Shown: positions 1 through 64,000 of the stretch, one piece after another
How the letters are laid out: the number at the start of each line of letters is the position of its first letter
Position numbering within the stretch: position 1 is the first letter of the stretch
Assembly: GCA_030390025.1 (NCBI GenBank)
Contig: CM059431.1
Location: 153,762,001-153,826,000, forward strand
Source: Squalus acanthias
Lineage: Eukaryota
DNA length: 64,000 bases
Direction: 5' to 3'
Made by a program: the position numbers and the translations under genes
The notes under the pieces: model-generated
Seen by the model: only the letters and a program-made list of their open reading frames with translations
Told to the model about the DNA's origin: nothing
Database searches by the model: none

Positions 1-260
1 TGGTTGTTTCTACTTAATTCTCATTGCAGGCACGCCTCCTGTCTGACTGATGGCGTTACTTCCTTTTATTCGCTTATGGGATCTGGGCGTCGCTGGCAAG
101 GATAGCATTTATTGCTCATCCCTTAATTCTTTACTGAATTAACTCCCGATTCTGAGCGTTTCATCTCTCTCCGAAGGAAAGCTAGAAATAGAAAAGACGT
201 GTCTTATCCGAGTTTGTACATTACTTCTCTATATATGATTGCAATATACATTCTTGTTAG

Positions 261-459
261 GAAATCAGATCCCGAGTTGAATGTCACCGCAGAAGCGATG
301 CTTCCCAACTCATGTAAGGTACCGTGCTGGAAAAGGGAGCTCGGGGAGAAAGAACAATGTGGAACATATTGCTTCAACTGCAGAACACCAAACCCAAGCT
401 GAAAATGACATTGTCAGAGATACAGAACAGATGTGCAGATGGAAAAAGTGAGCTAGGAG
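261..459 (+). pseudogene. CARD-like exon B copy 1 (C-terminal half of module) with in-frame TAA
   Basis: ttgttag|GAA...GGAG|gttag, 199 nt; EIRSRVECHRRSDASQLM*GTVLEKGARGERTMWNILLQLQNTKPKL; TAA at 315-317. Confidence 0.8.
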
Positions 460-1525
460 GTTAGTAGTATCCAAATCTAATTCTCCGTTAGAAAAACAAA
501 GTTTTATTTAAGATGTGCACTATTTTTTACTCGTTTATGTGATGTGGGCGTCGCTACCAAGGCCAGCATTTATTAACAATCCCTAGTTGTCCTTGAGAAG
601 GTGGAGGCTTGCCGCTTTGCTGAAACGCTGCAGTCCATGTGTTGAAGGTTCTCCCACAATGCTGTTGGGGAGGCAGTGCCATGAGTTTGACAAATGTCAA
701 TGAAGGAACGGCTGTATACTTCCAAGAGAGGATGGTGTGTGTCTTGAAAGGGAACTTGGAAGTGTTGGTGTTCCCAGGCGCCTGATACTCTTGCCCTTCT
801 CCTTGGTAGAGGCCGCGGGTTTCGGAGGTACTGGCGAAGAAGCCTTGACGAGTTCCCGCAGTGCATTTTGTAGATGGTCCACTCTGCAGCCACTGGGTGG
901 CAGTGGGGAAGGGTCTGGATGCTACTAATTTATAAAGGCTTGTGTGAGTTTTATACTCGATTCCTTGAACGAACTTATAAATTTCGGCTTGGACAGAGCT
1001 CCACTACTCCTATGCAAATTCACCTTTTGTTCCTCGGATCCGTAATGCCCTCATTAACTGAACTACTTTGATTCCTTAAACCACATTGATCATTTGTGAA
1101 AGGCTCCTACTCATCCTCAAATCTCTCGCCTACCTTTTCTCTGAAGTCGTCTTCACATCCCCTCATTTGCACTCCAGTCCCTCCTCTCCCTTGCTGTGCT
1201 CTCCATTGTACCAGTTCATCAGCTCCGAACTCCAGACATACAACTCATCCCCACCGAATGGAACTCAGCTCATATGAGCTTCCATCTCTGTACTTCTTGC
1301 TTATTTAAACAACGACCACACGTAGCCAGGCCTGGGTTGTTTCTCTTAACTCCAGCAGAACATTCAGCGTTAATACTGAATACAACCACCTCTGCAAGGA
1401 AACACTAACAGTGTTCACTGCTTGAAAGACTCTCGAAAGAACTTCTGTCGCGATAGCCGTTAGTTCAGAGTATTCACTTGTTCCATAACATTTCTGTTAA
1501 TCTGTTCTCATTTACACCTTCACTG

Positions 1526-1695
1526 AAAATGCAGATACTGAAATATTACAAACATTGGCGAGCTACACGGATTTCCAGCTGCGCAGAGTTATCGATTGCC
1601 ACCGTCAGAGACTAGAACAGTCAATGGAAGAGGTAGTGGAGGCCGTTAGTCAGTCGCTTGTAGATGCAAACATGCTTACTGAAACAAAACTTAAG
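1526..1695 (+). CDS. CARD-like exon A copy 1 (N-terminal half); canonical acceptor mutated
   Basis: 170 nt, open: NADTEILQTLASYTDFQLRRVIDCHRQRLEQSMEEVVEAVSQSLVDANMLTETKLK|gtatgt; acceptor reads cactg instead of cacag. Confidence 0.7.
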
Positions 1696-1779
1696 GTATG
1701 TTTCATTTATGTTAGAATCGTATAGTTATAAATGAGTCAAACGATTGACTGTTTATACTCATAGAATCAGAGAGTCATC

Positions 1780-2543
1780 GCCCAGATATTGGAGTTCAAT
1801 GATTGCCGCGGGGGTAACGATCCGCCGCGATATCGCACTCCGCGCCTACCTTTATGGTTTTGGCCCACACGAACTTCAGTTCCTGGGCCTCTCCCTGGTG
1901 CCGGCACGCAGTGTGTGCGTGTCCCAGAGGCACAGTTAATTCGATATGACCTCTGGGATCACGTGGACCAGTTAGAGCCAATGGCAGCACACCATCTTTC
2001 ATTCATCGTTTTGACAGCAAGAGCTGTCAAAACTATGAACACAACAAGACCGCAAAAGAACAGCTAAACCTCAATTAATTTTTTTAAAAAGCCATCACAT
2101 TAATAAAATAACTATAGTAAAATAAATTAACCACTTTAAACAAAAATTTTAATGTTTGAAAAAGTTTTAAATTCTTTTTAAAAGTTATAAAAATAAACTT
2201 ACCTTCTTTACAGTCTCTAAAAAAGATAAACGTGTTGAAAAAAATTTAAAATTATACTTAATTAACTACTTACCTTGTTAAAAGGGGGTCTTACGCCTGC
2301 TTTCTTTATGTGTAAAATCTTCAACACTTACCTGCACTTTCAAACCTGAAAAAAAAACTAAGTGCGCTGCATGCGCACAACCTGTAGCGCGCACCCGGTT
2401 CACTTAGGAACCGCCCCCTTCGCAATACCCGAAGTGCCGGTTTCCCGCGCATGCGCAGTGCATGCAGGAAACCGGCACTTCGGGACCAAATACGCGAGAG
2501 TACACAGCTCGATCTCTTCCGCATTAGGTCTAATTTTCGGGCC
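1780..2543. mobile_element. TIR MITE (PIF/Harbinger-like, non-autonomous) inserted in the CR1 3' tail
   Basis: Termini GCCCAGATATT...AATTTTCGGGCC; AT-rich core; homologous to 21931-22693 and 45598-46357. Confidence 0.7.
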
Positions 2544-5500
2544 ATTGAGTTGACAACACAGAAAGAGGCCCTTCGGCCCATCGTGTCCGGCGCCGACCAT
2601 CAAGTCCTGTCTATTCTGATCCCATTTTCCAGCACTTGGTCCGTATCCTTGTATGCTATGGCGTTTCAAGTGCTCATCTAAATGCTTCTTGAATTTTGTG
2701 AAGGTTCCTGCCTCTACCACCCTTTCGTGAAGTGAGTTCCAGATTCCAACAACCCTCTGGGTGAAAAAGTTTTTCCTCAAATCCCCTCTAAACCTCGTGC
2801 CCCTTTCCTTGAAACTGTGCCCCCTTGTTATTGAACCCTCGACTAAGGGAAAACGTTCATTTCTATCTACCGTATCTGTGTCCCTCATAATTTTGTACAC
2901 CTCAATCAGGTCCCCCATCAGACATCTCTGCTCTAAGGAAAACAACCACAGCCTGTCCAGTCTCTCTTCTTAGCTGTAGCGCTGCTACGCAGGTAATATC
3001 CTGGTGAATCTCCTCTGCACCCTCTCCAATGCAATCACATCCTTCCTATAGTGTGGCGACCAGAACTGCACACAGCATTCCAGCTGTGGCCTAACTAGCG
3101 CTTTGTAAAGCTCCATCATAACCTCCCTGCTCTTATATTTTATGCCTCGGCTAATGAAGGCAAGTATCCCATATTTCTTCTTAACCAGCTTATCTACCTG
3201 TCCTGCTGCATTCAGGGATATATATGCATGCACACGAAGTTCCCTCAGATCTTTTGTCATTCCTAAGGTCCTACCATTCATTGTCTATTCCATTCCCTTG
3301 TTAGTCCTCCTAAAATGCATCCCCTCACACTTTTCAGGGTTAAATTCCAATTGCCACTGTTCTGCCCATCTGAACAACCCGTCTGTAACGTCCTGTAGCC
3401 TAAGGCTTCCCTCCTCCCTATTTACCACGCCACCAATTTTCGTGTCATCTGCGAACTTACTGATCATACCTCCTACATTCATATCTAAATCATTAATGTA
3501 CACTACAAACAGCAAAGTACCCAGCACCGATCACTGCGGTACACCACTGGGCACAGGCTTCCAGTCGCAAAAACAACCTTCGACCACCACCCTCTGCCTC
3601 CTGCCACGAAGCCAATTTTGGATCCAATGTGCCAAGTTGCCCTGGATCCCATGGGCTCTTACCTTCTTGATCAGGCTCCCATGCGGGACTGTTTCAAAGC
3701 CTTGCTGATGTGCATGTAGCCACATCAACTGCACTACCCTCATCCACACACATACTCACTCCCTCGAAAAATTAAATCAAATTGATCAGACATCATCTCC
3801 CCCTGAAAAAGCCATGCTGACTATCCTTGATTTATCCTTGCCTCTTCAAGTGGAGAGTAATACTGTCCTCAGAAGTTTTTCGAATAATTTCCCTACAAAT
3901 GATGTTAGGCTCACTGTCCTATAATTACCTGGTTAATCCCTACTACCCTTCTTGAATAATGGTACTATGTTAGCTGTTCTCGAGTCCTCTGGCACCTCAC
4001 CTGTGGCCATGAGGTTCTGAAAATTTATGTCATAGCCCCTGCAATCTCCTCCCTTCCCTCACACAGCAGCCTGTGATACATCTCGTCTGGGCCTGGGGAT
4101 TTATCCACTTTTAAGCCCGCTAAAACCGATAGTACCTCCTCCCTCTTAATACTAATTTGATAAGTATATCACAATCCCCCTGTCTGATTAATATGACTAC
4201 ATCTTCCTTCTCCATAGTGAACACAGATGCAAAATATTCATTTAAAACCCCACCTACATCTTCTGGCTCGACACACGGATTGCCACTTTGGTCCCTAATG
4301 GGCCCTACTCTTTCCCTGGTTATCCTCTTGACCTTAATATACATATATAACACCTTAGGATTGTCCTTTTTTCATTGTTAATTCATGCCCCCTCTTCACT
4401 CTCCTAATTTATTTTTTTCATTAACCCCCTGCACTTTCTATACTCCTCTAGGGCTTCCACTGTTATTAGTCCTTTGTTTCTTCCAAAATACTCCCTTTTT
4501 TCCGACTCCATTCTCGTATATCCCTTGACATCCACAGTTCCCACATTGGCTTGTTGGTCCCACCCTTGACATTTACGGGAACATGTTGCCGTTGTACTCT
4601 CTCGATTTCCTTTCTGAAAGAATCCCACTGCTCTGATGTGGATTAACCTACAAGTAGCTGATCCCAGTCCACTTTGGCCAGATCCTGCTTTATCATATTA
4701 AAATCGTCCTTCCCCCAATTTAGAACAGTTATTTCCACTTATCTTTTCCTTTTCCATGACGACCTTACATCTCACTGAATTATGGACACTGTCCCCAAAA
4801 TGCTCTCCTACTAACACTTCCACCACTTACACGGCTACATTCCCTAAACTTAGGTCCAGTACCGCCCCCTCTCTTGTAGGACTTTCTACATGCTTGCACA
4901 AAAAGCTCTCATGGAAGCCCTTTAAGAATTTCGCACCCTCTAAGCCTTTCGCACTCTCACTATCCCAGTTTATATTGGGGAATTTGAAATCTCCTACTAT
5001 TTTTACCTATTATTTCTACACTTCTCTGAGATTTGCCCAAATATCTATTCCTCTATCTCTCCTGACTGTTTGGGGGACTATGGTACACTCCCAGCAAAGT
5101 GCTTGCCCCTTTTTGTTTTTAAGTTCTACGATACGGCCTCATTAGAGGAACCTGCTAAGATATCATTCCTCCTTAAAGCAGTAATTGACTCCTTGATTAA
5201 TATTGCGACACCCCCTCCTCTTTTACACCCCCCTCTGTCTCGCCTGAAGATTCTATGGCCCGGAATATTGAGCTGCCAGTCCTGCCCCTCCCTCAACCAT
5301 GTCTCTGTGATAGCAACAATATCATACTCCCATGTGTTCATCAACCTGACTCGCAAGACTACTTGCATTTAAATAAATGCCATCTAGCCTTGCCATAATC
5401 AATTTTGCCTTTACATATTTGCTCTGCCTATCAGGCTTACTTGCTTTTTCCTCTATAGTTGGCTGTGCAACACCCCCTACTATCCTTCCACTCCGTATCC

Positions 5501-6452
5501 CATCCTTATGCCAAGTTAGTTTAAACCCCCCGCAACAGTATTGGAAATCTCCCCGCAATGATGTTGTTCCCGTTTCGGTTCAGGTGCAACCCGTCCGACT
5601 TGTACAGGTCACACCTTCCCCAGAAGCAGACCCAGTGATCCAGGAAACTAAAGCGCTCCGTCGTGCACCAACCCTTTAGCCACGCATTCATCTGCTCTAT
5701 CCTCCCATTCCTATACTCACCAGCACGTGGCACCGGGAGTAATCCAGAGATTACTTCCTTTGATGTCCTGCTTTTTAAATCTGCTACCTAGCTCCCTAAA
5801 TTCTTTTTGCAGAACCTCATCCCTCTTTCTACCCATGTCGTTGGTACCAATGTGAACCAGGACCTCTGACAGTTCGCCTTCCCCCATCAGAATGCCCTGC
5901 AGCCGTTCAGTGACATTCTTGACCCTGGTAACAGGGAGGCAACATATCATCCTGGAGTCACGTCTGTGGCCAGAGTAACGTCTATCTGTTCCCCTTATGA
6001 TAGAATCCCCTATCACGATTGCTCTCCCACTCTTTTTCCTCCCCTCCTGTGCAGCTGAGCCACTCGTAGTGCCACGGACTTGGCTCTTGCTGCATTCTCC
6101 TGAAAAACCATCTCCCCCATCAGTATCCAAAACGGAACATCTGTCGGACAGGGAGATGAACCCAGGGGACTTCTGCACTACCTTCCTAGTTATTTTACTC
6201 TGACTGATGGTCACCCATTCCCTACCTGCCTGTGCACACTTTACCTGTTGTGTGACCACCTTGTTAAACGTGCTATCCTCGAAGCTCTCAGCTTCGCGGA
6301 TTCTGCACAGTGACTCCAGCCGCAGCTCCAGCTCCGAAATGCGGATTTCGAGAAGCTGCAGCTGGAGACACTTCATGCACATGTGCCCGCCCTGGACACC
6401 TAAAGTGTTCCTGACTTCCAACATAGCACAGGAGGAGAACTCCACGCCTTTT
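2544..6452 (-). mobile_element. Near-full-length degenerate CR1 LINE (ORF1 esterase-type plus ORF2 APE/RT)
   Basis: Fragments ISKFADDTKIGG, LVRPQLECCVQFWSPHY, IVAITETWL and ORF1 AIVIGDSIIRG/HIGTND; many stops and frameshifts. Confidence 0.93.
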
Positions 6453-9400
6453 ATTCAGAGATTATTCTGTGCAATCCAACGATATAAGCAGTACATTACG
6501 CTGTACTGTTTTAACTTCAGTTGAAAATCTGAAATTAATGTCCTGTCTCAGTGATTTGAAATACTCTTCAGTGATATCTCTGTTAAATTAATTTTTCATG
6601 AATTGTCAATGCATGCATTCCTAATAAGAGAACAGTACCTCACGGACGAACCGTGATTTTTAATAGCTGCCTTCTGTGCCCAAGTATCGTCAGCTGCTTC
6701 ATCAATGACCTTCCTTCAAAAGGTCAGAGTTGGGGCTATTCGCTAATAATTGCACAATGTTTAGTTCCGTTCGCAATTCCTCAGAAAATTAAGCAGTCCA
6801 TGCCCACACGCAGCATGACCCGGACAACATCCAGGTTTGGGGCGATAAGTGAGAGGTAATATTTATGACACGTAAGTTTCAGGTGCTGGCTACATGCAAC
6901 TAGAGAAAGTCTAACCCATTACCATTGACATTCAATGGCTTTACCTTAGGCGTTCTACCATCATGAGTGTCCCGGTGATCATCAGTAAAATCAGCTCTGA
7001 GAATGTTATGCCAAACCTCTTGCAGTTAACGTTATTCCAGTAGCCAAGCCACTCGAAATAAGTAATTGAATAAGACAAAACATGCAGTGCAAGCAACACA
7101 CATCATCATTACAGTCCAATGGACAACCAGGTGCTAAGTCAAAACTGTTATAATCACATTATTCAAATCTAATGTGAATAACTGACACATACCAACTTAA
7201 CAGTATGACATTTCCTACGATCACGGCTGAGATACTCTACACATTATCCATCAAAACGGCCGAGCCTTTCGAATTGGATTGAGCCATTGCCGGTTGCACG
7301 GACTGAACAATTTCTACAATAACATATCCAATTTGTTTCTTCCATTCTACTTCTTGGTAAGTCCCACATCTACCTCGGCCCAAAACTTAGGGACGTCATC
7401 ACTCCGAGCATCTCCCGAGGCCACATCCTCTCACTTCAGTAATGCCATAATTTCGCATTTCATAAAAAACCCTAGTCTAATCGATGATGTTTATCTGCTC
7501 CCTTTCTCCAATAACTCCTCACTTATGTAACACAAATGTAAAGAGACATAATACTGTGAATAAAGCTGGGAGGTTCAAGGTACAGTTTGTCTGAGGGTAT
7601 GATATAATGATTTGATCGATGTGGCTTATATAAGTGCAGGATTGGGAGATGAATTGTGCCCTGTTACCTGAAGATCATGGTAACTTAATTTGTATGCAAA
7701 TAGGGAGCATTCATTAATAACAGTTTCAGTTGCAGAATTGGAACTTCAGGAATGATATAAGGAATTATTCAAAATAGAAATCTCAAAGTTTGGGGTAACA
7801 CCATCATAACATAACTCTTTTTTATAAAGCGTTCGTTGTCTTACACAAACTAATGGAAAAGTGATGGAAGATAAGTTATATAGACAAATTGGAGATAATG
7901 CAACAATGACAGTAACAGTGATTGGTGACTGTAAATATTCAAAGTACAGAAGTAATCTAATTGATTTAGGGAGGCCTTGGTGTCTAAAGGTTGTCCAGGA
8001 CATTATTCAGCTGGCTACAATTTTGGACGACAAGAAAGGATTGAGCATTTCATAAATTTCTAGAAATGGGCAGGGACTAGTCGGTGAGGTAAAGGCAGTG
8101 AAACATCTACCAATGTTATCGTTTATATGTTCATATGTTAGTATTCATATGAATTATAAAATGTTTCGTTACAATCAAAACAATAATTATGTTAAAGGAA
8201 TAAATCTAATGTCAACGAGGTTGACATATTAGCTCAGATACATTGAGGCGGATATTATCAAATAATATCGTGGGTAGGAAATAAGAAGATAGACAATGTA
8301 GGATTCCCATACAAGATACACAAATCACACGGGGAATGAAAGCAGTGCAGGACAGTCAAGAATTACTTGAGCTTGCAGAGATAATGAAATAAACAATAGA
8401 TTTAAAATTGAATGTAGGAGTGTTGGGCTGGTTATATAAAACAAATGAAGGAAACCTTGGTAATATAGTGAACATTTAATCGATGAATCAGTGTCCGGTG
8501 ACAGAGTTCGAGACAATGATCATATTCCAAAGACACTTCAAGGAAAAAAGTTAAACAAAGAAAAGTGCTGTGTAGAGATGAAATGGGAATGGTTCATATA
8601 GAGGACGTAGGATTCACTGAAAAGCTATTGGTACTGTTTCGATGAATTAACGTGATACTTGGAATGAATGAAAAACTCATTGAAGTCAATGGAAATGAAA
8701 GTCAGATGAGAGTAAAACTGGGCTGCAAATTCGCTTCAGCGCATTTGACCCAATTGGCCAACACCGGCCAACACTTGGGACGCATTTTTATGGGTGTCAA
8801 CTTGTGCAATCTGAGTTTCTAAAAAATTAACTGTGAGCTTTCAGAAATATTAAGTTGCTCCACTACCAATAATTACTGGTTTTGATCATATCCTATATCT
8901 GTAACGGTAGCTTTGTGCTTTGATTTTCGACTTTACCCTTTTCCATCAATCGGTTCCTGGTTATAATGAGAGAAAGATCAGTTTCCCTGGGTGTCTCAAA
9001 GCTGCTCCTTTCTATCTCAGTTACCTCTTCCAATCCTACAACCTGTCAAGATTCAGACGCTGGTCTAATTCTTACCTCTTGTGCATTCCCCTTTTTCCAT
9101 CGCTCCACCATTGACGGACTTGCCTTAAGCGGTTTAGACCCTAAGATCTTCAATTCCCTCCCCAAACCACTATGAATCTCTAATCTCTCTTCTCTTAGAC
9201 TCTCTTTAAATCTACTCTCTGACCAAGCTTTGGTCACCTGTCCTAATATCTTCCTCTGATGCTTGATGTTACATTTTGTTTGATAACACTCCCTTTGCAA
9301 CGCTTTGGGACGTTTTACTACGCTAGTTGTTGTTGCTTCTAATTAATTATCATTGCGGGCGCTCCTCCTGCCTGACAAATGGCATATCTTCCTTTTATTC

Positions 9401-9589
9401 GCTTATGGGATCTGGGCTTCGCTGGCAAGGACAGCATTTATTGACCGTCCCTTAATTGTTTTCTGCATTAACTCCCGATTCTGAGCATTTATTCTCTCTC
9501 CTAAGGAAAGCTAGAAATCGAAAAGACGTTTCCTTTCCGAGTTTGTACATTACTTCTCTGTATATGATTGCAATATACATTCTTGTTAG

Positions 9590-9788
9590 GAAATCAGAAC
9601 ACTAGCTGAATGTCACCGCAGAAGCGATGCATCCCAACTTATTTTCGACACCGTGCTGGAAAAGGGAGCTCGGGGAAAAAGAACAATGTGGAACATATTA
9701 CTTCAACTGCAGAACACCAAACCCAAGCTGAAAATGACATTGTCAGAGATGCAGAATAGAAATACAGAAGGAGAAAGTGATCTAGAAG
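9590..9788 (+). CDS. CARD-like exon B copy 2
   Basis: ag|GAA...GAAG|gt; open: EIRTLAECHRRSDASQLIFDTVLEKGARGKRTMWNILLQLQNTKPKLKMTLSEMQNRNTEGESDLE. Confidence 0.8.
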
Positions 9789-10847
9789 GTTAGTGGTATC
9801 CAAATCTATATTTCCGTTAGAATAACAAAGTTTCATTTGAGGTGAGAATTTTATTTTATTCTTTTAAGGGATGTGGGCGTCACTGGCAAGGCCAGCATAT
9901 ATTGCACATCCCTAGTTGCACTTTCGAAACTGTTGGGTATCCGCTTTCTGAAACGCTGCAGTCGATGACTTGAAGTTACTCCCACAATACTGTTGGGGAA
10001 GGAGTGCCATGAGTTTGACACAGCGACAATGAAGGAAAGGCGATATTCTTTAAAGTTAGGATGGTGTGTGAGTCGGAGGGGAAAATGGATGTAGTGGTGT
10101 TCCCAGGCGCCTGCTGCTCTTGTCCTTCTAGGCGGTAGATCTCGTGGATTTGGGAAGTGCCGTCGAAGAAGCGTTAATGAGTATCCGCAGTGCATCTTGT
10201 AGATGGAACACTCTGCAGCCACGGTGTGGCAGTGGGGAAGGGACTGAATGCAACAAATTGATTCATGCTTGTATGAGTTTTATACTCGATTTCTCAAATG
10301 AACTGCCCGTTATAAATTGCAGCTTGGACAGCGACCTCTACTCCTATTCAAATTCATCCTCAATTCCACGTTTCCGTGATGCCCAAAATAACTGACCTAC
10401 TATGATTTCTTATCCCATATTGATCAATTGTGAAAGGCTGCTGCTCATCCTAAAAGCCCTCCCCCACTTTATCTCTAAAGTCGTCTTCACATCGCCTCTT
10501 TTACAATCCTGTCCGTCGTCTCCCCTTGCTGTGATCTCCAGTGTACCAGTTCATCTGCTCCGGACTCCAGACATAGAATTCATTCACACCGACTGGAACT
10601 CAGTTCCTATTAGCTTCCATCTCTGTACGTCTTACTAATGTTAAGCATCGACCACATGTTGCAAGGCCTGGTTCGTTTTCTTAACTCCAGCAAAGCAATT
10701 CTGCGTTAATTCTGAATTCCACCTCTGTAAGGCTCCACTGGCAGTGTCACCGCTAAACAACTGCTGTCGCGATAGCAGTTAGTTCAGAGTATTCACTGTT
10801 TCATAGCGGAAATTTATGTTAATCTGTTCTCATTTACACCTTCAAAG

Positions 10848-11017
10848 AAAATGCAGTTACTGAACTATCACTAACGTTGGCGAGCTACACGGATTTCCAG
10901 CTGCGCAGAGTTATCGTTTGCTACCGGCAGAGACTGGAACAGTCAATTGAAGAATTCGTGGAGGCCGTCAGTCAGTCGCTTGTAGATGCAAACGTATTTA
11001 CTGAAACAGATCATAAG
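10848..11017 (+). CDS. CARD-like exon A copy 2
   Basis: caaag|AAAATGCA...AAG|gtatgt; open: NAVTELSLTLASYTDFQLRRVIVCYRQRLEQSIEEFVEAVSQSLVDANVFTETDHK. Confidence 0.8.
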
Positions 11018-14000
11018 GTATGTTTCATATATGTTCCACTCGTATGGTGTTAAATGAGTCAAACGATTGACTGTTTAGACAGACTGTGTTCTGTACAACC
11101 CAACTGTATTAGCGATACTTTACGCTGCACTTTATTTACTGAAATTATTGTCCAGTGCCAGTGTAATCAACATTTAATGTACTCTTCTGAGGTATCTCTC
11201 TGAAAAATTATTTTTTCAGGAATTTTCAATGAATGTATTCATAATAAGATAAGTTTCTCCTGGACTAACAGTGATTTTTTAATGGCAGCATTCTTGGCAC
11301 AATTATTGCCAGCTTCAATAATCTTCCTTCAAAAGCTCAGAGTTGGGGCAGTTCCCTGATGATTGTACGATGTTTTGTTCCATTCGCAAATCCTCAGAAA
11401 ATGAAGCAGTCGATTCCCACACGCAGCATGACCTAGACAACATCCATGTTTAGGCCGATAAGGGGCAGGTAACATTTATGCCGCGTAGTACCAGGTACTG
11501 ACTACCAACAGATAGAGAAAGTCTAACACATTGCCGTTGACATTCAATAGCTTTACTATTGGAGTTCTACGACCATGAGTGTCCCGGTGATCACCAGTAA
11601 AACCAGCTGTGAGAATTCACTGCCAAACTTCTTGCAGTTAACGTAATTCCAGGAGCCAAGGCCCTCGAAATGAGTAATTGAATAAGACACAATGCGCAGC
11701 CTAAGCATCACGCATCCTCATTAAAACCCCAAATGGACAACCTGTAGATAGATCAAAACTGTAATAACCTCATACGTCAAATCGCATGAGAATAAGTTAA
11801 CTGACACATACGAACTTAACAGTATGAATTTCCAACCGATCACGTCCGAGATTTTCCGCCCCTTCTCCATCAAAACGGCCGAGAATTTCCAAATGGATTG
11901 AGCCATTGACGGCGGATTTAAACAATTTCTGCTGAACATATCCAATTCGTTTCTCTATTCTGCTTCTTGCTAAGTCCAGCTCCTACTTTGGTACAATGCT
12001 CAGGGACATCAACAAACCCGGCCTCTCCCGAGGCCACATCCTCTCACCTCATGAATGCCAGAATATCCAATTTCTTAAAGAAACCTAGACTAAGTTATGA
12101 TGTTTGTCTGCTCCATTTCTTCAATACCTCCTCACTTATGTAACATAAATGTAATGCAACATAGTAATGTGAATAAAGCTTGTGAGTTCAATGAACACTT
12201 TGTCTGATGGTATGACATAACGATTTGATCACCGTGACTTATATAAAGGCTATATTGGGAAATGAAGTGCCCTGTTACCAGCAGATCATGGTAACTTAAG
12301 TTGTATGCCAAAAAGGGAGCAGTCATTAATAACAGATTAATTTGCCGCATTGGAACTTCAGGACTGATATAAGGAATGATTCAAAATAGAAATCTATAAG
12401 TTTGGGGTAACACAATAATAATGGAACACTTTTCTATAAGGCGTTCGTTGTTGTACACCAAATTGTGGAAAAGGGATAGGCGAAGAGTTATATAGACAAA
12501 TTGGAGAAAATGCAGCAATAACAGTAACGGTGATTGGTGACTTTAAATATCCCAAGAACAGAAGTGACATAAGTGGGGAGGGAGGCCAGGAATCTGAAGC
12601 TTTGCCAGGACATTATTCAGATAGGTGCCATTTTAGGACAACAAGAAAGGATTGAGCATTTGATCCATTTCTAAAAATTGACAGCGGCTACTCAGTGAGG
12701 TAAGTCTAGTGAAACATTCACCAATTATATCGTTATTATCCATATAAATTAGAAAATGTTTCGTTAAAATCAAAACAATAAATATGTTAAAGGAAAATAT
12801 CTAATTTCAACGTGGCTAACATATTAGCTCAGTTATATTGAGGCAGATATGATCAGATAATATCGTGGTGAGGCAATAGAAAGATAGACAATAGAAGTTT
12901 ACCATATAAGGTACACAAATCACACGTGAATGAAAGGAGTGCAGCACAAACGAGAATTGCATGAGCGCGCATAGAAAATGAAATAAAGAACATAATTTAC
13001 AATTGAATGTAGGAGTGTAGGGCTAGTTATATAAAAAAAACGAAGGACGTGTTGGTAATATAGTGAATATATATAATAGATGAATGAGTGCCCGGTGACA
13101 GAGTTCAGATAATGATCACATTCCGTATAAACTTCAAAGAAAATAGTTACAGAAATAGCAGAGCTGCTCAGAGAAGAAAAGGGAATGGTACATATAGATG
13201 ACGAGGGATTAACTGAAAACTATTAGTACTGCTTCGATGAATGAAAGTGATACTTGGAATGAGTGAAAAACTCATTGAAGTCAATGGAAAGAAAGTCAGA
13301 TGCGAGTAAACTGGGCTGTCAATACGCTTCAGCGCGTTTGACCAAATTGACCAACAATGGCCAACAAACTGCGACCCATTTTTATGGTTGTCTTCTTGTG
13401 CAATATGAGTTTTTTTTAAACTATCAGTGAGCTTTGAAAAATATTATGTTGCTTAACTACCAATAGTTATTGGTTTTGATCGTATCCTACATCTGCAAAC
13501 GTAGATTTGTGCTTTGATTTTGCACTTTACCCTTTTCCGTCAATCAACTGCTGGTTATAATGAGAGAAAGATCAGTTGCCGTGGGGGTCTCAAAGCTGCT
13601 CCTTTCTGTCTCTGCAACCTCTTCCAATCCTACAACCTGTCGAGATTCAGGCGCTGGCCCAATTCTTACCTCTTGTGCATTCCCCATTTCCATCGGTCCA
13701 CCATTGATGGCCTTGCATTAAGCGGTTTAGACACTAAGCTCTGGAATTCCCTCCCCAAACCAGAATGAATCTCTAACTCTCTCTTCTCAAAGACTCTTTT
13801 AAATCTACTCTGTGACCAAGCTTTGGTCACCTGTCCTAATATCTTCATCTGATGCTTGGTGTTACATTTTGTTTGATAACACTCCCTTTGCAACGCTTTG
13901 TGACGTTTTACTACGTTAGTTTTGTGTTGTTTCTACTTACTTCTCATTGCAGGCACGCCTCCTGTCTGACTAATGGCGTAACTTCCTTTTATTCGCTTAT

Positions 14001-14183
14001 GGGATCTGGGCCTCGCTGTCAAGGACAGCATTTATTGCTCATCCCTTAATTGTTTTCTGCATTAACTCCCGATTCTGAGCGTTTCATCTCTCTCCGAAGG
14101 AAAGCTAGAAATCGAAAAGACGTTTCTTATCCGAGTTTGTACATTACTTCTCTATATATGATTGCAATATACATTCTTGTTAG

Positions 14184-14382
14184 GAAATCAAATCCCGAGC
14201 TGAATGTCACCGCAGAAGCGATGCATCCCAACTCATTTTCGATACCGTGCTGGAAAAGGGAGCTCGGGAAGAAAGAACAATGTGGAACATCTTGCTTCAA
14301 CTGCAGAACACCAAACCCAAGCTGAAAATGACATTGTCAGAGATACAGAACAGATGTACAGAGGGAGAAAGTGATCTAGGAG
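14184..14382 (+). CDS. CARD-like exon B copy 3
   Basis: Open, canonical ag/gt; overlaps ORF 14247-14534 (LEKGAREERTMWNILLQLQNTKPKL). Confidence 0.8.
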
Positions 14383-15448
14383 GTTGGTGTTATCCAAATC
14401 AAATTTTCCGTTGGAATAAGAAAGTTTTATTTAAGGTGAGAATTATATTTCATTCTTTTAAGGAATGTGGGCGTCACTGGCAAGACCAGCATTTATTGCC
14501 CATCCCTAGTTGCACTTGCGAAGTTGTTGGGTAACCGCTTTCCTGAAACGCTGCAGTCGATGTGGTGAAGGTAAACCCACAATGTTGTTGGAGAGGGAGT
14601 GCCATGTATTTGACACAGCGACAATGAAGGAAAGCGATATACTTTAAAGTTAAGATGGTGTGTGAGTTGGAGGGGTAAATGGAAGTAGTGGTGTTCCCAG
14701 GCGCCTGCTGCTCTTGTCCTTCTAGGTGGTAGATCTCGTGGATTTGGGAGGTACCGTCGAAGAAGACTTGACGAGTTCCCGCAGTGCCTCTTGTAGATGG
14801 AACATTCTGCAGCCACGATGTGGCTGTGGGGAAGGGACTGTATGCTACTAATTGATTCATGCTTGTATGAGTTTTATACTCGATTCCTTAAACGAACTTT
14901 GACACTGCCCGTTATAAATTTCATCTTGGACAGGGACCACTACTCCTATTCAAATTCACCCTTAGTTCCACGGCTCCGTGATGCCCACATTATCTGACCT
15001 ACTTTGATTCCTTATCCCATATTGATGATTTGTGAAAAGCTCCTGCTCATCCTATATGCCCTCCCCCACTTTATCTCTAAAGTCGTCTTCAAATCCCCTC
15101 TTTTGCACTCATGTCACTCCTCTCCCCTTGCTGTTGTCTCCAGTGTACAAGTTCATCTGCTCCGCACTCCAGACATAGAACGCATTCACACCGACTGGAA
15201 CTCAGTTCCTATGAGTTTCCATCTCTTCACGTCTTACTTATTTTAAGCATCGACCATATGTTGCAAGGCCTGGTTCGTTCTCTTATTTCCAGCAAAACAA
15301 CCTGCGTTAATTCTGAATTCCACCTGTGTAAGGCTCCACTGGCAGTGTCACCGCTAAACAACTGCTGTCGCGATAGCAGTTAGTTCACAGTATTCACTGT
15401 TTCATAGCGGGCATTTATGTTAATCTGTTCTCTTTTATAATTTCAAAG

Positions 15449-15618
15449 AAAATGCAGTTACTGAAATATCACTAACGTTGGCGAGCTACACGGATTTCCA
15501 GCTGCGCACAATTATCGTTTGCTACCGACACAGACTAGAACAGTCAATTGAAGATTTCGTGGAGGCCGTTAGTCAGTCGCTTGTAGATACAAACGTATTT
15601 ACTGAAACAGATCATAAG
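15449..15618 (+). CDS. CARD-like exon A copy 3
   Basis: Open, canonical ag/gt, 170 nt. Confidence 0.8.
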
Positions 15619-18600
15619 GTATGTTTCATATATGCTCCAGTGGTATGGAGTTAAATGAGTCAAACGATTGACTGTTTAGACAGACTTTGTTCTGTGCAAC
15701 CCAACTATATTAGCGGTACTTTATGCTGCACTTTATTTACTGAAATTATTGTCCAGTGCCAGTGTAATCAACATTTGAAGTACTCTTCTGAGATATCTCT
15801 CTGTTAAATTATTATTTCAGGAATTTTCAATGAATGTATTCATTATAAGAGAAGTTTCTCATGGACTAACAGAGATTTTTTAATGGCAGCCTTCTTGGCA
15901 CAATTATCGCCAGCTTCATCAATCTTCCTTCAAAAGCACAGAGTTGGGGCTGTTCCCTGATGATTGTACGGTGTTTAGTTCCATTCGCAAATCCTCAGAA
16001 AATGAAGCAGTCGAATCCCACACGCAGCATGACCTAGACAACATCCATGTTTAGGCCGATAAGGGGCAGGTAACATTTATGCTGCATAGTACCAGCTAGT
16101 GGCTACCTACAGATGGAGAACGTCTAACACATTGCCGTTGACATTCAATGGCTTTACCATAGGAGTTCTACCACAATGAGTGTCTCGGTGATCACCAGTA
16201 AAACCAGCTGTGAGAATTCACTGCCAAACTTCTTGCAGTTTCCGTAATTCCAGTAGCCAAGCCCCTCGAAATGAGTAATTGAATAAGACACAATGTGCAA
16301 CCTAAGGATCACGCATCATCATTAAAGCCACAAAAGGACAACCTGTAGATAGATCAGAACTGTAATAACCACATACGTCAAATCGCATGTGAATAAGTTA
16401 ACTGACACATACGAACTTAACAGTATGAATTTCCCTACGATCACGGACGAGATTTTCCGCCCATTCTCCATCAAAACGGCCGAGAATTTCCAATTGGATT
16501 GAGCCATTGACGGCGGATTTAAACAATTTCTGCTGAACATATCCAATTCGTTTCTCTATTCTGCTTCTTGCTAAGTCCCGCCCTTACTTTGGTCTAATGC
16601 TCAGGGACATCATCAAACCCGGCCTCTCCCGAGGCCACATCCTCTCACCTCATGAATGCCAGAATATCCAATTTCTTAAAGAAACCTAGACTAATCTATG
16701 ATGTTTATCTGCTCCATTTCTTCAATACCTCCTCACTTATGTAACATAAACGTAATGCAACATAGTTTTGTGAATAAAGCTTGTGAGTTCAATGAACACT
16801 TTGTCTGATGGTATGACATAATGATTTGATCAGCGTGGCTTATATAACGGCTGGATTGGGAAATGAAGTGCCCTGTTACCAGAAGATCATGGTAACTTAA
16901 GTTGTATGCCAAAAAGGGAGCAGTCATTAATAACAGATTCATTTGCCGCATTGGAACTTCAGGCCTGATATAAGGAATGATTCAAAATATAAATCTATAA
17001 GTTTGGGGTAACACAATAATAATGGAACACTTTGTCAATAAGGCATTCGTTGTTGTACATAAATTGTGGGAAAGGGATAGGCGAAGAGTTATATAGACAG
17101 ATTGGAGAAAATGCAGCAATAACAGTAACGGTGATTGGTGACTTTAAATATCGCAAGAACAGAAGTAACATAAGTGGGGAGGGAGGCCAGGAATCTGAAG
17201 CTTTGCCAGGACAATATTCAGATAGGTACCATTTTAGGACAACAAGAAAGGATTGAGCATTTGATCCATTTCTAAAAATTGACAGCGGATACTCACTGAG
17301 GTAAGTCTAGTGAAACATTCACCAATTATATCGTTAGTAATCATATGAATTAGAAAATGTTACGTTAAAATCAAAACAATAAATATGTTAAAGGAAAATA
17401 TATAATTTCAACGCGGCTAAAATATTAGCTCAGTTATATTGAGGCAGATATGATCAGATAATATCGTGGTGAGGCAATAGAAAGATAGACAATAGAAGTT
17501 TACCATACAAGGTACACAAAGCACACGTGAATGAAAGGAGTGCAGCACAAACTAGAATTACTTGAGCGCGCATAGAAAATGAAATAAAGAACAGAATTTA
17601 CAATTGAATGTAGGAGTGTAGGGCTAGTTTTTAAAACAAACGAAGGACGTGTTGGTAATATAGTGATTATATATAATAGATGAATGTGTGCCCGATGACA
17701 GAGTTCAGTTAATGATCACATTCCGTATAAACTTCAAAGAAAATAGTTACAACAATAACAGAGCTGCTCAGAGATGAAAAGGGAATGTTTCATATAGATG
17801 ACGAGGGATTAACTGAAAACTATTAGTACTGCTTCGATGAATGAAAGTGATACTTGGAATGAGTGAAAAACTCATTGAAGTCAATTGAAAAGAAAGTCAT
17901 ACGCGAGTAAAACGGGCCGCCGATTCGATTCAGAGCGTTTGGCCAGGTTGGTCAAAACTGGCCAACACCTTGTGACCCATTATTTATGGTTGTCAACTTG
18001 TGCAATCTGAGCTTCTAAAAACCAAGCTGTGCGCTTTCAAAACGATTATTGTCCTTAACAACGAATAATTATTGATTTGATCGGATCCCATACCTGTAAT
18101 CTTAAGTTTGTGCTTTGTTTTGCACTTGACCCTTTTCCATCAATCAACTGCTGGTTATAATGAGAGAAAGTCCAGTCGCCGTGGGTGTCTCAAAGCTGAT
18201 CCTTTCTATCACTTTCACCTCTTCCAATCCTACAACCTGTAAGATCCAGGCGCTGGTCCAGTTCTGGCCTCTTGTGCATCCCCCATTTTCATCGCTGCAC
18301 CATTCCTTCAGCGGTTTAGACCCTAAGCTCTGGAATTCCCTCCAGAAACGAACATGAATCTCTAACTCTCTCTTCTGTTAGACTCTCTTTAAATCTACTC
18401 TGTGACCAAGCTTTGGTCACCTGTCCTAATATCTTCCTCTGAAGCTTGGTGTTACATTTTGTTTGATAACACTTCCTTTGCAACGCTTTGGGACGTATTA
18501 CTGCGCTAGTTCTTGTTCTTTCTTTTTAATTCTCATTGCAGGCACGCCTCCTGTCTGACTAATGGCGTTATTTCCTTTTATTCGCTTATGGGATCTGGGC

Positions 18601-18772
18601 GTCGCTGGCAAGGACAGCATTTATTGCTCATCCCTTAATTCTTTGCTGCATTAACTCCCGATTCTGAGCGTTTCATCTCTCTCCTAAGGAAAGCTAGAAA
18701 TAGAAAAGACGATTCTTATCCGAGTTTGTACATTACTTCTATATATATGATTGCAATATACATTCTTGTTAG

Positions 18773-18971
18773 TAAATCAGATCCCGAGTTGAATGTCACC
18801 GCAGAAGCGATGCTTCCCAACTCATGTTCGGTACCGTGCTGAAAAAGGGAGCTCGGGGAGAAAGAACAATGTGGAACATATTGCTTCAACTGCAGAACAC
18901 CAAACCCAAGCTGAAAATTACATTGTCAGAGATACAGAACAGATGTACAGCTGGAAAAAGTGAGCTAGGAG
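18773..18971 (+). pseudogene. CARD-like exon B copy 4; first codon GAA>TAA
   Basis: ttgttag|TAAATCAGA; remainder is open and homologous to copy 1. Confidence 0.75.
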
Positions 18972-19152
18972 GTTAGTGGTATCCAAATCTAATTCTCCGT
19001 TAGAATAACAACGTTTTATTTCAGATGAGACCTATTTTTTACTCGTTTATGTGATGTGGGCGTCGCTACCAAGGTTAGCATTTATTACCCATCCCTAGTT
19101 GCCCTTGAGAAGGTGGTGGTTCGCCGCATTCCTGAAACGCTGCAGTCCATGC

Positions 19153-20818
19153 ATTGGTAATAATTTTTCAAAACTCCCTGGATTCCGCTAAGGTCCCGGC
19201 AGACTGGAAAACTGCTAATGTAACACCCTTATTTAAAAAGGGCAGTAGACAGAAGGCTGGTAACTATAGACCGGTTAGCCTAACATCTGTGGTAGGTAAA
19301 ATTTTGGAGTCCATTATTAAGGAAACAGTAACAGGACATTTGGATAATCATAATTTAATAGGACAAAGTCAGCATGGTTTTACGAAGGGGAAGTCATGTT
19401 TGACAAATTTGCTGGAGTTCTTTGAGGAAGTAACATATAGAGTGGATAAAGGGGAACCAGTGGACGTAGTGTATTTAGACTTCCAAAAGGCATTTGACAA
19501 GGTGCCACATAAAAGATTATTGCTTAAGGTAAAAAATCACGGAATTGGGGGTAATATTCTGGCATGGATAGAGGATTGGCTATCTAACAGAAAGCAAAGA
19601 GTTGGGATAAATGGTTCATTCTCAGACTGGCAATCAGTAACTAGTGGTGTTCCACAGGGGTCAGTGCTGGGTCCCCAACTCTTCACAATCTATATTAACG
19701 ATTTGGAGGAAGGGACCAAGTGTAACATATCAAAATTTGCAGATGATACAAAGATGGGAGGGAAAGTAGTGAATGAGGAGGACATAAAAAACCTGCAAGG
19801 GGACATAGACAGGCTAAGTAAGTGGGCAGAGATTTGGCAGATGGAATACAACACTGGAAAGTGTGAGGTGATGCACTTTGGCAGGAAAAATCCTAGAGCA
19901 ATTTATTATCTTAATGGCAAGAAACTGGAGAGTACTGAAGTGCAAAGGGATCTGGGGGTCCTGGTGCACGAAACTCAAAAGGTTAGTATGCAGGTGCAGC
20001 AAGTGATTAAGAAGGCAAATGGAATGTTGGCTTTCATTGCTAGGGGGATAGAATATAAAAATAGGGAGGTATTGCTTCAGTTGTACAAGGTATTGGTGAG
20101 ACCGCACCTGGAATACTGCATACAGTTTTGGTGTCCTTACTTAAGGAAAGACATCCTTGCTCTCGAGGCAGTGCAAAAAAGGTTCATTCGGTTAATCCCG
20201 GGGATGAGGGGGTGGTCATATGAGGAGAGGTTGGGTAGATTGGGACTCTACTCATTGGAGTTCAGAAGAATGAGAGGCGATCTTATTGAAACATATAAGA
20301 TTGTGAAGGGGTTGGATCGGGTGGATGCGGGGAGGATGTTCCCGATGACGGGTGAGACGAGAACTAGGGGACATAGTCTTAGAATAAGGGGCTGCTCTTT
20401 CAAAACTGAGATGAGGAGGAACTACTTCACTCAGAGGGTGGTAGGTCCATGGAATATGCTGCCACAAAAAGCTGTAGAAGCTACAACATTAATTAAATTT
20501 AAAACAGAAATAGACAGTTTCCTAGAAGTAAAGGGCATTAAGGGTTACGGGGAGCGGGCAGGAATTTGGACATGAGTCTAGGTTCGGATCGGTCATGGCC
20601 CTGTGGGTAGTGGAGCGGGCCCAGGGACTGTGTAGCCTGATTCTGCTCCTATTTCGTGTGTGCAATTCTGTTAGTTGCAGGAGATGGTTCTGTGATAGAT
20701 AGTAGATTGGCGGTTAGGATCAGATCAGCCATGATCTTATTGAATGGCGGAGCAGGCTCGAGGGGCCGATTGGCCTACTCCTGCTCCTATTTCTTATGTT
20801 CTTATGTTCTTATGTTCT
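19153..20818 (+). mobile_element. Young 5'-truncated CR1 LINE with uninterrupted RT ORF
   Basis: 473-aa ORF 19154-20575 (NYRPVSLTS, LDFQKAFDKV, GVPQGSVLGP, FADD); (TTCTTATG)n tail; absent from the paralogous position at ~640. Confidence 0.95.
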
Positions 20819-21676
20819 CCCACCATGCTGTTGGGGAGGCAGTGCCATGCGACAATGAATGAACGGCGGTATCCTGCCAAGAGAGGATGGTGTGTGTCTT
20901 GAAGGGGAACTTGGAAGCGTTCGTGTTCCCAAGCGTCTGATACTCTTGCCCTTCTACTTGGTAGAGCTCGTGGGTTTCGGAGGTACTCGCGAAGAAGCCT
21001 TGACCAGTTCCTGCAGTACATTTTGTAGATGGTCCACTCTGCAGCCACTGTGTGGCAGTGGGGAAGGGACTGGATGCTACTAATTTATGCAGGCTTGTGT
21101 GAGTTTTATACTCGATTCCTTGAACGAACTTATAAATTTCGGCTTGGCAGAGCTCCACTAATCCTATGCAAATTCACCTTTTTTTCCACGGATCCGTGAT
21201 ACCCTCATTAACTGAACTACTTTGATTCCTTAAAGCACATTGATCATTTGTGAAAGGCTCCTACTCATCCTCAAATCTCTCGCCTATCTTATCTCTGAAG
21301 TCGTCTTCACATCCCGTCTTTTGCACTCCAGTCCCTCCTCTCCCTTGCTGTGCTCTCCATTGTACCAGTTCATCAGCTCCGAACTCCAGACATACAACTC
21401 ATCCCCACCGAATGGAACACAGCTCATATGAGCTTCAAACTCTGTAGTTCTTACTTATTTAAACAACGACCACACTTAGCCAGGACTGGGTTGTTTCTCT
21501 TAACTCCAGCAGAACAGTCAGCGTTAATTCTGAATACAACCTCTGAAAGGAACCACTAACAGTGTTCACTGCTTGAAATACTCTCGAAAGAACTTCTGTC
21601 GCGATAGCCGTTAGTTCAGAGTATTCACTTGTTCCATAGCATTTATGTTAATCTGTTCTCATTTACACCTTCACAG

Positions 21677-21846
21677 AAAATGCAGATAATGAAATATTAC
21701 CAACGTTGGCGAACTACACGGATTTCCAGCTGCGCAGAGTTATCGGTTGCTACCGTCAGAGACTAGAACAGTCAATTGAAGAGGTAGTGGAGGCCGTTAG
21801 TCAGTCGCTTGTAGATGCAAACATGCTTACTGAAACAAATGGTAAG
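21677..21846 (+). CDS. CARD-like exon A copy 4
   Basis: cacag|AAAATGCA...AAG|gtatgt; open. Confidence 0.8.
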
Positions 21847-21930
21847 GTATGTTTAATCTATGTTGGAATCGTAAAGTTTTAAATGAGTCAAACGATTGAC
21901 TGTTTATAGTCATAGAATCAGAGAGTCTGA

Positions 21931-22693
21931 GGCCCAGAAATTGGAGTTCGATGGTTGCCGCGGGGTTAAGGCTCCCCCGCGATATCACACTCCGCGCCTA
22001 CTTTTATGGTTTTGGCCCACACGAACTTCAGTTCCTGGGCCTCTCCCTGGTGCCGGCGCGCAGTGTGTGCGTGTCGCAGAGGCGCAGCTAATTCGATGCG
22101 ACCTCTGGGATCACGTGGGCCAGTTAGAACCAATGGCAGCACACCATCTTTCATTCATAGTTTTGACAGCAAGAGCTGTCAAAACTATGAATACAACAAG
22201 CCCCCAAAAGAACAGCTAAACCTCAATTAAATTTTAAAAAAGCCTTCACATTAATAAAATAACTATAGTTAAATAAATTAACCACTTTAAAAAAAAATTA
22301 AATTTTTTAAAAAAATTTAAATTCTTTGTAAACGTTATAAAAATCAAGTTACCTTTCTTTATATTCTCTAAAAAAGATAAACCTGTTGAATTTTTTTTAA
22401 ATAATACTTAATTAACTAATTACCTTGTTAAAAGGGGGTCTTACGCCTGCTTTCTTTATGTGTGAAATATTCAACACTTAACTGCGCTTTCAAATCAGAA
22501 AAAAAAACTAAGTGCGCTGCGTGCGCACAACCTGTAGCACGCACCCGGTTCACTTAGGAACCGCCCCCTTCGCAATACCCGAAGTGCCGGTTTCCCGCGC
22601 ATGCGCAATGCATGCATCAAACCGGCAATTCGGGACCAAATACGTGAGAGTACACAGTGCGTACTCACCCGCATTAGGTCTAATTTTCGGGCC
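21931..22693. mobile_element. TIR MITE, duplicate of 1780-2543
   Basis: GGCCCAGAAATT...AATTTTCGGGCC termini; same site in the CR1 tail as copy 1. Confidence 0.75.
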
Positions 22694-25600
22694 ATTGAGT
22701 TGACAACACGGAAAGAGGCCCTACGGCCCATCGTGTCCGGCGCCGAATATCAAGCCCTGTCTATTCTGATCCCATTTTGCAGCACTTGGTCCGTATCCTT
22801 GTATGCTTTGGCGTTTCAAGTGCTCATCTAAATGCTTCTTGAAAGTTGTGAAGGCTCCTGCCTCTACCACCCTTTCAGGCAGTGAGTTCCAGATTCCATC
22901 CACCCTCTGGGTGAAAAACTTTTTCCTCAAATCCCCTCTAAACCTCCTGCCCCTTTCCTTGAAACTGTGCCCGCTTGTTACTGACCCCTCGACTAAGGGA
23001 AAAAGTTCATTTCTACCTACCCTATCTATGTCCCTCATAATTTTGTACACCTCCATCAGGTCCCCCCTCAGCCTTCTCTGCTATAAGGAAAACATCCCAG
23101 CCTGTCCAGTCTCTCTTCTTAGCTGTAGCGCTGCTACGCAGGTAATATCCTGGTGAATCTGCTCTGCACCCTCTCCAATGCAATCACATCCTTCCTATAG
23201 TGTGGCGACCAGAACTGCACACAGCATTCCAGCTGTGGCCTAACTAGCGTTTTGTACAGATCCATCATAACCTCCCTGCTGTTATATTCTATGCCTTGTC
23301 TAACGAAGGCAAGTATCCCATATTTCTTCTTAACCAGCTTATCTACCTGTCCTGCTGCATTCAGGGATCTATATCCATGCACACGAAGTTCCTTCTGATC
23401 CTTTGTAATTCCTAAGGTCCTACCATACATTGTCTATTCCCTTGCCTTTTTAGTCCTCCCAAAATGCATCACCTCACACTTTTCAGGGTTAAATTCCACT
23501 GTTCTGCCCATCTGACCAACCCGTCTATATCGTGATGTAGCCTAAGTCTTCCCTCCTCCCTATTTACCACGCCACCAATTTTCGTGTCATCAGCGAACTT
23601 ACTGATCATACCTCCTACATTCATATCTAAATCATTAATGTACACTGCAAACAGCAAAGGACCCAGCACCGATCCCTGCGGTACACCACTGGGCACAGGC
23701 TTCCAGTCTCAAAAACAACCTTCGATCATCACCCTCTGCCTCCTTCCACGAAGCCAATTTTGGTTTAAATGTGCCCAGTTGCCCTGGATCCCATGGGCTC
23801 TTACCTTCTTGATCAGGCTCCAATGCGGGACTGTTTCAAAGCCTTACTGAAGTCCATGTAGCCACATCAACTGCACTACCTTCATCCACACACATAGTCA
23901 CCCCCTCGAAAATCTAATCAAATTGATCAGACATCATCTCCCCCTGAATAATCCATGCTGACTATCCTTGATTTTTCCTTGCCTCTTCAAGTGGAGACTA
24001 ATACTGTTCCTCCGAATGTTTTCCAATAATTTCCCTACAACTGATGTTAGGCTCACTAGACTATAATTACCTGGTTAATCCCTACTACCCTTCTTGAATA
24101 ATGGTACTACGTTAGCTGTTCTCGAGTCCTCTGGCACATCTCCTGTGGCCAGAGAGGTTCTGAAAAGTTGTGTCATAGCCCCTGCAATCTCCTCCCTTGC
24201 CTCACACAGCAGCCTGCGATACATCTCGTCTGGGCCTGGGGATTTATCCACTTCTAAGCCAGCTAAAACCGCTAGTACCTCCTCCATCTAAAAACTAATT
24301 TGATAAGTATATCACAATCCCCCTGTCTGATTAATATGACTACATCGTCCTTCTCCATAGTGAACACAGATTCAAAACATTCATTTAAAACACCACCTAC
24401 ATCTTCTGGCTCGACACACGGATTGCCTCTTTGGTCCCTAATGGGCCCTACTCTTTCCCTGGTAATCCTCTTGCCCTTAATATATATATAACACACCTTA
24501 GGATTTTCCTTTATTTTGCCCGCCAGTGTTAATTCATGCACCCTCTTCACTCTGCTAATTTCTTTTTTTCAGTACCCACCTGCACTTTCTATACTCCTCT
24601 CGGGCTTCCACTGTTATTAGACATTTGTATCTGCCAAAATACTTCCTTTTTTCCGACTCCATTCTCGTATATCCCTTGACATCCACAGTTCCCTTGGCTT
24701 GTTGGTCCCACCCTTGACCTTTACGGGAACATGTTGCCGTTGTACTCTCTCGATTTCCTTTCTGAAAGAATCCCACTGCTCTGATGTGGATTTTCCTACA
24801 AGTAGCTGATCCCAGTCCACTTCGGCCAGATCCTGCATTATCATATTAAAATCGGCCTTCCCCCAATTTTGAACATTTATTTCCAGTTATCTTTGTCCTT
24901 TTCCATGACTGCCTTAAATCTCACCGAATTATGGACACTGTCACCAAAATGCTCTCGTATTAACAGTTCCACCACTTACCCGGCTACATTTCCTAAAATT
25001 AGTTCCAGTATCGCCCCCTCTCTTGTAGGACTTTCTACATGCTTGCTCAAAAAGCTGTCATGGAAGCACTTTAAGAATTTCGCACCCTCTAAGCCTTTCA
25101 CACTCTCACTATCCCAGTTTATATTGGGGACGTTGAAATCTCCTACTATTTGTACCTATTATTTCTACACTTCTCTGAGATTTGCCCACATATCTATTCC
25201 TCTATCTCCCCTGACTGTTTGGGGGACTATGGTACACTCCCAGCAAAGTGCTTGCCCCCTTTTTGTTTTTAAGTTCTACCCATACGGCCTCATTAGAGGA
25301 ACGTGCTAAGATATCATCCCTCCTTAAAGCAGTAATTGACTCCTTGATTAATATTGCGACACCCACTCCTCTTTTTCACCCCCCTCTGTCTCGCCTGAAG
25401 ATTCTATACCCCGGAATATTGAGCTGCCAGTCCTGCCCCTCCATCAACCATCTCTCTGTGAAAGCAACAACATAATACTCCCATGTGTTCATCAACACAT
25501 TCAATTCATCTACCTGACTCGCAAGACTACTTGCATTATTGGTTTGAATCAAAAGAGTAAGACTACTTGCATTTAAATAAATGCCATCTCGCCTTGCCAT

Positions 25601-26655
25601 ACTCCATTGTGCCGTTATATAATTGATCTGCCTATCAGGCTGACTTGCTTTTTCCTCAAAAGTTGGCTGTGCATCACCCCCTACTAACCTTCCACTCCGT
25701 ATCCCATCCTTATGCCAAGTTATTTTAAAACCCCGCAACAGTATTGCAAATCTCCCCGCAATGATGTTGGTCCCGTTCCGGTTAAAGTGTAACCCGTCCG
25801 ACTTGTTCAGGCCACACCTTCCCCATAAGCAGACCCAGTGATTCAGGAAACTAAAGCACTCCGTCGTGCACCAAACCTTTAGCCACACATTCATCTGCTC
25901 TATCCTCCTATTCCTATACTCACTAGCACGTGGCACCGGGAGTAATCCAGAGATTACTACCTTTGATGTCATGCTTTTTAAATCTGCTACCTAGCTCCCT
26001 AAATTCTTTTTGCAGAACCTCATCCATCTTTCTACCAACGTCGTTGGTACCAATGTGAACCAGGACCTCTGACAGTTCGCCTTCCCCCATCAGAATGCCC
26101 TGCAGACGTTCAGTGACATTCTTGACCCTGGTAACAGGGAGGCAACAAAGCATCCTGGAGTCACGTCTGTGGCCAGAGAAACGTCTGTCTGTTCCCCTAA
26201 GGATAGAATCCCCTATCACTATTGCTCTCCCACTCTTTTTCCTCCCCTCCTGTGCAGCTGATCCACTCGTAGTGCCACCGACTTGCCTCCTGCTGCATTC
26301 TCCTGTGAAACCATCTCCCCCATCAGTATCCCAAACGGACCATCTGTCGGACAGGGAGATGAACCCAGGGGACTTCTGCACTACCTTCCTAGTTATTTTA
26401 CTATGTCTGATGGTCACCCATTCCCTACCTGCCTGTGCACTCTTTACCTGCGGTGTGACCACCTTGTTAAACGTGCTATCCACGAAGATCTCAGCTTCGC
26501 GGATTCTCCACAGTGACTCCAGCCGCAGCTCCAGCTCCGAAACGCGGATTTCGAGAAGCTGCAGCTGGAGATACTTCATGCACATGTGCTCGCCCTGGGC
26601 ACCTAATGTGTCCCTGACTTCCAACATAGCTCAGGAGGAGAACTCCACGCTGTTT
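22694..26655 (-). mobile_element. Degenerate CR1 LINE, segmental duplicate of 2544-6452
   Basis: Colinear homologous ORF fragments with the same junctions relative to exon A. Confidence 0.93.
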
Positions 26656-29600
26656 TGTCAGAGATTATTCTGTGCAAACCAACGATATAAGCAGTATATT
26701 ACGCTGTAATATTTTTACTTCAGTAGACAATCTGAAATTAATGTCCTGTCTCAGTGATTTGAAATACTGTTCTGTCATATCTCTGTTAAATTAATTTTTC
26801 ATGAATTGTCAATGCATGCATTCATAATAAGAGAACAGTACCTCATGGACGAACCGTGCTTTTTTAATAGCTGCCTTCTGTGCCCAAGTATCGTCAGCTG
26901 GTTCATCTATGACCTTCCTTCAAAAGGTCAGAGTTGGGGCTAGTCGCTAATAATTGCACAATGTTTAGTTCCGTTCGCAATTCCTCAGAAAATTAAGCAG
27001 TCCATGCCAGCACGCAGCATGACCCGGACAACATCCAGGTTTGGGGCGATAAGTGACAGGTAATAGTTATGCCACGTAAGTTTCAGGTGCTGGCTACATG
27101 CAACTAGAGAAAGTCTAACCCATTACCATTGACATTCAATGGCTTTACCATCGGCGTTCTACCACCATGTGTGTCCCGGTGATCAGCACTAAAATCAGCT
27201 CTGAGAATTTAAAGCCAAACCTCTTGCAGTTAACGTTATTCCAGTAGTCAAGCCCCTCGAAATGAGTAATTGAATAAGACAAAACATGCAGCGCAAGCAA
27301 CACACATCATCATTACAGTCCAATGGACAACCAGGTGCTAAGTCAAAACTGTTATAATCACATAATTCAAATCTCATGTGAATAACTGACACATACGAAC
27401 TTAACAGTACGACATTTCCTACGATCACGGCCGAGATGCTCTTCCCATTCTCCATCAAAACGGCCGAGCCTTTCGAATTGGATTGAGCAATTGCCGGTGG
27501 CGCGGACTGAACAATTTCTGCTGAACATATCCAATTGGTTTCTTCCATTCTACTTGTTGGTAAGTCCCACCCCCACCTCGGCCCAAAACTCAGGGACGTC
27601 AACACTCCTAGCATCTCCCGAGGCCACATCCTCTCACTTCAGTAATGCCATAATGTCGCATTTCATAAAATAAACCCCAGTCTAATCGATGATGTTTATC
27701 TGCTCCCTTTCTCCAATACGTCCTCACTAATGTAACACAAATGTAAAGAGACATAGTACTGTGAATAAAGCTGGGAGGTTCAAGGTACAGTTTGTCTGAG
27801 GGTATGATGTAATGATTTGATCGATGTGGGTTATAAAAGGGCAGGATTGGGAGATTAATTGTGCCCTGTTACCTGAAGATCATGTTAACTTAAGTTGTAT
27901 GCAAATAGGGAGCATTCATTAATAACAGTTTCAGTTGCAGAATTGGATCTTCAGGAATGATATTATGAATTATTCAATATAGAAATCTCTAAGTTTGGGG
28001 TAACATCATCATAACATGACTCTTTGTTATAAGGCGATCGTTTTCTTACACAAAATAATGGAAAAGTGATGGAAGAAGAGTTATATAGACAAATTGGAGA
28101 TAATGCAGCAATGACAGTAACAGTGATTGGTGACTGTAAATATTCAAAGTACAGATGTAATCTAACTGGGGAAGGGAGGCCTTGGTGTTTAAAGCTTGTG
28201 TAGGACATTATTCAGCTGGCTAAAATTTTGGACGACAGGAAAGGATTGAGCATTTCATTCATTTCTAGAAATGGGCAGGGGCTAGTCTGTGAGGTAAAGG
28301 TAGTGAAACATCTACCAATGTTATCGTTTATATGTTCATATGTTAGTATTCATATGAATTATAAAATGTTTCGTTACAATCAAACAATAATTATGTTAAA
28401 GGAATAAATCTAATGTCAACGAGGCTGACGTATTAGCGCAGTTATATTGAGGCGGATATTATCAAATAATATCGTGGGTAGGAAATAAGAAGATAGACAA
28501 TATAGGATTCCCATACAAGATACAGAAATCACACGGGGAATGAAAGCAGTGCAGGACAGTCAATAATTACTTGAGCTTGCAGAGATAATGAAATAAACAA
28601 TAGATTTAAAATTGAATGTACGAGTGTTTGGCTAGTTATATAAAACAAATGAAGGAAGCCTGGGTAATATAGTGAACATTTAATCGATGAATCAGTGGCC
28701 GGTGACAGAGTTCGAGACAATGATCATATGCCAAAGACACTTCAATGAAAAAAGTTAAACAAAGAGAAGAGCTGTGTAGAGATGAAATGGGAATGGTTCA
28801 TATAGAGGACGTAGGATTCACTGAAAAGCTATTGGTACTGTTTCGATGAATTAACGTGATACTTGGAATGAATGAAAAACTCATTGAAGTCAATGGAAAT
28901 GAAAGTCAGACGAGAGTAAAACTGGGATGCAAATTCGCTTCAGCGCGTTTGACCCAATTGGCCAACACCGGCCAACACCTTGTGACCAATTTTTATGGGT
29001 GTCAACTTGTGCAATCTGAGTTTCTAAAAATCTAACTGTGAGCTTTGAAAAATATTAAGTTGCTCCACTACCAATAATTATTGGTTTTGATCATATCCTC
29101 TATCTGTAACCGTACCTTTGTGCTTTGATTTTCCACTTTACCCTTTTCCATCAATCAGTTCCTGGTTATAATGAGAGAAAGACCAGTTGCCCTGGGTGTC
29201 TCAAAGCTGCTACTTTCTATCTCAGTAACCTCTTCCAATCCTACAACCTGTCAAGATCCAGGCGCTGGTCCAATTCTTACCTCTTGTGCATTCCCCATTT
29301 CCATCGCTCCACCATTAAAGGCCTTGCCTTAAGCGGTTTAGACCCTAAGCTCCTGAATTCCCTCCCCAAACCACTATGAATCTCTAACTCTCTCTTCTCT
29401 TAGACTCTCTTTAAATCTACTCTCTGACCAAGCTTTGGTCACCTGTCCTAATATCTTCCTCTGATGCTTGGTGTTACATTTTGTTTGATAACACTCCCTT
29501 TGCCACGCTTTGGGACGTTTTACTACGCTAGTTGTTGTTGTTTCTACTTAATTATCATTGCAGGCGCTCCTCCTGTCTGACAAATGGCATATCTTCCATT

Positions 29601-29794
29601 TATTCGCTTATGGAATGTTGGCGTCGCTGGCAAGGACAGCATTTATTGACCATCCCTTAATTGTTTTCTGCATTAACTCCCAATTCTGAGCGTTTAATCT
29701 CTCTCCTAAGGAAAGCTAGAAATAGAAAAGACGCTTCCTTTCCGAGTTTGTACATTACTTCTCTATGTATGATTGCAATATACATTCTTGTTAG

Positions 29795-29993
29795 GAAATC
29801 AGAAACCTAGCTGAATGTCACCGCAGAAGCGATGCATCACAACTTATTTTCGATTCCGTGCTGGAAAAGGGAGCTCGGGGAGAAAGAACAATGTGGAACA
29901 TATTGCTTCAACTGCAGAACACCAAACCCAAGCTGAAAATGACATTGTCAGAGATGCAGAATAGAAGTACAGAGGGAGAAAGTGATCTAGAAG
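29795..29993 (+). CDS. CARD-like exon B copy 5
   Basis: Open, canonical ag/gt; shares SEMQNR with copy 2. Confidence 0.8.
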
Positions 29994-31060
29994 GTTAGTG
30001 CTATCCAAATCTAATTTTCCGTTAGAATAACAAAGTTTCATTTAAGGTGAGAATTTTATTTTATTCTTTTAAGGGATGTGGGCGTCACTGGCAAGGCCAG
30101 CATACATTGTCCATCCCTCGTTGCACTTTCGAAACTGTTGGGTAGCCACTTTCTGAAAAGCAGCAGTCGATGTGGTGAAGGTACTCCCACAATACTGTTG
30201 GGGAAGGAGTGCCATGAGTTTGACACAGCGACAATGAAGGAAACGCGATATACTTTAAAGTTAGGAATGGTGTGTGAGTTGGAGGGGAAAATGGAAGTAG
30301 TGGTGTTCCCAGGCGCCTGCTGCTCTTGTCCTTCTCGGCGGTAGATCTCGTGGATTTGGGAGGTGCCGTCGAAGAAGAGTTGAATGAGTTGCCGCAGTGC
30401 ATCTTGCAGATGTAACACTCTGCAGCCACGGTGTGGCAGTGGGGAAGGGACTGAATGGTACAAATTGATTCATGCTTGTATGGGTTTTATACTCGATTTC
30501 TTAAATGAACTTTGGCACTGCGTTATCATATGCAGCTTGGACAGCGACCTCTATTCCTGTTCAAATTCAGCCTTAGTTCCACGGTTCCGTGATGCCCACA
30601 TTAACTGACCTACTTTGATATCTTGTCCCATATTTATCAATTGTGAAATGCTGCTGCTCATCCTAAAAGCCCTCCCCAACTTTATCTCTAAAGTCGTCTT
30701 CACATCGCCTCTTTTACACTTCTGTCCGTCGTCTCCCCTTGCTGTAATCTCCAGTGTACCAGTTCATCTGCTCCGGACTCCAGACATAGAACGCATTCAC
30801 ACCGACTGGAACTCTGTTCCTATGAGCTTCCATCTCTGTACGTCTTACTTATGTTAAGCATCGACCACATGTTGCAAGGCCTGGTTCGTTTTCTTAACTC
30901 CAGCAAAGCCAGTCTGCGTTAATTCTGACTTCAACCTGTGTAAGGCTCCACGGGCAGTGTCACTGCTAAACAACTGCTGTCGCGATAGCAGTTAGTTCAG
31001 AGTATTCACTGTTTCATAGCGGAAATTTATGTCAATCTGTTCTCATTTACACCTTCAAAT

Positions 31061-31230
31061 AAAATGCAGTTTCTGAACTATCACTAACGTTGGCGAGCTA
31101 CACGGATTTTCAGCTGCGCAGAGTTATCGTTTGCTACCGGCAGAGAATAGAACAGTCAATTGAAGAATTCGTGGAGGCCGTTAGTCAGTCGCTTGCAGAT
31201 ACAAACGTAATTACTAAAACAGATCATAAG
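31061..31230 (+). CDS. CARD-like exon A copy 5; canonical acceptor mutated
   Basis: Open (ORF 31090-31284 ASYTDFQLRRVIVCYRQRIEQSIEEFVEAVSQSL); acceptor caaat; in-frame CAG at 31067-31069. Confidence 0.7.
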
Positions 31231-34200
31231 GTATGTTTCATATATGTTCCAATCGTATGTGTGTTAAATGAGTCAAACTATTGACTGTTTAGACAGACTG
31301 TGTTTGCTGCAACCCACCTATATTAGCGGTACTTTACGCTGCACTTTATTAACTGAAGTGCCAGTGTAATCAACATTTGAAGTACCCTTCAGAGATATCT
31401 CTCAGTTAATTTATTTTTTCAGGAATTTTCATTGAATGTATTCATAATAAGAGAAGTTTCTCATGAACAAACCATGATTTTTTAAAGGTAGCCTTCTTGG
31501 CCCAATTATCGTCAACTACAATAATCTTCCTTCAAAAGCTCAGAGTTGGGGCTGTTCGCTGATGATTGTACGGTGTTTAGTTCCTTTCGCAAATCCTCAG
31601 AAAATGAAGCAGTCGATGCCCACACGCAGCATGACCTAGACAACATCCATATTTCGACCGATAAGGGGCAGCTAACATTTATGAAGGGTAGTACCAGGTA
31701 CTGGCTACCTACAGCTAGAGAAAGCCTAACCAATTGTCGTTGACATTCAATGGCTTTACCATCGGATTTCTAAAAACCATGAGTATCCCGGCATCACCAG
31801 TAAAACCAGCTCTGAGATTTCACTGCCAAAATTTTTGCAGTTAACGTAATTCCAGTTGCCAAGCCCCTCGAAATGTGTAATTGAATAAGACACAATGTGC
31901 AGCCTCAGCATCATTTATCCTCATTACAGCCCCAATGGACAACCTGGAGATAGATCAAAACTGTAATAACCACATAAATCAAATCGCATGTGAATAAGTT
32001 AACTGACACATACGAACTTAACAGTATGAATTTCCCTACGATCACGGCCGAGATTTTGCGCCCATTCTTCATCAAAACGGCCGAGAATTTCCAATTGGAT
32101 TGAGCCATTGCCGGTGGTGCGGATTTAAACAATTTCTGCTGAACATGTCCAATTCGTTTCTTCTATTCTACTTCTTGCAAAGTCCCGACCCTACATTGCT
32201 CCAATGCTCAGGGACATCAACAAACCCGTCCTCGACCGAGCCCACATCCTCTCAACTCATGAATGCCATAATATCCCATTTCTTAAAGAAATCTAGACTA
32301 ATCTATGATGTTTATCTGCTCCCTTTCTCCAATAGCTCCTCACTTATGTAACACACATGTAATGAAACATAATACTGTGAATAAAGCTTGTGAGTTCAAT
32401 GAACAGTTTGTCTGAGGGTATGACATAATGATTTGATCAATGTGGCTTATATAAGGGCAGGATTGGCAAATGAAGTGCCCTGTTATCAGCAGATCATGGT
32501 AACTTAAGTTTAATGCAAATAGGGAGCAGTCATTAATAACAGATTCATTTGACGTATTGGAACTTCAGGACTGATATAAGAAATGATTCAAAATATAAAT
32601 CTATAAGTTTGGGGTAACACAATAATAATGGAACATTTTGTTTATAAGGCGTTCGTTATCTTACACCATACAGTGGAAAAGGAATAGAGGAAGAGTTATA
32701 TAGACAACTTGGAGGAAATGCAGCAATAACAATAACGGTGATTGGTGACTTTAAGTATCCCAAAAACAGAAGTAACATAAGTGGGGAAGGGAGGCCAGGC
32801 GTCTGAAGCTTTACCTGGACATTATTCATTTTATGACAATAAGAAAGGATTGAGCATTTGATCCATTTCTAAAAATTGACAGCGGCTACTCAGTGAGCTA
32901 AGTCTAGTGAAACATTCACCAATTATATCGTTAGTATTCATATGAATTAGAAGATGTTTCGTTAAAATCAAAACAATAAATTTGTTACAGGAAAATATCT
33001 AATTTCAACGAGGCTAACATATTAGCTCAGTTATATTGAGGCAGATATGATCAGATAAAATGGTGGTGAGGCAATATAAAGATAGCCAGTAGAAGTTTTA
33101 CGTACAAGATACACAGAGCACAAGTGAATGAAAGGAATGCAGCCCAAACTAGAATTACTTGGGCGTGCATAGAAAATGAAATAAAGAGCAGATTTTACAA
33201 TTGAATGTAGGATTGTAGGGCTAGTTATATAAAACAAATGAAGAACGCCTTGGTAATATAATGAATATATAATGGATGAATGAGTGGCCGGTGACAGAGT
33301 TCAGATAATGATCACATTCCGTTTAAACTGCAAAGAAAATATTTACACAAATAACAGAGCTGCTTAGAGATGAAAAAGGAATGGTTCATATAGATGACGA
33401 TGGATTAACTGAAAACTATTAGTACCGTTTCGATGAATGAAGGTTAAACTTGGAATGAGTGAAAAACTCATTGAAGTAAATTGTAAAGAAAGTTATACGC
33501 GAGTAAAACGGGCCGCCGATTCGCTTCAGAGCGTTTGACCCAGGTGGCCAACACTGGCCAACACCTTGTGACCCATTATTTATGGTTGCCAACTTGTGCA
33601 ATCTGAGTTTTACAAACCAAGCTGTGAGCTTTCAAAACGATTATTGCCCTTAACAAAGAATAATTATTGGTTTTGATCGTATCCTATACCTGTAATCTTA
33701 AATTTGTGATTTTATTTAGCAATTTACCCTTTTCCATCAATCAGTTGCTGGTTATAATGAAAGAAAGTCCAGTCGCCCTGGGTGTCTCAAAACTGTTCCT
33801 TTCTATCTTTATAACCTCTTCGGATCCTACAACCTGTCGAGATCCAGGCGCTGGTCCAGTTCTGGCATCTTGTGCATCCCCCATTTTCATCGTTGCACCA
33901 TTGGTGGCCTTGCCTTCAGCGGATTAGTCCCTAAGCTCTGGAATTCTCTCCCGAAACTACTATGAATCTCTAGCTCTCTCTTCTCTAAGACTCACTTTAA
34001 ATCTACTCTGTGACCAATCTTTGGTCACCTGTCCTAATATCATCCTCTGATGCTTTATGTTACATTTTGTTTGATGACACTCCCTTTGCAAGGGTTGGGA
34101 CGTTTTACTACGCTAGTTTTTGTTGTATCTAATTAATTCTCATTGCAGGCACGCCTCCTGTCTGACTAATGGCGTATTTTCCTTTTATTCGCTTATGGGA

Positions 34201-34379
34201 TCTGGGCGTCGTTGGCAAGGACAGCAATTCTTGATCATTCCTTAATTGTTTTCTGCATCAACTCCCGATTCTGAGCTTTTCAACACTCTCCTAAGGAAAG
34301 CTAGAAATAGAAAAGACGTTTCTTATCAGAGTTTGTACATTAATTCTTTATATATGATTGCAATATACATTCTTGTTAG

Positions 34380-34578
34380 AAAATCAGATCCCTAGCTGAA
34401 TGTCACCTCAGAAGCGATGCATCCCAACTAATTTTCGATCACGTGCTGGAAAAGGGAGCCCCTGGAGAAAGGCAAATGTGGACCATATTGCTTCAACTGC
34501 AGAACACCAAACCCAAGCTGAAAATGACATTGTCAGAGATACAGAATAGATGTACAGAGGGAGAAAGTGATCTCGAAG
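34380..34578 (+). CDS. CARD-like exon B copy 6, last before NACHT
   Basis: Open: KIRSLAECHLRSDASQLIFDHVLEKGAPGERQMWTILLQLQ...; phase-1 donor matches the NACHT exon acceptor. Confidence 0.82.
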
Positions 34579-34634
34579 GTTGGTGGTATCCAATCTAAGT
34601 TTTATTCGTTTCTGATATGTGAGCGTCGCTGCAA

Positions 34635-36190
34635 TTGGGGGAGGAGATAGCAGAAGAGCTTGCCATAAGTTTCCAATCTTCGCTAGATTCGGGGGAGGTG
34701 CCTGAGGATTGGAAAGTGGCAAATGTGACACCATTGTTCAAGAAAGGGTGTAAGGACAATCCTGGTATCTACAGGCCGGTCAGTTTAAGATCAGTGGTGG
34801 GTTCAGTTTTAGAAACAATAAACAAGGAAAAAATTAACGGTCACTTGGGGAGATTTAAGCTAATTAAGGTGAACCAGCACATGATTTATAAAAGGCAGAT
34901 CATGTATGACTAATCTAATTGATTTTTTTGTTGAAGTAACAGGGAGGATTGATGAAGGGAATGCAAAAAATGTAGTCTACATTAATTTGTGGAAGGCTTT
35001 TGAAAAGGTATCACATAATGGACTGGTTAACAAAATTGTTCCTCATAGATTAGGTTGGTCAGTGGCAGCTTGGACAAGGATTTGGCTTAAGGACAGAAAA
35101 CTGCGATTTGTAGTAAATGGCTGTTTTTCAGACTGTAGGATGGTAGACAGTGGTATTTCCCAAGGTTTCAGTGCTGGGGCCACTGCATGTTTTGATATAT
35201 ATATATTTATATATATATATATATATATATATAAATGACGTGCATATTGGAATACAGAGTAGAATTTCTAAATTTGCCGAATACACCAAACTTGGCGTGA
35301 GGCAAACAATTAGGATGATGCCAATCGACTGCAACATGAGATAGTTAGGCTAGCAGAATGGGCAGAGAAGTGGCAGATGGAATTTAATACAGAGAATTGT
35401 GAGGTGATGCATTTTGTTAGAAGGAAGAGGGAGAGGCAATATCCAATTAATAACACTGTTTTAAAGAGTGTGCAGGACAGGGAGCTGGGAGGTAATGCAC
35501 ATAGGTCCCTGAAGTTGGCAGGAGATATTGAGAGATTGGTTCGCAAAGCATATGGGATCTTGGGGCTTCATAAATAGAGGTACTGAGTACAAAAGTAGAG
35601 AAGTTATACTGAACCTTTATAAAGCGCTGGTTAGGCCACAACTGGAGTATTGCGTCCAGACGCCGTCACCACACTTTAGGAAGGACATGAAGGTCCTTGA
35701 AGGGGTACAGAGGACATTTGCCACAATGGTTCCGGGTACGGAGAATCTTAGGTACAAGGACAGGTTGGAGAAGTTGGATTTGTTTTCATGAGAGCAAAGG
35801 AGGTTGAGGGGTGATTTAATAGATGTGTGTAAGATCATGACGGGTTTGGATAGGCTAGACGAGGAAAGGAATCTCTCACTAGTTGAAGGTACAAGTACAA
35901 GGGGACACAAATATAATGTTTTAGGCAAGATATACAGGGGGTGGGGGTGTGAGTAAAAACATTTTTACGCAGCGAATGGTGAGGACCTGAAACTCGCTGT
36001 CGATGAAGTGGTGGAAGCGGACACGCACAATGTTTTCAAGGGGAGACTGGATAGGTACTTCAGGCAAATAAACTTGCAGTGTTACGGGGATAGAGCGGGG
36101 GAATGGACTGCTCGATTGCTCTACAGAGAGCCGGCACTGACTCGATGGGCCGAATGGCCTCCTTCTGTGCCGTTATGACTCTGACTCTGT
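34635..36190 (+). mobile_element. Degenerate 5'-truncated CR1 LINE (RT region) with internal (TA)n
   Basis: VPEDWKVANVTPLFKKG, YRPVSL, LVRPQLEYCV fragments; (TA)n at ~35196-35233. Confidence 0.9.
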
Positions 36191-36536
36191 GACATAAAAT
36201 ACCAGTAATTTACCAAGATTTACTTTTGCAATTGATTTTGAAGTTTTAAAATCTTCATTACAAGAAGTTCAAAATCCAACAGCAAACACCCCACAAACCT
36301 GAAACTTGCTTCATGAACTATTTTTCTGTTACTTCAGAAATTCTATCAGTTTTTTTATATCAATGAGTGTCTAGGCATTAAACTGTAGAAAGTAAATACG
36401 GGATTACTCATTGCTGAGAAACTTTTCGCATTTTTTAAATTTCCTTGACGATAGGTTTCTCCTTCATAACACTGATCTGTTAAATATTTTTCTCCTTATT
36501 ACAATGACTACACCAATGACGTTGTTCGTATTCAAG

Positions 36537-38256
36537 AGATAGAATTAAAGCACAAAGACACTCTCCGCAAACAGAATGAGAAAATAACAGTCAAAACCAC
36601 TGTAGGAAAAGAAAGATCTCGAAGATGTTTTCTGGATGAAAAGTATGCTGATGTAACGATTGTTGCTTCCCTGCATGAGCGGAGACTGGCAGAAAATGAA
36701 CTGAAAGCCCGAGGTAGAGAGCGTGAAGAATTACAGAGGAAAAACATCGAGAATGAGCTGGAAGAGATTCAGCTGGATCAGTTGCTGAGTTTCGCTAAAA
36801 CAGGCAATTCTGGGACAACCGTGGTAATTGGGTCCTCGGGGATTGGGAAAAGCACCATGATACAGAAGATAATCCGGGATTGGGCCGCAGGGAAAATATA
36901 CAAACAGTTTAAAGTTGTCTTTCCTTTTAAGGTTCGACAATTGAATTTAATAAATGGAAAAACATGTCTAAATAGCCTGATCCTGGATTCCTACCCTGAT
37001 TTCGAAAATGAGTTGAAACTTGTGTGGAAAGAACCCGGAAACATATTATTTATATTTGATGATTTAGACCAATTTGAACCAACCATTGATTTCACCGATA
37101 TTCCGAGAAACAACGACCCCCAATATCAGTGTTTCGATCCCGAGGGCTGCAATGAAGTGTCAGACATCGTGCGCTGCCTCATACAGGGACATTTACTGAA
37201 AGGCTGTTCAGTGCTGATCACAAGCCGGCCGTGGAAACTGGAGTCTCTGGGAAAGGCAAATATAATTCCAACGGTCGAAGTTCTGGGTTTCAAATCTGAG
37301 AAAATAAAACAATACTTCGACCGTTATTTTGGAGATGGCCATTTTTCCACAGATGTAATCAAGTACATTGAGCAGAATGAGACATTGTACACCATGTGCT
37401 ATAACCCTCTGTACTGCTCGGTCCTCGCTTCATTATTAGAGTCACACCGGACAGAAGGAGCGCAGGAGAGAGCATTGTCCGTCACAACCAGCACAAAGGT
37501 ATTCTCCGCTTACGTCACAAGACTTCTAGAGAGATGCGGCTGTGACGCGGAAACTTCTTGCGACATGTGGCTGAAATTGGGCGAGTTAGCGTACCAGGGA
37601 GTTTGCAACAAAACCGTTTTGATTATGACAGACCAGTTCAATCGCCACGTAATCGAACATTCCAATCTTATCTGTGCGCTTATGATGGAGATTCCAGACA
37701 AAGACATGTGTACTGTTGTCTACACATTCACTCACTCCGTTATGCAGGACTTTGTCGCTGCTCTTGCGAAAAGTCTAAGTACAGCAGGAAATGGACTGAC
37801 ACGATTGCTCGATAACGGATACACGTGCGCTGACGACAGATTTAGGACATTTTCACGGTTTCTCGTTGGTCTCTCCTCACGGCATTCAACTGATCAGCTT
37901 GAGCGGAAATTAGGTACATTTCCTTCTGAAGCAATCCCTTGTGTGTCGGATTGGCTGAAAAAAAATGTCGAAAAACGCGTTACAAACTTAGAAGATGGGC
38001 AAACCCAAAGGACCTTCTTAAAGATATTGGATTATTTCCGTGAATTCGGAGATACAAACCTTAAGATGGCCGCGTTAACACCGATTAAAAAGGCCATTTT
38101 CACACAATGTCGTCTCAAACCTTTTGACTGTGCGATTATTTCAACCACGTTAGTGGCCGTTGAACTCGTAGAAGAGCTGAATCTGGACACTTGCCGGGTT
38201 GAAGATGAAGGGATCCGTCAGCTGGAGCCCATGCTGCACAAATGTAAAATACTCAG
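36537..38256 (+). CDS. NLR core exon: FISNA-like helical region, NACHT NTPase, winged helix/HD2 and first LRR
   Basis: ttcaag|AG ATA GAA in frame with ORF 36782; Walker A GSSGIGKS, Walker B LFIFDDLDQF, sensor VLITSRP, FTHSVMQDFVAAL, ELNLDTCRV; donor CTCAG|gtatt. Confidence 0.92.
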
Positions 38257-38800
38257 GTATTGCGCAGAAATAGTTACATCAACTCTTTCACTGGCATGTG
38301 TGATATTATTATTTCAGTGAAAAGCAAAAACACATTATACATTCGATCAGTTAATGAGCACATTCACGCATTCGCCTCTATATTGTGCTCAATGGAACGG
38401 TAAGAGACGGCGCCGTTGTGTCTGTTCCGGAAATACCTGTAAGTGCTGGAATGCTCATTTAAATAGATCGGTTTGGGTGTTGACAACATCAAATTCGATT
38501 TTAACGCACTCTTCGTACCACATGAGAATCTGGATTAATCAGTGCGATATACTCCCCTCACCTTGACCATCATATATTACATCTCTGTTGGGAATTAAAC
38601 ACAATTTCAAAGAACTTTATAGAACAAAAGGAGGCCATTCGGGCCATCGTGGACATGCCGGGTCTTCCAATCAGTTTTGTAATTAGTCACACTTCCCTGC
38701 TCTGTCCCCATAGCCCTGCAATTAGATACCCTACAAGTATTTAACCAATTCCCTTTCGAAAGTAACTATTGAATCTGCTTCCACTAGCCAGTCAGGCAGT

Positions 38801-39490
38801 ACATAAGAACATAAGAACATAAGAACATAAGAACATAAGAAATAGGAGCAGGAGTAGGCCAATCGGCCCCTCGAGCCTGCTCCGCCATTCAATAAGATCA
38901 TGGCTGATCTGATCCTAACCGCCAATCTACTATCTATCACAGAACCATCTCCTGCATCTAACAGAATTGCACACACGAAATAGGAGCAGAATCAGGCTAC
39001 ACAGTCCCTGGGCCCGCTCCACTACCCACAGGGCCATGACCGATCCGAACCTAGACTCATGTCCAAATTCCTGCCCGCTCCCCGTAACCCTTAATGCCCT
39101 TTACTTCTAGGAAACTGTCTATTTCTGTTTTAAATTTAATTAATGTTGTAGCTTCTACAGCTTTTTGTGGCAGCATATTCCATGGACCTACCACCCTCTG
39201 AGTGAAGTAGTTCCTCCTCATCTCAGTTTTGAAAGAGCAGCCCCTTATTCTAAGACTATGTCCCCGAGTTCTCGTCTCACCCGTCATCGGGAACATCCTA
39301 CCCGCATCCACCCGATCCAACCCCTTCACAATCTTATATGTTTCAATAAGATCGCCTCTCATTCTTCTGAACTCCAATGAGTAGAGTCCCAATCTACCCA
39401 ACCTCTCCTCATATGACCACCCCCTCATCCCCGGGATTAACCGAGTGAACCTTTTTTGCACTGCCTCGAGAGCAAGGATGTCTTTCCTTA
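38801..39490 (-). mobile_element. Young short CR1 copy, near-identical to the 3' part of 19153-20818, nested in an older CR1 3' fragment
   Basis: (CATAAGAA)n tail; same C-terminal peptide ...GYGERAGIWT; about 4 mismatches noticed; possible TSD TACATA. Confidence 0.93.
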
Positions 39491-40471
39491 CATACTAAAC
39501 CATAACAACTCGCTGCATCAAGCAAATTCTCCTCATCTCACCTCTATTTTTTTGTCGTTTAACTTAAAATTGTGTCCTCCATTAACTGATCATCTTGCCA
39601 TAGGCACCTTGTCATTAAGAAAAAAATTGGCTTTGTGTTAAACAATTACAATAAATGTTAAAGAAAACTGTTTTATTTGGCAGTTTGATTAAATTACAAG
39701 TGAGTTATTACCGTCCTGTCAGAAAGTTCCCAATTCCTCGATCATACCGATTTGCCGACTCAATAGCTTGTTGTTGAGCTCAATTATGCCAAGTGAGACA
39801 GTAAGATGTGGGTTCGCTTCTGCGAATCCTAAAACTCTGAGTACACTTCCCAGCGGCACAGTTACGTTAAGGCATCATGAGAGGTAGAGAGGAAAGGAAT
39901 ATGCAACAGAATATCACTCCACCTGTTATTAGGCATAATAGATTGATGTGTTATAATTCCCCTCAGTAGATTGTCCAATAAACTTCTCAGTTAATTCTTC
40001 TTGTTTTGGCATGAAGTGCATTTTTAACCTCAGTGCATTAAAAAGATACTTCTCCTACAATAGAGACAATGTCGGGGGTACGGTCCCTATATTTACCTCA
40101 AATTTATTCTTTTAATAAAGAGAAGCACCCCTGAGAGATATTTGTACTGGATTCCTCTTCGTTACAGACCACCCATTTACAGCATTTAACCTGTCAACTA
40201 CTCAGTAACTACTTTACATGTAACAGTTTTATAACGTGTGGTTAAATTTTGACCTCAGACATTAAAGTAACTTCCGGGTTACTGCTTTTACCACATATGA
40301 TATTTGCAATTAACTTAATGAAAATCACAGAATAGCATTTAAGTTACGGGTCTTATATTAGAGTTTTTATGGTCCAACGTGTCCCACGTTAAATATATCA
40401 CTTATTTGACAACATTTCCTGTCTGCCGCATTAATCCATATTCATTAATCATGTTGTTTATTTGTTTTTAG

Positions 40472-40558
40472 ACTCAATGAGAATAAACTGGGAGATTCGG
40501 GAGTGAAACGGCTTTCTGCAGTTCTACAGAAAAATGATTGTAAAATACAGAGACTGGA
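40472..40558 (+). CDS. NLR LRR exon (87 nt)
   Basis: tttttag|A CTC AAT GAG...; LNENKLGDSGVKRLSAVLQKNDCKIQRLE (RI-like LRR); donor gtgagt; phase 2-2. Confidence 0.9.
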
Positions 40559-40834
40559 GTGAGTAATTTTGAAAAAAATTCGTACAGCACCACGAGAGAT
40601 ATAATTATGTATATAAATACGATTTACATTGTTAATGATAACCTGTCGATCTCACTGTTCAATTTACTTTAAAACGGAAGTAATTTAGAAAGGGTTCAGT
40701 ATGCATATATCATGAACAGGATTACCCCCAGCCCACCTTCATTTTGGAATTCCAAAGTAATTCTTTGCATTTGGCAAAAATTTAACGTGTGTGTGTGTTT
40801 TGTATAATCTGTGTTTATGTTTCGATCTCTGAAG

Positions 40835-41026
40835 GTTAAAATCTAATGCTCTCACAGATGAGTGTGTGCAAAGTCTGGTCTCTGCTCTCCGTATAAACGC
40901 TTCACTGATGGAACTGGATCTGAGTAAAGATAATCAGGATGGTGAACAGTCCAACATATTGACTGACAATTCTGTTTCGTTATTGCGCAGTCTCATACAG
41001 AGCAGCGATACTCTCAAGGAAATCAG
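40835..41026 (+). CDS. NLR LRR exon (192 nt)
   Basis: LKSNALTDECVQSLVSALRINASLMELDLSKDNQDGEQSNILTDNSVSLLRSLIQSSDTLKEIR; ag/gt, phase 2-2. Confidence 0.88.
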
Positions 41027-41271
41027 GTGATTTTTTTCCTGGTTAACTATTAATTATTTAAATGTTCTTTCACGTGTAAAATATATTTTCATATTTTTAC
41101 TTTAATAAATGGACTTGTAATGGAAAATACATCGTCATTATTTTGCGGCGAATGTATCTCCTCCATACGATTAAACACAAATATTTTGAATGAATCTCAC
41201 AATATCGCTACTCATAGTGAACAGAGTAAAACTTATTGATAACAATTGTCTTTATTTTAATATTTTTACAG

Positions 41272-41332
41272 ATTGATACGCAATCAGCACATTGCAGAAG
41301 AAAAGCAAATTCTGACGTCAATCAATGTATAG
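41272..41332 (+). CDS. Probable terminal NLR coding exon
   Basis: ttttacag|A TTG ATA CGC AAT...GTA TAG; AATAAA at 41468-41473. Confidence 0.7.
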
Positions 41333-41929
41333 GATTACTTCAGTGTAATTAAAGAATGAAGGTTTACGATGAAGATTGTTTTATGTAAATATCCTAATTA
41401 TTTTTTGGGTTTTACTCTATATAATGCAAACAATTTTGAACATGATTTCGGGACCTGCGGTAGAGGAAATAAAACACACTTGGAACTGAGTAATGACGAG
41501 GAGATTTAAACTCACGGTTTCCGAGTCGGGGGGCCGCCGTGTCAACTTTCAACAAAGATATATCGCCTGCTCCGGTATCTGTGAACCGTGAGCCAAGTAA
41601 TGGAAATTTGTATCAAAACAAAACCATGGCATGATTACTATTAACGCCAATAATGTGTCAGGATTTACACGCATTAATCGCACTGCTCGACTTCTCTGTA
41701 CATTCAAAGGACAGGGAGCTCAGGCATTAGGATTACCAACTGGTTCCCCCCACTGATATCGCTGAGATCGATGTGACAATATTATTGATTAATCTACCAT
41801 TATTTTTTGCAGTATTTAGCTTTATTAGAAATTACTTTTCCTTTTTTCAATTAATTCATGTTGGCGAGAATTGAAACTTGTTCAAACTAAACTGATATTA
41901 TATTTTACGTTCATATGTTTAAAGCAGAT

Positions 41930-42960
41930 ATGGAAAGGGACAAAGGGCGCGCAAGGGTGAAGACACCCAATTGGAAGAGAACCAATTTCAGTGATTTAAG
42001 AAGGGAATCTAGCAGAGCCGGACTGGAAGCAATGATTGGGCAGGAAAACAGTAAATTAGCAATGGCAGGCAGTTGTGGACATATATTTAGGGTACAAACG
42101 AAGCGTATGCACATAAGGAGGATATATGGGGCTTCGAAAGCTCAAGCACCCTGGGTGAAAAATAAATATACTTTAAAATAAAATTGAAAAAGGATGTTTA
42201 TGAAAAAATTCAGGTACAGGGAAATGTATAAAACCAGGCAGAGAGTGAAGGGGAAAATTGAACAAAAAGATACAAGAAGATCAAATACATTGTACGAGGA
42301 AAGATTATTGGATAACATAAAATGGGACAAAGAAAACATCCTTTAAAACTTATAAAAAGTAAACGGATAGTTAATTGAACGGTGGGCCGATTAATGCTGC
42401 AGTTGAGGAGGGAATTATAAATTGTATAAAGGACAAATATAGATAGAAAGCAGGAGCTCGATAGTTTGGAATCCCTCAAAATTACCAAGTCACCCGACCA
42501 CGTGGGATGCACCCTATTTTGCTGAGGGAAGCTATGGTGGAGATGCCAAATCACTGAACAAAATCTTTCCATCCTGCTTGGAAATGAGAATGGTGCCAGA
42601 GGACTGAAGGATTGTAAATGTTTCACCCCGTTCAAAAAAGAGGAGGGGTTAACCCTGGTAACTACAGACCATTCAGTCTTACGTCAGTGGTGGGAAAACA
42701 GCTGGAGAGCTTTGTCAAGCACAAAATTAACTCTCTATTAGAGAAGCATGTGTTAATAAAGAATGGATTTATTAAAAGTAAATCGTGTCTGATGAACCTG
42801 ATTTGTTTCTTTGATGAAGTAATTGAAATGGTTGATAAAGTTAGTGCAGTAGAGGTGTAAATGTTTTTTCAAAAAGCATGTGATATCGTACCACATAACA
42901 GACATATTCGGAAAATAGAAACGCATGGTATTAAATGGCCGGTGATAAGTTTGCTACCTA
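41930..42960 (+). mobile_element. Old CR1 ORF2 fragment, interrupted by a younger CR1; appears to resume at ~48080-48440
   Basis: GNYRPFSLTSVVGK, KSCLMNL; downstream fragment with KFEDDTKL-like sequence. Confidence 0.75.
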
Positions 42961-45900
42961 ATCGGCTAAGAGATACCAGCGGCGGAGCATAAAACCGTGG
43001 GGAAACAGCGCTGACCTGATTAGAAACAGTAGGAGCGGCAGAACCGTGGACGATTTCCAAAAGAAATCGAAGAGTGGCATCACAAGACAGCAGGTAGGTG
43101 ATTGGTTGGTGATTATTAAGGTTTTTTTTCGCTAACATCGGATAGTGGTTTAAACTCGGTGCAGGAAACTATAACTGCATTAAATGTATACATTAACTAG
43201 TTAAACTATTTAATATAACTATAAAAATCTTTGAATAATAATATTAGCTAATTAAATGAATAAAAAAAGCTCGTCTAAGATATGGCTGTGCAGTTTGTGT
43301 GTCTGGATTGCAGTATGTGGGAGTTGGTGGACGGCGAGACTGTCCTGAGGAAACACGTCTGCAGGAGATGTCACCATCTTGAATTTCTCCGGCTCCGAGT
43401 CATTGAGCTGAAAAGCGAGTTGGAGAAACCACGACACATAAGGGAGCGAGAGGAATTTCTGGACAGTTTTAGCCAGAGTACAGTCACACCCGAAAGGAAA
43501 GCACAGGTTCAGGAAGGTAAGGGTTTGACTGCTAGGGAGCCGGGTAGCGGGGATATCAGAGAGGTTGAGAAGGAGTTCGCCCAGATACTGGTCCTGTCCA
43601 ACAGGTATGATGTACTCGCTACCTGTGAGGACAAGGTGAAAGACTGCAGGGAGGAAAGCCACAATGCAGTCCAAGACACCGTGGCTCACAGGACTGTCCA
43701 GGGAACGGGGGCGGAAGAGCCGGAAAGAAATGTCGTAGTGATAGGGGACTCTATAATTAGGATGATAATTCGCCTCCTCGGCAGCGATGAACGATAATCC
43801 CGAAGGGTGTGTTGCCTACCTCGTGCCAGGGTAAGGAATATCTCACGGCGGCTGGAGAGGAATTTGGATATGGAGGAGTGAAATCCAGTTTTCGTGGTCC
43901 ATGTTGGAGCAAACGACATAGGCAGGAACAGGGAGGAGGTTATGCTGAAAGTGTTTCAGGAGACAAGCACTACATTAAAGGCATCCTCGAGTTTAATCAT
44001 CTCCGGGTTATTGCCCGAGCTGCGTGCAAATTGCCAGAGAAGCAGACAGATCAGGAGAATTAACAAGTGGCTAAAGGGCTGGTGTGGGGAAGTGGGGTTC
44101 CTTTTCATGGGACACTGGCACAAGCCCTGGGACAGGAAGGAGCTGTACCAATGGAACGGTGTCCACCCGAACCGGGATGGGAGCCGTGTCGCAGCAGAAA
44201 TGATAAATAGGGAGGTGGCAAAGGATTTACACTAGTAAGAATGGGGGAGGGATCTATAAGAAACGTAAGCAGCTAAAATATAAACCAAACAGGAAATGCG
44301 AGCATAGGGAAATAATAAAGTAAGGGAGGATATTGACGGCAAGGGAGCAAATAAAGTTATAGAACAACAGTCTAAAAAGATGGTTAAACATAAAAAGAGT
44401 GGAAATGCGATTAAAAGTGAGTTAACATATATGTACAGCAATGCACACAGTGTCTGAATTAAAACAGTGGAGCTGGAGGCAATCGTGCGTTGGGATGAAC
44501 CAGCCATAGTAGAATTATTAAGAGATGGCTACAGAAAAATTAGGGTGGGAATTAAACATTGCAGATTATAACATATTTAGAAAAGATAGAGAGGATAAAA
44601 GGGGGGGGGGGGCGGTGGAATAGCTGATGAGGGATACCATATTGGCTGTAGAAAAAAGGGATCTAGATATCAGCGTGACAAAAATAGAATCCATATGGAT
44701 AGAGATAAAAGATAATAAACGATCAATTACCCTAATAGGTGTATTCTACAGACCACCTAATAGTGAAAGGGAGGTGGAGGAAGAACTATACAGATAAATT
44801 AGAGCATGAGTAAAAAACAAAGAATAATAACCATGGGGGATTTCAACTGCCCCGATAATAATTGGACAGAAGAAGTAATTAAAGGGGATAATAGAATTGA
44901 GTTCCTACAATGTCTACAGGACACCTTTCTAGCTCAATATGTAAAAAAGTCCAACAAGGGAGGATTCGCTATTGGATATAATTATGGGGTTTGAGCCAGA
45001 GCAGATAAGTGATGTAAAAGTAGGTAAACATATGTGCAGTAGTCACCATAATATAATATGCTTTAAGATGACAATAGAGAAGGCAATAATGGCAAATTAC
45101 CAAGTGAATAGATTGGAGAAATGTTGATTTTGAGGGGCTGAGAATGGAATTTGTGTAGATAAAATGGGCAACAATATTGGCAGCAACGATGTAGAACGAC
45201 AACGGGAAACATTTAAAACAGTGTTCAATAAAATGCAGTAAAATATATATTCCGCTAAAAGTAAAGAACAAGCCAAACACTGATACCACTTCATGGATGA
45301 AAAAGGAGAAAGGAAATAATTAAGTTTATGGAAGAGGCATACATTCAGTACACAGACAGCAGAGGAGTGCATGATAAGAGAGAATACGAACGGATTAGGA
45401 AAGAAGTCAAAACTCCAATAAGCTCGGCAAAGAGGAATTATGAAATTAAATTATCATGGAATATAAAGAGAAAGAGTAAAATATTTTACAGGCACATAAA
45501 TAAAAAAGGAAGGTTGGGATGGGAATATGGCCCTTAAGTGATGGACAGGACAATACCAAAAGTAACGATAGGGAGATGGCAGAAATATTAAATCATTGGC
45601 CTAGAAATTCGCGTGGCCGGCTTGCCACGGGGGTAAGGATCGCGCGCGCTCTTACCCACTGCGCCTGCCGTTGTGTTTTAGGCCCACAGGGACTTCGGGT
45701 CCTGGGCCTCTCCCAAGAGCCGGCGCGCAGTGTTTGCATGTTCCAGGCGCTCATTTAGTGCGATGCGACCGCTGGGATCACGTGGGCCATGGAGAGCGAA
45801 GGGCAGCAGACCATCTTTCATTCATAGATTTGACAGGAGTCCTGTCAAATCTGTGAATTGAAATGGGCCGCAAAAGAACGGCTAAACTTAAAATAAATGA

Positions 45901-48075
45901 AAGAAAAAAACCATCACATTTATAAAATAACTATAGTTAAATAAATTAACCACTTTAAAAACAAAGTTAAATTTTTCAAAAAATTAAAATACTTTTTAAA
46001 TGTTATAAAAATAAACTTACCTTTCTTTAAAGTATCTAAAAAAGATAAACCTGTTGAAAAAAAAATTATACTTAATTAACTATTTACCTTGTTCAACAGG
46101 GGTCTTACGCCTCCTTTTTATTAGCGTAGAATCTTCAATACTTACCCTCGCGTTGAAACCTGAAAAAAAATCTAAGTGTGCTGCGTGCCCGCCGCCTCTA
46201 GCGCGCACGCGGTTCACCTAGGAACCGCCCCCTTCACCATACTGGAAGTTCCAGTTTCCCGCGCAACCGCAGTGCATGCAGGAATCCGGCACTTCGGGAA
46301 TGAATAGGGGTGAGTGCAAACTGAGCACTCACCCGGGAACGGCCGAATTTTTGGGCCATTATTTCGCTTCGGTATTTACCAGGGAGATAAAACATTTGGA
46401 CATGACGTTGGATAATGAGATGAGTAAAATGATAAGTGCATTTAAAATAAAAAAAGAAGATATATTAAATAAACAAATCAAACTCAAAGAGGATAAAACA
46501 CCTGGTCGGAATTTATTGCATCCATGCATTTTATTAGAATCCAGGGAAGAGATAGCAGAAGCATTAGAACACATTTTTAATAATTCGTTAGAAAATGTGT
46601 AGTGCCAGAGGACTGGCGGATAGCTAACGTAATACCTATATTTAAAAAAGTGGATAGAACATGTCCAGGGAATTATAGACCAGTCAGCTTAACAACGGTG
46701 ATAGGAAAAATAATGGAATCCCTACTAAAGGATCGAATAGAAGAATATCTAGAAACGAAAAGTATAATCATGAATAGTCAGCATGGATTTCAAAAGCAAA
46801 ATTCTTGCTTGACCAAAATTATTGAATTTTTAGAAGAACTAACAGAGAGAGTAAACAATGGTAATTCAGTAGATGTAATTTATCAAGATTTTCAAAAGGC
46901 CTTCGATAAGCTACCTTAAAATAAACAAATGAATAAAGTCAGAGAATGCAGAGCCAGGAGACTAGCAGCAGAATGAATGGCTCGCAGGCTTCCAGACAGA
47001 AAGCAGAGAGTGGGAGTAGAGGGTAGCTATTCACAATGGCAGAAGGTGGGTCGTGGTGTTCCACAAGGATCAGTGCTGGGACCACTGCTGTTCACAATTT
47101 ACATTAACGAGTTAGATTTAGGAATCAAAAACACAATTTCTAAATTTGCGTATGATACCAAATTGGGGGTCGCGGGACAGACCATACCGAAGAGGATTGC
47201 AACAAATTACAGGAGGACATGAATAAACTTGCAGAATGGACACATAATTAGCAATTCAAGTTCAACACAGGCAAATGTGCGGTATTATATTTTGGTATGA
47301 AGTATGGGGAGGTTACTTATCACTTGGAGGGTGCGAGTCTAGTTGGGATATTGGAACAAAGGGATCTCGGAGTGCAAATACACAATTCACTAAAAGTTGC
47401 GCCACAGGTTAGCAGGACCATTAAAAAGCAAACCAAGCAAAAGGGTTTATTCCTAGACGGATACAATTGAAAAGTAGGGATATTATGCTAAACCTGTATC
47501 GAACCTTGGTGAGATCACACCTGGAGTACTGCGTGTAGTTCTGTTCGCCTAATTATAAAAATGATATCGAGGCACTGGAGAGGGTGCAGAGAAGATTTAC
47601 AAGGATGATACCAGAAATGCGAAGGTATACTTATGAGGAAAGGATGAACAGTCTGTGTCTCTTTTTACTTAAAAAAAGAATGCTGAGAGGTGACCTGATA
47701 GAGGTATTTTAAATTAAGAGAGGTTTTGATAGAGTGGATACAGAGAGAATGTTTCGACTTCTGGGGATAAGTATAACGAGAGGCCATCAATATAAGATAT
47801 TCACAAAGAGAATCATTAGCGAATTCAGCAGAATCATTAGCCAGAGAGTGGTGAGAATGTGGAACTCGCTGCACAGGGAGTGGTTGAAGCGAATAGTTAC
47901 GATGCATTCAAGGGGGAGCTTGACAAACATATGAGGGCGAACAGAGTAGAGGTTTATTCTGATAGATTTAGATGAAGAAAGACGGGAGGAGGCTCGAGTG
48001 GACCATAAGCACCGGCATGGTTTTGTTGGACCGAAAGGCCTGTTTCTGTGCCGCATATCACTTGTAATCCTATGT
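42961..48075 (+). mobile_element. Near-full-length degenerate CR1 LINE (ORF1 zinc finger/esterase, ORF2)
   Basis: ORF1 VCLDCSMWE...CRRC, VVIGDSII, HVGANDIG; ORF2 MGDFNCPD, NYRPVSLT, GVPQGSVLGP. Confidence 0.9.
45598..46357. mobile_element. TIR MITE (PIF/Harbinger-like) with 3-bp ATT TSD, inside CR1 ORF2
   Basis: att|GGCCTAGAAATT...AATTTTTGGGCC|att; removing it plus one ATT restores the CR1 reading N-H-Y-F-A-S-V-F-T. Confidence 0.82.
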
Positions 48076-48439
48076 AAGATAGGAGGCAGTGATAAGTGGT
48101 GAACTGCTGTTTTTCTGACCGGAGATAAGGCTGCAATAGAGTCCACAGCGGGCGGTATTCGGACTATTGCTTTTCTTGTTACATATAAATGACCTGGACA
48201 TGGGCATAGGGAGTACAATTGTGAAGTTTGAGGATGATACAAAACTTGGCAACGTAGTAAGTATTGAGCAGGAATATAGAGGACTTCAGGAAGATCTAGG
48301 CGGACTGGTGTAAGGTGCAGACTCACGGAAGATGAAAGTTAATGTGGATAAATGTGAAGTAATGTAATTGGGACGAACAACATGTCGCAGCAGTATAGTT
48401 TAAACGGTACTATTTTGAGGGGTTGCAAGAGCAGAGGGA

Positions 48440-48766
48440 AATGCTGGAAATGCTCAGAAGGTCAATGATGCCTTCGTTAGAACCGGATAAAGCTGGAGAT
48501 GGAACAAGCTTTTAAGCAAATGTAGGGGCAGGGAAAGGGCGGAGTGGAGGAAAGAACAAAAGGGAATCTCTGTGATAGGATGGAAGGCAGGAGAGATTAA
48601 GAGACGAAAGGGATGATGCTGCAAGGCAAAAGGATATGGTAATGGGACAAGTTAAGAAACAAATGATGAAGTGTAAATGGCACTGGCAGAAAGAAAGACA
48701 GCTGTCATGTGAGAGAGAGAAATTCAATGGAAAAGAAAGATAGGGGCAGTGGTTATGTTCTGAGAT
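48440..48766 (-). mobile_element. Probable distal part of the Penelope-like element split by the provirus
   Basis: Purine-rich flank resembling Penelope terminal sequence; the other proviral flank is Penelope RT. Continuity is inferred. Confidence 0.5.
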
Positions 48767-50392
48767 TGTAGAATTCGCAATATATCGCGATTTTATTAAT
48801 AAGGAGAAAACACAGAGTTTCGTTCAAACAGCTTTTATTTCAGCAGAATGCTGACAGGTTTAAAGTGGACACAAGCAGCCTGTAAAATGGCCGCCGCACC
48901 TCGTGACAGGACATTCTAGACTTTTCAACAGGCAGACAAGATGGCGTTCCAATAAACATTTGTGTAAGATCGATTAAGATTCAGCACAGTGAAGATAATA
49001 CACGAGACATTATGGGTTTGCAGTATACACATAAATACTGAAATCGGTCTCCCAGGTACAAATGAAAGCCATTGTACCGAGTAATCAAGGGCCCATCCAA
49101 AAGACATTAATATGTAAAATCCCAACGACTCTACGATGAGAGAGCCGTTAGCAGGTAGTTATTCAAAACACTTGGAAGCCCCAAAACCCCTCCAGGGAGA
49201 ACAGCGACCGATTTAACAATGTGGAGAAATATTAACAGGTACTCAGACATTTACGAGTATCCCCGAAACCCATTAAGAACGGAGATCACCCATACAAGAC
49301 ATTTGAGCGCCAAACCCTAAACAAAAGAATGGACATTATAGTTCGGCGGGAAACGGAAGATTTTGCACTATAATTGCAGGCTCCAAACCGTCCATCTTTC
49401 TCTTATCATCGTGGCTGCTCCTGTGCTCTTGTTTCGTAACCTCGTGTACTCGTAGTTGGGCTCCTGCTTGCCTGTTGCCTCTTTGAAAAGGACTGTTGAA
49501 CTTTCTGATCCGTTCGGATCTACCTCGTGTCGCGTAACGAAGACCTATGTTGGTAACTGGCAGCGGAACCAAAGGCCCGAGATGAGATGAGATGAGATGA
49601 GAAGAGAGGAAGACCATATCCATCGCCACGGTCAGTAAATCCCGACCGCGCCTGTAGGTCGATTATCCAAGTTTTCCTTGCCAGGAAGACTTCTTCGAAC
49701 TTGCAAGGAAACATATCGTATCGATGATATTGACAACTGTGCTCGAAAAGTACCTGTTAAACCAACCAACACAGGTCTTCATCACAGCAGACGTTCCAGC
49801 CTGCTAGCCGGAGCAGCAGAAGCAAGTAAACAAGTGGGACCAGGAGATCTCCTGACCGACACGTGGGTGCTGCGGTGAAAAACATCCGATCAGCTATTCG
49901 GAATTTCTCCGAGTTATCACGAGTGGTGAGCATGAGTCTCGAAGTCCTACGAATCTAGTTTAGGATAGATATTGATAGGGGAGGGTTAAGGATTAAGGAT
50001 ATTTGTAATGTGTGCCCCTATTTACTATGTGCCGTTCGTTCCTCGTTTCCCTAAGATCGACTATATAACTGCTTGTAAGATTGTACTGTCATTAATCTGT
50101 GCTTATGACATGTATTTCATAATCTTAAATATCATGCAATAAAGATTTTCCATTTCGTACCATTCAACCGAGTCTACATGAGTTTCATCTCCATTACTGC
50201 TCTCGCATCGAAGTCCAGTGTCTAGAACCGTAAGGGCGAGTGATTCGAACCACTCACAGGTGTGTCTAGTGTTCCCAGACTGGCTGGAGACCAGAACAGG
50301 CAACAAGGCCTAGACCCGCACTGACATACAGGCTGCACAGAGCCGCGTGAATCTCACAGGCTGCGAGACACGCAGGGTCAGAATCCCTTACA
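48767..50392 (+). repeat. 5' LTR (1626 bp)
   Basis: TGTAGAATTC...CCCTTACA; direct repeat of 59786-61422; AATAAA at 50138-50143; (GAGAT)n at ~49579-49600. Confidence 0.97.
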
Positions 50393-50396
50393 GAAA

Positions 50397-52208
50397 ATGG
50401 CGACCGCGGCAGGACACTGGCAGCGAGAGGGTAGTGTGTTAGACTTTGGAATGACTGTACGAAATGTTATGCAGGAAAAGATAGCAGATTATGTGTTTGG
50501 AAAGGTTAATCTAACTAAGATATGGATAAGTGAACTGTTAGCGGATAAAAGCCCGTTAGAGGCAGCCGAAAGGTGGACAGATAGTAAAGAACATAGAAAG
50601 ACACTTGAGAAAGCAGTCTGGCTTATGTGTTACAAAAGGCAGGTTCAGATTTCAAACCAGACCATTACAGCGCTAGTAGCTCGAATCAGTCATTTAGAGG
50701 GAGAAATGGATGAGAAGGTTTCTGGAGGGGAGGTGCTCATTAAGAATTTAAATGAGTTGCACCAAGAAAGCCAGGAAGTCTCCAGTCACCTTAAAACAAG
50801 GATAGATTATCTCGAGTGCCAGGTCACTGAGGCGAAGTTGAATTAGAGCAGGTTAAAGGAAAGATGTAACCGCCAAGCTGCCCAGATAAGAACTCAAGAA
50901 GAGAGCTTAACGGGGGTTAGGGCGGCATATAAGTTGGCCCTTGAGGATAAGTTTGAGGGAGCCGACCATAGCGCCTGCCAAAGGGAGATAGAGCACCTCA
51001 AGAAGGCCGTAAACAAAGCGAACGGCATGGTGTGCCTGATCAGTCCGTCAGCACACCAGCCGCTAGCAAGTGAGAAGTTTAAAAAATCCCCACCAAGCAA
51101 AGCAGAAGAAGTAGTAGCCACTGCGCCCTCCGCGCCACCCAGCTATTCGGAAACCTGGGTAAGGGAGGAAGCAATGGAAGAAACGAAAGAACCCATTGAA
51201 AAAGAAGTAGGAAAGGGACCGTTGTATCCAGTAACGGGTATTAAAAGGGGCCCAAGCAGAAACGGTGGGGAAGAACCGGGGGATCTCCTCGGACAGCTGG
51301 TGCTGCCTCACAGTTCACATCAGCTGAGAGCTATGATAAATCACGTACGGAAGCTGACCGAGTCAGACGACCCTTCCGTACATTTCAGAGAAGTTGAGCA
51401 AGCCGCAGCCATTAACGGCTGCGATGATGGGGAGACAGCAAAAATGCTGCTGTTCTCATTAGACAGCTCGGTCCTTCAGTGTCTCTCAGGCGAGAGCAAG
51501 AGGGGAACCAAGAGTTATGAGGAATTAAAGAATGAGGTCCTGGAAGTGTTGGGGGCGAACGATGAAGGTCCGTTTGCTAGAGTGGGACAGACAGTGCAGA
51601 TGGAGGGAGAACCCCCGAAGGTTTTTGCCGACAGACTGTGGCCCGTATATGAGCGCAGCTGTCTAGGTGCGCCCGAGCGCGAAGATGTGGAAGGCTTAGC
51701 TTTAACTCATTGGCTTAGGTGCATAATAGCCAACAGTTTACCAGCCGTCAGAGAGCAGGCAAAAGCATGGTTTGATCCCAATGACCCCAACATTACGGAA
51801 GAGTCGGTCTTGAATCGACTCACGTTAGGATATCGCAATATAAGGGGTATGGCAACACGTCCCCTTAAGGGAAGAGTACATGAGGTACGACCCGCAGCCC
51901 CGTATCACAGAGAGTGGCATCAGGAGGGTAATCGCGCCCCACAGGCAGGTAATGCTTGTTACGGGTGTGGGAAGACAGGGCACTGGCGCAAGCATTGCAG
52001 GAACCCTTGGAAGGATTCCAAGGATAAAAATCCCGCGGTCCGAGCCCAGGCGCCTGTCCCGGCTAAGGAAGCTAAGGCACCCACCCCTCCTGACGAACTC
52101 GAAGTAGTGTTAGGAGCCATGCGCAATCTAATCTTGAATGCACGTGGACAGGTGGCGGTCGCAACCGGCCCCGTAGGTGCCGCAGGACCATCTAATAGTA
52201 CCCCATGA
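50397..52208 (+). pseudogene. gag: gag with one premature TAG at 50844-50846
   Basis: ORFs 50397 and 50934 share a frame; coiled-coil-like N-terminal region, PSAPPSY late-domain-like motif, zinc knuckle CYGCGKTGHWRKHC. Confidence 0.88.
50398..50415 (+). promoter_or_regulatory. Primer-binding site, resembles tRNA-Ser type
   Basis: TGGCGACCGCGGCAGGAC, 5 nt after the LTR; TGG complements CCA. tRNA identity is tentative. Confidence 0.75.
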
Positions 52209-55200
52209 CTAGAACCGGCGCAGCCCGTCTACCTGTGTCCGCTTAGCTATGATGCGTGGAAGCGACCTTTGGTGGAGATGGAGGTAGAGAAACAGAGGGG
52301 TAGTTATTTGTTGGACACGGGAGCTTCTTGCACCATAATCCATACAGATAACCCTTTTGACTCGCCGCTATCTACCAAGGTCCCATTCACGTTAGCGGGG
52401 TTCACAGGAAAAGAACAGGCTGGCACGTTTTCCCTTCCGCTATCCATTCGTTTAGGAACACTTCGCCTTAAGTGGAAGTGTATACTGATGGCGTGGCAGG
52501 AGGGGGGTGGAAGAGGTATTCTCGGGTCTGATCTCCTATCGGGACACGGGATCCTCGTGGACCTCAGAAATCACTGTCTCTGGGGGGCTAAAGGTGAAAA
52601 AGGCGAGGTAATAGTGATTCCGGGGAGGAAGAAACAGGGGTCCTGTGTACCGTACAGCCATCCGGAGGCTACGACCTCAGGCTTATGGTCGCAGATGTCC
52701 CAACGGACATGCAAACGTACGTGTCAGATAATATGCACGCGTTTGCAACCCACAAGCACGATTGTGGGAGAGTGGTCGGGTTTGAGGTCAGCGTAGATGG
52801 GGACCCCATGACCCGACCCCAAAAGCAGTATAACTTCCCCAAAGAAGCAGAACCCGATATGGAGACAGCAATGTCCTCCTTGGTGCAACAGGGCGTGTTG
52901 AGGCCGATAGCCACACACGTGAACTCCCCATTATGGCCGGTTAGGAAGCCGGATAATTCGTGGAGAGCCACGGTGGACTACAGAGTCCTTAACAGTAACA
53001 TTCCCGCCTGCGCGCCCACGGTAGCAGCAGTTGCTGACCTAATAGGGAGCATCCCAGCGTCCGCGACCACGTTCACGGTGCTGGATATCTCGAACGGTTT
53101 TTGGTCCATCCCGCTGCGGCGAGAGGACCAGTACAAGTTTGCCTTTACTTTCAAAGGACAACAGTACACATGGAACTGTCTGCTACAGGGTTTCCACAAT
53201 AGCCCCAGTATTTTTCATCAGTGTATGGCAGGAAGTTTAAAAGAGTTTAGTCAGCCCAATCAGATAGTACAGTATGTGGATGATTTGCTCCTATTTACGG
53301 ACTCAAGGGAGGAGCATGGACCACTACTGGACGAGTTGTTGGAGCTGTTAGCAAGAAAGGGTTTTAAAATAAACCCTAAGAAAGCACGTATCGGTCAGCG
53401 GGAAGTAAAATTCCTGGGACTGACCATACGCGCTGGGGAAAGAGCCATAGACAAAGCAAGGAGGGAGTCGGTGCAAGAATTACCGATTCCCAACAACGTA
53501 AGGGGTGTGAGGTCCTTCTTGGGACTGACCGGTTACTGCAGGGATTTTATCGAAGATTATGCGGCCACAGCAGCGCCGCTCCTCCGACTCCTCCATAAGG
53601 GGGTGGAGTGGTTTTGGGACGAGGGCTGCCAAGCAGCCTTCGAGAAGTTAAAAAGGGATCTGCAGACCGCGCCAGCCTTAGGGGCCATAGATGGGGGGAA
53701 GGAGTTTTTTCCTGGAGGTAGCTGCCAGCGGAGACAGCTTAAGCGCCGTACTGCTCCAAGAGCGTCACGGCAAGCTGAGGCCGGTTGTCTATTCATCCAG
53801 GGTGTTAACGGATGTGGAGAGAAGTTTCTCCAATTGCGAAAGGCACCTTTTAGCCACGCATTGGGCTGTGAAAAGATCAGCGATCTTCACAGGGCTCTCT
53901 CCCATCACTCTCCTCACACATCACACACCAACTAAGATGCTTCTGGATGGGAGGATTAAAGACGGGACCGTAAGCAGCGCGCGCATTGCGCGTTGGACCC
54001 TTCTTCTCTCCCAGTTGGATCTTAGAGTAAAAGGTCTTTGCGAGCCCAGGCTTGCGGCCAATTTGGTATACCCCGGTACAGCCCACCGGTGTTCGGTGGA
54101 AGGGGTGTGGGACGTCAACATAGGTTTACGAGCCGGGATACATCCCACTGGGCGCGAGATTTATGTTGATGGGTCTAGCACAGTATCTGCTGGCGAGCGA
54201 CTCACAGGGTGAGGAGTTTATGACCCTGTGGCAGACCTTGCCCTGGCGATCAAGCTCCCTAGCACTATGAGCGCGCAGCAAGCTGAGCTGTCTGCCGTGG
54301 TGTACGTTGTGAACCACCCAGACATTTTCCCAACCCCATACACGATTTGCTCGGACAGTATGTTCACCTGCAATTCGTGTACGGAATACCTGGCCATTTG
54401 GTCCCGCCGAGGATACACCTCCGCGGACGGGCGACCTTTAACGGTGAAGCCCTTGCTGGAAAAGATCTTAGCAGCAGCAGTAGGGGAGGAAGGAGAGATT
54501 TTCATCCATAAGGTGAAAGCTCACTCCTCCACAGAGCCCCGTGGGGAGGGCAACCAGCAGGCGGATGCGCTAGCCAGGGAAGGTGCCCGCAACGGCATTT
54601 TCTGGAACCCCTATGGGACCAGACCCATAGCAGCGGTCCGAGGCAGGGACGGGAATCCCGGGAACACCAGGGTAGCATTGCCCCTAGACCTTAAGACCGT
54701 CCAAGCCCAGGATCCCGCCCTAAAAGCAGTCCTAAAAACCATTGCTGAGGGGAGGCAGGTAGAAGGTCCGTACAGTACGGCAACCCTCTCAGTTAAGGAA
54801 GGCATGCTGTTCCGCGAGGAGCAGTGGGTTGTGCCACAGCAGCACAGGAGGGAATTCCTCCAGTTGGCTCACGAGGGACCAGGGGCAGGGCACCCCGGGC
54901 CCGAGGTTACCTGGCAACGGGTAGAGCAAGCGGGATGGTGGCCAGGGCTCAGGGAACAAGTCCGCGAGTTCTGTGCAAACTGTCTTGTGTGCGCTGCAAA
55001 CAACCCAGACCCCCAGAAAAGGAAGGTACCCATGGGACACGTAAGAAGGGTAGAGGGACCATGGCAGTCGATACAGATCGACTATATAGGACCCCTGCCC
55101 ACCACCCAGGGAGGTTATAACTATTGCCTCGTCCTGGTGGATGTGTTTTCCAAGTGGGTGGAAGCCTTCCCTTGTCGAACAGCTACGGCACTGGGTACAG

Positions 55201-56691
55201 CAAAAATCTTGGTCCGGGAAGTGTTCTCGCGGTGGGGACTTCCCCGTTTTGTGGAGTCAGACCAAGGGAGTCATTTCACCGGCCAGGTGATGCAGAACAC
55301 CCTCATGCTTTTGGGCATTGAAGGGAAGTGGCACGTAGCACACAATCCCCAGTCATCCGGGATTGTTGAACGCATGAACCGGACCCTGAAGGAGAAATTG
55401 AGGAAAGAGCCTAGGAACTCGCCCCAAAAATGGGCGGAAGTTCTGCCTTTAGTCCTCATGGGGGTCCGGGCCAGTCAGTCAAAAAGTACGGGGTACTCCC
55501 CGCACGAGGCTCATGCGAACCCCCACCCATGTGCTAGCACCGGTGCTCACTGAGGGTCAGCTCCAAGAGATAAGCAGGGACAAGTTCGCCCAGACTCTCT
55601 TGGAGCGCCTGAAACAGGTTTATGAGCAGGCGGCTGGGAACATGGGAAGGCAGCATCAGGGCAATCGCTTGTTGCTGGAACCCCGCAAAACGCGGGAGTG
55701 GGAAGTAGGAGACCAGGTCATGGTCAGAAACTACGCCAGAGTAGGGAGTCTGGAACCACTGTATATGGGACCCTACAACATTGTAGACAAGGCGAGTCCC
55801 ATGGTTTACGCCGTAAAGGTACCTCGGCGCACTAAGTGGTTCCACATAAACCAATGCAAACTGTACCAGCCAGGTGCGCAAGGGAAAACTAGAGGGGTAA
55901 ATCCCGCCAATGGGAAAGCACAGCCCCAGGTAGGACCACAAGGCACACAGGCAGGCATAGCAGCTTGCATCAGGGGAAGGGACATCCCGGACGTTCATGC
56001 AGCGTTTTTCTGGAATTGGGGGTTAGATGAGGAAGAATTCAGGGTACCCGGGTCAGATGAGGATAGTGCAGATGAGGATAGTGATGACGACGGGTGGTTT
56101 CGGAGGAACGGCCCCTTTTACGATATGGAGGGGACGGGGGCTGCAGGTAGAGATCCACACAGGGTGGACACACAAGCTGCAGGTCCCGAAGACAGGAGGG
56201 AGGAGCTAGGGGAGGCAGGGCCAGCCGCTATGGGAGCACAGAGAGTACCGGTGTGGCTCCCAGAGATGTGGCCGCCCGCTTTGAACGTCCCGCCCTCGGG
56301 GGAGGCAGAGATCACGAGTGAAGGGCCGCCTGCTGGGCCGAGCAGGGCGGAGCCACAAACTGCGAGCCCCGAGGTTAGGGAGGCGGAGTCAGCGGAGGCG
56401 GAGCCAGCGACTGTGATGGAACCCCAGGTCATCCCGATGGAAGTCTCGGAACCGGGTCCGTCCGTCACGGAACCCCCGCCCATAGCAACTCCCCGTAGGT
56501 CAAGTAGAGAACCCCAGCCCAGGAGGATGTGGTCATGTCCCCAGACTGCCCCAAGGCGTAAATTTAAGGTTAAGATAACCCAGATACAGGCCGGCCACAT
56601 CGCAGCAGCAACAGGCTGCGGCAGATCAGAGGGAAGGTTCAGTGCCCTCCCACCGTCGGGAAGAGCTAGCAGCAGCCTTCTCAGAATTTAA
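52209..56691 (+). pseudogene. pol: pro-pol: protease, RT, degenerate RNase H tether, RNase H, integrase plus C-terminal extension
   Basis: LLDTGAS; LDISNGF and YVDD; IYVDGSS/SAQQAEL/GNQQADALA; HHCC zinc finger and D-D-E (DYIG, DQGS, ERMN); GPY. Frameshifts near 52630, 53705 and 55510; TGA at 54210-54212. Confidence 0.93.
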
Positions 56692-56983
56692 AGGGGCCGC
56701 CCTGAGAACGGGCGGCACTGTAAAGTTATTAGTTTTTAAGTTTTAAGTTAATAGTTCAAGGTTTAAGTTTATAGTTTTTTTTTATAAGGTTAAGTTTGTA
56801 GTGTTTTTAACAGAAAACGATAAAATGATGGGAGCTTTAAAGATAGGTTTAGTTAAAGTTTATTCAGCGAACGTGGAAGTTTACGTGAGGCGAGGTCAGG
56901 GGACCCGCTCACCCTTCACAGAAGCCAGAGACTCTTGCGAGGCTGGCTACCTCATTCTATCTGATCACAGGAACCAATGAAGG

Positions 56984-59335
56984 ATGGAACGAATTCTAGT
57001 ATTGCTCGTGGCAATCGGATGTGGATTGGCCTATCGAGGCCGCACCAAGGATGTCGTGGTGTTTGGATGTTCCGGTGACACGGCCCCCATCGCGGTGGAT
57101 GGGACCGGAAGACGGGAGGCAGAGGAGACCAGCACCTATTTCCACAAGGGAAGGTGGCCAGGATGGCTGGGAACGAACTCAACGGAGTATTCTAGCACAT
57201 CGGGGTTTGCCTACAAAGAGACTTCTTTACTGTGCCCCAAAGTAAGGATCATCGCACCCAGGATCAGCATCACCGTCGGCAAACGGATTTGTTTGACTTG
57301 TAGTGGGAATGTCCCATTGAGCCGATGGTGGTGGCTGCGAAAGCTGAGCAAAACTATGAGGAACTCTTCGGTCGAGTGGGAACGACTGGGTAATAATACC
57401 CATCGGACAATTACGGGGACAAACGGACAAGTGAAAGTCTGTTGGGACAAATGGTGGGAACCGGACGAGGGAATTTATGTATGTATGTGGGGGTCAAAGT
57501 ACGTTTGCCCCAAAGGCATCTCCATATTTTTCATTAATCAATGGCAGGATAACGGACAGGGGATGAGGTGGGATGCGAGCACCAGGGGGTGCGGAGCCCC
57601 ATTCTCCCCGATCCCAGTAAATGCCACTGAGCTCATTACGCGCCCACGCAAAGCCCCGCCCACGATTCCGGTGGTTCTAGCTGAGGAAGAAGGGTGCCCT
57701 AAAACTAGTAAGGGACCCGGGAATGGTTTGGTACTGGTCCCCACAGACCAGATACTATTTCAGGGGGTACATTACGCGGTGGCCTCGGTGAATTTAAATC
57801 TCACCGAGGTGCGGTTACCAGAGTGGTGCCCCAAAAAGACGGAACAATTGTATCAGGTCCTGTTGACCAAGATGTTCAGACAATTTTACGAATTCGATTT
57901 CGCGGAAATTGATAAAACAAGTTTGTACACCGCACCACAGGAAGTTTTGAATCAAGCAGGGAGGCAAAGAAGGGGTTTGGTGAACGATGCGTTCACTGCT
58001 TTTAACACGGGTACATCTGTGGTCAACGCTCTAGACAGAGTGGAGCTGCAGACCCAGATTAATGGTTTAAAGACACAATTAAAAGACATTCTAACAGATG
58101 AGAATAAAGTGGTAGGGTCAGGTTTACACGAGGACCAAGCCATGACTCTCCATTTAAAGGAGATTATAGCAGAGTTGGAGAAACATGCAAAGACGGTAAA
58201 TGCCCTGATTAGGGAAGATCGGAATGCATGCGATCAAGCTGCGCAGAACGAGGTGTGCGTGCTTTAAGGGGCGTGGTTACTGGGCGAGGGCCGCAGTAAT
58301 TTGGAGGATTTAAAACAAGGTTTGGTTCCGTCCTGGATAAGTAACAAACACCTGCGGGCGCTCCACCCTTTTCAGAACGCATTAAGTCCGTGCCAGCTCA
58401 GGCTAGCTTCAGAAGCTTACCCAGTCCCCGTGGACTGTGGACGATCAAACCATACTATTATGGGAATAGTATTACGCATGCCGGTTTTGGGCGACACAGC
58501 AAAGCCCGCCCCGGTGTATCGGGTAGAGAACATTGGTGTCATTCAGGGGGGAGCCCACATTCGTTATGCAGCGGTTCCACCTTACGTCATCCGCTGGGAG
58601 CAAACGATGACAGGTACAGATCTCTCTGGTTGTCGTGGCAGGGGAGCCCACATAATACTGTGCCCCCAGCACTTGAATGCCTTTTTAACACCACAGTGCG
58701 GGTTCAGAACGACTGGCGCCAAGTCCATGAATTGCACCATGGAGGCAATGGCACAAGATCATGTGCCTCCGCAGGTAGCATACATCGGGGGTGGAACATA
58801 TTTTGTTACCACTGTAGCGCAACACTACCAGCATGGAAACCGTAGCCCGTGTCCTGTGAGTGACAGCAGTTTCTGTTTTAAACCCAGGGCGGAAGTTCAA
58901 GTAGCACAACAGCGAATTGTCCCAATCCCTGAACCATCCACTGTTCATCTCACAGTAAAAGAGAATTTCACCGACTTGCAGCGATTCGTCGCGCATTTCG
59001 GATACCTCATTCCCCCTCTCCCTGAACACCTCACCAAGCTTTTAAAAGCCGTCGCGGTATCACAGAAACATTTTTACACATTAGAGCAGAAAACTGTCGA
59101 AATAGGAACAGACATTCTGGATATAGTGATTCCACCGTGGTGGAATCTGTTCACTAATATTGAAGTGCCTTCATGGATCAGAATAGCCTCCCACATTTTA
59201 GTCGTATGCCAAGTTTTCATTGTAGTGTACCTATTGGTCGTACATTGTAAAAGAGACAAGCGCCTCACCAAGCATGAAAACACGGGAGAGTGGCGAGAAC
59301 GTTACGTGTGCGTGCACGATGAAAGCACCGTGTAA
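56984..59335 (+). pseudogene. env: env: class-I fusion glycoprotein (F-like) with N-terminal Ig-like domain; one premature TAA at 58265-58267
   Basis: Signal peptide MERILVLLVAIGCGLA; furin RQRR then GLVNDAFTAF; heptad repeat; Cys-rich region; TM ILVVCQVFIVVYLLVV; ORFs 56984 and 58301 share a frame; candidate acceptor ctgatcacag at 56970. Confidence 0.85.
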
Positions 59336-59773
59336 TCGGAAAATGGCGTCACTCCCGCTCGCCACGTGCGCCGCGGAAGTTTGTACTCGATCATGATTTT
59401 CAGAGATTGTAAATACGTTGGGAACTCGACATGTTTTAAGAGTTGGTATTGATTATTTTGGTGATGGTGTTACAGTTGGAATTGGTTGTTTGGTTTTGAG
59501 TTTTGTTTTTCCTTTCCCTGAATAAAAGATGAATATACAGGTGATACGAGAGGCATCGGCCTGGTTACGCCGGGAAGGAAAACAAGTGGTGTAAGTTTAA
59601 GGGCAAATAATGCCTACGGTGATATAAAATGTAATTTTCTTGGGAAACAAGGACGACACAGAGACCCTAGCTCGGTTAAAGTTATGGGATTAATTTGCTG
59701 GATTCGGAGAGAAATCGAGATAATATTGCTCACTACTATGATTTTTGATACGATAAGCGGAGTTATTCGCATC

Positions 59774-59785
59774 AACAGGAGGGAC
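59774..59785 (+). promoter_or_regulatory. Polypurine tract
   Basis: AACAGGAGGGAC immediately before the 3' LTR. Confidence 0.75.
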
Positions 59786-61422
59786 TGTAGAATTCGCAAT
59801 ATATCGCGATTTTATTAATAAGGAGAAAACACAGAGTTTCGTTCAAACAGCTTTTATTTCAGCAGAATGCTGACAGGTTTAAAGTGGACACAAGCAGCCT
59901 GTAAAATGGCCGCCGCACCTCGTGACAGGACATTCTAGACTTTTCAACAGGCAGACAAGATGGCGTTCCAATAAACATTTGTGTAAGATCGATTAAGATT
60001 CAGCACAGTGAAGATAATACACGAGACATTATGGGTTTGCAGTATACACATAAATACTGAAATCGGTCTCCCAGGTACAAATGAAAGCCATTGTACCGAG
60101 TAATCAAGGGCCCATCCAAAAGACATTAATATGTAAAATCCCAACGACTCTACGATGAGAGAGCCGTTAGCAGGTAGTTATACAAAACACTTGGAAGCCC
60201 CAAAACCCCTCCAGGGAGAACACCGACCGATTTAACAATGGGAGAAATATTAACAGGTACTCAGACATTTACGAGTATCCCCGAAACCCATTAAGAACGG
60301 AGATCACCCATACAAGACATTTGAGCGCCAAACCCTAAACAAAAGAATGGACATTATAGTTGGGCGGGAAACGGAAGATTTTGCACTATAATTGCAGGCT
60401 CCAAACCGTCCATCTTTCTCTTATCATCGTGGCTGCTCCTGTGCTCTTGTTTCGTAACCTCGTGGCTGCTCCTGTGTACTCGTAGTTGGGCTCCTGCTTG
60501 CCTGTTGCCTCTTTGAAAAGGACTGTTGAACTTTCTGATCCGTTCGGATCTACCTCGTGTCGCGTAACGAAGACCTATGTTGGTAACTGGCAGCGGAACC
60601 AAAGGCCCGAGATGAGATGAGATGAGATGAGAAGAGAGGAAGACCATATCCATCGCCACGGTCAGTAAATCCCGACCGCGCCTGTAGGTCGATTATCCAA
60701 GTTTTCCTTGCCAGGAAGACTTCTTCGAACTTGCAAGGAAACATATCGTATCGATGATATTGACAACTGTGCTCGAAAAGTACCTGTTAAACCAACCAAC
60801 ACAGGTCTTCATCACAGCAGACGTTCCAGCCTGCTAGCCGGAGCAGCAGAAGCAAGTAAACAAGTGGGACCAGGAGATCTCCTGACCGACACGTGGGTGC
60901 TGCGGTGAAAAACATCCGATCAGCTATTCGGAATTTCTCCGAGTTATCACGAGTGGTGAGCATGAGTCTCGAAGTCCTACGAATCTAGTTTAGGATAGAT
61001 ATTGATAGGGGAGGGTTAAGGATTAAGGATATTTGTAATGTGTGCCCCTATTTACTATGTGCCGTTCGTTCCTCGTTTCCCTAAGATCGACTATATAACT
61101 GCTTGTTAGATTGTACTGTCATTAATCTGTGCTTATGACATGTATTTCATAATCTTAAGTATCATGCAATAAAGATTTTCCATTTCGTACCATTCAACCG
61201 AGTCTACATGAGTTTCATCTCCATTACTGCTCTCGGATCGAAGTCCAGTGTCTAGAACCGTAAGGGCGAGTGATTCGAACCACTCACAGGTGTGTCTAGT
61301 GTTCCCAGACTGGCTGGAGACCAGAACAGGCAACAAGGCCTAGACCCGCACTGACATACAGGCTGCACAGAGCCGCGTGAATCTCACAGGCTGCGAGACA
61401 CGCAGGGTCAGAATCCCTTACA
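59786..61422 (+). repeat. 3' LTR (1637 bp)
   Basis: Differs from the 5' LTR by ~6 substitutions, a 1-nt deletion and a 12-nt insertion (seen by eye). Confidence 0.97.
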
Positions 61423-63450
61423 GATGTTGAGTCCAGAAGGCAACCACAGTAGCGGAGAATCCTCACTTGAGGAAAAAAAGATATGTTGGAAGCACTAGTG
61501 TGGAAGGTGGCATCGTCGGAGCAGATGCAGTGGAGACAGAGAAACTTTGATAATGGAATAGTGTCCTTCCAGGAAGCGGGGTGGGAGGAAGTGTAGTCTA
61601 AGAAGCTGTCGGGGTCAGTGGGCTTGGACTGAAAGTCTGTCAATAGCCTATCCCTGGAGATGGAGAAAGAAAAGTCGATGAAGGGAACTGAAGAGCCGGA
61701 GATGGAACATGTTGCATGTGAGGGATACTTGGAAATTGGAAGCAAAGTGAATGACATTTTCTAGTTCAGGGCGAGAGCATGAAACAGCACCGATACAGTC
61801 CTCAATGTACCGGAAAATGAGGTGAGGGAAGGGGCATGAGTAGGAATGGACCAAATAACTTTCCACATATCCCATGAAAAGTTAAGCATAGCTAGGAACC
61901 ATGCGGGTTCCCAAAGCAACACCTTTAATTTGGAGGAAGTGAGTAGAATCCAAGGAGAAGTTTTTCGACATGAGAACAAGTTCAGCCAGGTGGAGGAGGG
62001 TGGTGTGGATGGGGAATGTTTGGGCCTCTGTTCAAGGAACAAGCGGAGCGCGCTCAGGTCATCCTGGTGGGGAATGGAGGTGTTAAGGAATTGTACGTAC
62101 ATAGTGAAATGTAAACGGTTGGGGACAGGAAACAGGAAACTGTTAAAGTGGCAGAGGGCTTCGGAAGAGTTTCGGATGTAGGTGGGAAGAGACTGGACAA
62201 GGGGAGAAAAAATAGTGTCGAGATAGGATAAGTTAAGTTCCTTGGGGCAAGAACAGGCTGAAACGATGGGTCTACCATGGCAGTCCTGTGTGTCGATCTT
62301 GGGAAGGAGGTAGAAGCGGGCTGTGCGGGGTTGGGGATCAATGAGTTTGGCGGCTGTGGAGGAAAGATCTCCAGAGGAGATTAGGTCAGTGACGGTCTTG
62401 GAAACGTTTGCTTGATGTTCGGTAGTGGGGTCACGGTCCAGGCAGAGGTAGGAGGAGGTGCCGGAGAGTTGGCGTTGAACCTCCGCTAGGTAGAGGTCAG
62501 TTCGCAAAACAAAAACAGCACCACCCTTGTCTGCAGGTTTAATGACAATTTTGGGGATGGATCTGAGAGAATGGAGTGCTGCAAGTTCACATGGAGGTAG
62601 GTTTGAGTGAGTGAGGGGTAGAAAGAAATTGAGACAACCGATGTCACGCCGACGGTTTGCAATGAAAAGAACTAGAGCGTTTAAGAGGCCAGAGGGAGAG
62701 ATCCAGGCAGAAGGATAATTCTGAAAAGGGGAGAAAGGGTCAGCCGTGCGGGGGGAAGTTCCTGGCCAAAGAAGTGGGCATGGAGACGAAGGCGGCGGAA
62801 AAAGTGCTCAGCATAGTGCCGAGCTCGAAATTCATTGAGAAGGGGCGTAAGGGGATGAAGCTCATGCATTTGCTAAGGACTGATCGTTCGGTGTCAGACA
62901 GCGGAAGGTCAGAGTTGATAGTGTAACCACAGCAGGGGTTGAGATTGGAAGAAGTGCTGGGGTCAGACAAAAGTGAAGGGTAAGAAGGTTCCGGAGTGGT
63001 GTTGGTGTCCAAGAGTTGTTGAAGCTTGCGATCCTTGACACCTGAAAGTAAGAAAAAACGTTTTTTGCAAAAGCGCCGAATGAGGCGAAGGATGAAATGG
63101 AAGTGAGGTCCAGGATAGCTTTGAGATAGAGTGAGGCATTGCTGCTGAAGAACCTGGTCGAGAGTGTTCATTTGGCGGCGCATGGAATTCAGCGTGGATC
63201 TCAGGATAGGGCAAGAGCAGTGTTTCGAGGAACGCTGACTATCATGGAGGTATCTGTAGTCCTGTGTGGATCCAAAACACGAAGGGTGGAATTTTAGTTG
63301 GAATACACATGGAGTAAGTCGGAGGCGGAGAAAGTTGCTGAGGAAAGATATGTGGCTGTGAAAAAGGAGACAGAAAGCAATGAAGATGATCAAGATAAAA
63401 GAGACAAACGGATATCCCGCCGGAGAGTAGAGCAGAACTTCTTCAATTGG
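61423..63450 (-). mobile_element. Degenerate Penelope-like retroelement (RT region)
   Basis: YLAEVQRQLS, PRTARFYLLPKI, GRPIVSACSCP, FRYIEDCIG, FFRRLRLHAHFF. Confidence 0.88.
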
Positions 63451-63489
63451 GCATTCTTAGAAGATTGATCTTCTTAAAAAGCTTATGCC

Positions 63490-63765
63490 TAGTAAAAAAA
63501 AAAAAAATTCACTCATTTATATTTTAAAAATACTTTAAAAAAATGTAAGTTTATTTTTAGCCCGGTAAAAAAATTATTTAAAAAATATTTAATTTATTGT
63601 AATTTCAACTCATTTTAAAAACGTGATTTAAAAAAAATATTTAAAGTTTTGACTGTGCTTTTGGGATGATCGCCATTCATACATTTGACAGATCTATCTG
63701 TCAAGTGTATGAAGGGAGGTTTACTTCCATTGGACCCCATGGCCCACGTGATCCCAGGGACGCTT
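63490..63765 (-). mobile_element. Partial, diverged relative of the TIR MITE, reverse orientation
   Basis: GGCCCACGTGATCCCAG motif, TTCAT..TTTGACAG hairpin and AT-rich core shared with the other copies. Confidence 0.6.
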
Positions 63766-64000
63766 GGAAATACATGCAAAAACGAGAATGGAATCAAAGA
63801 GAATCATTTGGCATGTCAAAACCAAATGATGTCTTGAGGTTGTGGTTGAAATTGTGGAAGGATTCGCAGGATAATTAACATCGTGACAGGGTCCCATACA
63901 ACACTGCTTCCATGTCCATAACCATCTCTTATACCAGCCCATAGGGTGGTTAGGTTCTCGAGGTCTGGACGGTTTTAAGGGTTCCTTTTACTGATACGAT

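What the first reader, a model, noticed from the sequence alone, without database searches (positions are those of the whole stretch)
261..34578. Symmetric phase-1 modules allow combinatorial splicing around dead copies
All A exons and all B exons have interchangeable phases, so any upstream A can join any downstream B and any B can join NACHT. Stops in B1 (315-317) and B4 (18773-18775) mean constitutive splicing would terminate before NACHT. That gives either a CARD-only product or a need for skipping, making variable CARD number a plausible diversification mechanism. The alternative is a decaying gene.
Basis: partly seen in the sequence, partly recalled or inferred. Interest (0 to 1): 0.7.

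Follow-up and report, generated by a model that had tools for sequence, protein, structure and literature searches.

The report
Broken twin of seventeen-CARD shark receptor
The repeated exon pairs and both stop codons are in the sequence, but this gene is a young duplicate of a shark-type immune sensor (NLR) whose 99%-identical twin nearby has no such stops, so it is likely a spare copy losing function, and splicing around the dead exons remains untested.

Summary
Five A exons (phase 1 to 0), six B exons (phase 0 to 1) and an open phase-1 NACHT exon are present, with TAA at 315-317 and 18773-18775. Each A+B pair is a CARD-like module (relative's module: Pfam CARD; fold Z 12.3). Phase symmetry is what any frame-keeping tandem duplication must show, so it is no evidence of splicing. 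The gene (at least 13 B exons) is a ~1%-diverged duplicate of a 17-module gene 0.9 Mb away on the same gap-free contig, and both stops are private to this copy. Intact relatives keep 23 of 23 modules open against about 15-18 stops expected if neutral, and 6 of 9 nearby NACHT exons are broken. Skipping a dead B alone shifts the frame. Best reading: a duplicate losing function (0.6). Against it: the two dead exons are sisters, and this copy's coding changes cluster around them while its other module exons are conserved (small numbers, post hoc). That leaves paired-exon skipping (0.2) or a CARD-only product (0.12) open. Reads could not genotype the stops. This scan described the 17-CARD twin before.

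The parts
261..459 (+). B exon of module 12 (numbering by the twin gene); carries TAA at 315-317; alternative in-frame donor at 447
315..317 (+). TAA, private to this copy (twin has TTA)
1535..1695 (+). A exon of module 13 (phase 1 to 0)
9590..9788 (+). B exon of module 13, open
10857..11017 (+). A exon of module 14 (in-frame alternative acceptor at 10848)
14184..14382 (+). B exon of module 14, open
15458..15618 (+). A exon of module 15
18773..18971 (+). B exon of module 15; first codon TAA (twin has GAA); sister copy of the B exon at 261
19149..20818 (+). Intronic LINE insertion with a reverse-transcriptase frame, absent at this place in the twin
21686..21846 (+). A exon of module 16 (in-frame alternative acceptor at 21677)
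29795..29993 (+). B exon of module 16, open
31070..31230 (+). A exon of module 17
34380..34578 (+). B exon of module 17, open, last before NACHT
36537..38256 (+). NACHT-winged helix-HD2 exon, open, phase 1 to 2
38814..39490 (-). Intronic LINE fragment absent at this place in the twin
40472..40558 (+). LRR-like exon (87 nt)
40835..41026 (+). LRR-like exon (192 nt)
41272..41332 (+). Predicted last coding exon with the natural stop

Best explanation
This gene is a recent tandem duplicate of a shark-type NLR with 17 two-exon CARD-like modules; it carries two stop codons that its twin lacks and is likely losing function, because normal splicing would stop translation in module 12. Shown: the exon anatomy, the duplication (about 185 kb at 0.98% divergence, same gap-free contig), that both stops are private to this copy, and that modules in intact relatives stay open. 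Inferred: the modules are spliced constitutively into one long CARD chain; a stop followed by many exon junctions would send the mRNA to nonsense-mediated decay (textbook rule, recalled, not tested here); loss is tolerated because the twin is intact; the loss probably came some time after the duplication rather than at birth. CARD number in this family varies between genes through DNA duplication (1, 3, 8 or more, 13 or more, 17 modules), not demonstrably through splicing.
For: The twin g2 at G000:C7:154.57-154.72 Mb matches this copy at 0.98% substitutions over 160,044 aligned bases, and the only gap in 1,178,000 bases lies left of this gene. The twin has TTA and GAA where this copy has TAA; 44 of 46 and 35 of 37 other copies share the twin's letter. 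0 of 23 modules of g2+g3 carry a stop or a length change although their tree spans ~328 substitutions, ~17.6 stops expected if neutral (14.9 on terminal branches); pN/pS is 0.64; intron flanks show ~3 indels per pair in 400 nt. Two stops are near the 1.3-1.6 expected by chance for an unconstrained copy of this age. An open NACHT+LRR is expected 32% of the time even without selection. Splice sites of the dead exons equal those of the twin's open exons. Skipping a dead B alone ends in a stop after 26-29 codons. 6 of 9 NACHT exons of this subfamily in the 1.18 Mb are broken. No 99% match to the twin's module-3 region exists among the 40 best-scored places in the assembly, so this copy may even lack its 5' end.
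Against: Coding changes are 19 in each copy over 6,219 nt (neutral expectation 25 for this copy, p=0.13), and outside the six exons around the stops this copy has only 7 amino-acid changes against 15 expected (p=0.017) and 2 changes in 3,117 nt of other module exons against 12.5 (p=0.0003). Ten of 17 non-stop changes lie in those six exons (p=0.0001), or 4 of 11 after dropping 4 conversion-linked and 2 unclear sites (p=0.10). The two stops fall in sister exons (chance ~0.8% for any of 4 sister pairs, post hoc). No reliable frameshift is seen (1.9 expected if neutral from birth, p=0.15); the one frameshift upstream lies in an indel-rich contig end (36 indels in 3.7 kb against 0-8 per 5 kb elsewhere) and is probably an assembly error.
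Confidence: 0.6

Rival explanations
1. Paired-exon skipping rescues the gene. The two B exons with stops and their next A exons (1.1 kb away; 2.7 kb where a LINE has inserted) are skipped as cassettes, joining A of one module to B of the next at phase 0. This would give a receptor two CARDs shorter than the twin. Full combinatorial diversification is the strong form of this idea (about 0.07 of the 0.2).
For: The frame permits it. Lineage-specific coding changes cluster around the dead exons while other module exons are depleted. The dead exons are sisters of one internal three-module duplication. NACHT, LRR and last exons are open with normal splice sites. Nonsense-associated skipping exists at an estimated 5-30% of stops (PMC8464065, abstract).
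Against: It needs four exons skipped in one transcript; no weakened splice site was seen. One stop in each cassette has probability ~0.005 even if the cassettes were neutral. The same cassettes in the twin are open and show no significant excess of amino-acid changes (12 in 357 nt against 19 in 714, p=0.32). 0 of 23 modules are dead in intact genes. Among 9 shark or ray proteins looked up (10 with one unrelated), only one cluster had isoforms, differing by 42 residues, less than a module.
Confidence: 0.2
2. The first stop converts the duplicate into a CARD-only chain (up to 11 CARDs) that could act as a decoy or scaffold, as primate CARD16/17/18 do for caspase-1.
For: Precedent in PMC11383037 (passages): CARD-only genes that arose by CASP1 duplication. 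Exons upstream of the first stop have fewer clear private changes (2 in 2,215 nt) than those downstream (10 in 4,005 nt), though not significantly (p=0.23).
Against: Many exon junctions follow the stop, so decay is expected (recalled rule). There is no AATAAA/ATTAAA in the intron right after the dead exon (460-1534). The 5' end of this copy is not assembled.
Confidence: 0.12
3. One or both stops are consensus errors or alleles private to one haplotype, and the gene is normally an intact poly-CARD NLR.
For: The contig end 44 kb upstream of the window is error-rich. Overall coding change equals that of the intact twin (19 and 19). No laid contig was seen to carry the 18773 stop letter (inconclusive).
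Against: Both are substitutions in a stretch with normal indel density (0-3 per 5 kb) and ordinary divergence from the twin. Both would have to be wrong to restore the frame.
Confidence: 0.08

Closest known systems
Shark and ray 'NACHT, LRR and PYD domains-containing protein 3-like' automatic models: P0006 (Mustelus asterias, XP_078087540.1, 3 modules) and P0008 (Scyliorhinus torazame, XP_072354261.1, 5 modules)
   Same: Same ~115-residue N-terminal module (48 of 63 NACHT relatives carry at least one), NACHT 48-50% identical, short LRR tail.
   Different: At most 5 modules per protein among the shark and ray proteins seen, against at least 13 B exons here and 17 modules in the twin; this copy has two internal stops. 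The 'PYD' in the name is automatic: the module folds as a CARD.
NLRP-related family expanded in whale shark (PMC8455134, passages read)
   Same: Lineage-specific NLR expansion in a cartilaginous fish, with birth-and-death turnover suggested by the authors.
   Different: The passages seen do not describe tandem CARD arrays; membership of that clade was not tested by a tree.
NOD2, RIG-I and MDA5 tandem CARDs; NOD1 and NLRC4 single CARDs
   Same: CARD fold N-terminal to the sensor; the relative's module matches ARC, NLRC4, NOD1 and caspase-1 CARDs (Z 11-12).
   Different: One or two CARDs (recalled), not 13-17; sequence identity only 8-21%.
CARD-only proteins CARD16/17/18 (PMC11383037, passages read)
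   Same: Duplicate of a CARD-bearing gene in a locus with segmental duplication and gene conversion.
   Different: Single CARD, from caspase-1, expressed; here no truncated transcript is shown.
Ectocarpus ROCO and NB-ARC-TPR exon-shuffled receptors (PMC3341825, passages read) and Dscam-type cassette arrays (recalled)
   Same: Frame-compatible repeated exons in candidate immune receptors, clusters with many pseudogenes, repeat number differing between recent duplicates.
   Different: Those use single symmetric exons in the ligand-binding part and, in Ectocarpus, dead exons sit within the arrays; here the unit is a two-exon signalling domain and intact genes hold no dead modules.

Membership tests
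NLR | NACHT NTPase domain | tested here: met
   Pfam NACHT 113.1 bits against cut-off 26.7
NLR | Winged-helix and HD2 after NACHT | tested here: met
   NOD2_WH 30.1 bits above cut-off 23.1; NLRC4_HD2 30.1 bits, E 7.8e-07, just under its cut-off 33.1
NLR | C-terminal LRRs | tested here: inconclusive
   Two exons match the C-termini of P0006 and P0008 by tblastn; no Pfam LRR scan was run on them
CARD | Death-fold helical bundle of CARD type | tested here: met
   Tested on the homologous module of P0008 (window exons 53% and 47% identical): Pfam CARD 40.4 bits above cut-off 23.9; model pLDDT 91; top VIA-align matches are CARDs, best Z 12.3, rmsd 1.5, 80 aligned. Foldseek gave no E below 0.001 but ranked CARDs first. 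Single window exons alone do not pass Pfam.
Functional full-length NLR gene | One open frame from start to LRR under constitutive splicing | tested here: not met
   Two TAA codons in B exons; the 5' end lies in or beyond an assembly gap
Combinatorially spliced exon array | Frame-compatible interchangeable units | tested here: met
   Pairs only; single exons are asymmetric
Combinatorially spliced exon array | Transcripts with alternative junctions | not testable with these tools
   No informative transcript data could be laid on the gene
Combinatorially spliced exon array | Dead units tolerated in otherwise intact genes | tested here: not met
   0 of 23 modules in g2+g3 are dead against ~15-18 stops expected if neutral; this gene itself is the only candidate among the three long arrays examined
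CARD-only protein | Stable transcript ending after the CARDs | not testable with these tools
   No transcript data; no polyadenylation hexamer in the first intron after the stop
Unprocessed pseudogene | Disabling lesions plus neutral evolution across the coding sequence | tested here: inconclusive
   Lesions present; overall rate not distinguishable from neutral (p=0.13), but depleted outside the exons around the stops (p=0.017)

The most novel reading that the evidence does not exclude
This copy is a working receptor that skips two B+A exon pairs, and shark poly-CARD NLR genes use paired-exon skipping to make receptors with variable numbers of (often hybrid) CARDs, tuning signalling valency by splicing. 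The 17-module twin would allow about 9 million in-frame paths on paper.
Probability: 0.12. Interest if true: 0.75.

Novelty: new variant of a known kind. Interest (0 to 1): 0.36.

Why it matters
An NLR with 13-17 CARDs in a row is far outside the one or two CARDs of studied receptors. That architecture belongs to the intact twin, which this scan already noted. What this window adds is a natural experiment: a ~1%-diverged duplicate with stops in two sister exons. If it is dying, it shows birth-and-death in a young shark NLR cluster and that the modules are normally all needed in frame. If transcripts skip the two exon pairs, it would be a direct case of CARD number set by splicing. One long-read RNA data set decides between these.

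Tried and rejected
Reads: no RNA holder was listed for the NACHT exon (9 runs listed, best DNA share 0.45). Laying contigs of 4 runs on 1-19400 was swamped by repeats and showed no exon junction. On 18690-18960, 37 contigs were laid and 19 shown; one spans 18742-18784 with one unlike letter whose place is not listed, and none shown matches exactly across the stop. The stops are therefore not genotyped. False duplication (an allele placed in tandem) was considered because this copy starts at a gap; rejected because no gap separates it from the twin, barring a misjoin. The upstream frameshift (153,719,773) was first taken as a third lesion, then dropped as a probable contig-end error. Pfam and PDB sequence searches with single exons gave no CARD above cut-off. 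A search with the P0008 module region returned only itself. No first exon or membrane segment was found by tblastn with 10 relatives' N-termini over the fetched DNA, and the 46 kb left of the gap is simple-repeat-rich DNA without modules. Literature searches (for shark multi-CARD NLRs; 59, 62, 63, 70, 74 for background) listed no paper on tandem-CARD arrays in shark NLRs; listings only, many subscription journals are not held, and no supplementary files were read. Counting changes branch by branch on the module tree was not done, so dN/dS is pairwise only.
Full report
What is there. The window lies at G000:C7:153,762,001-153,826,000 of a 3.7-Gb genome. Its NACHT exon has its best relatives among shark and ray proteins, so the animal is taken to be a cartilaginous fish. 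A self-comparison shows a tandem array with six B exons and five A exons, followed by an open NACHT exon (36537-38256; Pfam NACHT 113 bits), two LRR-like exons and a last exon ending at 41332. A is phase 1 to 0 and B phase 0 to 1. TAA at 315-317 and 18773-18775 is confirmed.

The module is a CARD. Single exons do not pass Pfam, but a profile of four window modules finds the same ~110-residue unit in 48 of 63 NACHT relatives, three times in P0006 and five times in P0008. The last module of P0008 passes Pfam CARD (40.4 bits, cut-off 23.9). Its model (pLDDT 91) matches solved CARDs best (ARC Z 12.3, rmsd 1.5; NLRC4, ASC, NOD1 and caspase-1 at Z 11-12). The window's exons are 53% and 47% identical to it. 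A profile search of 1.84 billion representatives gave 123 hits, mostly with one module and at most four among the strong hits.

The gene is longer than the window and has a twin. Seven more B and seven more A exons lie upstream, up to an assembly gap at 153,717,962. From that gap on, about 185 kb matches a stretch at 154.63-154.80 Mb with 0.98% substitutions over 160,044 aligned bases. The only gap in 1,178,000 fetched contiguous bases is that one, so both copies sit on one contig and are paralogs, not alleles, unless the contig is misjoined. The twin (g2) has 17 modules: 16 were checked in full and have no stop; the first was seen by tblastn only, without stops in the aligned part, and modules 1-2 are assigned to g2 by position. 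The window's dead exons are B12 and B15 in this numbering. The twin has TTA and GAA at those codons, as do nearly all other copies. The stops are therefore young and private. A third gene (g3) has 8 full modules and one more B exon in the part fetched, all open; a fourth array (g4) is decayed throughout. Six of nine NACHT exons of this subfamily in the 1.18 Mb are broken or partial (five small degenerate fragment matches not counted), and about 35 related NACHT exons are spread over some 6 Mb (40 of 239 candidates scored).

Does phase symmetry point to splicing? No. A module can be duplicated in tandem without breaking the frame only if its ends share a phase, so interchangeability is a by-product; PMC3632108 (passages) treats phase symmetry as the signature of module exchange and tandem duplication, with only a correlation to alternative splicing. 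Single exons here are asymmetric: skipping a dead B alone gives a stop 26-29 codons on, so rescue needs a B and a neighbouring A skipped together, twice. The dead exons keep the same splice sites as their open twins. If dead modules were harmless, they should pile up in intact genes. They do not: 23 modules of g2 and g3 (the divergent module 2 and all g1 modules left out) span a tree of ~328 substitutions, for which ~17.6 stops are expected if neutral (14.9 on terminal branches; equal mutation rates assumed, and conversion may inflate the tree). None has a stop or a length change, while intron flanks differ by ~3 indels per pair. Public isoforms gave no module-sized difference (only one of ten clusters had more than one member).

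Results against the simple decay reading. Differences between the copies, assigned by the majority letter of other copies, split evenly in introns (0.40-0.45% and 0.44-0.55%) and in coding sequence overall (19 and 19 of 6,219 nt; neutral expectation 25, p=0.13). But 12 of this copy's 19 lie in the six exons around the dead B exons (1,042 nt), and only 2 in the other 3,117 nt of module exons (12.5 expected, p=0.0003). Amino-acid changes outside those six exons are 7 against 15 expected (p=0.017). Without the two stops, four conversion-linked sites and two unclear sites the clustering is 4 of 11 (p=0.10). The dead exons are sisters from an internal three-module duplication, a coincidence of about 0.8%. 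These tests are post hoc and rest on few changes. They fit either late loss of function or skipping of the two B+A pairs. Against skipping, one stop in each neutral cassette has probability ~0.005, and the twin's matching cassettes show no significant relaxation (p=0.32). The upstream frameshift is discounted as a contig-end error. The 5' end of this copy is unassembled or absent. Public runs could not genotype the stops.

Mechanism. Most likely (0.6) the parent gene is spliced into one long CARD chain ahead of NACHT-LRR, CARD number changes by DNA duplication, and this redundant copy has begun to decay; its mRNA, if made, would be expected to undergo nonsense-mediated decay (recalled rule). 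Rivals are paired-exon skipping (0.2; nonsense-associated skipping is estimated at 5-30% of stops in PMC8464065, abstract and section list seen), a CARD-only product like CARD16-18 (0.12; PMC11383037, passages) and error or private alleles (0.08).

Comparison and novelty. It is an NLR by NACHT and winged helix, of the shark and ray 'NLRP3-like' kind. NLR expansion and turnover in sharks are described (PMC8455134, passages), as are premature stops in nearly 10% of zebrafish NLR sequences (PMC11192531, passages) and repeat-number differences between duplicated receptors in a brown alga (PMC3341825, passages). My searches listed no paper on arrays of many CARDs in shark NLRs. The poly-CARD architecture is a new variant of a known kind, already noted by this scan on the twin. 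The specific claim of combinatorial splicing around dead copies is unproven and less likely than decay.

Noticed in passing
window 48764-61424: Provirus-like LTR element (LTRs 98.8% identical; Pfam RT, RNase H, integrase; an env-like region) with internal stops and frameshifts, inserted 3' of the gene with a 4-nt target duplication and absent at this place in the twin; a related copy (95-96%) lies inverted at G000:C7:153,856,596-153,865,963.
   Followed up: partly
window 19149-20818 and 38814-39490: A young LINE family: copies 99.3-99.9% identical occur at different places in this copy and in the twin; the one at 19149 holds a 479-residue open reverse-transcriptase frame.
   Followed up: partly
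A exons of g1-g3, e.g. G000:C7:153,747,327 and 155,468,833: Every A exon keeps at least one of two in-frame acceptors 9 nt apart (33 and 32 of 36 singly, 36 of 36 together), although each is lost in some copies: a further sign that all modules must stay spliceable in frame.
   Followed up: yes
window 15511 and 15528; G000:C7:153,758,944 exon: Two sister A exons share the same two differences from the twin, which points to gene conversion within the array.
   Followed up: partly
G000:C7:153,904,425-153,941,286 and 155,104,886-155,139,360: Right after the twin-like segment ends, the DNA matches another part of the cluster at 94-97%; the cluster is a mosaic of segmental duplications of different ages.
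   Followed up: partly
P0065 and P0008: Two models of what looks like one Scyliorhinus torazame gene differ by one whole module; this could be an allele, an assembly collapse or a prediction difference.
   Followed up: no
P0006 residues 1-120; P0070: Some relatives have hydrophobic, possibly membrane-spanning segments beside the CARD modules; no matching exon was found by tblastn in the fetched DNA.
   Followed up: partly
window 61761-62807 (-): A 348-residue frame at the window's end, probably a decayed retroelement; no Pfam match at E 0.001.
   Followed up: no

Follow-up and report, generated by a model that had tools for sequence, protein, structure and literature searches.

A tandem array of exon pairs predicted to encode CARDs in a Squalus acanthias NLR locus and its intact 17-module paralog

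CARD signalling proceeds by nucleated filament growth, in which the number of CARDs gathered by a sensor sets the threshold, and vertebrate sensors of the NLR kind are known to carry one or two of these domains. The locus studied here, a 64-kb stretch of Squalus acanthias DNA that we refer to as the window, raises the question of whether a single NLR can carry many CARDs in tandem.

An NLR gene of shark type, with a NACHT region and a short LRR region, has its 3′ part in the window; the window exons described below lie on the forward (+) strand. The NACHT exon (36537..38256, 1720 nt) is open and encodes a linker, NACHT, winged-helix and HD2 regions, and the first LRR. Its ORF contains the P-loop motif GSSGIGKST and matches the Pfam models NACHT (1.6e-32, 113 bits; cut-off 26.7) and NOD2_WH (30.1 bits; cut-off 23.1), with a further match to NLRC4_HD2 slightly below the cut-off (30.1 vs 33.1 bits). 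Three small exons further downstream match the LRR part of homologs P0006 and P0004 by tblastn (E 1e-17 to 5e-08): an 87-nt exon (40472..40558; P0006; AG/GT splice sites), a 192-nt exon (40835..41026; P0006, P0004, and P0005; AG/GT), and the last coding exon (41272..41332; P0004), where the coding sequence ends with a TAG at 41332. The nearest annotated relatives of the NACHT region, at 47-50% identity, are all elasmobranch gene models.

Upstream of the NACHT exon, five copies of an exon A of 170 nt and six copies of an exon B of 199 nt alternate, each A+B pair adding 369 nt, or 123 codons. The initial annotation had described exon A as running from phase 1 to phase 0 and exon B from phase 0 to phase 1, with at least five complete modules plus one half in the window and the last B joined in frame to the NACHT exon. 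Sizes, phases and junctions agree with this description: five complete A-B modules and the half module B 261 were counted, and the junction at 34578/36537 reads G|AG ATA GAA. Given these phases, any number of pairs can be joined and read into the NACHT exon, so that serial splicing is permitted, as had been claimed. From 5′ to 3′, exon B copy 1 (261..459), whose partner exon A lies to the left of the window, has an in-frame TAA at codon 19 where the paralog described below has TTA, and exon A copy 1 (1526..1695) is open, with TG instead of AG at its acceptor in both window and paralog and an in-frame AG 9 nt downstream. Exon B copy 2 (9590..9788, identical to the paralog copy), exon A copy 2 (10848..11017), exon B copy 3 (14184..14382), and exon A copy 3 (15449..15618) are all open and flanked by AG/GT. 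Exon B copy 4 (18773..18971) is disabled by a TAA as its first codon, which is GAA in the paralog. Exon A copy 4 (21677..21846; open, AG/GT) starts an unbroken two-module stretch into the NACHT exon, which continues through exon B copy 5 (29795..29993; open, AG/GT), exon A copy 5 (31061..31230; open, acceptor AT where the paralog has AG, in-frame AG 9 nt downstream), and exon B copy 6 (34380..34578; open), whose terminal G is the first base of the codon that opens the NACHT exon. The donor is GT in all 11 exons.

The array had been expected to continue leftward, and seven more A and seven more B exons were indeed located out to window position −42227 (42 kb), bringing the whole array of the window copy to 12 A and 13 B. 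The proposed monomer of about 4.6 kb holds only where no transposon has been inserted, with A-to-B introns of either 3.2 kb or 7.9 kb. Self-BLAST of the window revealed kb-scale direct repeats with 80-95% identity and a higher-order duplication in which 648-14407 matches 20814-34603 at about 92%. No tandem repeat was reported in the window by TRF (limit 500 nt), which misses these repeats because their period exceeds 500 nt.

The identity of the encoded module was addressed through homologs. Window exon A matched one half of a P0007 module (E 1.65e-13) and window exon B the adjacent half (E 5.28e-16), and the two peptides aligned gap-free and end to end to residues 4-59 (as for exon A copy 2) and 60-120 of homolog P0135, respectively. 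The predicted structure of P0135 (mean pLDDT 81.6) was compared with solved structures by VIA-align, in which rows 1-37 were CARD entries spanning Z 12.0 to 6.2 (row 6 being titled only 'unknown protein' and row 35 being a DD:CARD complex), followed in row 38 by a design built on the Apaf-1 CARD (Z 4.2) and by unrelated folds at Z ≤3.2. The solved NOD1 CARD was one of the best matches (Z 11.4), and RIG-I 2CARD structures also matched (6bzh, Z 10.6; 4p4h, Z 9.9). Foldseek on the same model gave weak E-values (≥0.4) with TM up to 0.8. In addition, the Pfam CARD model (PF00619, cut-off 23.9) matched the P0007 module (40.4 bits) and P0124 (30.3 bits), and scored slightly below the cut-off in P0122 (22.9 bits) and P0123 (23.4 bits); this model gave no match in homologs P0121, P0006, P0010, and P0027, nor with the window A or B half-peptides taken singly. 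Matches of single-exon peptides to CoV_NSP15_M, Herpes_IE68, and Annexin in Pfam were dismissed as sub-threshold chance matches. By alignment to the modelled homolog P0135 and by the Pfam matches of homologs, the A+B pair is one predicted CARD, with exon A encoding its first half and exon B its second, in line with the CARD or death fold suspected in the initial annotation. Modelling of a 3.5-module protein gave separately folded modules and low-confidence linkers (pTM 0.35), and each pair would form a complete CARD followed by a linker of about 30 residues predicted to be flexible. The CARD of these modules escapes standard domain searches, and therefore inflammasome inventories of cartilaginous fish may be under-called; in the accessible part of a 2026 preprint, elephant shark is reported to have no NLR with a CARD (10.64898/2026.07.03.736391).

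The array in the window carries several defects that had not been described before, namely an in-frame TAA codon in each of the exons B 261 and B 18773 and the non-AG acceptors of A 1526 and A 31061. Over the whole array of this copy, AG is present at 10 of 12 A acceptors, all 12 A exons are open, and 10 of 13 B exons are open, the leftmost B being frameshifted. The two TAA codons break the uninterrupted frame through all modules into the NACHT exon, and the only modules that still read into it without a break are A 21677-B 29795 and A 31061-B 34380. The window copy could join at most two CARDs to the NACHT exon unless defective exon pairs are skipped.

A paralog located 914 kb downstream, at C7:154.57-154.72 Mb and about 99% identical, has 17 A-B modules. 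All 17 are exactly 369 nt long, stop-free, and open in register, no indel was found in the 34 exons, and splice sites are AG at 33 of 34 acceptors and GT at 34 of 34 donors. The disabling differences between the two copies, as read in the assembly sequence, all fall in the window copy (two nonsense codons, two 1-nt deletions, and one AG to AT change). The paralog module tree contains 289 substitutions, and in none of 2000 neutral simulations did all 17 modules remain stop-free, with a minimum of three modules hit. Amino-acid constraint is weak, with an overall dN/dS of about 0.85 on this tree and values of 0.92 (A) and 0.58 (B) within the window array; the ratio of nonsynonymous to synonymous counts was 2.28 for the CARD core, against 3.9-4.5 for the linkers and about 3.2 implied by neutral simulation. 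Alignment of six clean monomers gave about 93% identity in exons and 81-92% (about 86%) in introns, so that exons are better conserved than introns, a point on which the initial annotation had staked its reading. Divergence between the two copies is likewise lower in exons (0.56%) than outside them (0.87%; P = 0.008). That many CARDs would be present in one NLR is strongly backed by the sequence of this intact 17-module paralog. The earlier proposal of six or more tandem CARDs in one NLR agrees with the paralog and with shark NLR models containing three tandem modules (P0006, Mustelus asterias) and five (P0007, Scyliorhinus torazame), and fails for the window array itself, which is interrupted by stops.

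Altogether, the reading that we favour, with a probability of about 0.6, is that the window holds an NLR with tandem CARD exon pairs that is a decaying duplicate, and that the intact paralog is translated, with several to all of its modules most likely in one chain. The N-terminal effector region of this NLR would be encoded by the tandem array, and translation of the A and B exons of the paralog would give a poly-CARD NLR resembling 'beads on a string'. Oligomerisation through NACHT would then bring the CARDs of such chains to a very high local density, and these dense CARDs could nucleate filament formation by a CARD partner acting downstream. The window copy would be a duplicate of about 1% divergence in decay, as suggested by its two nonsense codons, the frameshift in its leftmost B, and an acceptor AG that is lost in this copy alone.

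Which A and B exons are joined in the mRNA is predicted here from sequence. No RNA run was listed as containing the NACHT exon, and three runs from the same species, examined on 31000-41100, gave coverage on repeats only and none over A 31061 or the NACHT exon, and are uninformative either way. In neither array did tblastn with homolog N-termini, which are themselves unconserved among homologs, recover the start exon; at the paralog this search covered 3.3 kb upstream of the first module. Searches for the start exon, for a membrane-tail exon like that of P0122/P0007, and for the P0006 N-terminus gave only chance-level matches (E ≥0.13).

Alternative or mutually exclusive splicing could instead choose one or a few A-B pairs per mRNA, producing isoforms with different CARDs. 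Such a choice would also keep all the paralog exons open, since that openness requires translation yet not joint inclusion, and it would fit both the fast protein divergence of the modules (dN/dS about 0.85, with linkers evolving faster than the core) and phases that let any A join any later B. On the other hand, the A and B exons are internal exons with ordinary polypyrimidine/AG acceptors and strong GT donors, for which inclusion of all would be the default, the monomer conservation profile has no intron segment that rises higher than the exons and might serve as a selector element, the A exons do not begin with an in-frame ATG, and public shark and ray models join two to five modules serially. 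We consider this explanation unlikely.

The two copies might also be two haplotypes of one locus that were placed in tandem by the assembly, with the truncation and the defects being assembly problems. Over more than 85 kb they share about 99% identity, and on the left their homology ends exactly at a run of 332 N, which occupies window positions −44038 to −43707. Yet they differ by four large insertions, one of them a 12.65-kb LTR element whose own LTRs are 1.2% apart, and duplication of this locus is demonstrated by a third copy, at 94% identity in NACHT; we regard the artefact as quite improbable. It has to be noted that the arrays are real under either view of the assembly, because their modules differ by 7-20%.

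Taken literally, the initial annotation would have the window array fully spliced onto the NACHT-LRR part, giving one protein with at least six CARDs, and 12 in all. The phases and junctions fit, as do the AG acceptors and open exons tallied above, but the TAA codons of B 261 and B 18773 would stop translation, so the array cannot give a continuous protein with six or more CARDs. Furthermore, the leftmost B is frameshifted, and the array is bordered by the N run without a start exon having been recovered by tblastn with homolog N-termini. This version is tenable only with skipping of the defective pairs, and we regard it as very improbable. That the upstream pairs are unused by-products of tandem duplication, only the NACHT-adjacent pair being functional, is scarcely credible: a dN/dS near 1 among copies, the defects of the window copy, and the single module found in 52 of 65 module-bearing homologs would suit it, but the paralog has neither stops nor indels in 34 exons despite its 289 substitutions, a state with all modules stop-free that none of the 2000 neutral simulations reached, exons are about twice as conserved as introns, and a stop interrupts the match in four of the 112 tabulated B-like exons of the chromosome, the other 108 being free of one.

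Returning to the favoured reading of a poly-CARD NLR, these B-like exons form at least nine same-strand arrays of five or more on the same chromosome, array 3 (near C7:155.46-155.52 Mb) having been assessed from match tables only. Besides those of the window and the paralog, arrays lie at C7:155.26, 155.46, 158.03, 158.32, 158.57, 158.84 and 159.19 Mb. The module was present in 65 of 137 collected proteins, once in 52 of them and two to five times in 13, and five was the highest number in public gene models; in that five-module model, P0007, a membrane-like insert separates module 4 from module 5, and the model may be a fusion of two genes. A protein search with the three P0006 modules returned nothing longer than 2076 residues and, from 652 to 2076 residues, only P0006 itself, both being weak negatives given candidate crowding. 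A broader proposal, which we make tentatively and at somewhat less than even odds, is that a shark NLR subfamily carries up to 17 linked CARDs in one polypeptide, that their number varies between paralogs (1, 3, 5, 8, 13, 17, and others) by gain and loss of exon pairs, and that the string acts as a multivalent filament seed or as a diversified bait array, with copy number setting the signalling threshold. A gene in which selection preserves a single open frame of up to 17 CARDs would amount to a natural experiment on valency and, if the proposal is true, gain and loss of whole exon pairs would be a new diversification route for an immune gene family. For further study, the intact sister locus is preferable to the damaged copy in the window.

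Literature searches on NLRs with more than two CARDs in tandem yielded only papers of the NOD2 and RIG-I type, and we claim the absence of further cases within those searches. NOD2 resembles the gene described here in having more than one N-terminal CARD before NACHT, winged-helix, and LRR regions, and the NACHT exon of the window matches Pfam NOD2_WH. NOD2 has two CARDs, whereas the intact paralog has 17 modules and the window copy 12 A and 13 B exons; in the shark locus, moreover, each CARD is encoded by two exons, which together make up a 4.6-kb genomic repeat, the short LRR extends over three small exons, and NACHT is about 50% identical to that of the nearest annotated proteins. A likeness of another kind is found in RIG-I and MDA5, in which covalently linked CARDs stand at the N-terminus of the sensor, and the 2CARD of RIG-I nucleates the MAVS CARD filament; the entry title of structure 4p4h names a RIG-I 2CARD-MAVS CARD complex. 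These are helicase and not NACHT sensors, with two CARDs packed together, in contrast with the many CARDs and predicted flexible linkers of the shark array.

Closer relatives are the elasmobranch models annotated as 'NLRP3-like' or uncharacterised NLRs (P0006, P0007, and P0004/P0005 from Chiloscyllium punctatum), which share 47-50% NACHT identity, the same N-terminal module, and a short LRR; they differ in being automatic predictions with a maximum of five modules, and no paper describing P0004-P0007 was found. An expanded family related to NLRP is described in the whale-shark genome paper, whose accessible part makes no mention of CARD arrays (PMC8455134). Long CARD strings exist in other vertebrate gene models, as in the predicted protein P0127 of Arctogadus glacialis, with eight serial Pfam CARD stretches; this unnamed automatic product has no NACHT match, also contains Death domains, and is distant from window exon B (E 6.3e-07). 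Finally, the zebrafish NLR-B30.2 (NLR-C) genes also form a large, fast-evolving fish NLR family with duplicated N-terminal repeats, some groups having 'extensively duplicated N-terminal repeats' before the NACHT exon according to the accessible part of their description (PMC4852459). In that same part, the zebrafish repeat is a short family-specific peptide motif rather than a folded domain, and death-fold domains are a separate feature of groups 1 and 2a (PMC4852459). On this account the zebrafish genes repeat a short peptide, whereas the unit repeated in the shark array is a complete predicted CARD.

Self-BLAST of the window revealed kilobase-scale direct repeats of 80–95% identity, including a higher-order duplication (648-14407 vs 20814-34603, ~92% identity); TRF detected no tandem repeat in the window because the repeat period exceeds 500 nt. 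Inside the repeats two forward-strand exons alternate, a 170-nt exon A (starts at 1526, 10848, 15449, 21677 and 31061) and a 199-nt exon B (starts at 261, 9590, 14184, 18773, 29795 and 34380), and all 11 have a GT donor. The first two bases of exon A finish a codon and its 3′ end lies at a codon boundary, where exon B starts, leaving one spare base at its own 3′ end; therefore, as the initial annotation had stated, each A+B pair adds 170 + 199 = 369 nt, or 123 codons. The proposed in-frame junction of the last B with the NACHT exon (36537-38256), read as G|AG ATA GAA, was likewise borne out. Two LRR exons (40472-40558 and 40835-41026) and the last coding exon (41272-41332) follow, and the TAG closing the latter agrees with the gene end placed at 41332. 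The array had been expected to continue leftward, and it does so in the 60 kb of sequence left of the window (negative coordinates), where its leftmost copy is a B at −42227, for a total of 12 A and 13 B. A start exon was looked for and not found. These data confirm a tandem exon-pair array joined in phase to a NACHT exon.

Single A or B exon peptides gave only chance-level Pfam matches because they are too short. The window A and B peptides matched adjoining halves of a module that is repeated at the N-terminus of shark NLR gene models, with best E-values against the Scyliorhinus torazame model P0007 (A, 1.65e-13; B, 5.28e-16). One P0007 module scored 40.4 bits against Pfam CARD; among other proteins carrying the module, P0124 scored 30.3 bits, and P0122 and P0123 fell marginally below the cut-off. 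In a 24-row alignment, residues 4-59 of the single-module protein P0135 correspond to window A and residues 60-120 to window B, gapless and over the full length. Foldseek with the AlphaFold model of P0135 (mean pLDDT 81.6) returned almost exclusively CARDs as top matches (TM up to 0.8), with weak E-values. With the same model, rows 1-37 of VIA-align were CARD entries, from NLRC4 at Z 12.0 down to Z 6.2, including zebrafish NLRP1, CARD8, ARC, NOD1, Apaf-1, caspase-1, RIG-I and RIP2 (row 6 bears only the title 'unknown protein', and row 35 holds a DD:CARD complex); an Apaf-1 CARD-based design in row 38 scored Z 4.2, and unrelated folds Z ≤3.2. The homolog alignment, the P0135 model and the structural matches thus point to a module that opens with a short helix, continues as a six-helix CARD and ends in a linker, with the A/B intron positioned within the third CARD helix. 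The CARD/death-fold reading of A+B, first made from the helical pattern, is supported through homologs, by the Pfam scores of their modules and the P0135 matches. In a model of a 3.5-module protein, the bundles folded separately, with low-confidence linkers (pTM 0.35).

The initial annotation had passed over several defects in the window copy. B 261 carries an in-frame TAA at codon 19, the first codon of B 18773 is TAA, the leftmost B (−42227) has two 1-nt deletions, and the acceptor AG is replaced by TG at A 1526 and by AT at A 31061, with an AG 9 nt downstream of each that would preserve the frame. The unbroken frame back from the NACHT exon comprises two modules only (A 21677-B 29795 and A 31061-B 34380), and a longer protein from this copy would require the skipping of defective pairs, which the phases permit.

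Two close paralogs of the NACHT exon lie elsewhere on its contig, with 99% and 94% amino-acid identity and both with an open frame. Analysis of 150 kb surrounding the 99% copy, 914 kb downstream, revealed a locus collinear with the window array from −43706 to past the right end of the window, at 98.9-99.2% identity. This paralog contains 17 copies each of A and B, and all 17 modules are stop-free and exactly 369 nt long; its donors are GT in 34/34 cases and its acceptors AG in 33/34, the sole TG being common to window A 1526. It has TTA and GAA where the window has nonsense codons, and AG at the A 31061 acceptor. Paralog modules 1-2 (contig CM059431.1, C7:154573320-154590687) are far more diverged than the others (78-86% to reference exons), lie across a 22.7-kb gap from module 3 and are possibly separate from its transcript.

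Four large insertions distinguish the window copy from the paralog. An LTR retroelement (48767-61421, 12.65 kb), absent from the paralog, has LTRs at 48764-50394 and 59783-61424 that are 98.8% identical, long open frames with reverse transcriptase, RNase H and integrase Pfam matches, and two more long ORFs with no Pfam match. A LINE-type insertion (19152-20813) in the B 18773-A 21677 intron, where the paralog has none, holds an open ORF of 479 aa (19136-20575) matching reverse transcriptase (RVT_1, 2.2e-31). In an inverted pair of 677 bp (20142-20818 and 38814-39490, 99.4% identity), the second copy is inserted between the NACHT exon and the LRR exons and is also missing from the paralog. Window copy and paralog could be two haplotypes, but their differing insertions, among them the 12.65-kb element with its own LTRs 1.2% apart, argue against it.

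Taken as sister loci, the copies differ at 35/6273 exon sites (0.56%) vs 690/79593 non-exon sites (0.87%; Fisher P = 0.008), with 9 synonymous, 17 nonsynonymous and 2 nonsense differences in the CARD exons compared. Since all disabling changes are on the window side, the sequence, with the stops as assembled, is consistent with a relaxation of constraint in the window copy. A 332-N run (−44038 to −43707) coincides exactly with the point where the homology ends on the left and probably marks an assembly gap at the left edge of the array, so the five modules that the paralog has further upstream may only seem to be missing from the window array.

Parsimony counted 289 substitutions on the tree of the 17 paralog modules. 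When equal numbers of random substitutions were placed on the same tree in 2000 neutral runs, all 17 modules stayed stop-free in none (minimum 3 modules hit); the 34 paralog exons contain no indels. Exons conserved no better than introns had been named as evidence against the gene, and in six clean monomers identity was ~93% in exons vs 81-92% in 100-nt intron windows. Amino-acid constraint on the paralog modules is weak: the synonymous fraction was 0.27 vs 0.24 under neutrality, hence a dN/dS of ~0.85, the nonsynonymous/synonymous ratio was 2.28 in the CARD core and 3.9–4.5 in linkers, and 34/122 codons are invariant among modules. We read this as exons that are probably translated, held in frame and foldable, with fast-changing surfaces.

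A genome protein search with exon B listed 150 matches, and the 112 on the contig at ≥56% identity, stops occurring in four, formed 28 same-strand clusters at 153.7-159.3 Mb. Among these listed matches, nine clusters have at least five copies (13, 17, 5, 8, 9, 7, 5, 9 and 6). With 72 of 672 NACHT candidates scored, a NACHT exon lies directly downstream of four of these long arrays; none of the 72 lies downstream of the other five, which might be CARD-only genes or have NACHT exons among the unscored candidates. The module is present in 65 of 137 proteins compared (52 once, 9 twice, 2 three times, 1 four and 1 five times). A hydrophobic, membrane-like segment follows CARD modules in the shark models P0122 (residues ~259-342) and P0007 (residues ~553-620); its position between modules 4 and 5 of P0007 suggests that annotation merged a tail-anchored multi-CARD gene with a CARD-NACHT gene. 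The corresponding exon was searched for in the window and paralog arrays and not found.

Coverage of 31000-41100 by three same-species RNA runs was confined to repeats. From the ordinary splice signals of internal exons, seen at every copy, and from public gene models linking 2-5 modules in series, we infer which A and B exons would be joined. The multi-CARD NLR proposed at the outset has good support at the level of the locus family, given the intact 17-module paralog, but not for the window copy as it stands, with its two-module unbroken frame. According to the whale-shark genome paper, an NLRP-related family is expanded in sharks, CARD arrays being unmentioned in the portion available to us (PMC8455134). 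A 2026 preprint, as far as its accessible text goes, identified no CARD-containing NLR in elephant shark (10.64898/2026.07.03.736391), which is consistent with a module CARD cryptic to profile searches. Our literature searches on more than two CARDs in tandem turned up only papers of the NOD2 and RIG-I type. In zebrafish NLR-B30.2 proteins, according to the excerpted account (PMC4852459), the duplicated N-terminal units are peptide repeats and not death-fold domains. We class the present array as an extension of NLR tandem CARDs from two to as many as 17.

Follow-up and report, generated by a model that had tools for sequence, protein, structure and literature searches.

The 64-kb window analysed here (the whole stretch of 64,000 nucleotides of Squalus acanthias DNA) carries an endogenous retrovirus (ERV) whose Env appears to place a Cys/Trp-rich module of ~190 aa in front of a predicted F-type fusion machine. 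The middle of this conserved unit probably folds as an immunoglobulin (Ig) V/I-like domain. Judged at motif level and by eye, the ERV is likely related to snakehead retrovirus (SnRV). Based on the position of the module, its linker and the exchange of modules in a sister family, we favour with modest confidence the idea that the module is the attachment (receptor-binding) head of an F-type Env in an SnRV-related ERV.

The features of the provirus are compiled in Table 1. The 5' and 3' LTRs are identical at 1620 of 1626 aligned bases, with 13 gap bases. A tandem LTR array was suspected at the 3' end, but this was wrong and the LTR is simply longer than first taken. The primer-binding-site-like sequence recurs 3' of the 5' LTR in all five siblings in which that LTR end was located. 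In the window copy gag is interrupted by an in-frame stop (50844-50846), pol carries frame changes and a stop, and env is broken by an in-frame stop at 58265-58267. At 52206-52212 the gag TGA is followed by CTAG, with pro continuing in the same frame, and a gag-terminal TGA is common to all siblings with a located gag-pro junction (7/7). UGA-CUAG is a known read-through context. Because of this context and the shared frame of gag and pro, translation of Gag-Pol likely proceeds by read-through of the UGA. The integrase carries a C-terminal extension of ~270 aa (55870-56691), acidic and Pro-rich, behind its SH3-like domain. Directly 5' of the env ATG lies a pyrimidine-rich tract ending in CAG (56950-56971) that resembles a splice acceptor. 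Three contig sets, whose type was guessed, covered all 30 bins and contained the env splice joint in none, and one raw RNA run gave 0 reads. Decayed retroelement frames flank the provirus (43882-46919 and 61296-63456), which we take to resemble pieces of CR1/L2 LINE and Penelope-type RT. A tRNA scan and a bacterial promoter scan returned nothing relevant.

Table 1. Positions of the proviral features and of the parts of the env frame, numbered from the first letter of the window.
Feature	Position	Strand	Basis
Provirus, LTR-gag-pol-env-LTR, ~12.7 kb		(+)	
5' LTR, TG...CA, 1.63 kb	48767..50392	+	alignment to 3' LTR
Primer-binding-site-like sequence, begins TGG, 5-nt spacer after 5' LTR	50398..50415	+	
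gag, one CCHC zinc knuckle, candidate start codon, terminal TGA 52206-52208	50397..52208	+	
pro-RT-tether-RNase H-integrase, RT motifs snakehead-retrovirus-like	52209..56691	+	
env frame, Met at 56984	56984-59335	+	
env signal peptide, predicted	56984..57040	+	hydropathy
N-terminal arm of module, residues 20-87 (C29, C84, sequon N65)	57041..57244	+	
Ig V/I-like core, residues 88-186 (C106, W117, DxGxYxC167, extra C103 and C153, sequons N127 and N137)	57245..57541	+	
C-terminal arm (C203) and Pro/Thr-rich linker	57542..57694	+	
RPRKAPPTIPV, in linker, ~50 residues after C167	57641-57673	+	
F2-like part, from CP..GP..GLVL motif (body from C238) to furin site RQRR	57695..57973	+	motif comparison by eye, mature N-termini of loki Envs
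Furin site RQRR, residues 327-330	57962-57973	+	
F1-like part: fusion peptide, heptad region, Cys-rich beta region, transmembrane helix, short tail	57974..59335	+	
env transmembrane helix, residues ~732-756	~59177-59250	+	
3' LTR, polypurine tract directly upstream	59786..61422	+	

The ERV family of the window is young and present in many copies. The genome holds at least 150 near-identical copies of it, and the identity of the domain was 98-100% in all 150 matches that were scored out of 5537 candidates in the 3.7-Gb genome. Open frames of at least 800 aa were seen in 19 of the first 30 genome matches to the domain, and a 4-bp target duplication in four of the five siblings with both flanks located. 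The stretch or part of it is also contained in 14 public runs under six organism codes.

The env frame displays the features of an F-type fusogen, namely a signal peptide, the furin site RQRR, a fusion peptide, a heptad region and a transmembrane anchor. The profile of the Env body matched foamy-virus Env (E=8e-4), and in the ESM Atlas the body fell to Baculo_F (0.93) and Fusion_gly clusters with a low recognition score. Pfam Fusion_gly had no match in Env, and a PDB search with the F part alone as a single sequence gave none. We predict from these features that the Env body is an F-type (class Ib) fusion machine. The provirus combines this F-like Env with a dual RNase H (tether plus RH), the latter being, to our knowledge, common to all retroviruses. 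A lokiretrovirus was the first guess from the F-like Env and was rejected: in a comparison by eye with 24 published loki RT rows, the window RT lacks QY[KR][IL]PL, S[RG]WP and PFG and has QGF in place of the PFG that is found in 24/24 of these rows. A loki survey reports 0/6 chondrichthyan genomes as positive (PMC7947760). By eye, the RT instead matches SnRV and SnRV-like ERVs (PMC4422223; PMC4977317; PMC12193657), sharing with the SnRV row DGSWR/DNSWR, PTVA, LDISNGFWSI, QGFH.SP.IFHQ, QYVDD and KINPKK. The Env tail of SnRV has 136 residues according to the same sources, whereas that of the window Env is short. An SnRV-like ERV lineage (CmiERV lineage I) is reported from the elephant shark, a cartilaginous fish (PMC4422223). 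The best solved-structure matches of the RT were foamy virus (183 bits), MLV (176) and Ty3 (122). Foamy virus and ERV4 were also tried as assignments and rejected. In foamy virus the receptor-binding domain (RBD) is inserted 5' of the furin site and Gag has no Cys-His box, whereas here we found a 93-residue F2-like part, an N-terminal module and a zinc knuckle. ERV4 (Chong et al.) has no gag zinc finger, no GPF/Y and a 5-bp duplication, whereas the window's family has a CCHC knuckle, GPY and a 4-bp duplication. The data suggest that F-type Envs extend beyond foamy viruses and lokiretroviruses.

The env frame contains ISITVGKRICLTCSG, WWWLRK and DEGIYVC where an earlier, sequence-only reading had placed them, and the Ig V/I-set motif recognised by that reading is present, with the B-strand C106 at 57299, the C-strand W117 at 57332 and D161-x-G163-x-Y165-x-C167 at 57464-57484 in canonical V/I-set spacing. 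The signature pattern had one match in the six frames of the window and 0 in 20,000 env shuffles, a rarity that is overstated because the pattern was composed after the sequence was inspected. The sequence-only reading had further put the domain right behind the signal peptide, at 57240..57495, and let the linker RPRKAPPTIPV follow it. The domain does lie between signal peptide and F part, but starts ~70 residues after the former. The core was located correctly, but its likely G strand runs to ~57541 and thus past that end. The linker motif does stand before the F-like part, but only some 50 residues beyond C167. The module has three sequons in total, and its N-terminal arm may contribute one edge strand to the sandwich.

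The module core is under purifying selection. A look at sibling elements, as proposed with the first reading, found the Ig core retained in 30/30 copies that had been chosen by their F core. In these 30 copies the pN/pS of the core was 0.14 for shared variants and 0.19 for singletons, compared with 0.04 and 0.18 for F1. Against 20 loci of two other families in the genome the window core was 53-64% identical (pN 0.22-0.27, pS 0.67-0.79), and its conservation is about that of the F2 part. Across three families of this genome, module and F core have co-diverged to synonymous saturation, and the module is retained in proteins of Rhinoraja (skate), Pristiophorus (sawshark) and Rhincodon (whale shark).

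Related Envs share the F start and the Pro/Thr linker, and the slot in front of these holds a different module or none. A sister family in the same genome, with an RT 39-42% identical to that of the window, has three Cys-rich N-terminal env modules (L084, L119, L125; C25, C548 and C1 of G000). In pol the three proviral types share 94-96% identity, in the F core 91-96% and in the flanks 90-96%; they have no DNA similarity from the signal-peptide region to the linker, and as proteins the three modules are mutually unrelated (blastp E 0.77-1.5). DNA searches showed two of these modules to be multi-copy, with near-full-length matches in 20/40 and 4/5 cases, and one module is shared at 89% identity by two backbones that are themselves only ~70% identical. 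The three modules gave no Ig signal and no match in Pfam or the PDB. Because the sister family carries three unrelated modules on near-identical backbones, the slot likely houses an exchangeable cassette for cell attachment; receptor-binding cassettes behave in this way. A natural module-free Env in the sister family was considered and rejected, since the loci concerned (L129-L134) appear to have arisen by internal deletion and to carry their signal peptide out of frame; this variant is amplified and has lost most of the module (6 loci examined of 19 partial matches).

Further Envs fill the slot in other ways. P0012-type Env holds a second Ig-like type, auto-named ‘Ig-like domain-containing protein’, with contactin and CADM matches at E of at least 0.01. 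Residues ~17-127 of P0038 (a Logan record) form a Cys-free V-like domain (V-set E=0.045; SLAM/CEACAM-type PDB matches at E of at least 0.2), and this V-set-like domain is the leading candidate for a host capture whose source might be traced. P0011 and P0022 carry Cys-rich domains in the slot, which is empty in P0039 and P0047. When modules were compared with each other, 14/15 pairs had a probability below 2%, and the window module against the P0012 type alone gave a weak signal (E=0.018 for the two Ig cores; E=5e-4 at a probability of 31%). In the Env P0020 of the frog Pelodytes ibericus an Ig-like segment is preceded by a second furin-like site (REKR). Within the window's own family no module exchange was seen, and the window module tracks its F core on the F-core tree. 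Module type mostly follows the clades of this tree of 25 rows (5 changes versus a minimum of 4), from which P0040 was left out and in which row L035 is a long-branch artefact.

How might such a module act? The receptor-binding role put forward by the sequence-only reading is plausible, and module exchange in the sister family strengthens it. Env would be a furin-cleaved trimer whose N-terminal (F2-like) subunit retains the module, tethered flexibly by the linker; as an attachment head, the module would bind a molecule on the cell surface, and the F1-like part would fuse the membranes. F proteins normally need a separate attachment protein, which a retrovirus does not have, and the published loki Envs show no visible binding domain. 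RBDs are often fast-varying; against an attachment head count that the window core is about as conserved as F2 and that exchange is known from the sister family only. Alternatively, the module might be a decoy that modulates immunity, or a glycan shield, directed at a host immune receptor, with entry handled by the F core. We regard this as unlikely. F-type Envs can exist without a module, because P0039, P0047 and all 21 loki Envs with an N-terminus have none; moreover, the top sequence matches of the window module are immune and adhesion proteins of the Ig superfamily (CRTAM, JAM), and its three sequons would suit a shield. However, these matches are weak (E 0.027-0.46) and name no ligand, and the place at the Pro/Thr linker together with replacement by unrelated modules fits an attachment cassette at least equally well. 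It is quite unlikely that the module caps the pre-fusion trimer or assists its folding and has no binding partner on the cell. Its strong conservation, its many Trp and Cys residues and its co-divergence with the F core in the window's clade are in line with such a role, but in the sister family F cores that are nearly identical are combined with three unrelated modules, and some relatives carry none, which a specific structural partner should not tolerate.

All fold tests of the module core agree in direction, towards Ig, and none reached a formal cut-off. Pfam Ig_3 scored 15.3 bits on the window core against a cut-off of 30 (E=0.029) and matched 13/17 aligned homologs at E<=1, all below cut-off, the best at E 0.0013. 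The best ESM Atlas matches of the core were Ig V/I-set clusters at 0.93, and one clan took 9 of the 10 best family matches. JAM was the best PDB match for the single sequence (E=0.46) and the CRTAM V domain for the profile (E=0.027). AlphaFold with a 17-sequence alignment gave a beta core at pLDDT 63-83 (mean of the model 57.9), and both the G strand and the C-terminal arm stayed below 50; on the single module sequence the pLDDT was 35. VIA-align of the module model listed Ig-superfamily chains throughout its best 50 rows (top Z 7.5, rmsd 2.6, 84 aligned), where, by the tool's own warning, a Z below 8 can reflect merely a common arrangement. Among the best 50 rows of Foldseek, all at E of at least 0.03, were 46 antibody-type V domains, judged by title or chain size, and 4 AlkB. 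No match at E<=0.001 was obtained for the model in this search or against viral models, and the structural matches were at most 23% identical. C106 is conserved in 17/17 and C167 in 16/17 aligned homologs, and the additional C103 and C153 are invariant in 17/17; from V-domain geometry the latter two would lie opposite one another, on strands B and E of the Ig register. A search for longer fused homologs of the N-terminal half of env found none, which is weak evidence. Thus, the claim of an Ig-like domain ahead of an F-like fusogen gained support from Pfam, the Atlas, the PDB profile and AlphaFold with VIA-align, each below threshold, and the AlphaFold, Foldseek and HMM check suggested along with it yielded a beta core that matches Ig chains, but passed no formal cut-off.

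That every fold score stays below cut-off, that no host homolog is among the 49 hits described below, and that the E strand is atypically Trp-rich and the conserved arms long would also suit a viral beta-sandwich that merely resembles the Ig superfamily and has no host gene as its source. We consider such a sandwich distinctly improbable in view of the canonical spacing of the B-strand Cys, the C-strand Trp and DxGxYxC, the automatic Ig-like name of a related Env and the V-set match of P0038 (E=0.045).

The sequence-only reading had also proposed a captured host Ig domain and a search for host homologs. This search found no host Ig donor among 49 hits from 1.84 billion representatives, all of which read as env pieces; together with structural matches of 23% identity or less and the synonymous saturation shared with the F core, this leaves the proposal unsupported. 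Since the module is shared across families and species at synonymous saturation, with no host donor among the hits, these comparisons indicate a long-standing component of this Env and no fresh capture. Because no host donor was found, any capture would have to be an ancient one; we infer that the Ig core derived long ago from an immunoglobulin-superfamily gene whose donor can no longer be named. Although captures are published, of a SIRP IgV in an alpha-like Env (10.1101/2024.03.17.585361) and of nectin3 in a crocodilian ERV4 (PMC4299795), a recent capture of a host Ig gene by the window's element is highly improbable and largely refuted, as the domain is common to three genome families at synonymous saturation and to the Rhinoraja, Pristiophorus and Rhincodon proteins, and the 49 hits contain no donor. 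Database gene models join Env pieces to host genes in P0002, P0003 and P0034 (Niban-like, zinc-finger, F-box-like); these fusions are probably annotation chimeras.

Returning to the module as a putative attachment head, we see an about even chance that a wider picture holds, in which SnRV-related viruses of cartilaginous fish and amphibians would pair a minimal F-type fusogen with exchangeable attachment cassettes at its N-terminus; several domains of Ig type and several unrelated Cys-rich ones would share one slot, with swaps between viruses at the Pro/Thr linker. Retroviruses would then have a third one-protein route to class Ib entry, next to those of coronavirus spike and foamy Env. The Ig cassette itself would go back to an ancient capture from a vertebrate cell-surface gene. 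These Envs offer an F scaffold with a putative head, without one, and with heads exchanged between near-identical viruses. According to PMC11468914, the class Ib F scaffold accepts binding modules N-terminally (coronavirus spike) or internally (foamy Env), and the natural series makes this insertion model testable. Like the class Ib fusogens described there (paramyxovirus and pneumovirus F, foamy Env, spike), the window Env is F-like with a furin site and a fusion peptide. It differs from foamy Env, in which an RBD of distinct fold lies 5' of the furin site, in that the module is N-terminal, small and Ig-like, and from paramyxovirus and pneumovirus F in that F itself carries no such module.

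The provirus resembles lokiretroviruses (Wang and Han, PMC7947760) in its F-like Env, its LTR-gag-pol-env order and its dual RNase H, and a GP..G(I/L)VL motif opens the F core in both (by eye), in the window near residue 244. Unlike the window Env, 21/21 loki Envs with an N-terminus begin the F core right at the end of the signal peptide (22/23 entries were compared, one of them truncated). As loki Envs run from signal peptide into F core, the window module would therefore be an addition to a minimal F. CrocERV31, a crocodilian ERV4, is likewise a retrovirus with Ig-superfamily domains; there a whole nectin3 host mRNA (~76% identical) stands in place of env, whereas the window has one diverged domain and retains env (PMC4299795).

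The sequence-only reading knew of no standard description of such a domain in Envs of this kind. For F-type Envs this holds in the literature searched: full-text searches, which covered few subscription journals, found no report of a retroviral Env of F type that carries an Ig module, and the word ‘Immunoglobulin’ is absent from the loki paper (PMC7947760) and part of its supplement and from the errantivirus and Troyka texts, each to the extent available. It does not hold for gamma-type Env (MLV, FeLV, EnvP(b)1), whose standard layout has an N-terminal IgV-like RBD followed by a proline-rich linker; RBDs of this kind are transferred from one Env to another, and in one case a host SIRP domain was captured (Hotzel, 10.1101/2024.03.17.585361). 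The same source allows a closer comparison. As in the RBD-C of gamma-type Env, an N-terminal IgV-like domain is tied by a proline-rich region to the remainder of Env. In contrast to RBD-C, where the B-F cysteines are absent, the window module keeps them, and unlike the SIRP-like IgV RBD with its known donor it has no nameable one. Finally, the body of gamma-type Env is a class Ia SU/TM body, whereas that of the window Env is predicted to be F-type. What is new is a probable Ig-fold module on a different fusogen class, while the design principle is already known: the IgV-plus-linker design of gamma-type Env appears to arise here on an unrelated fusogen.
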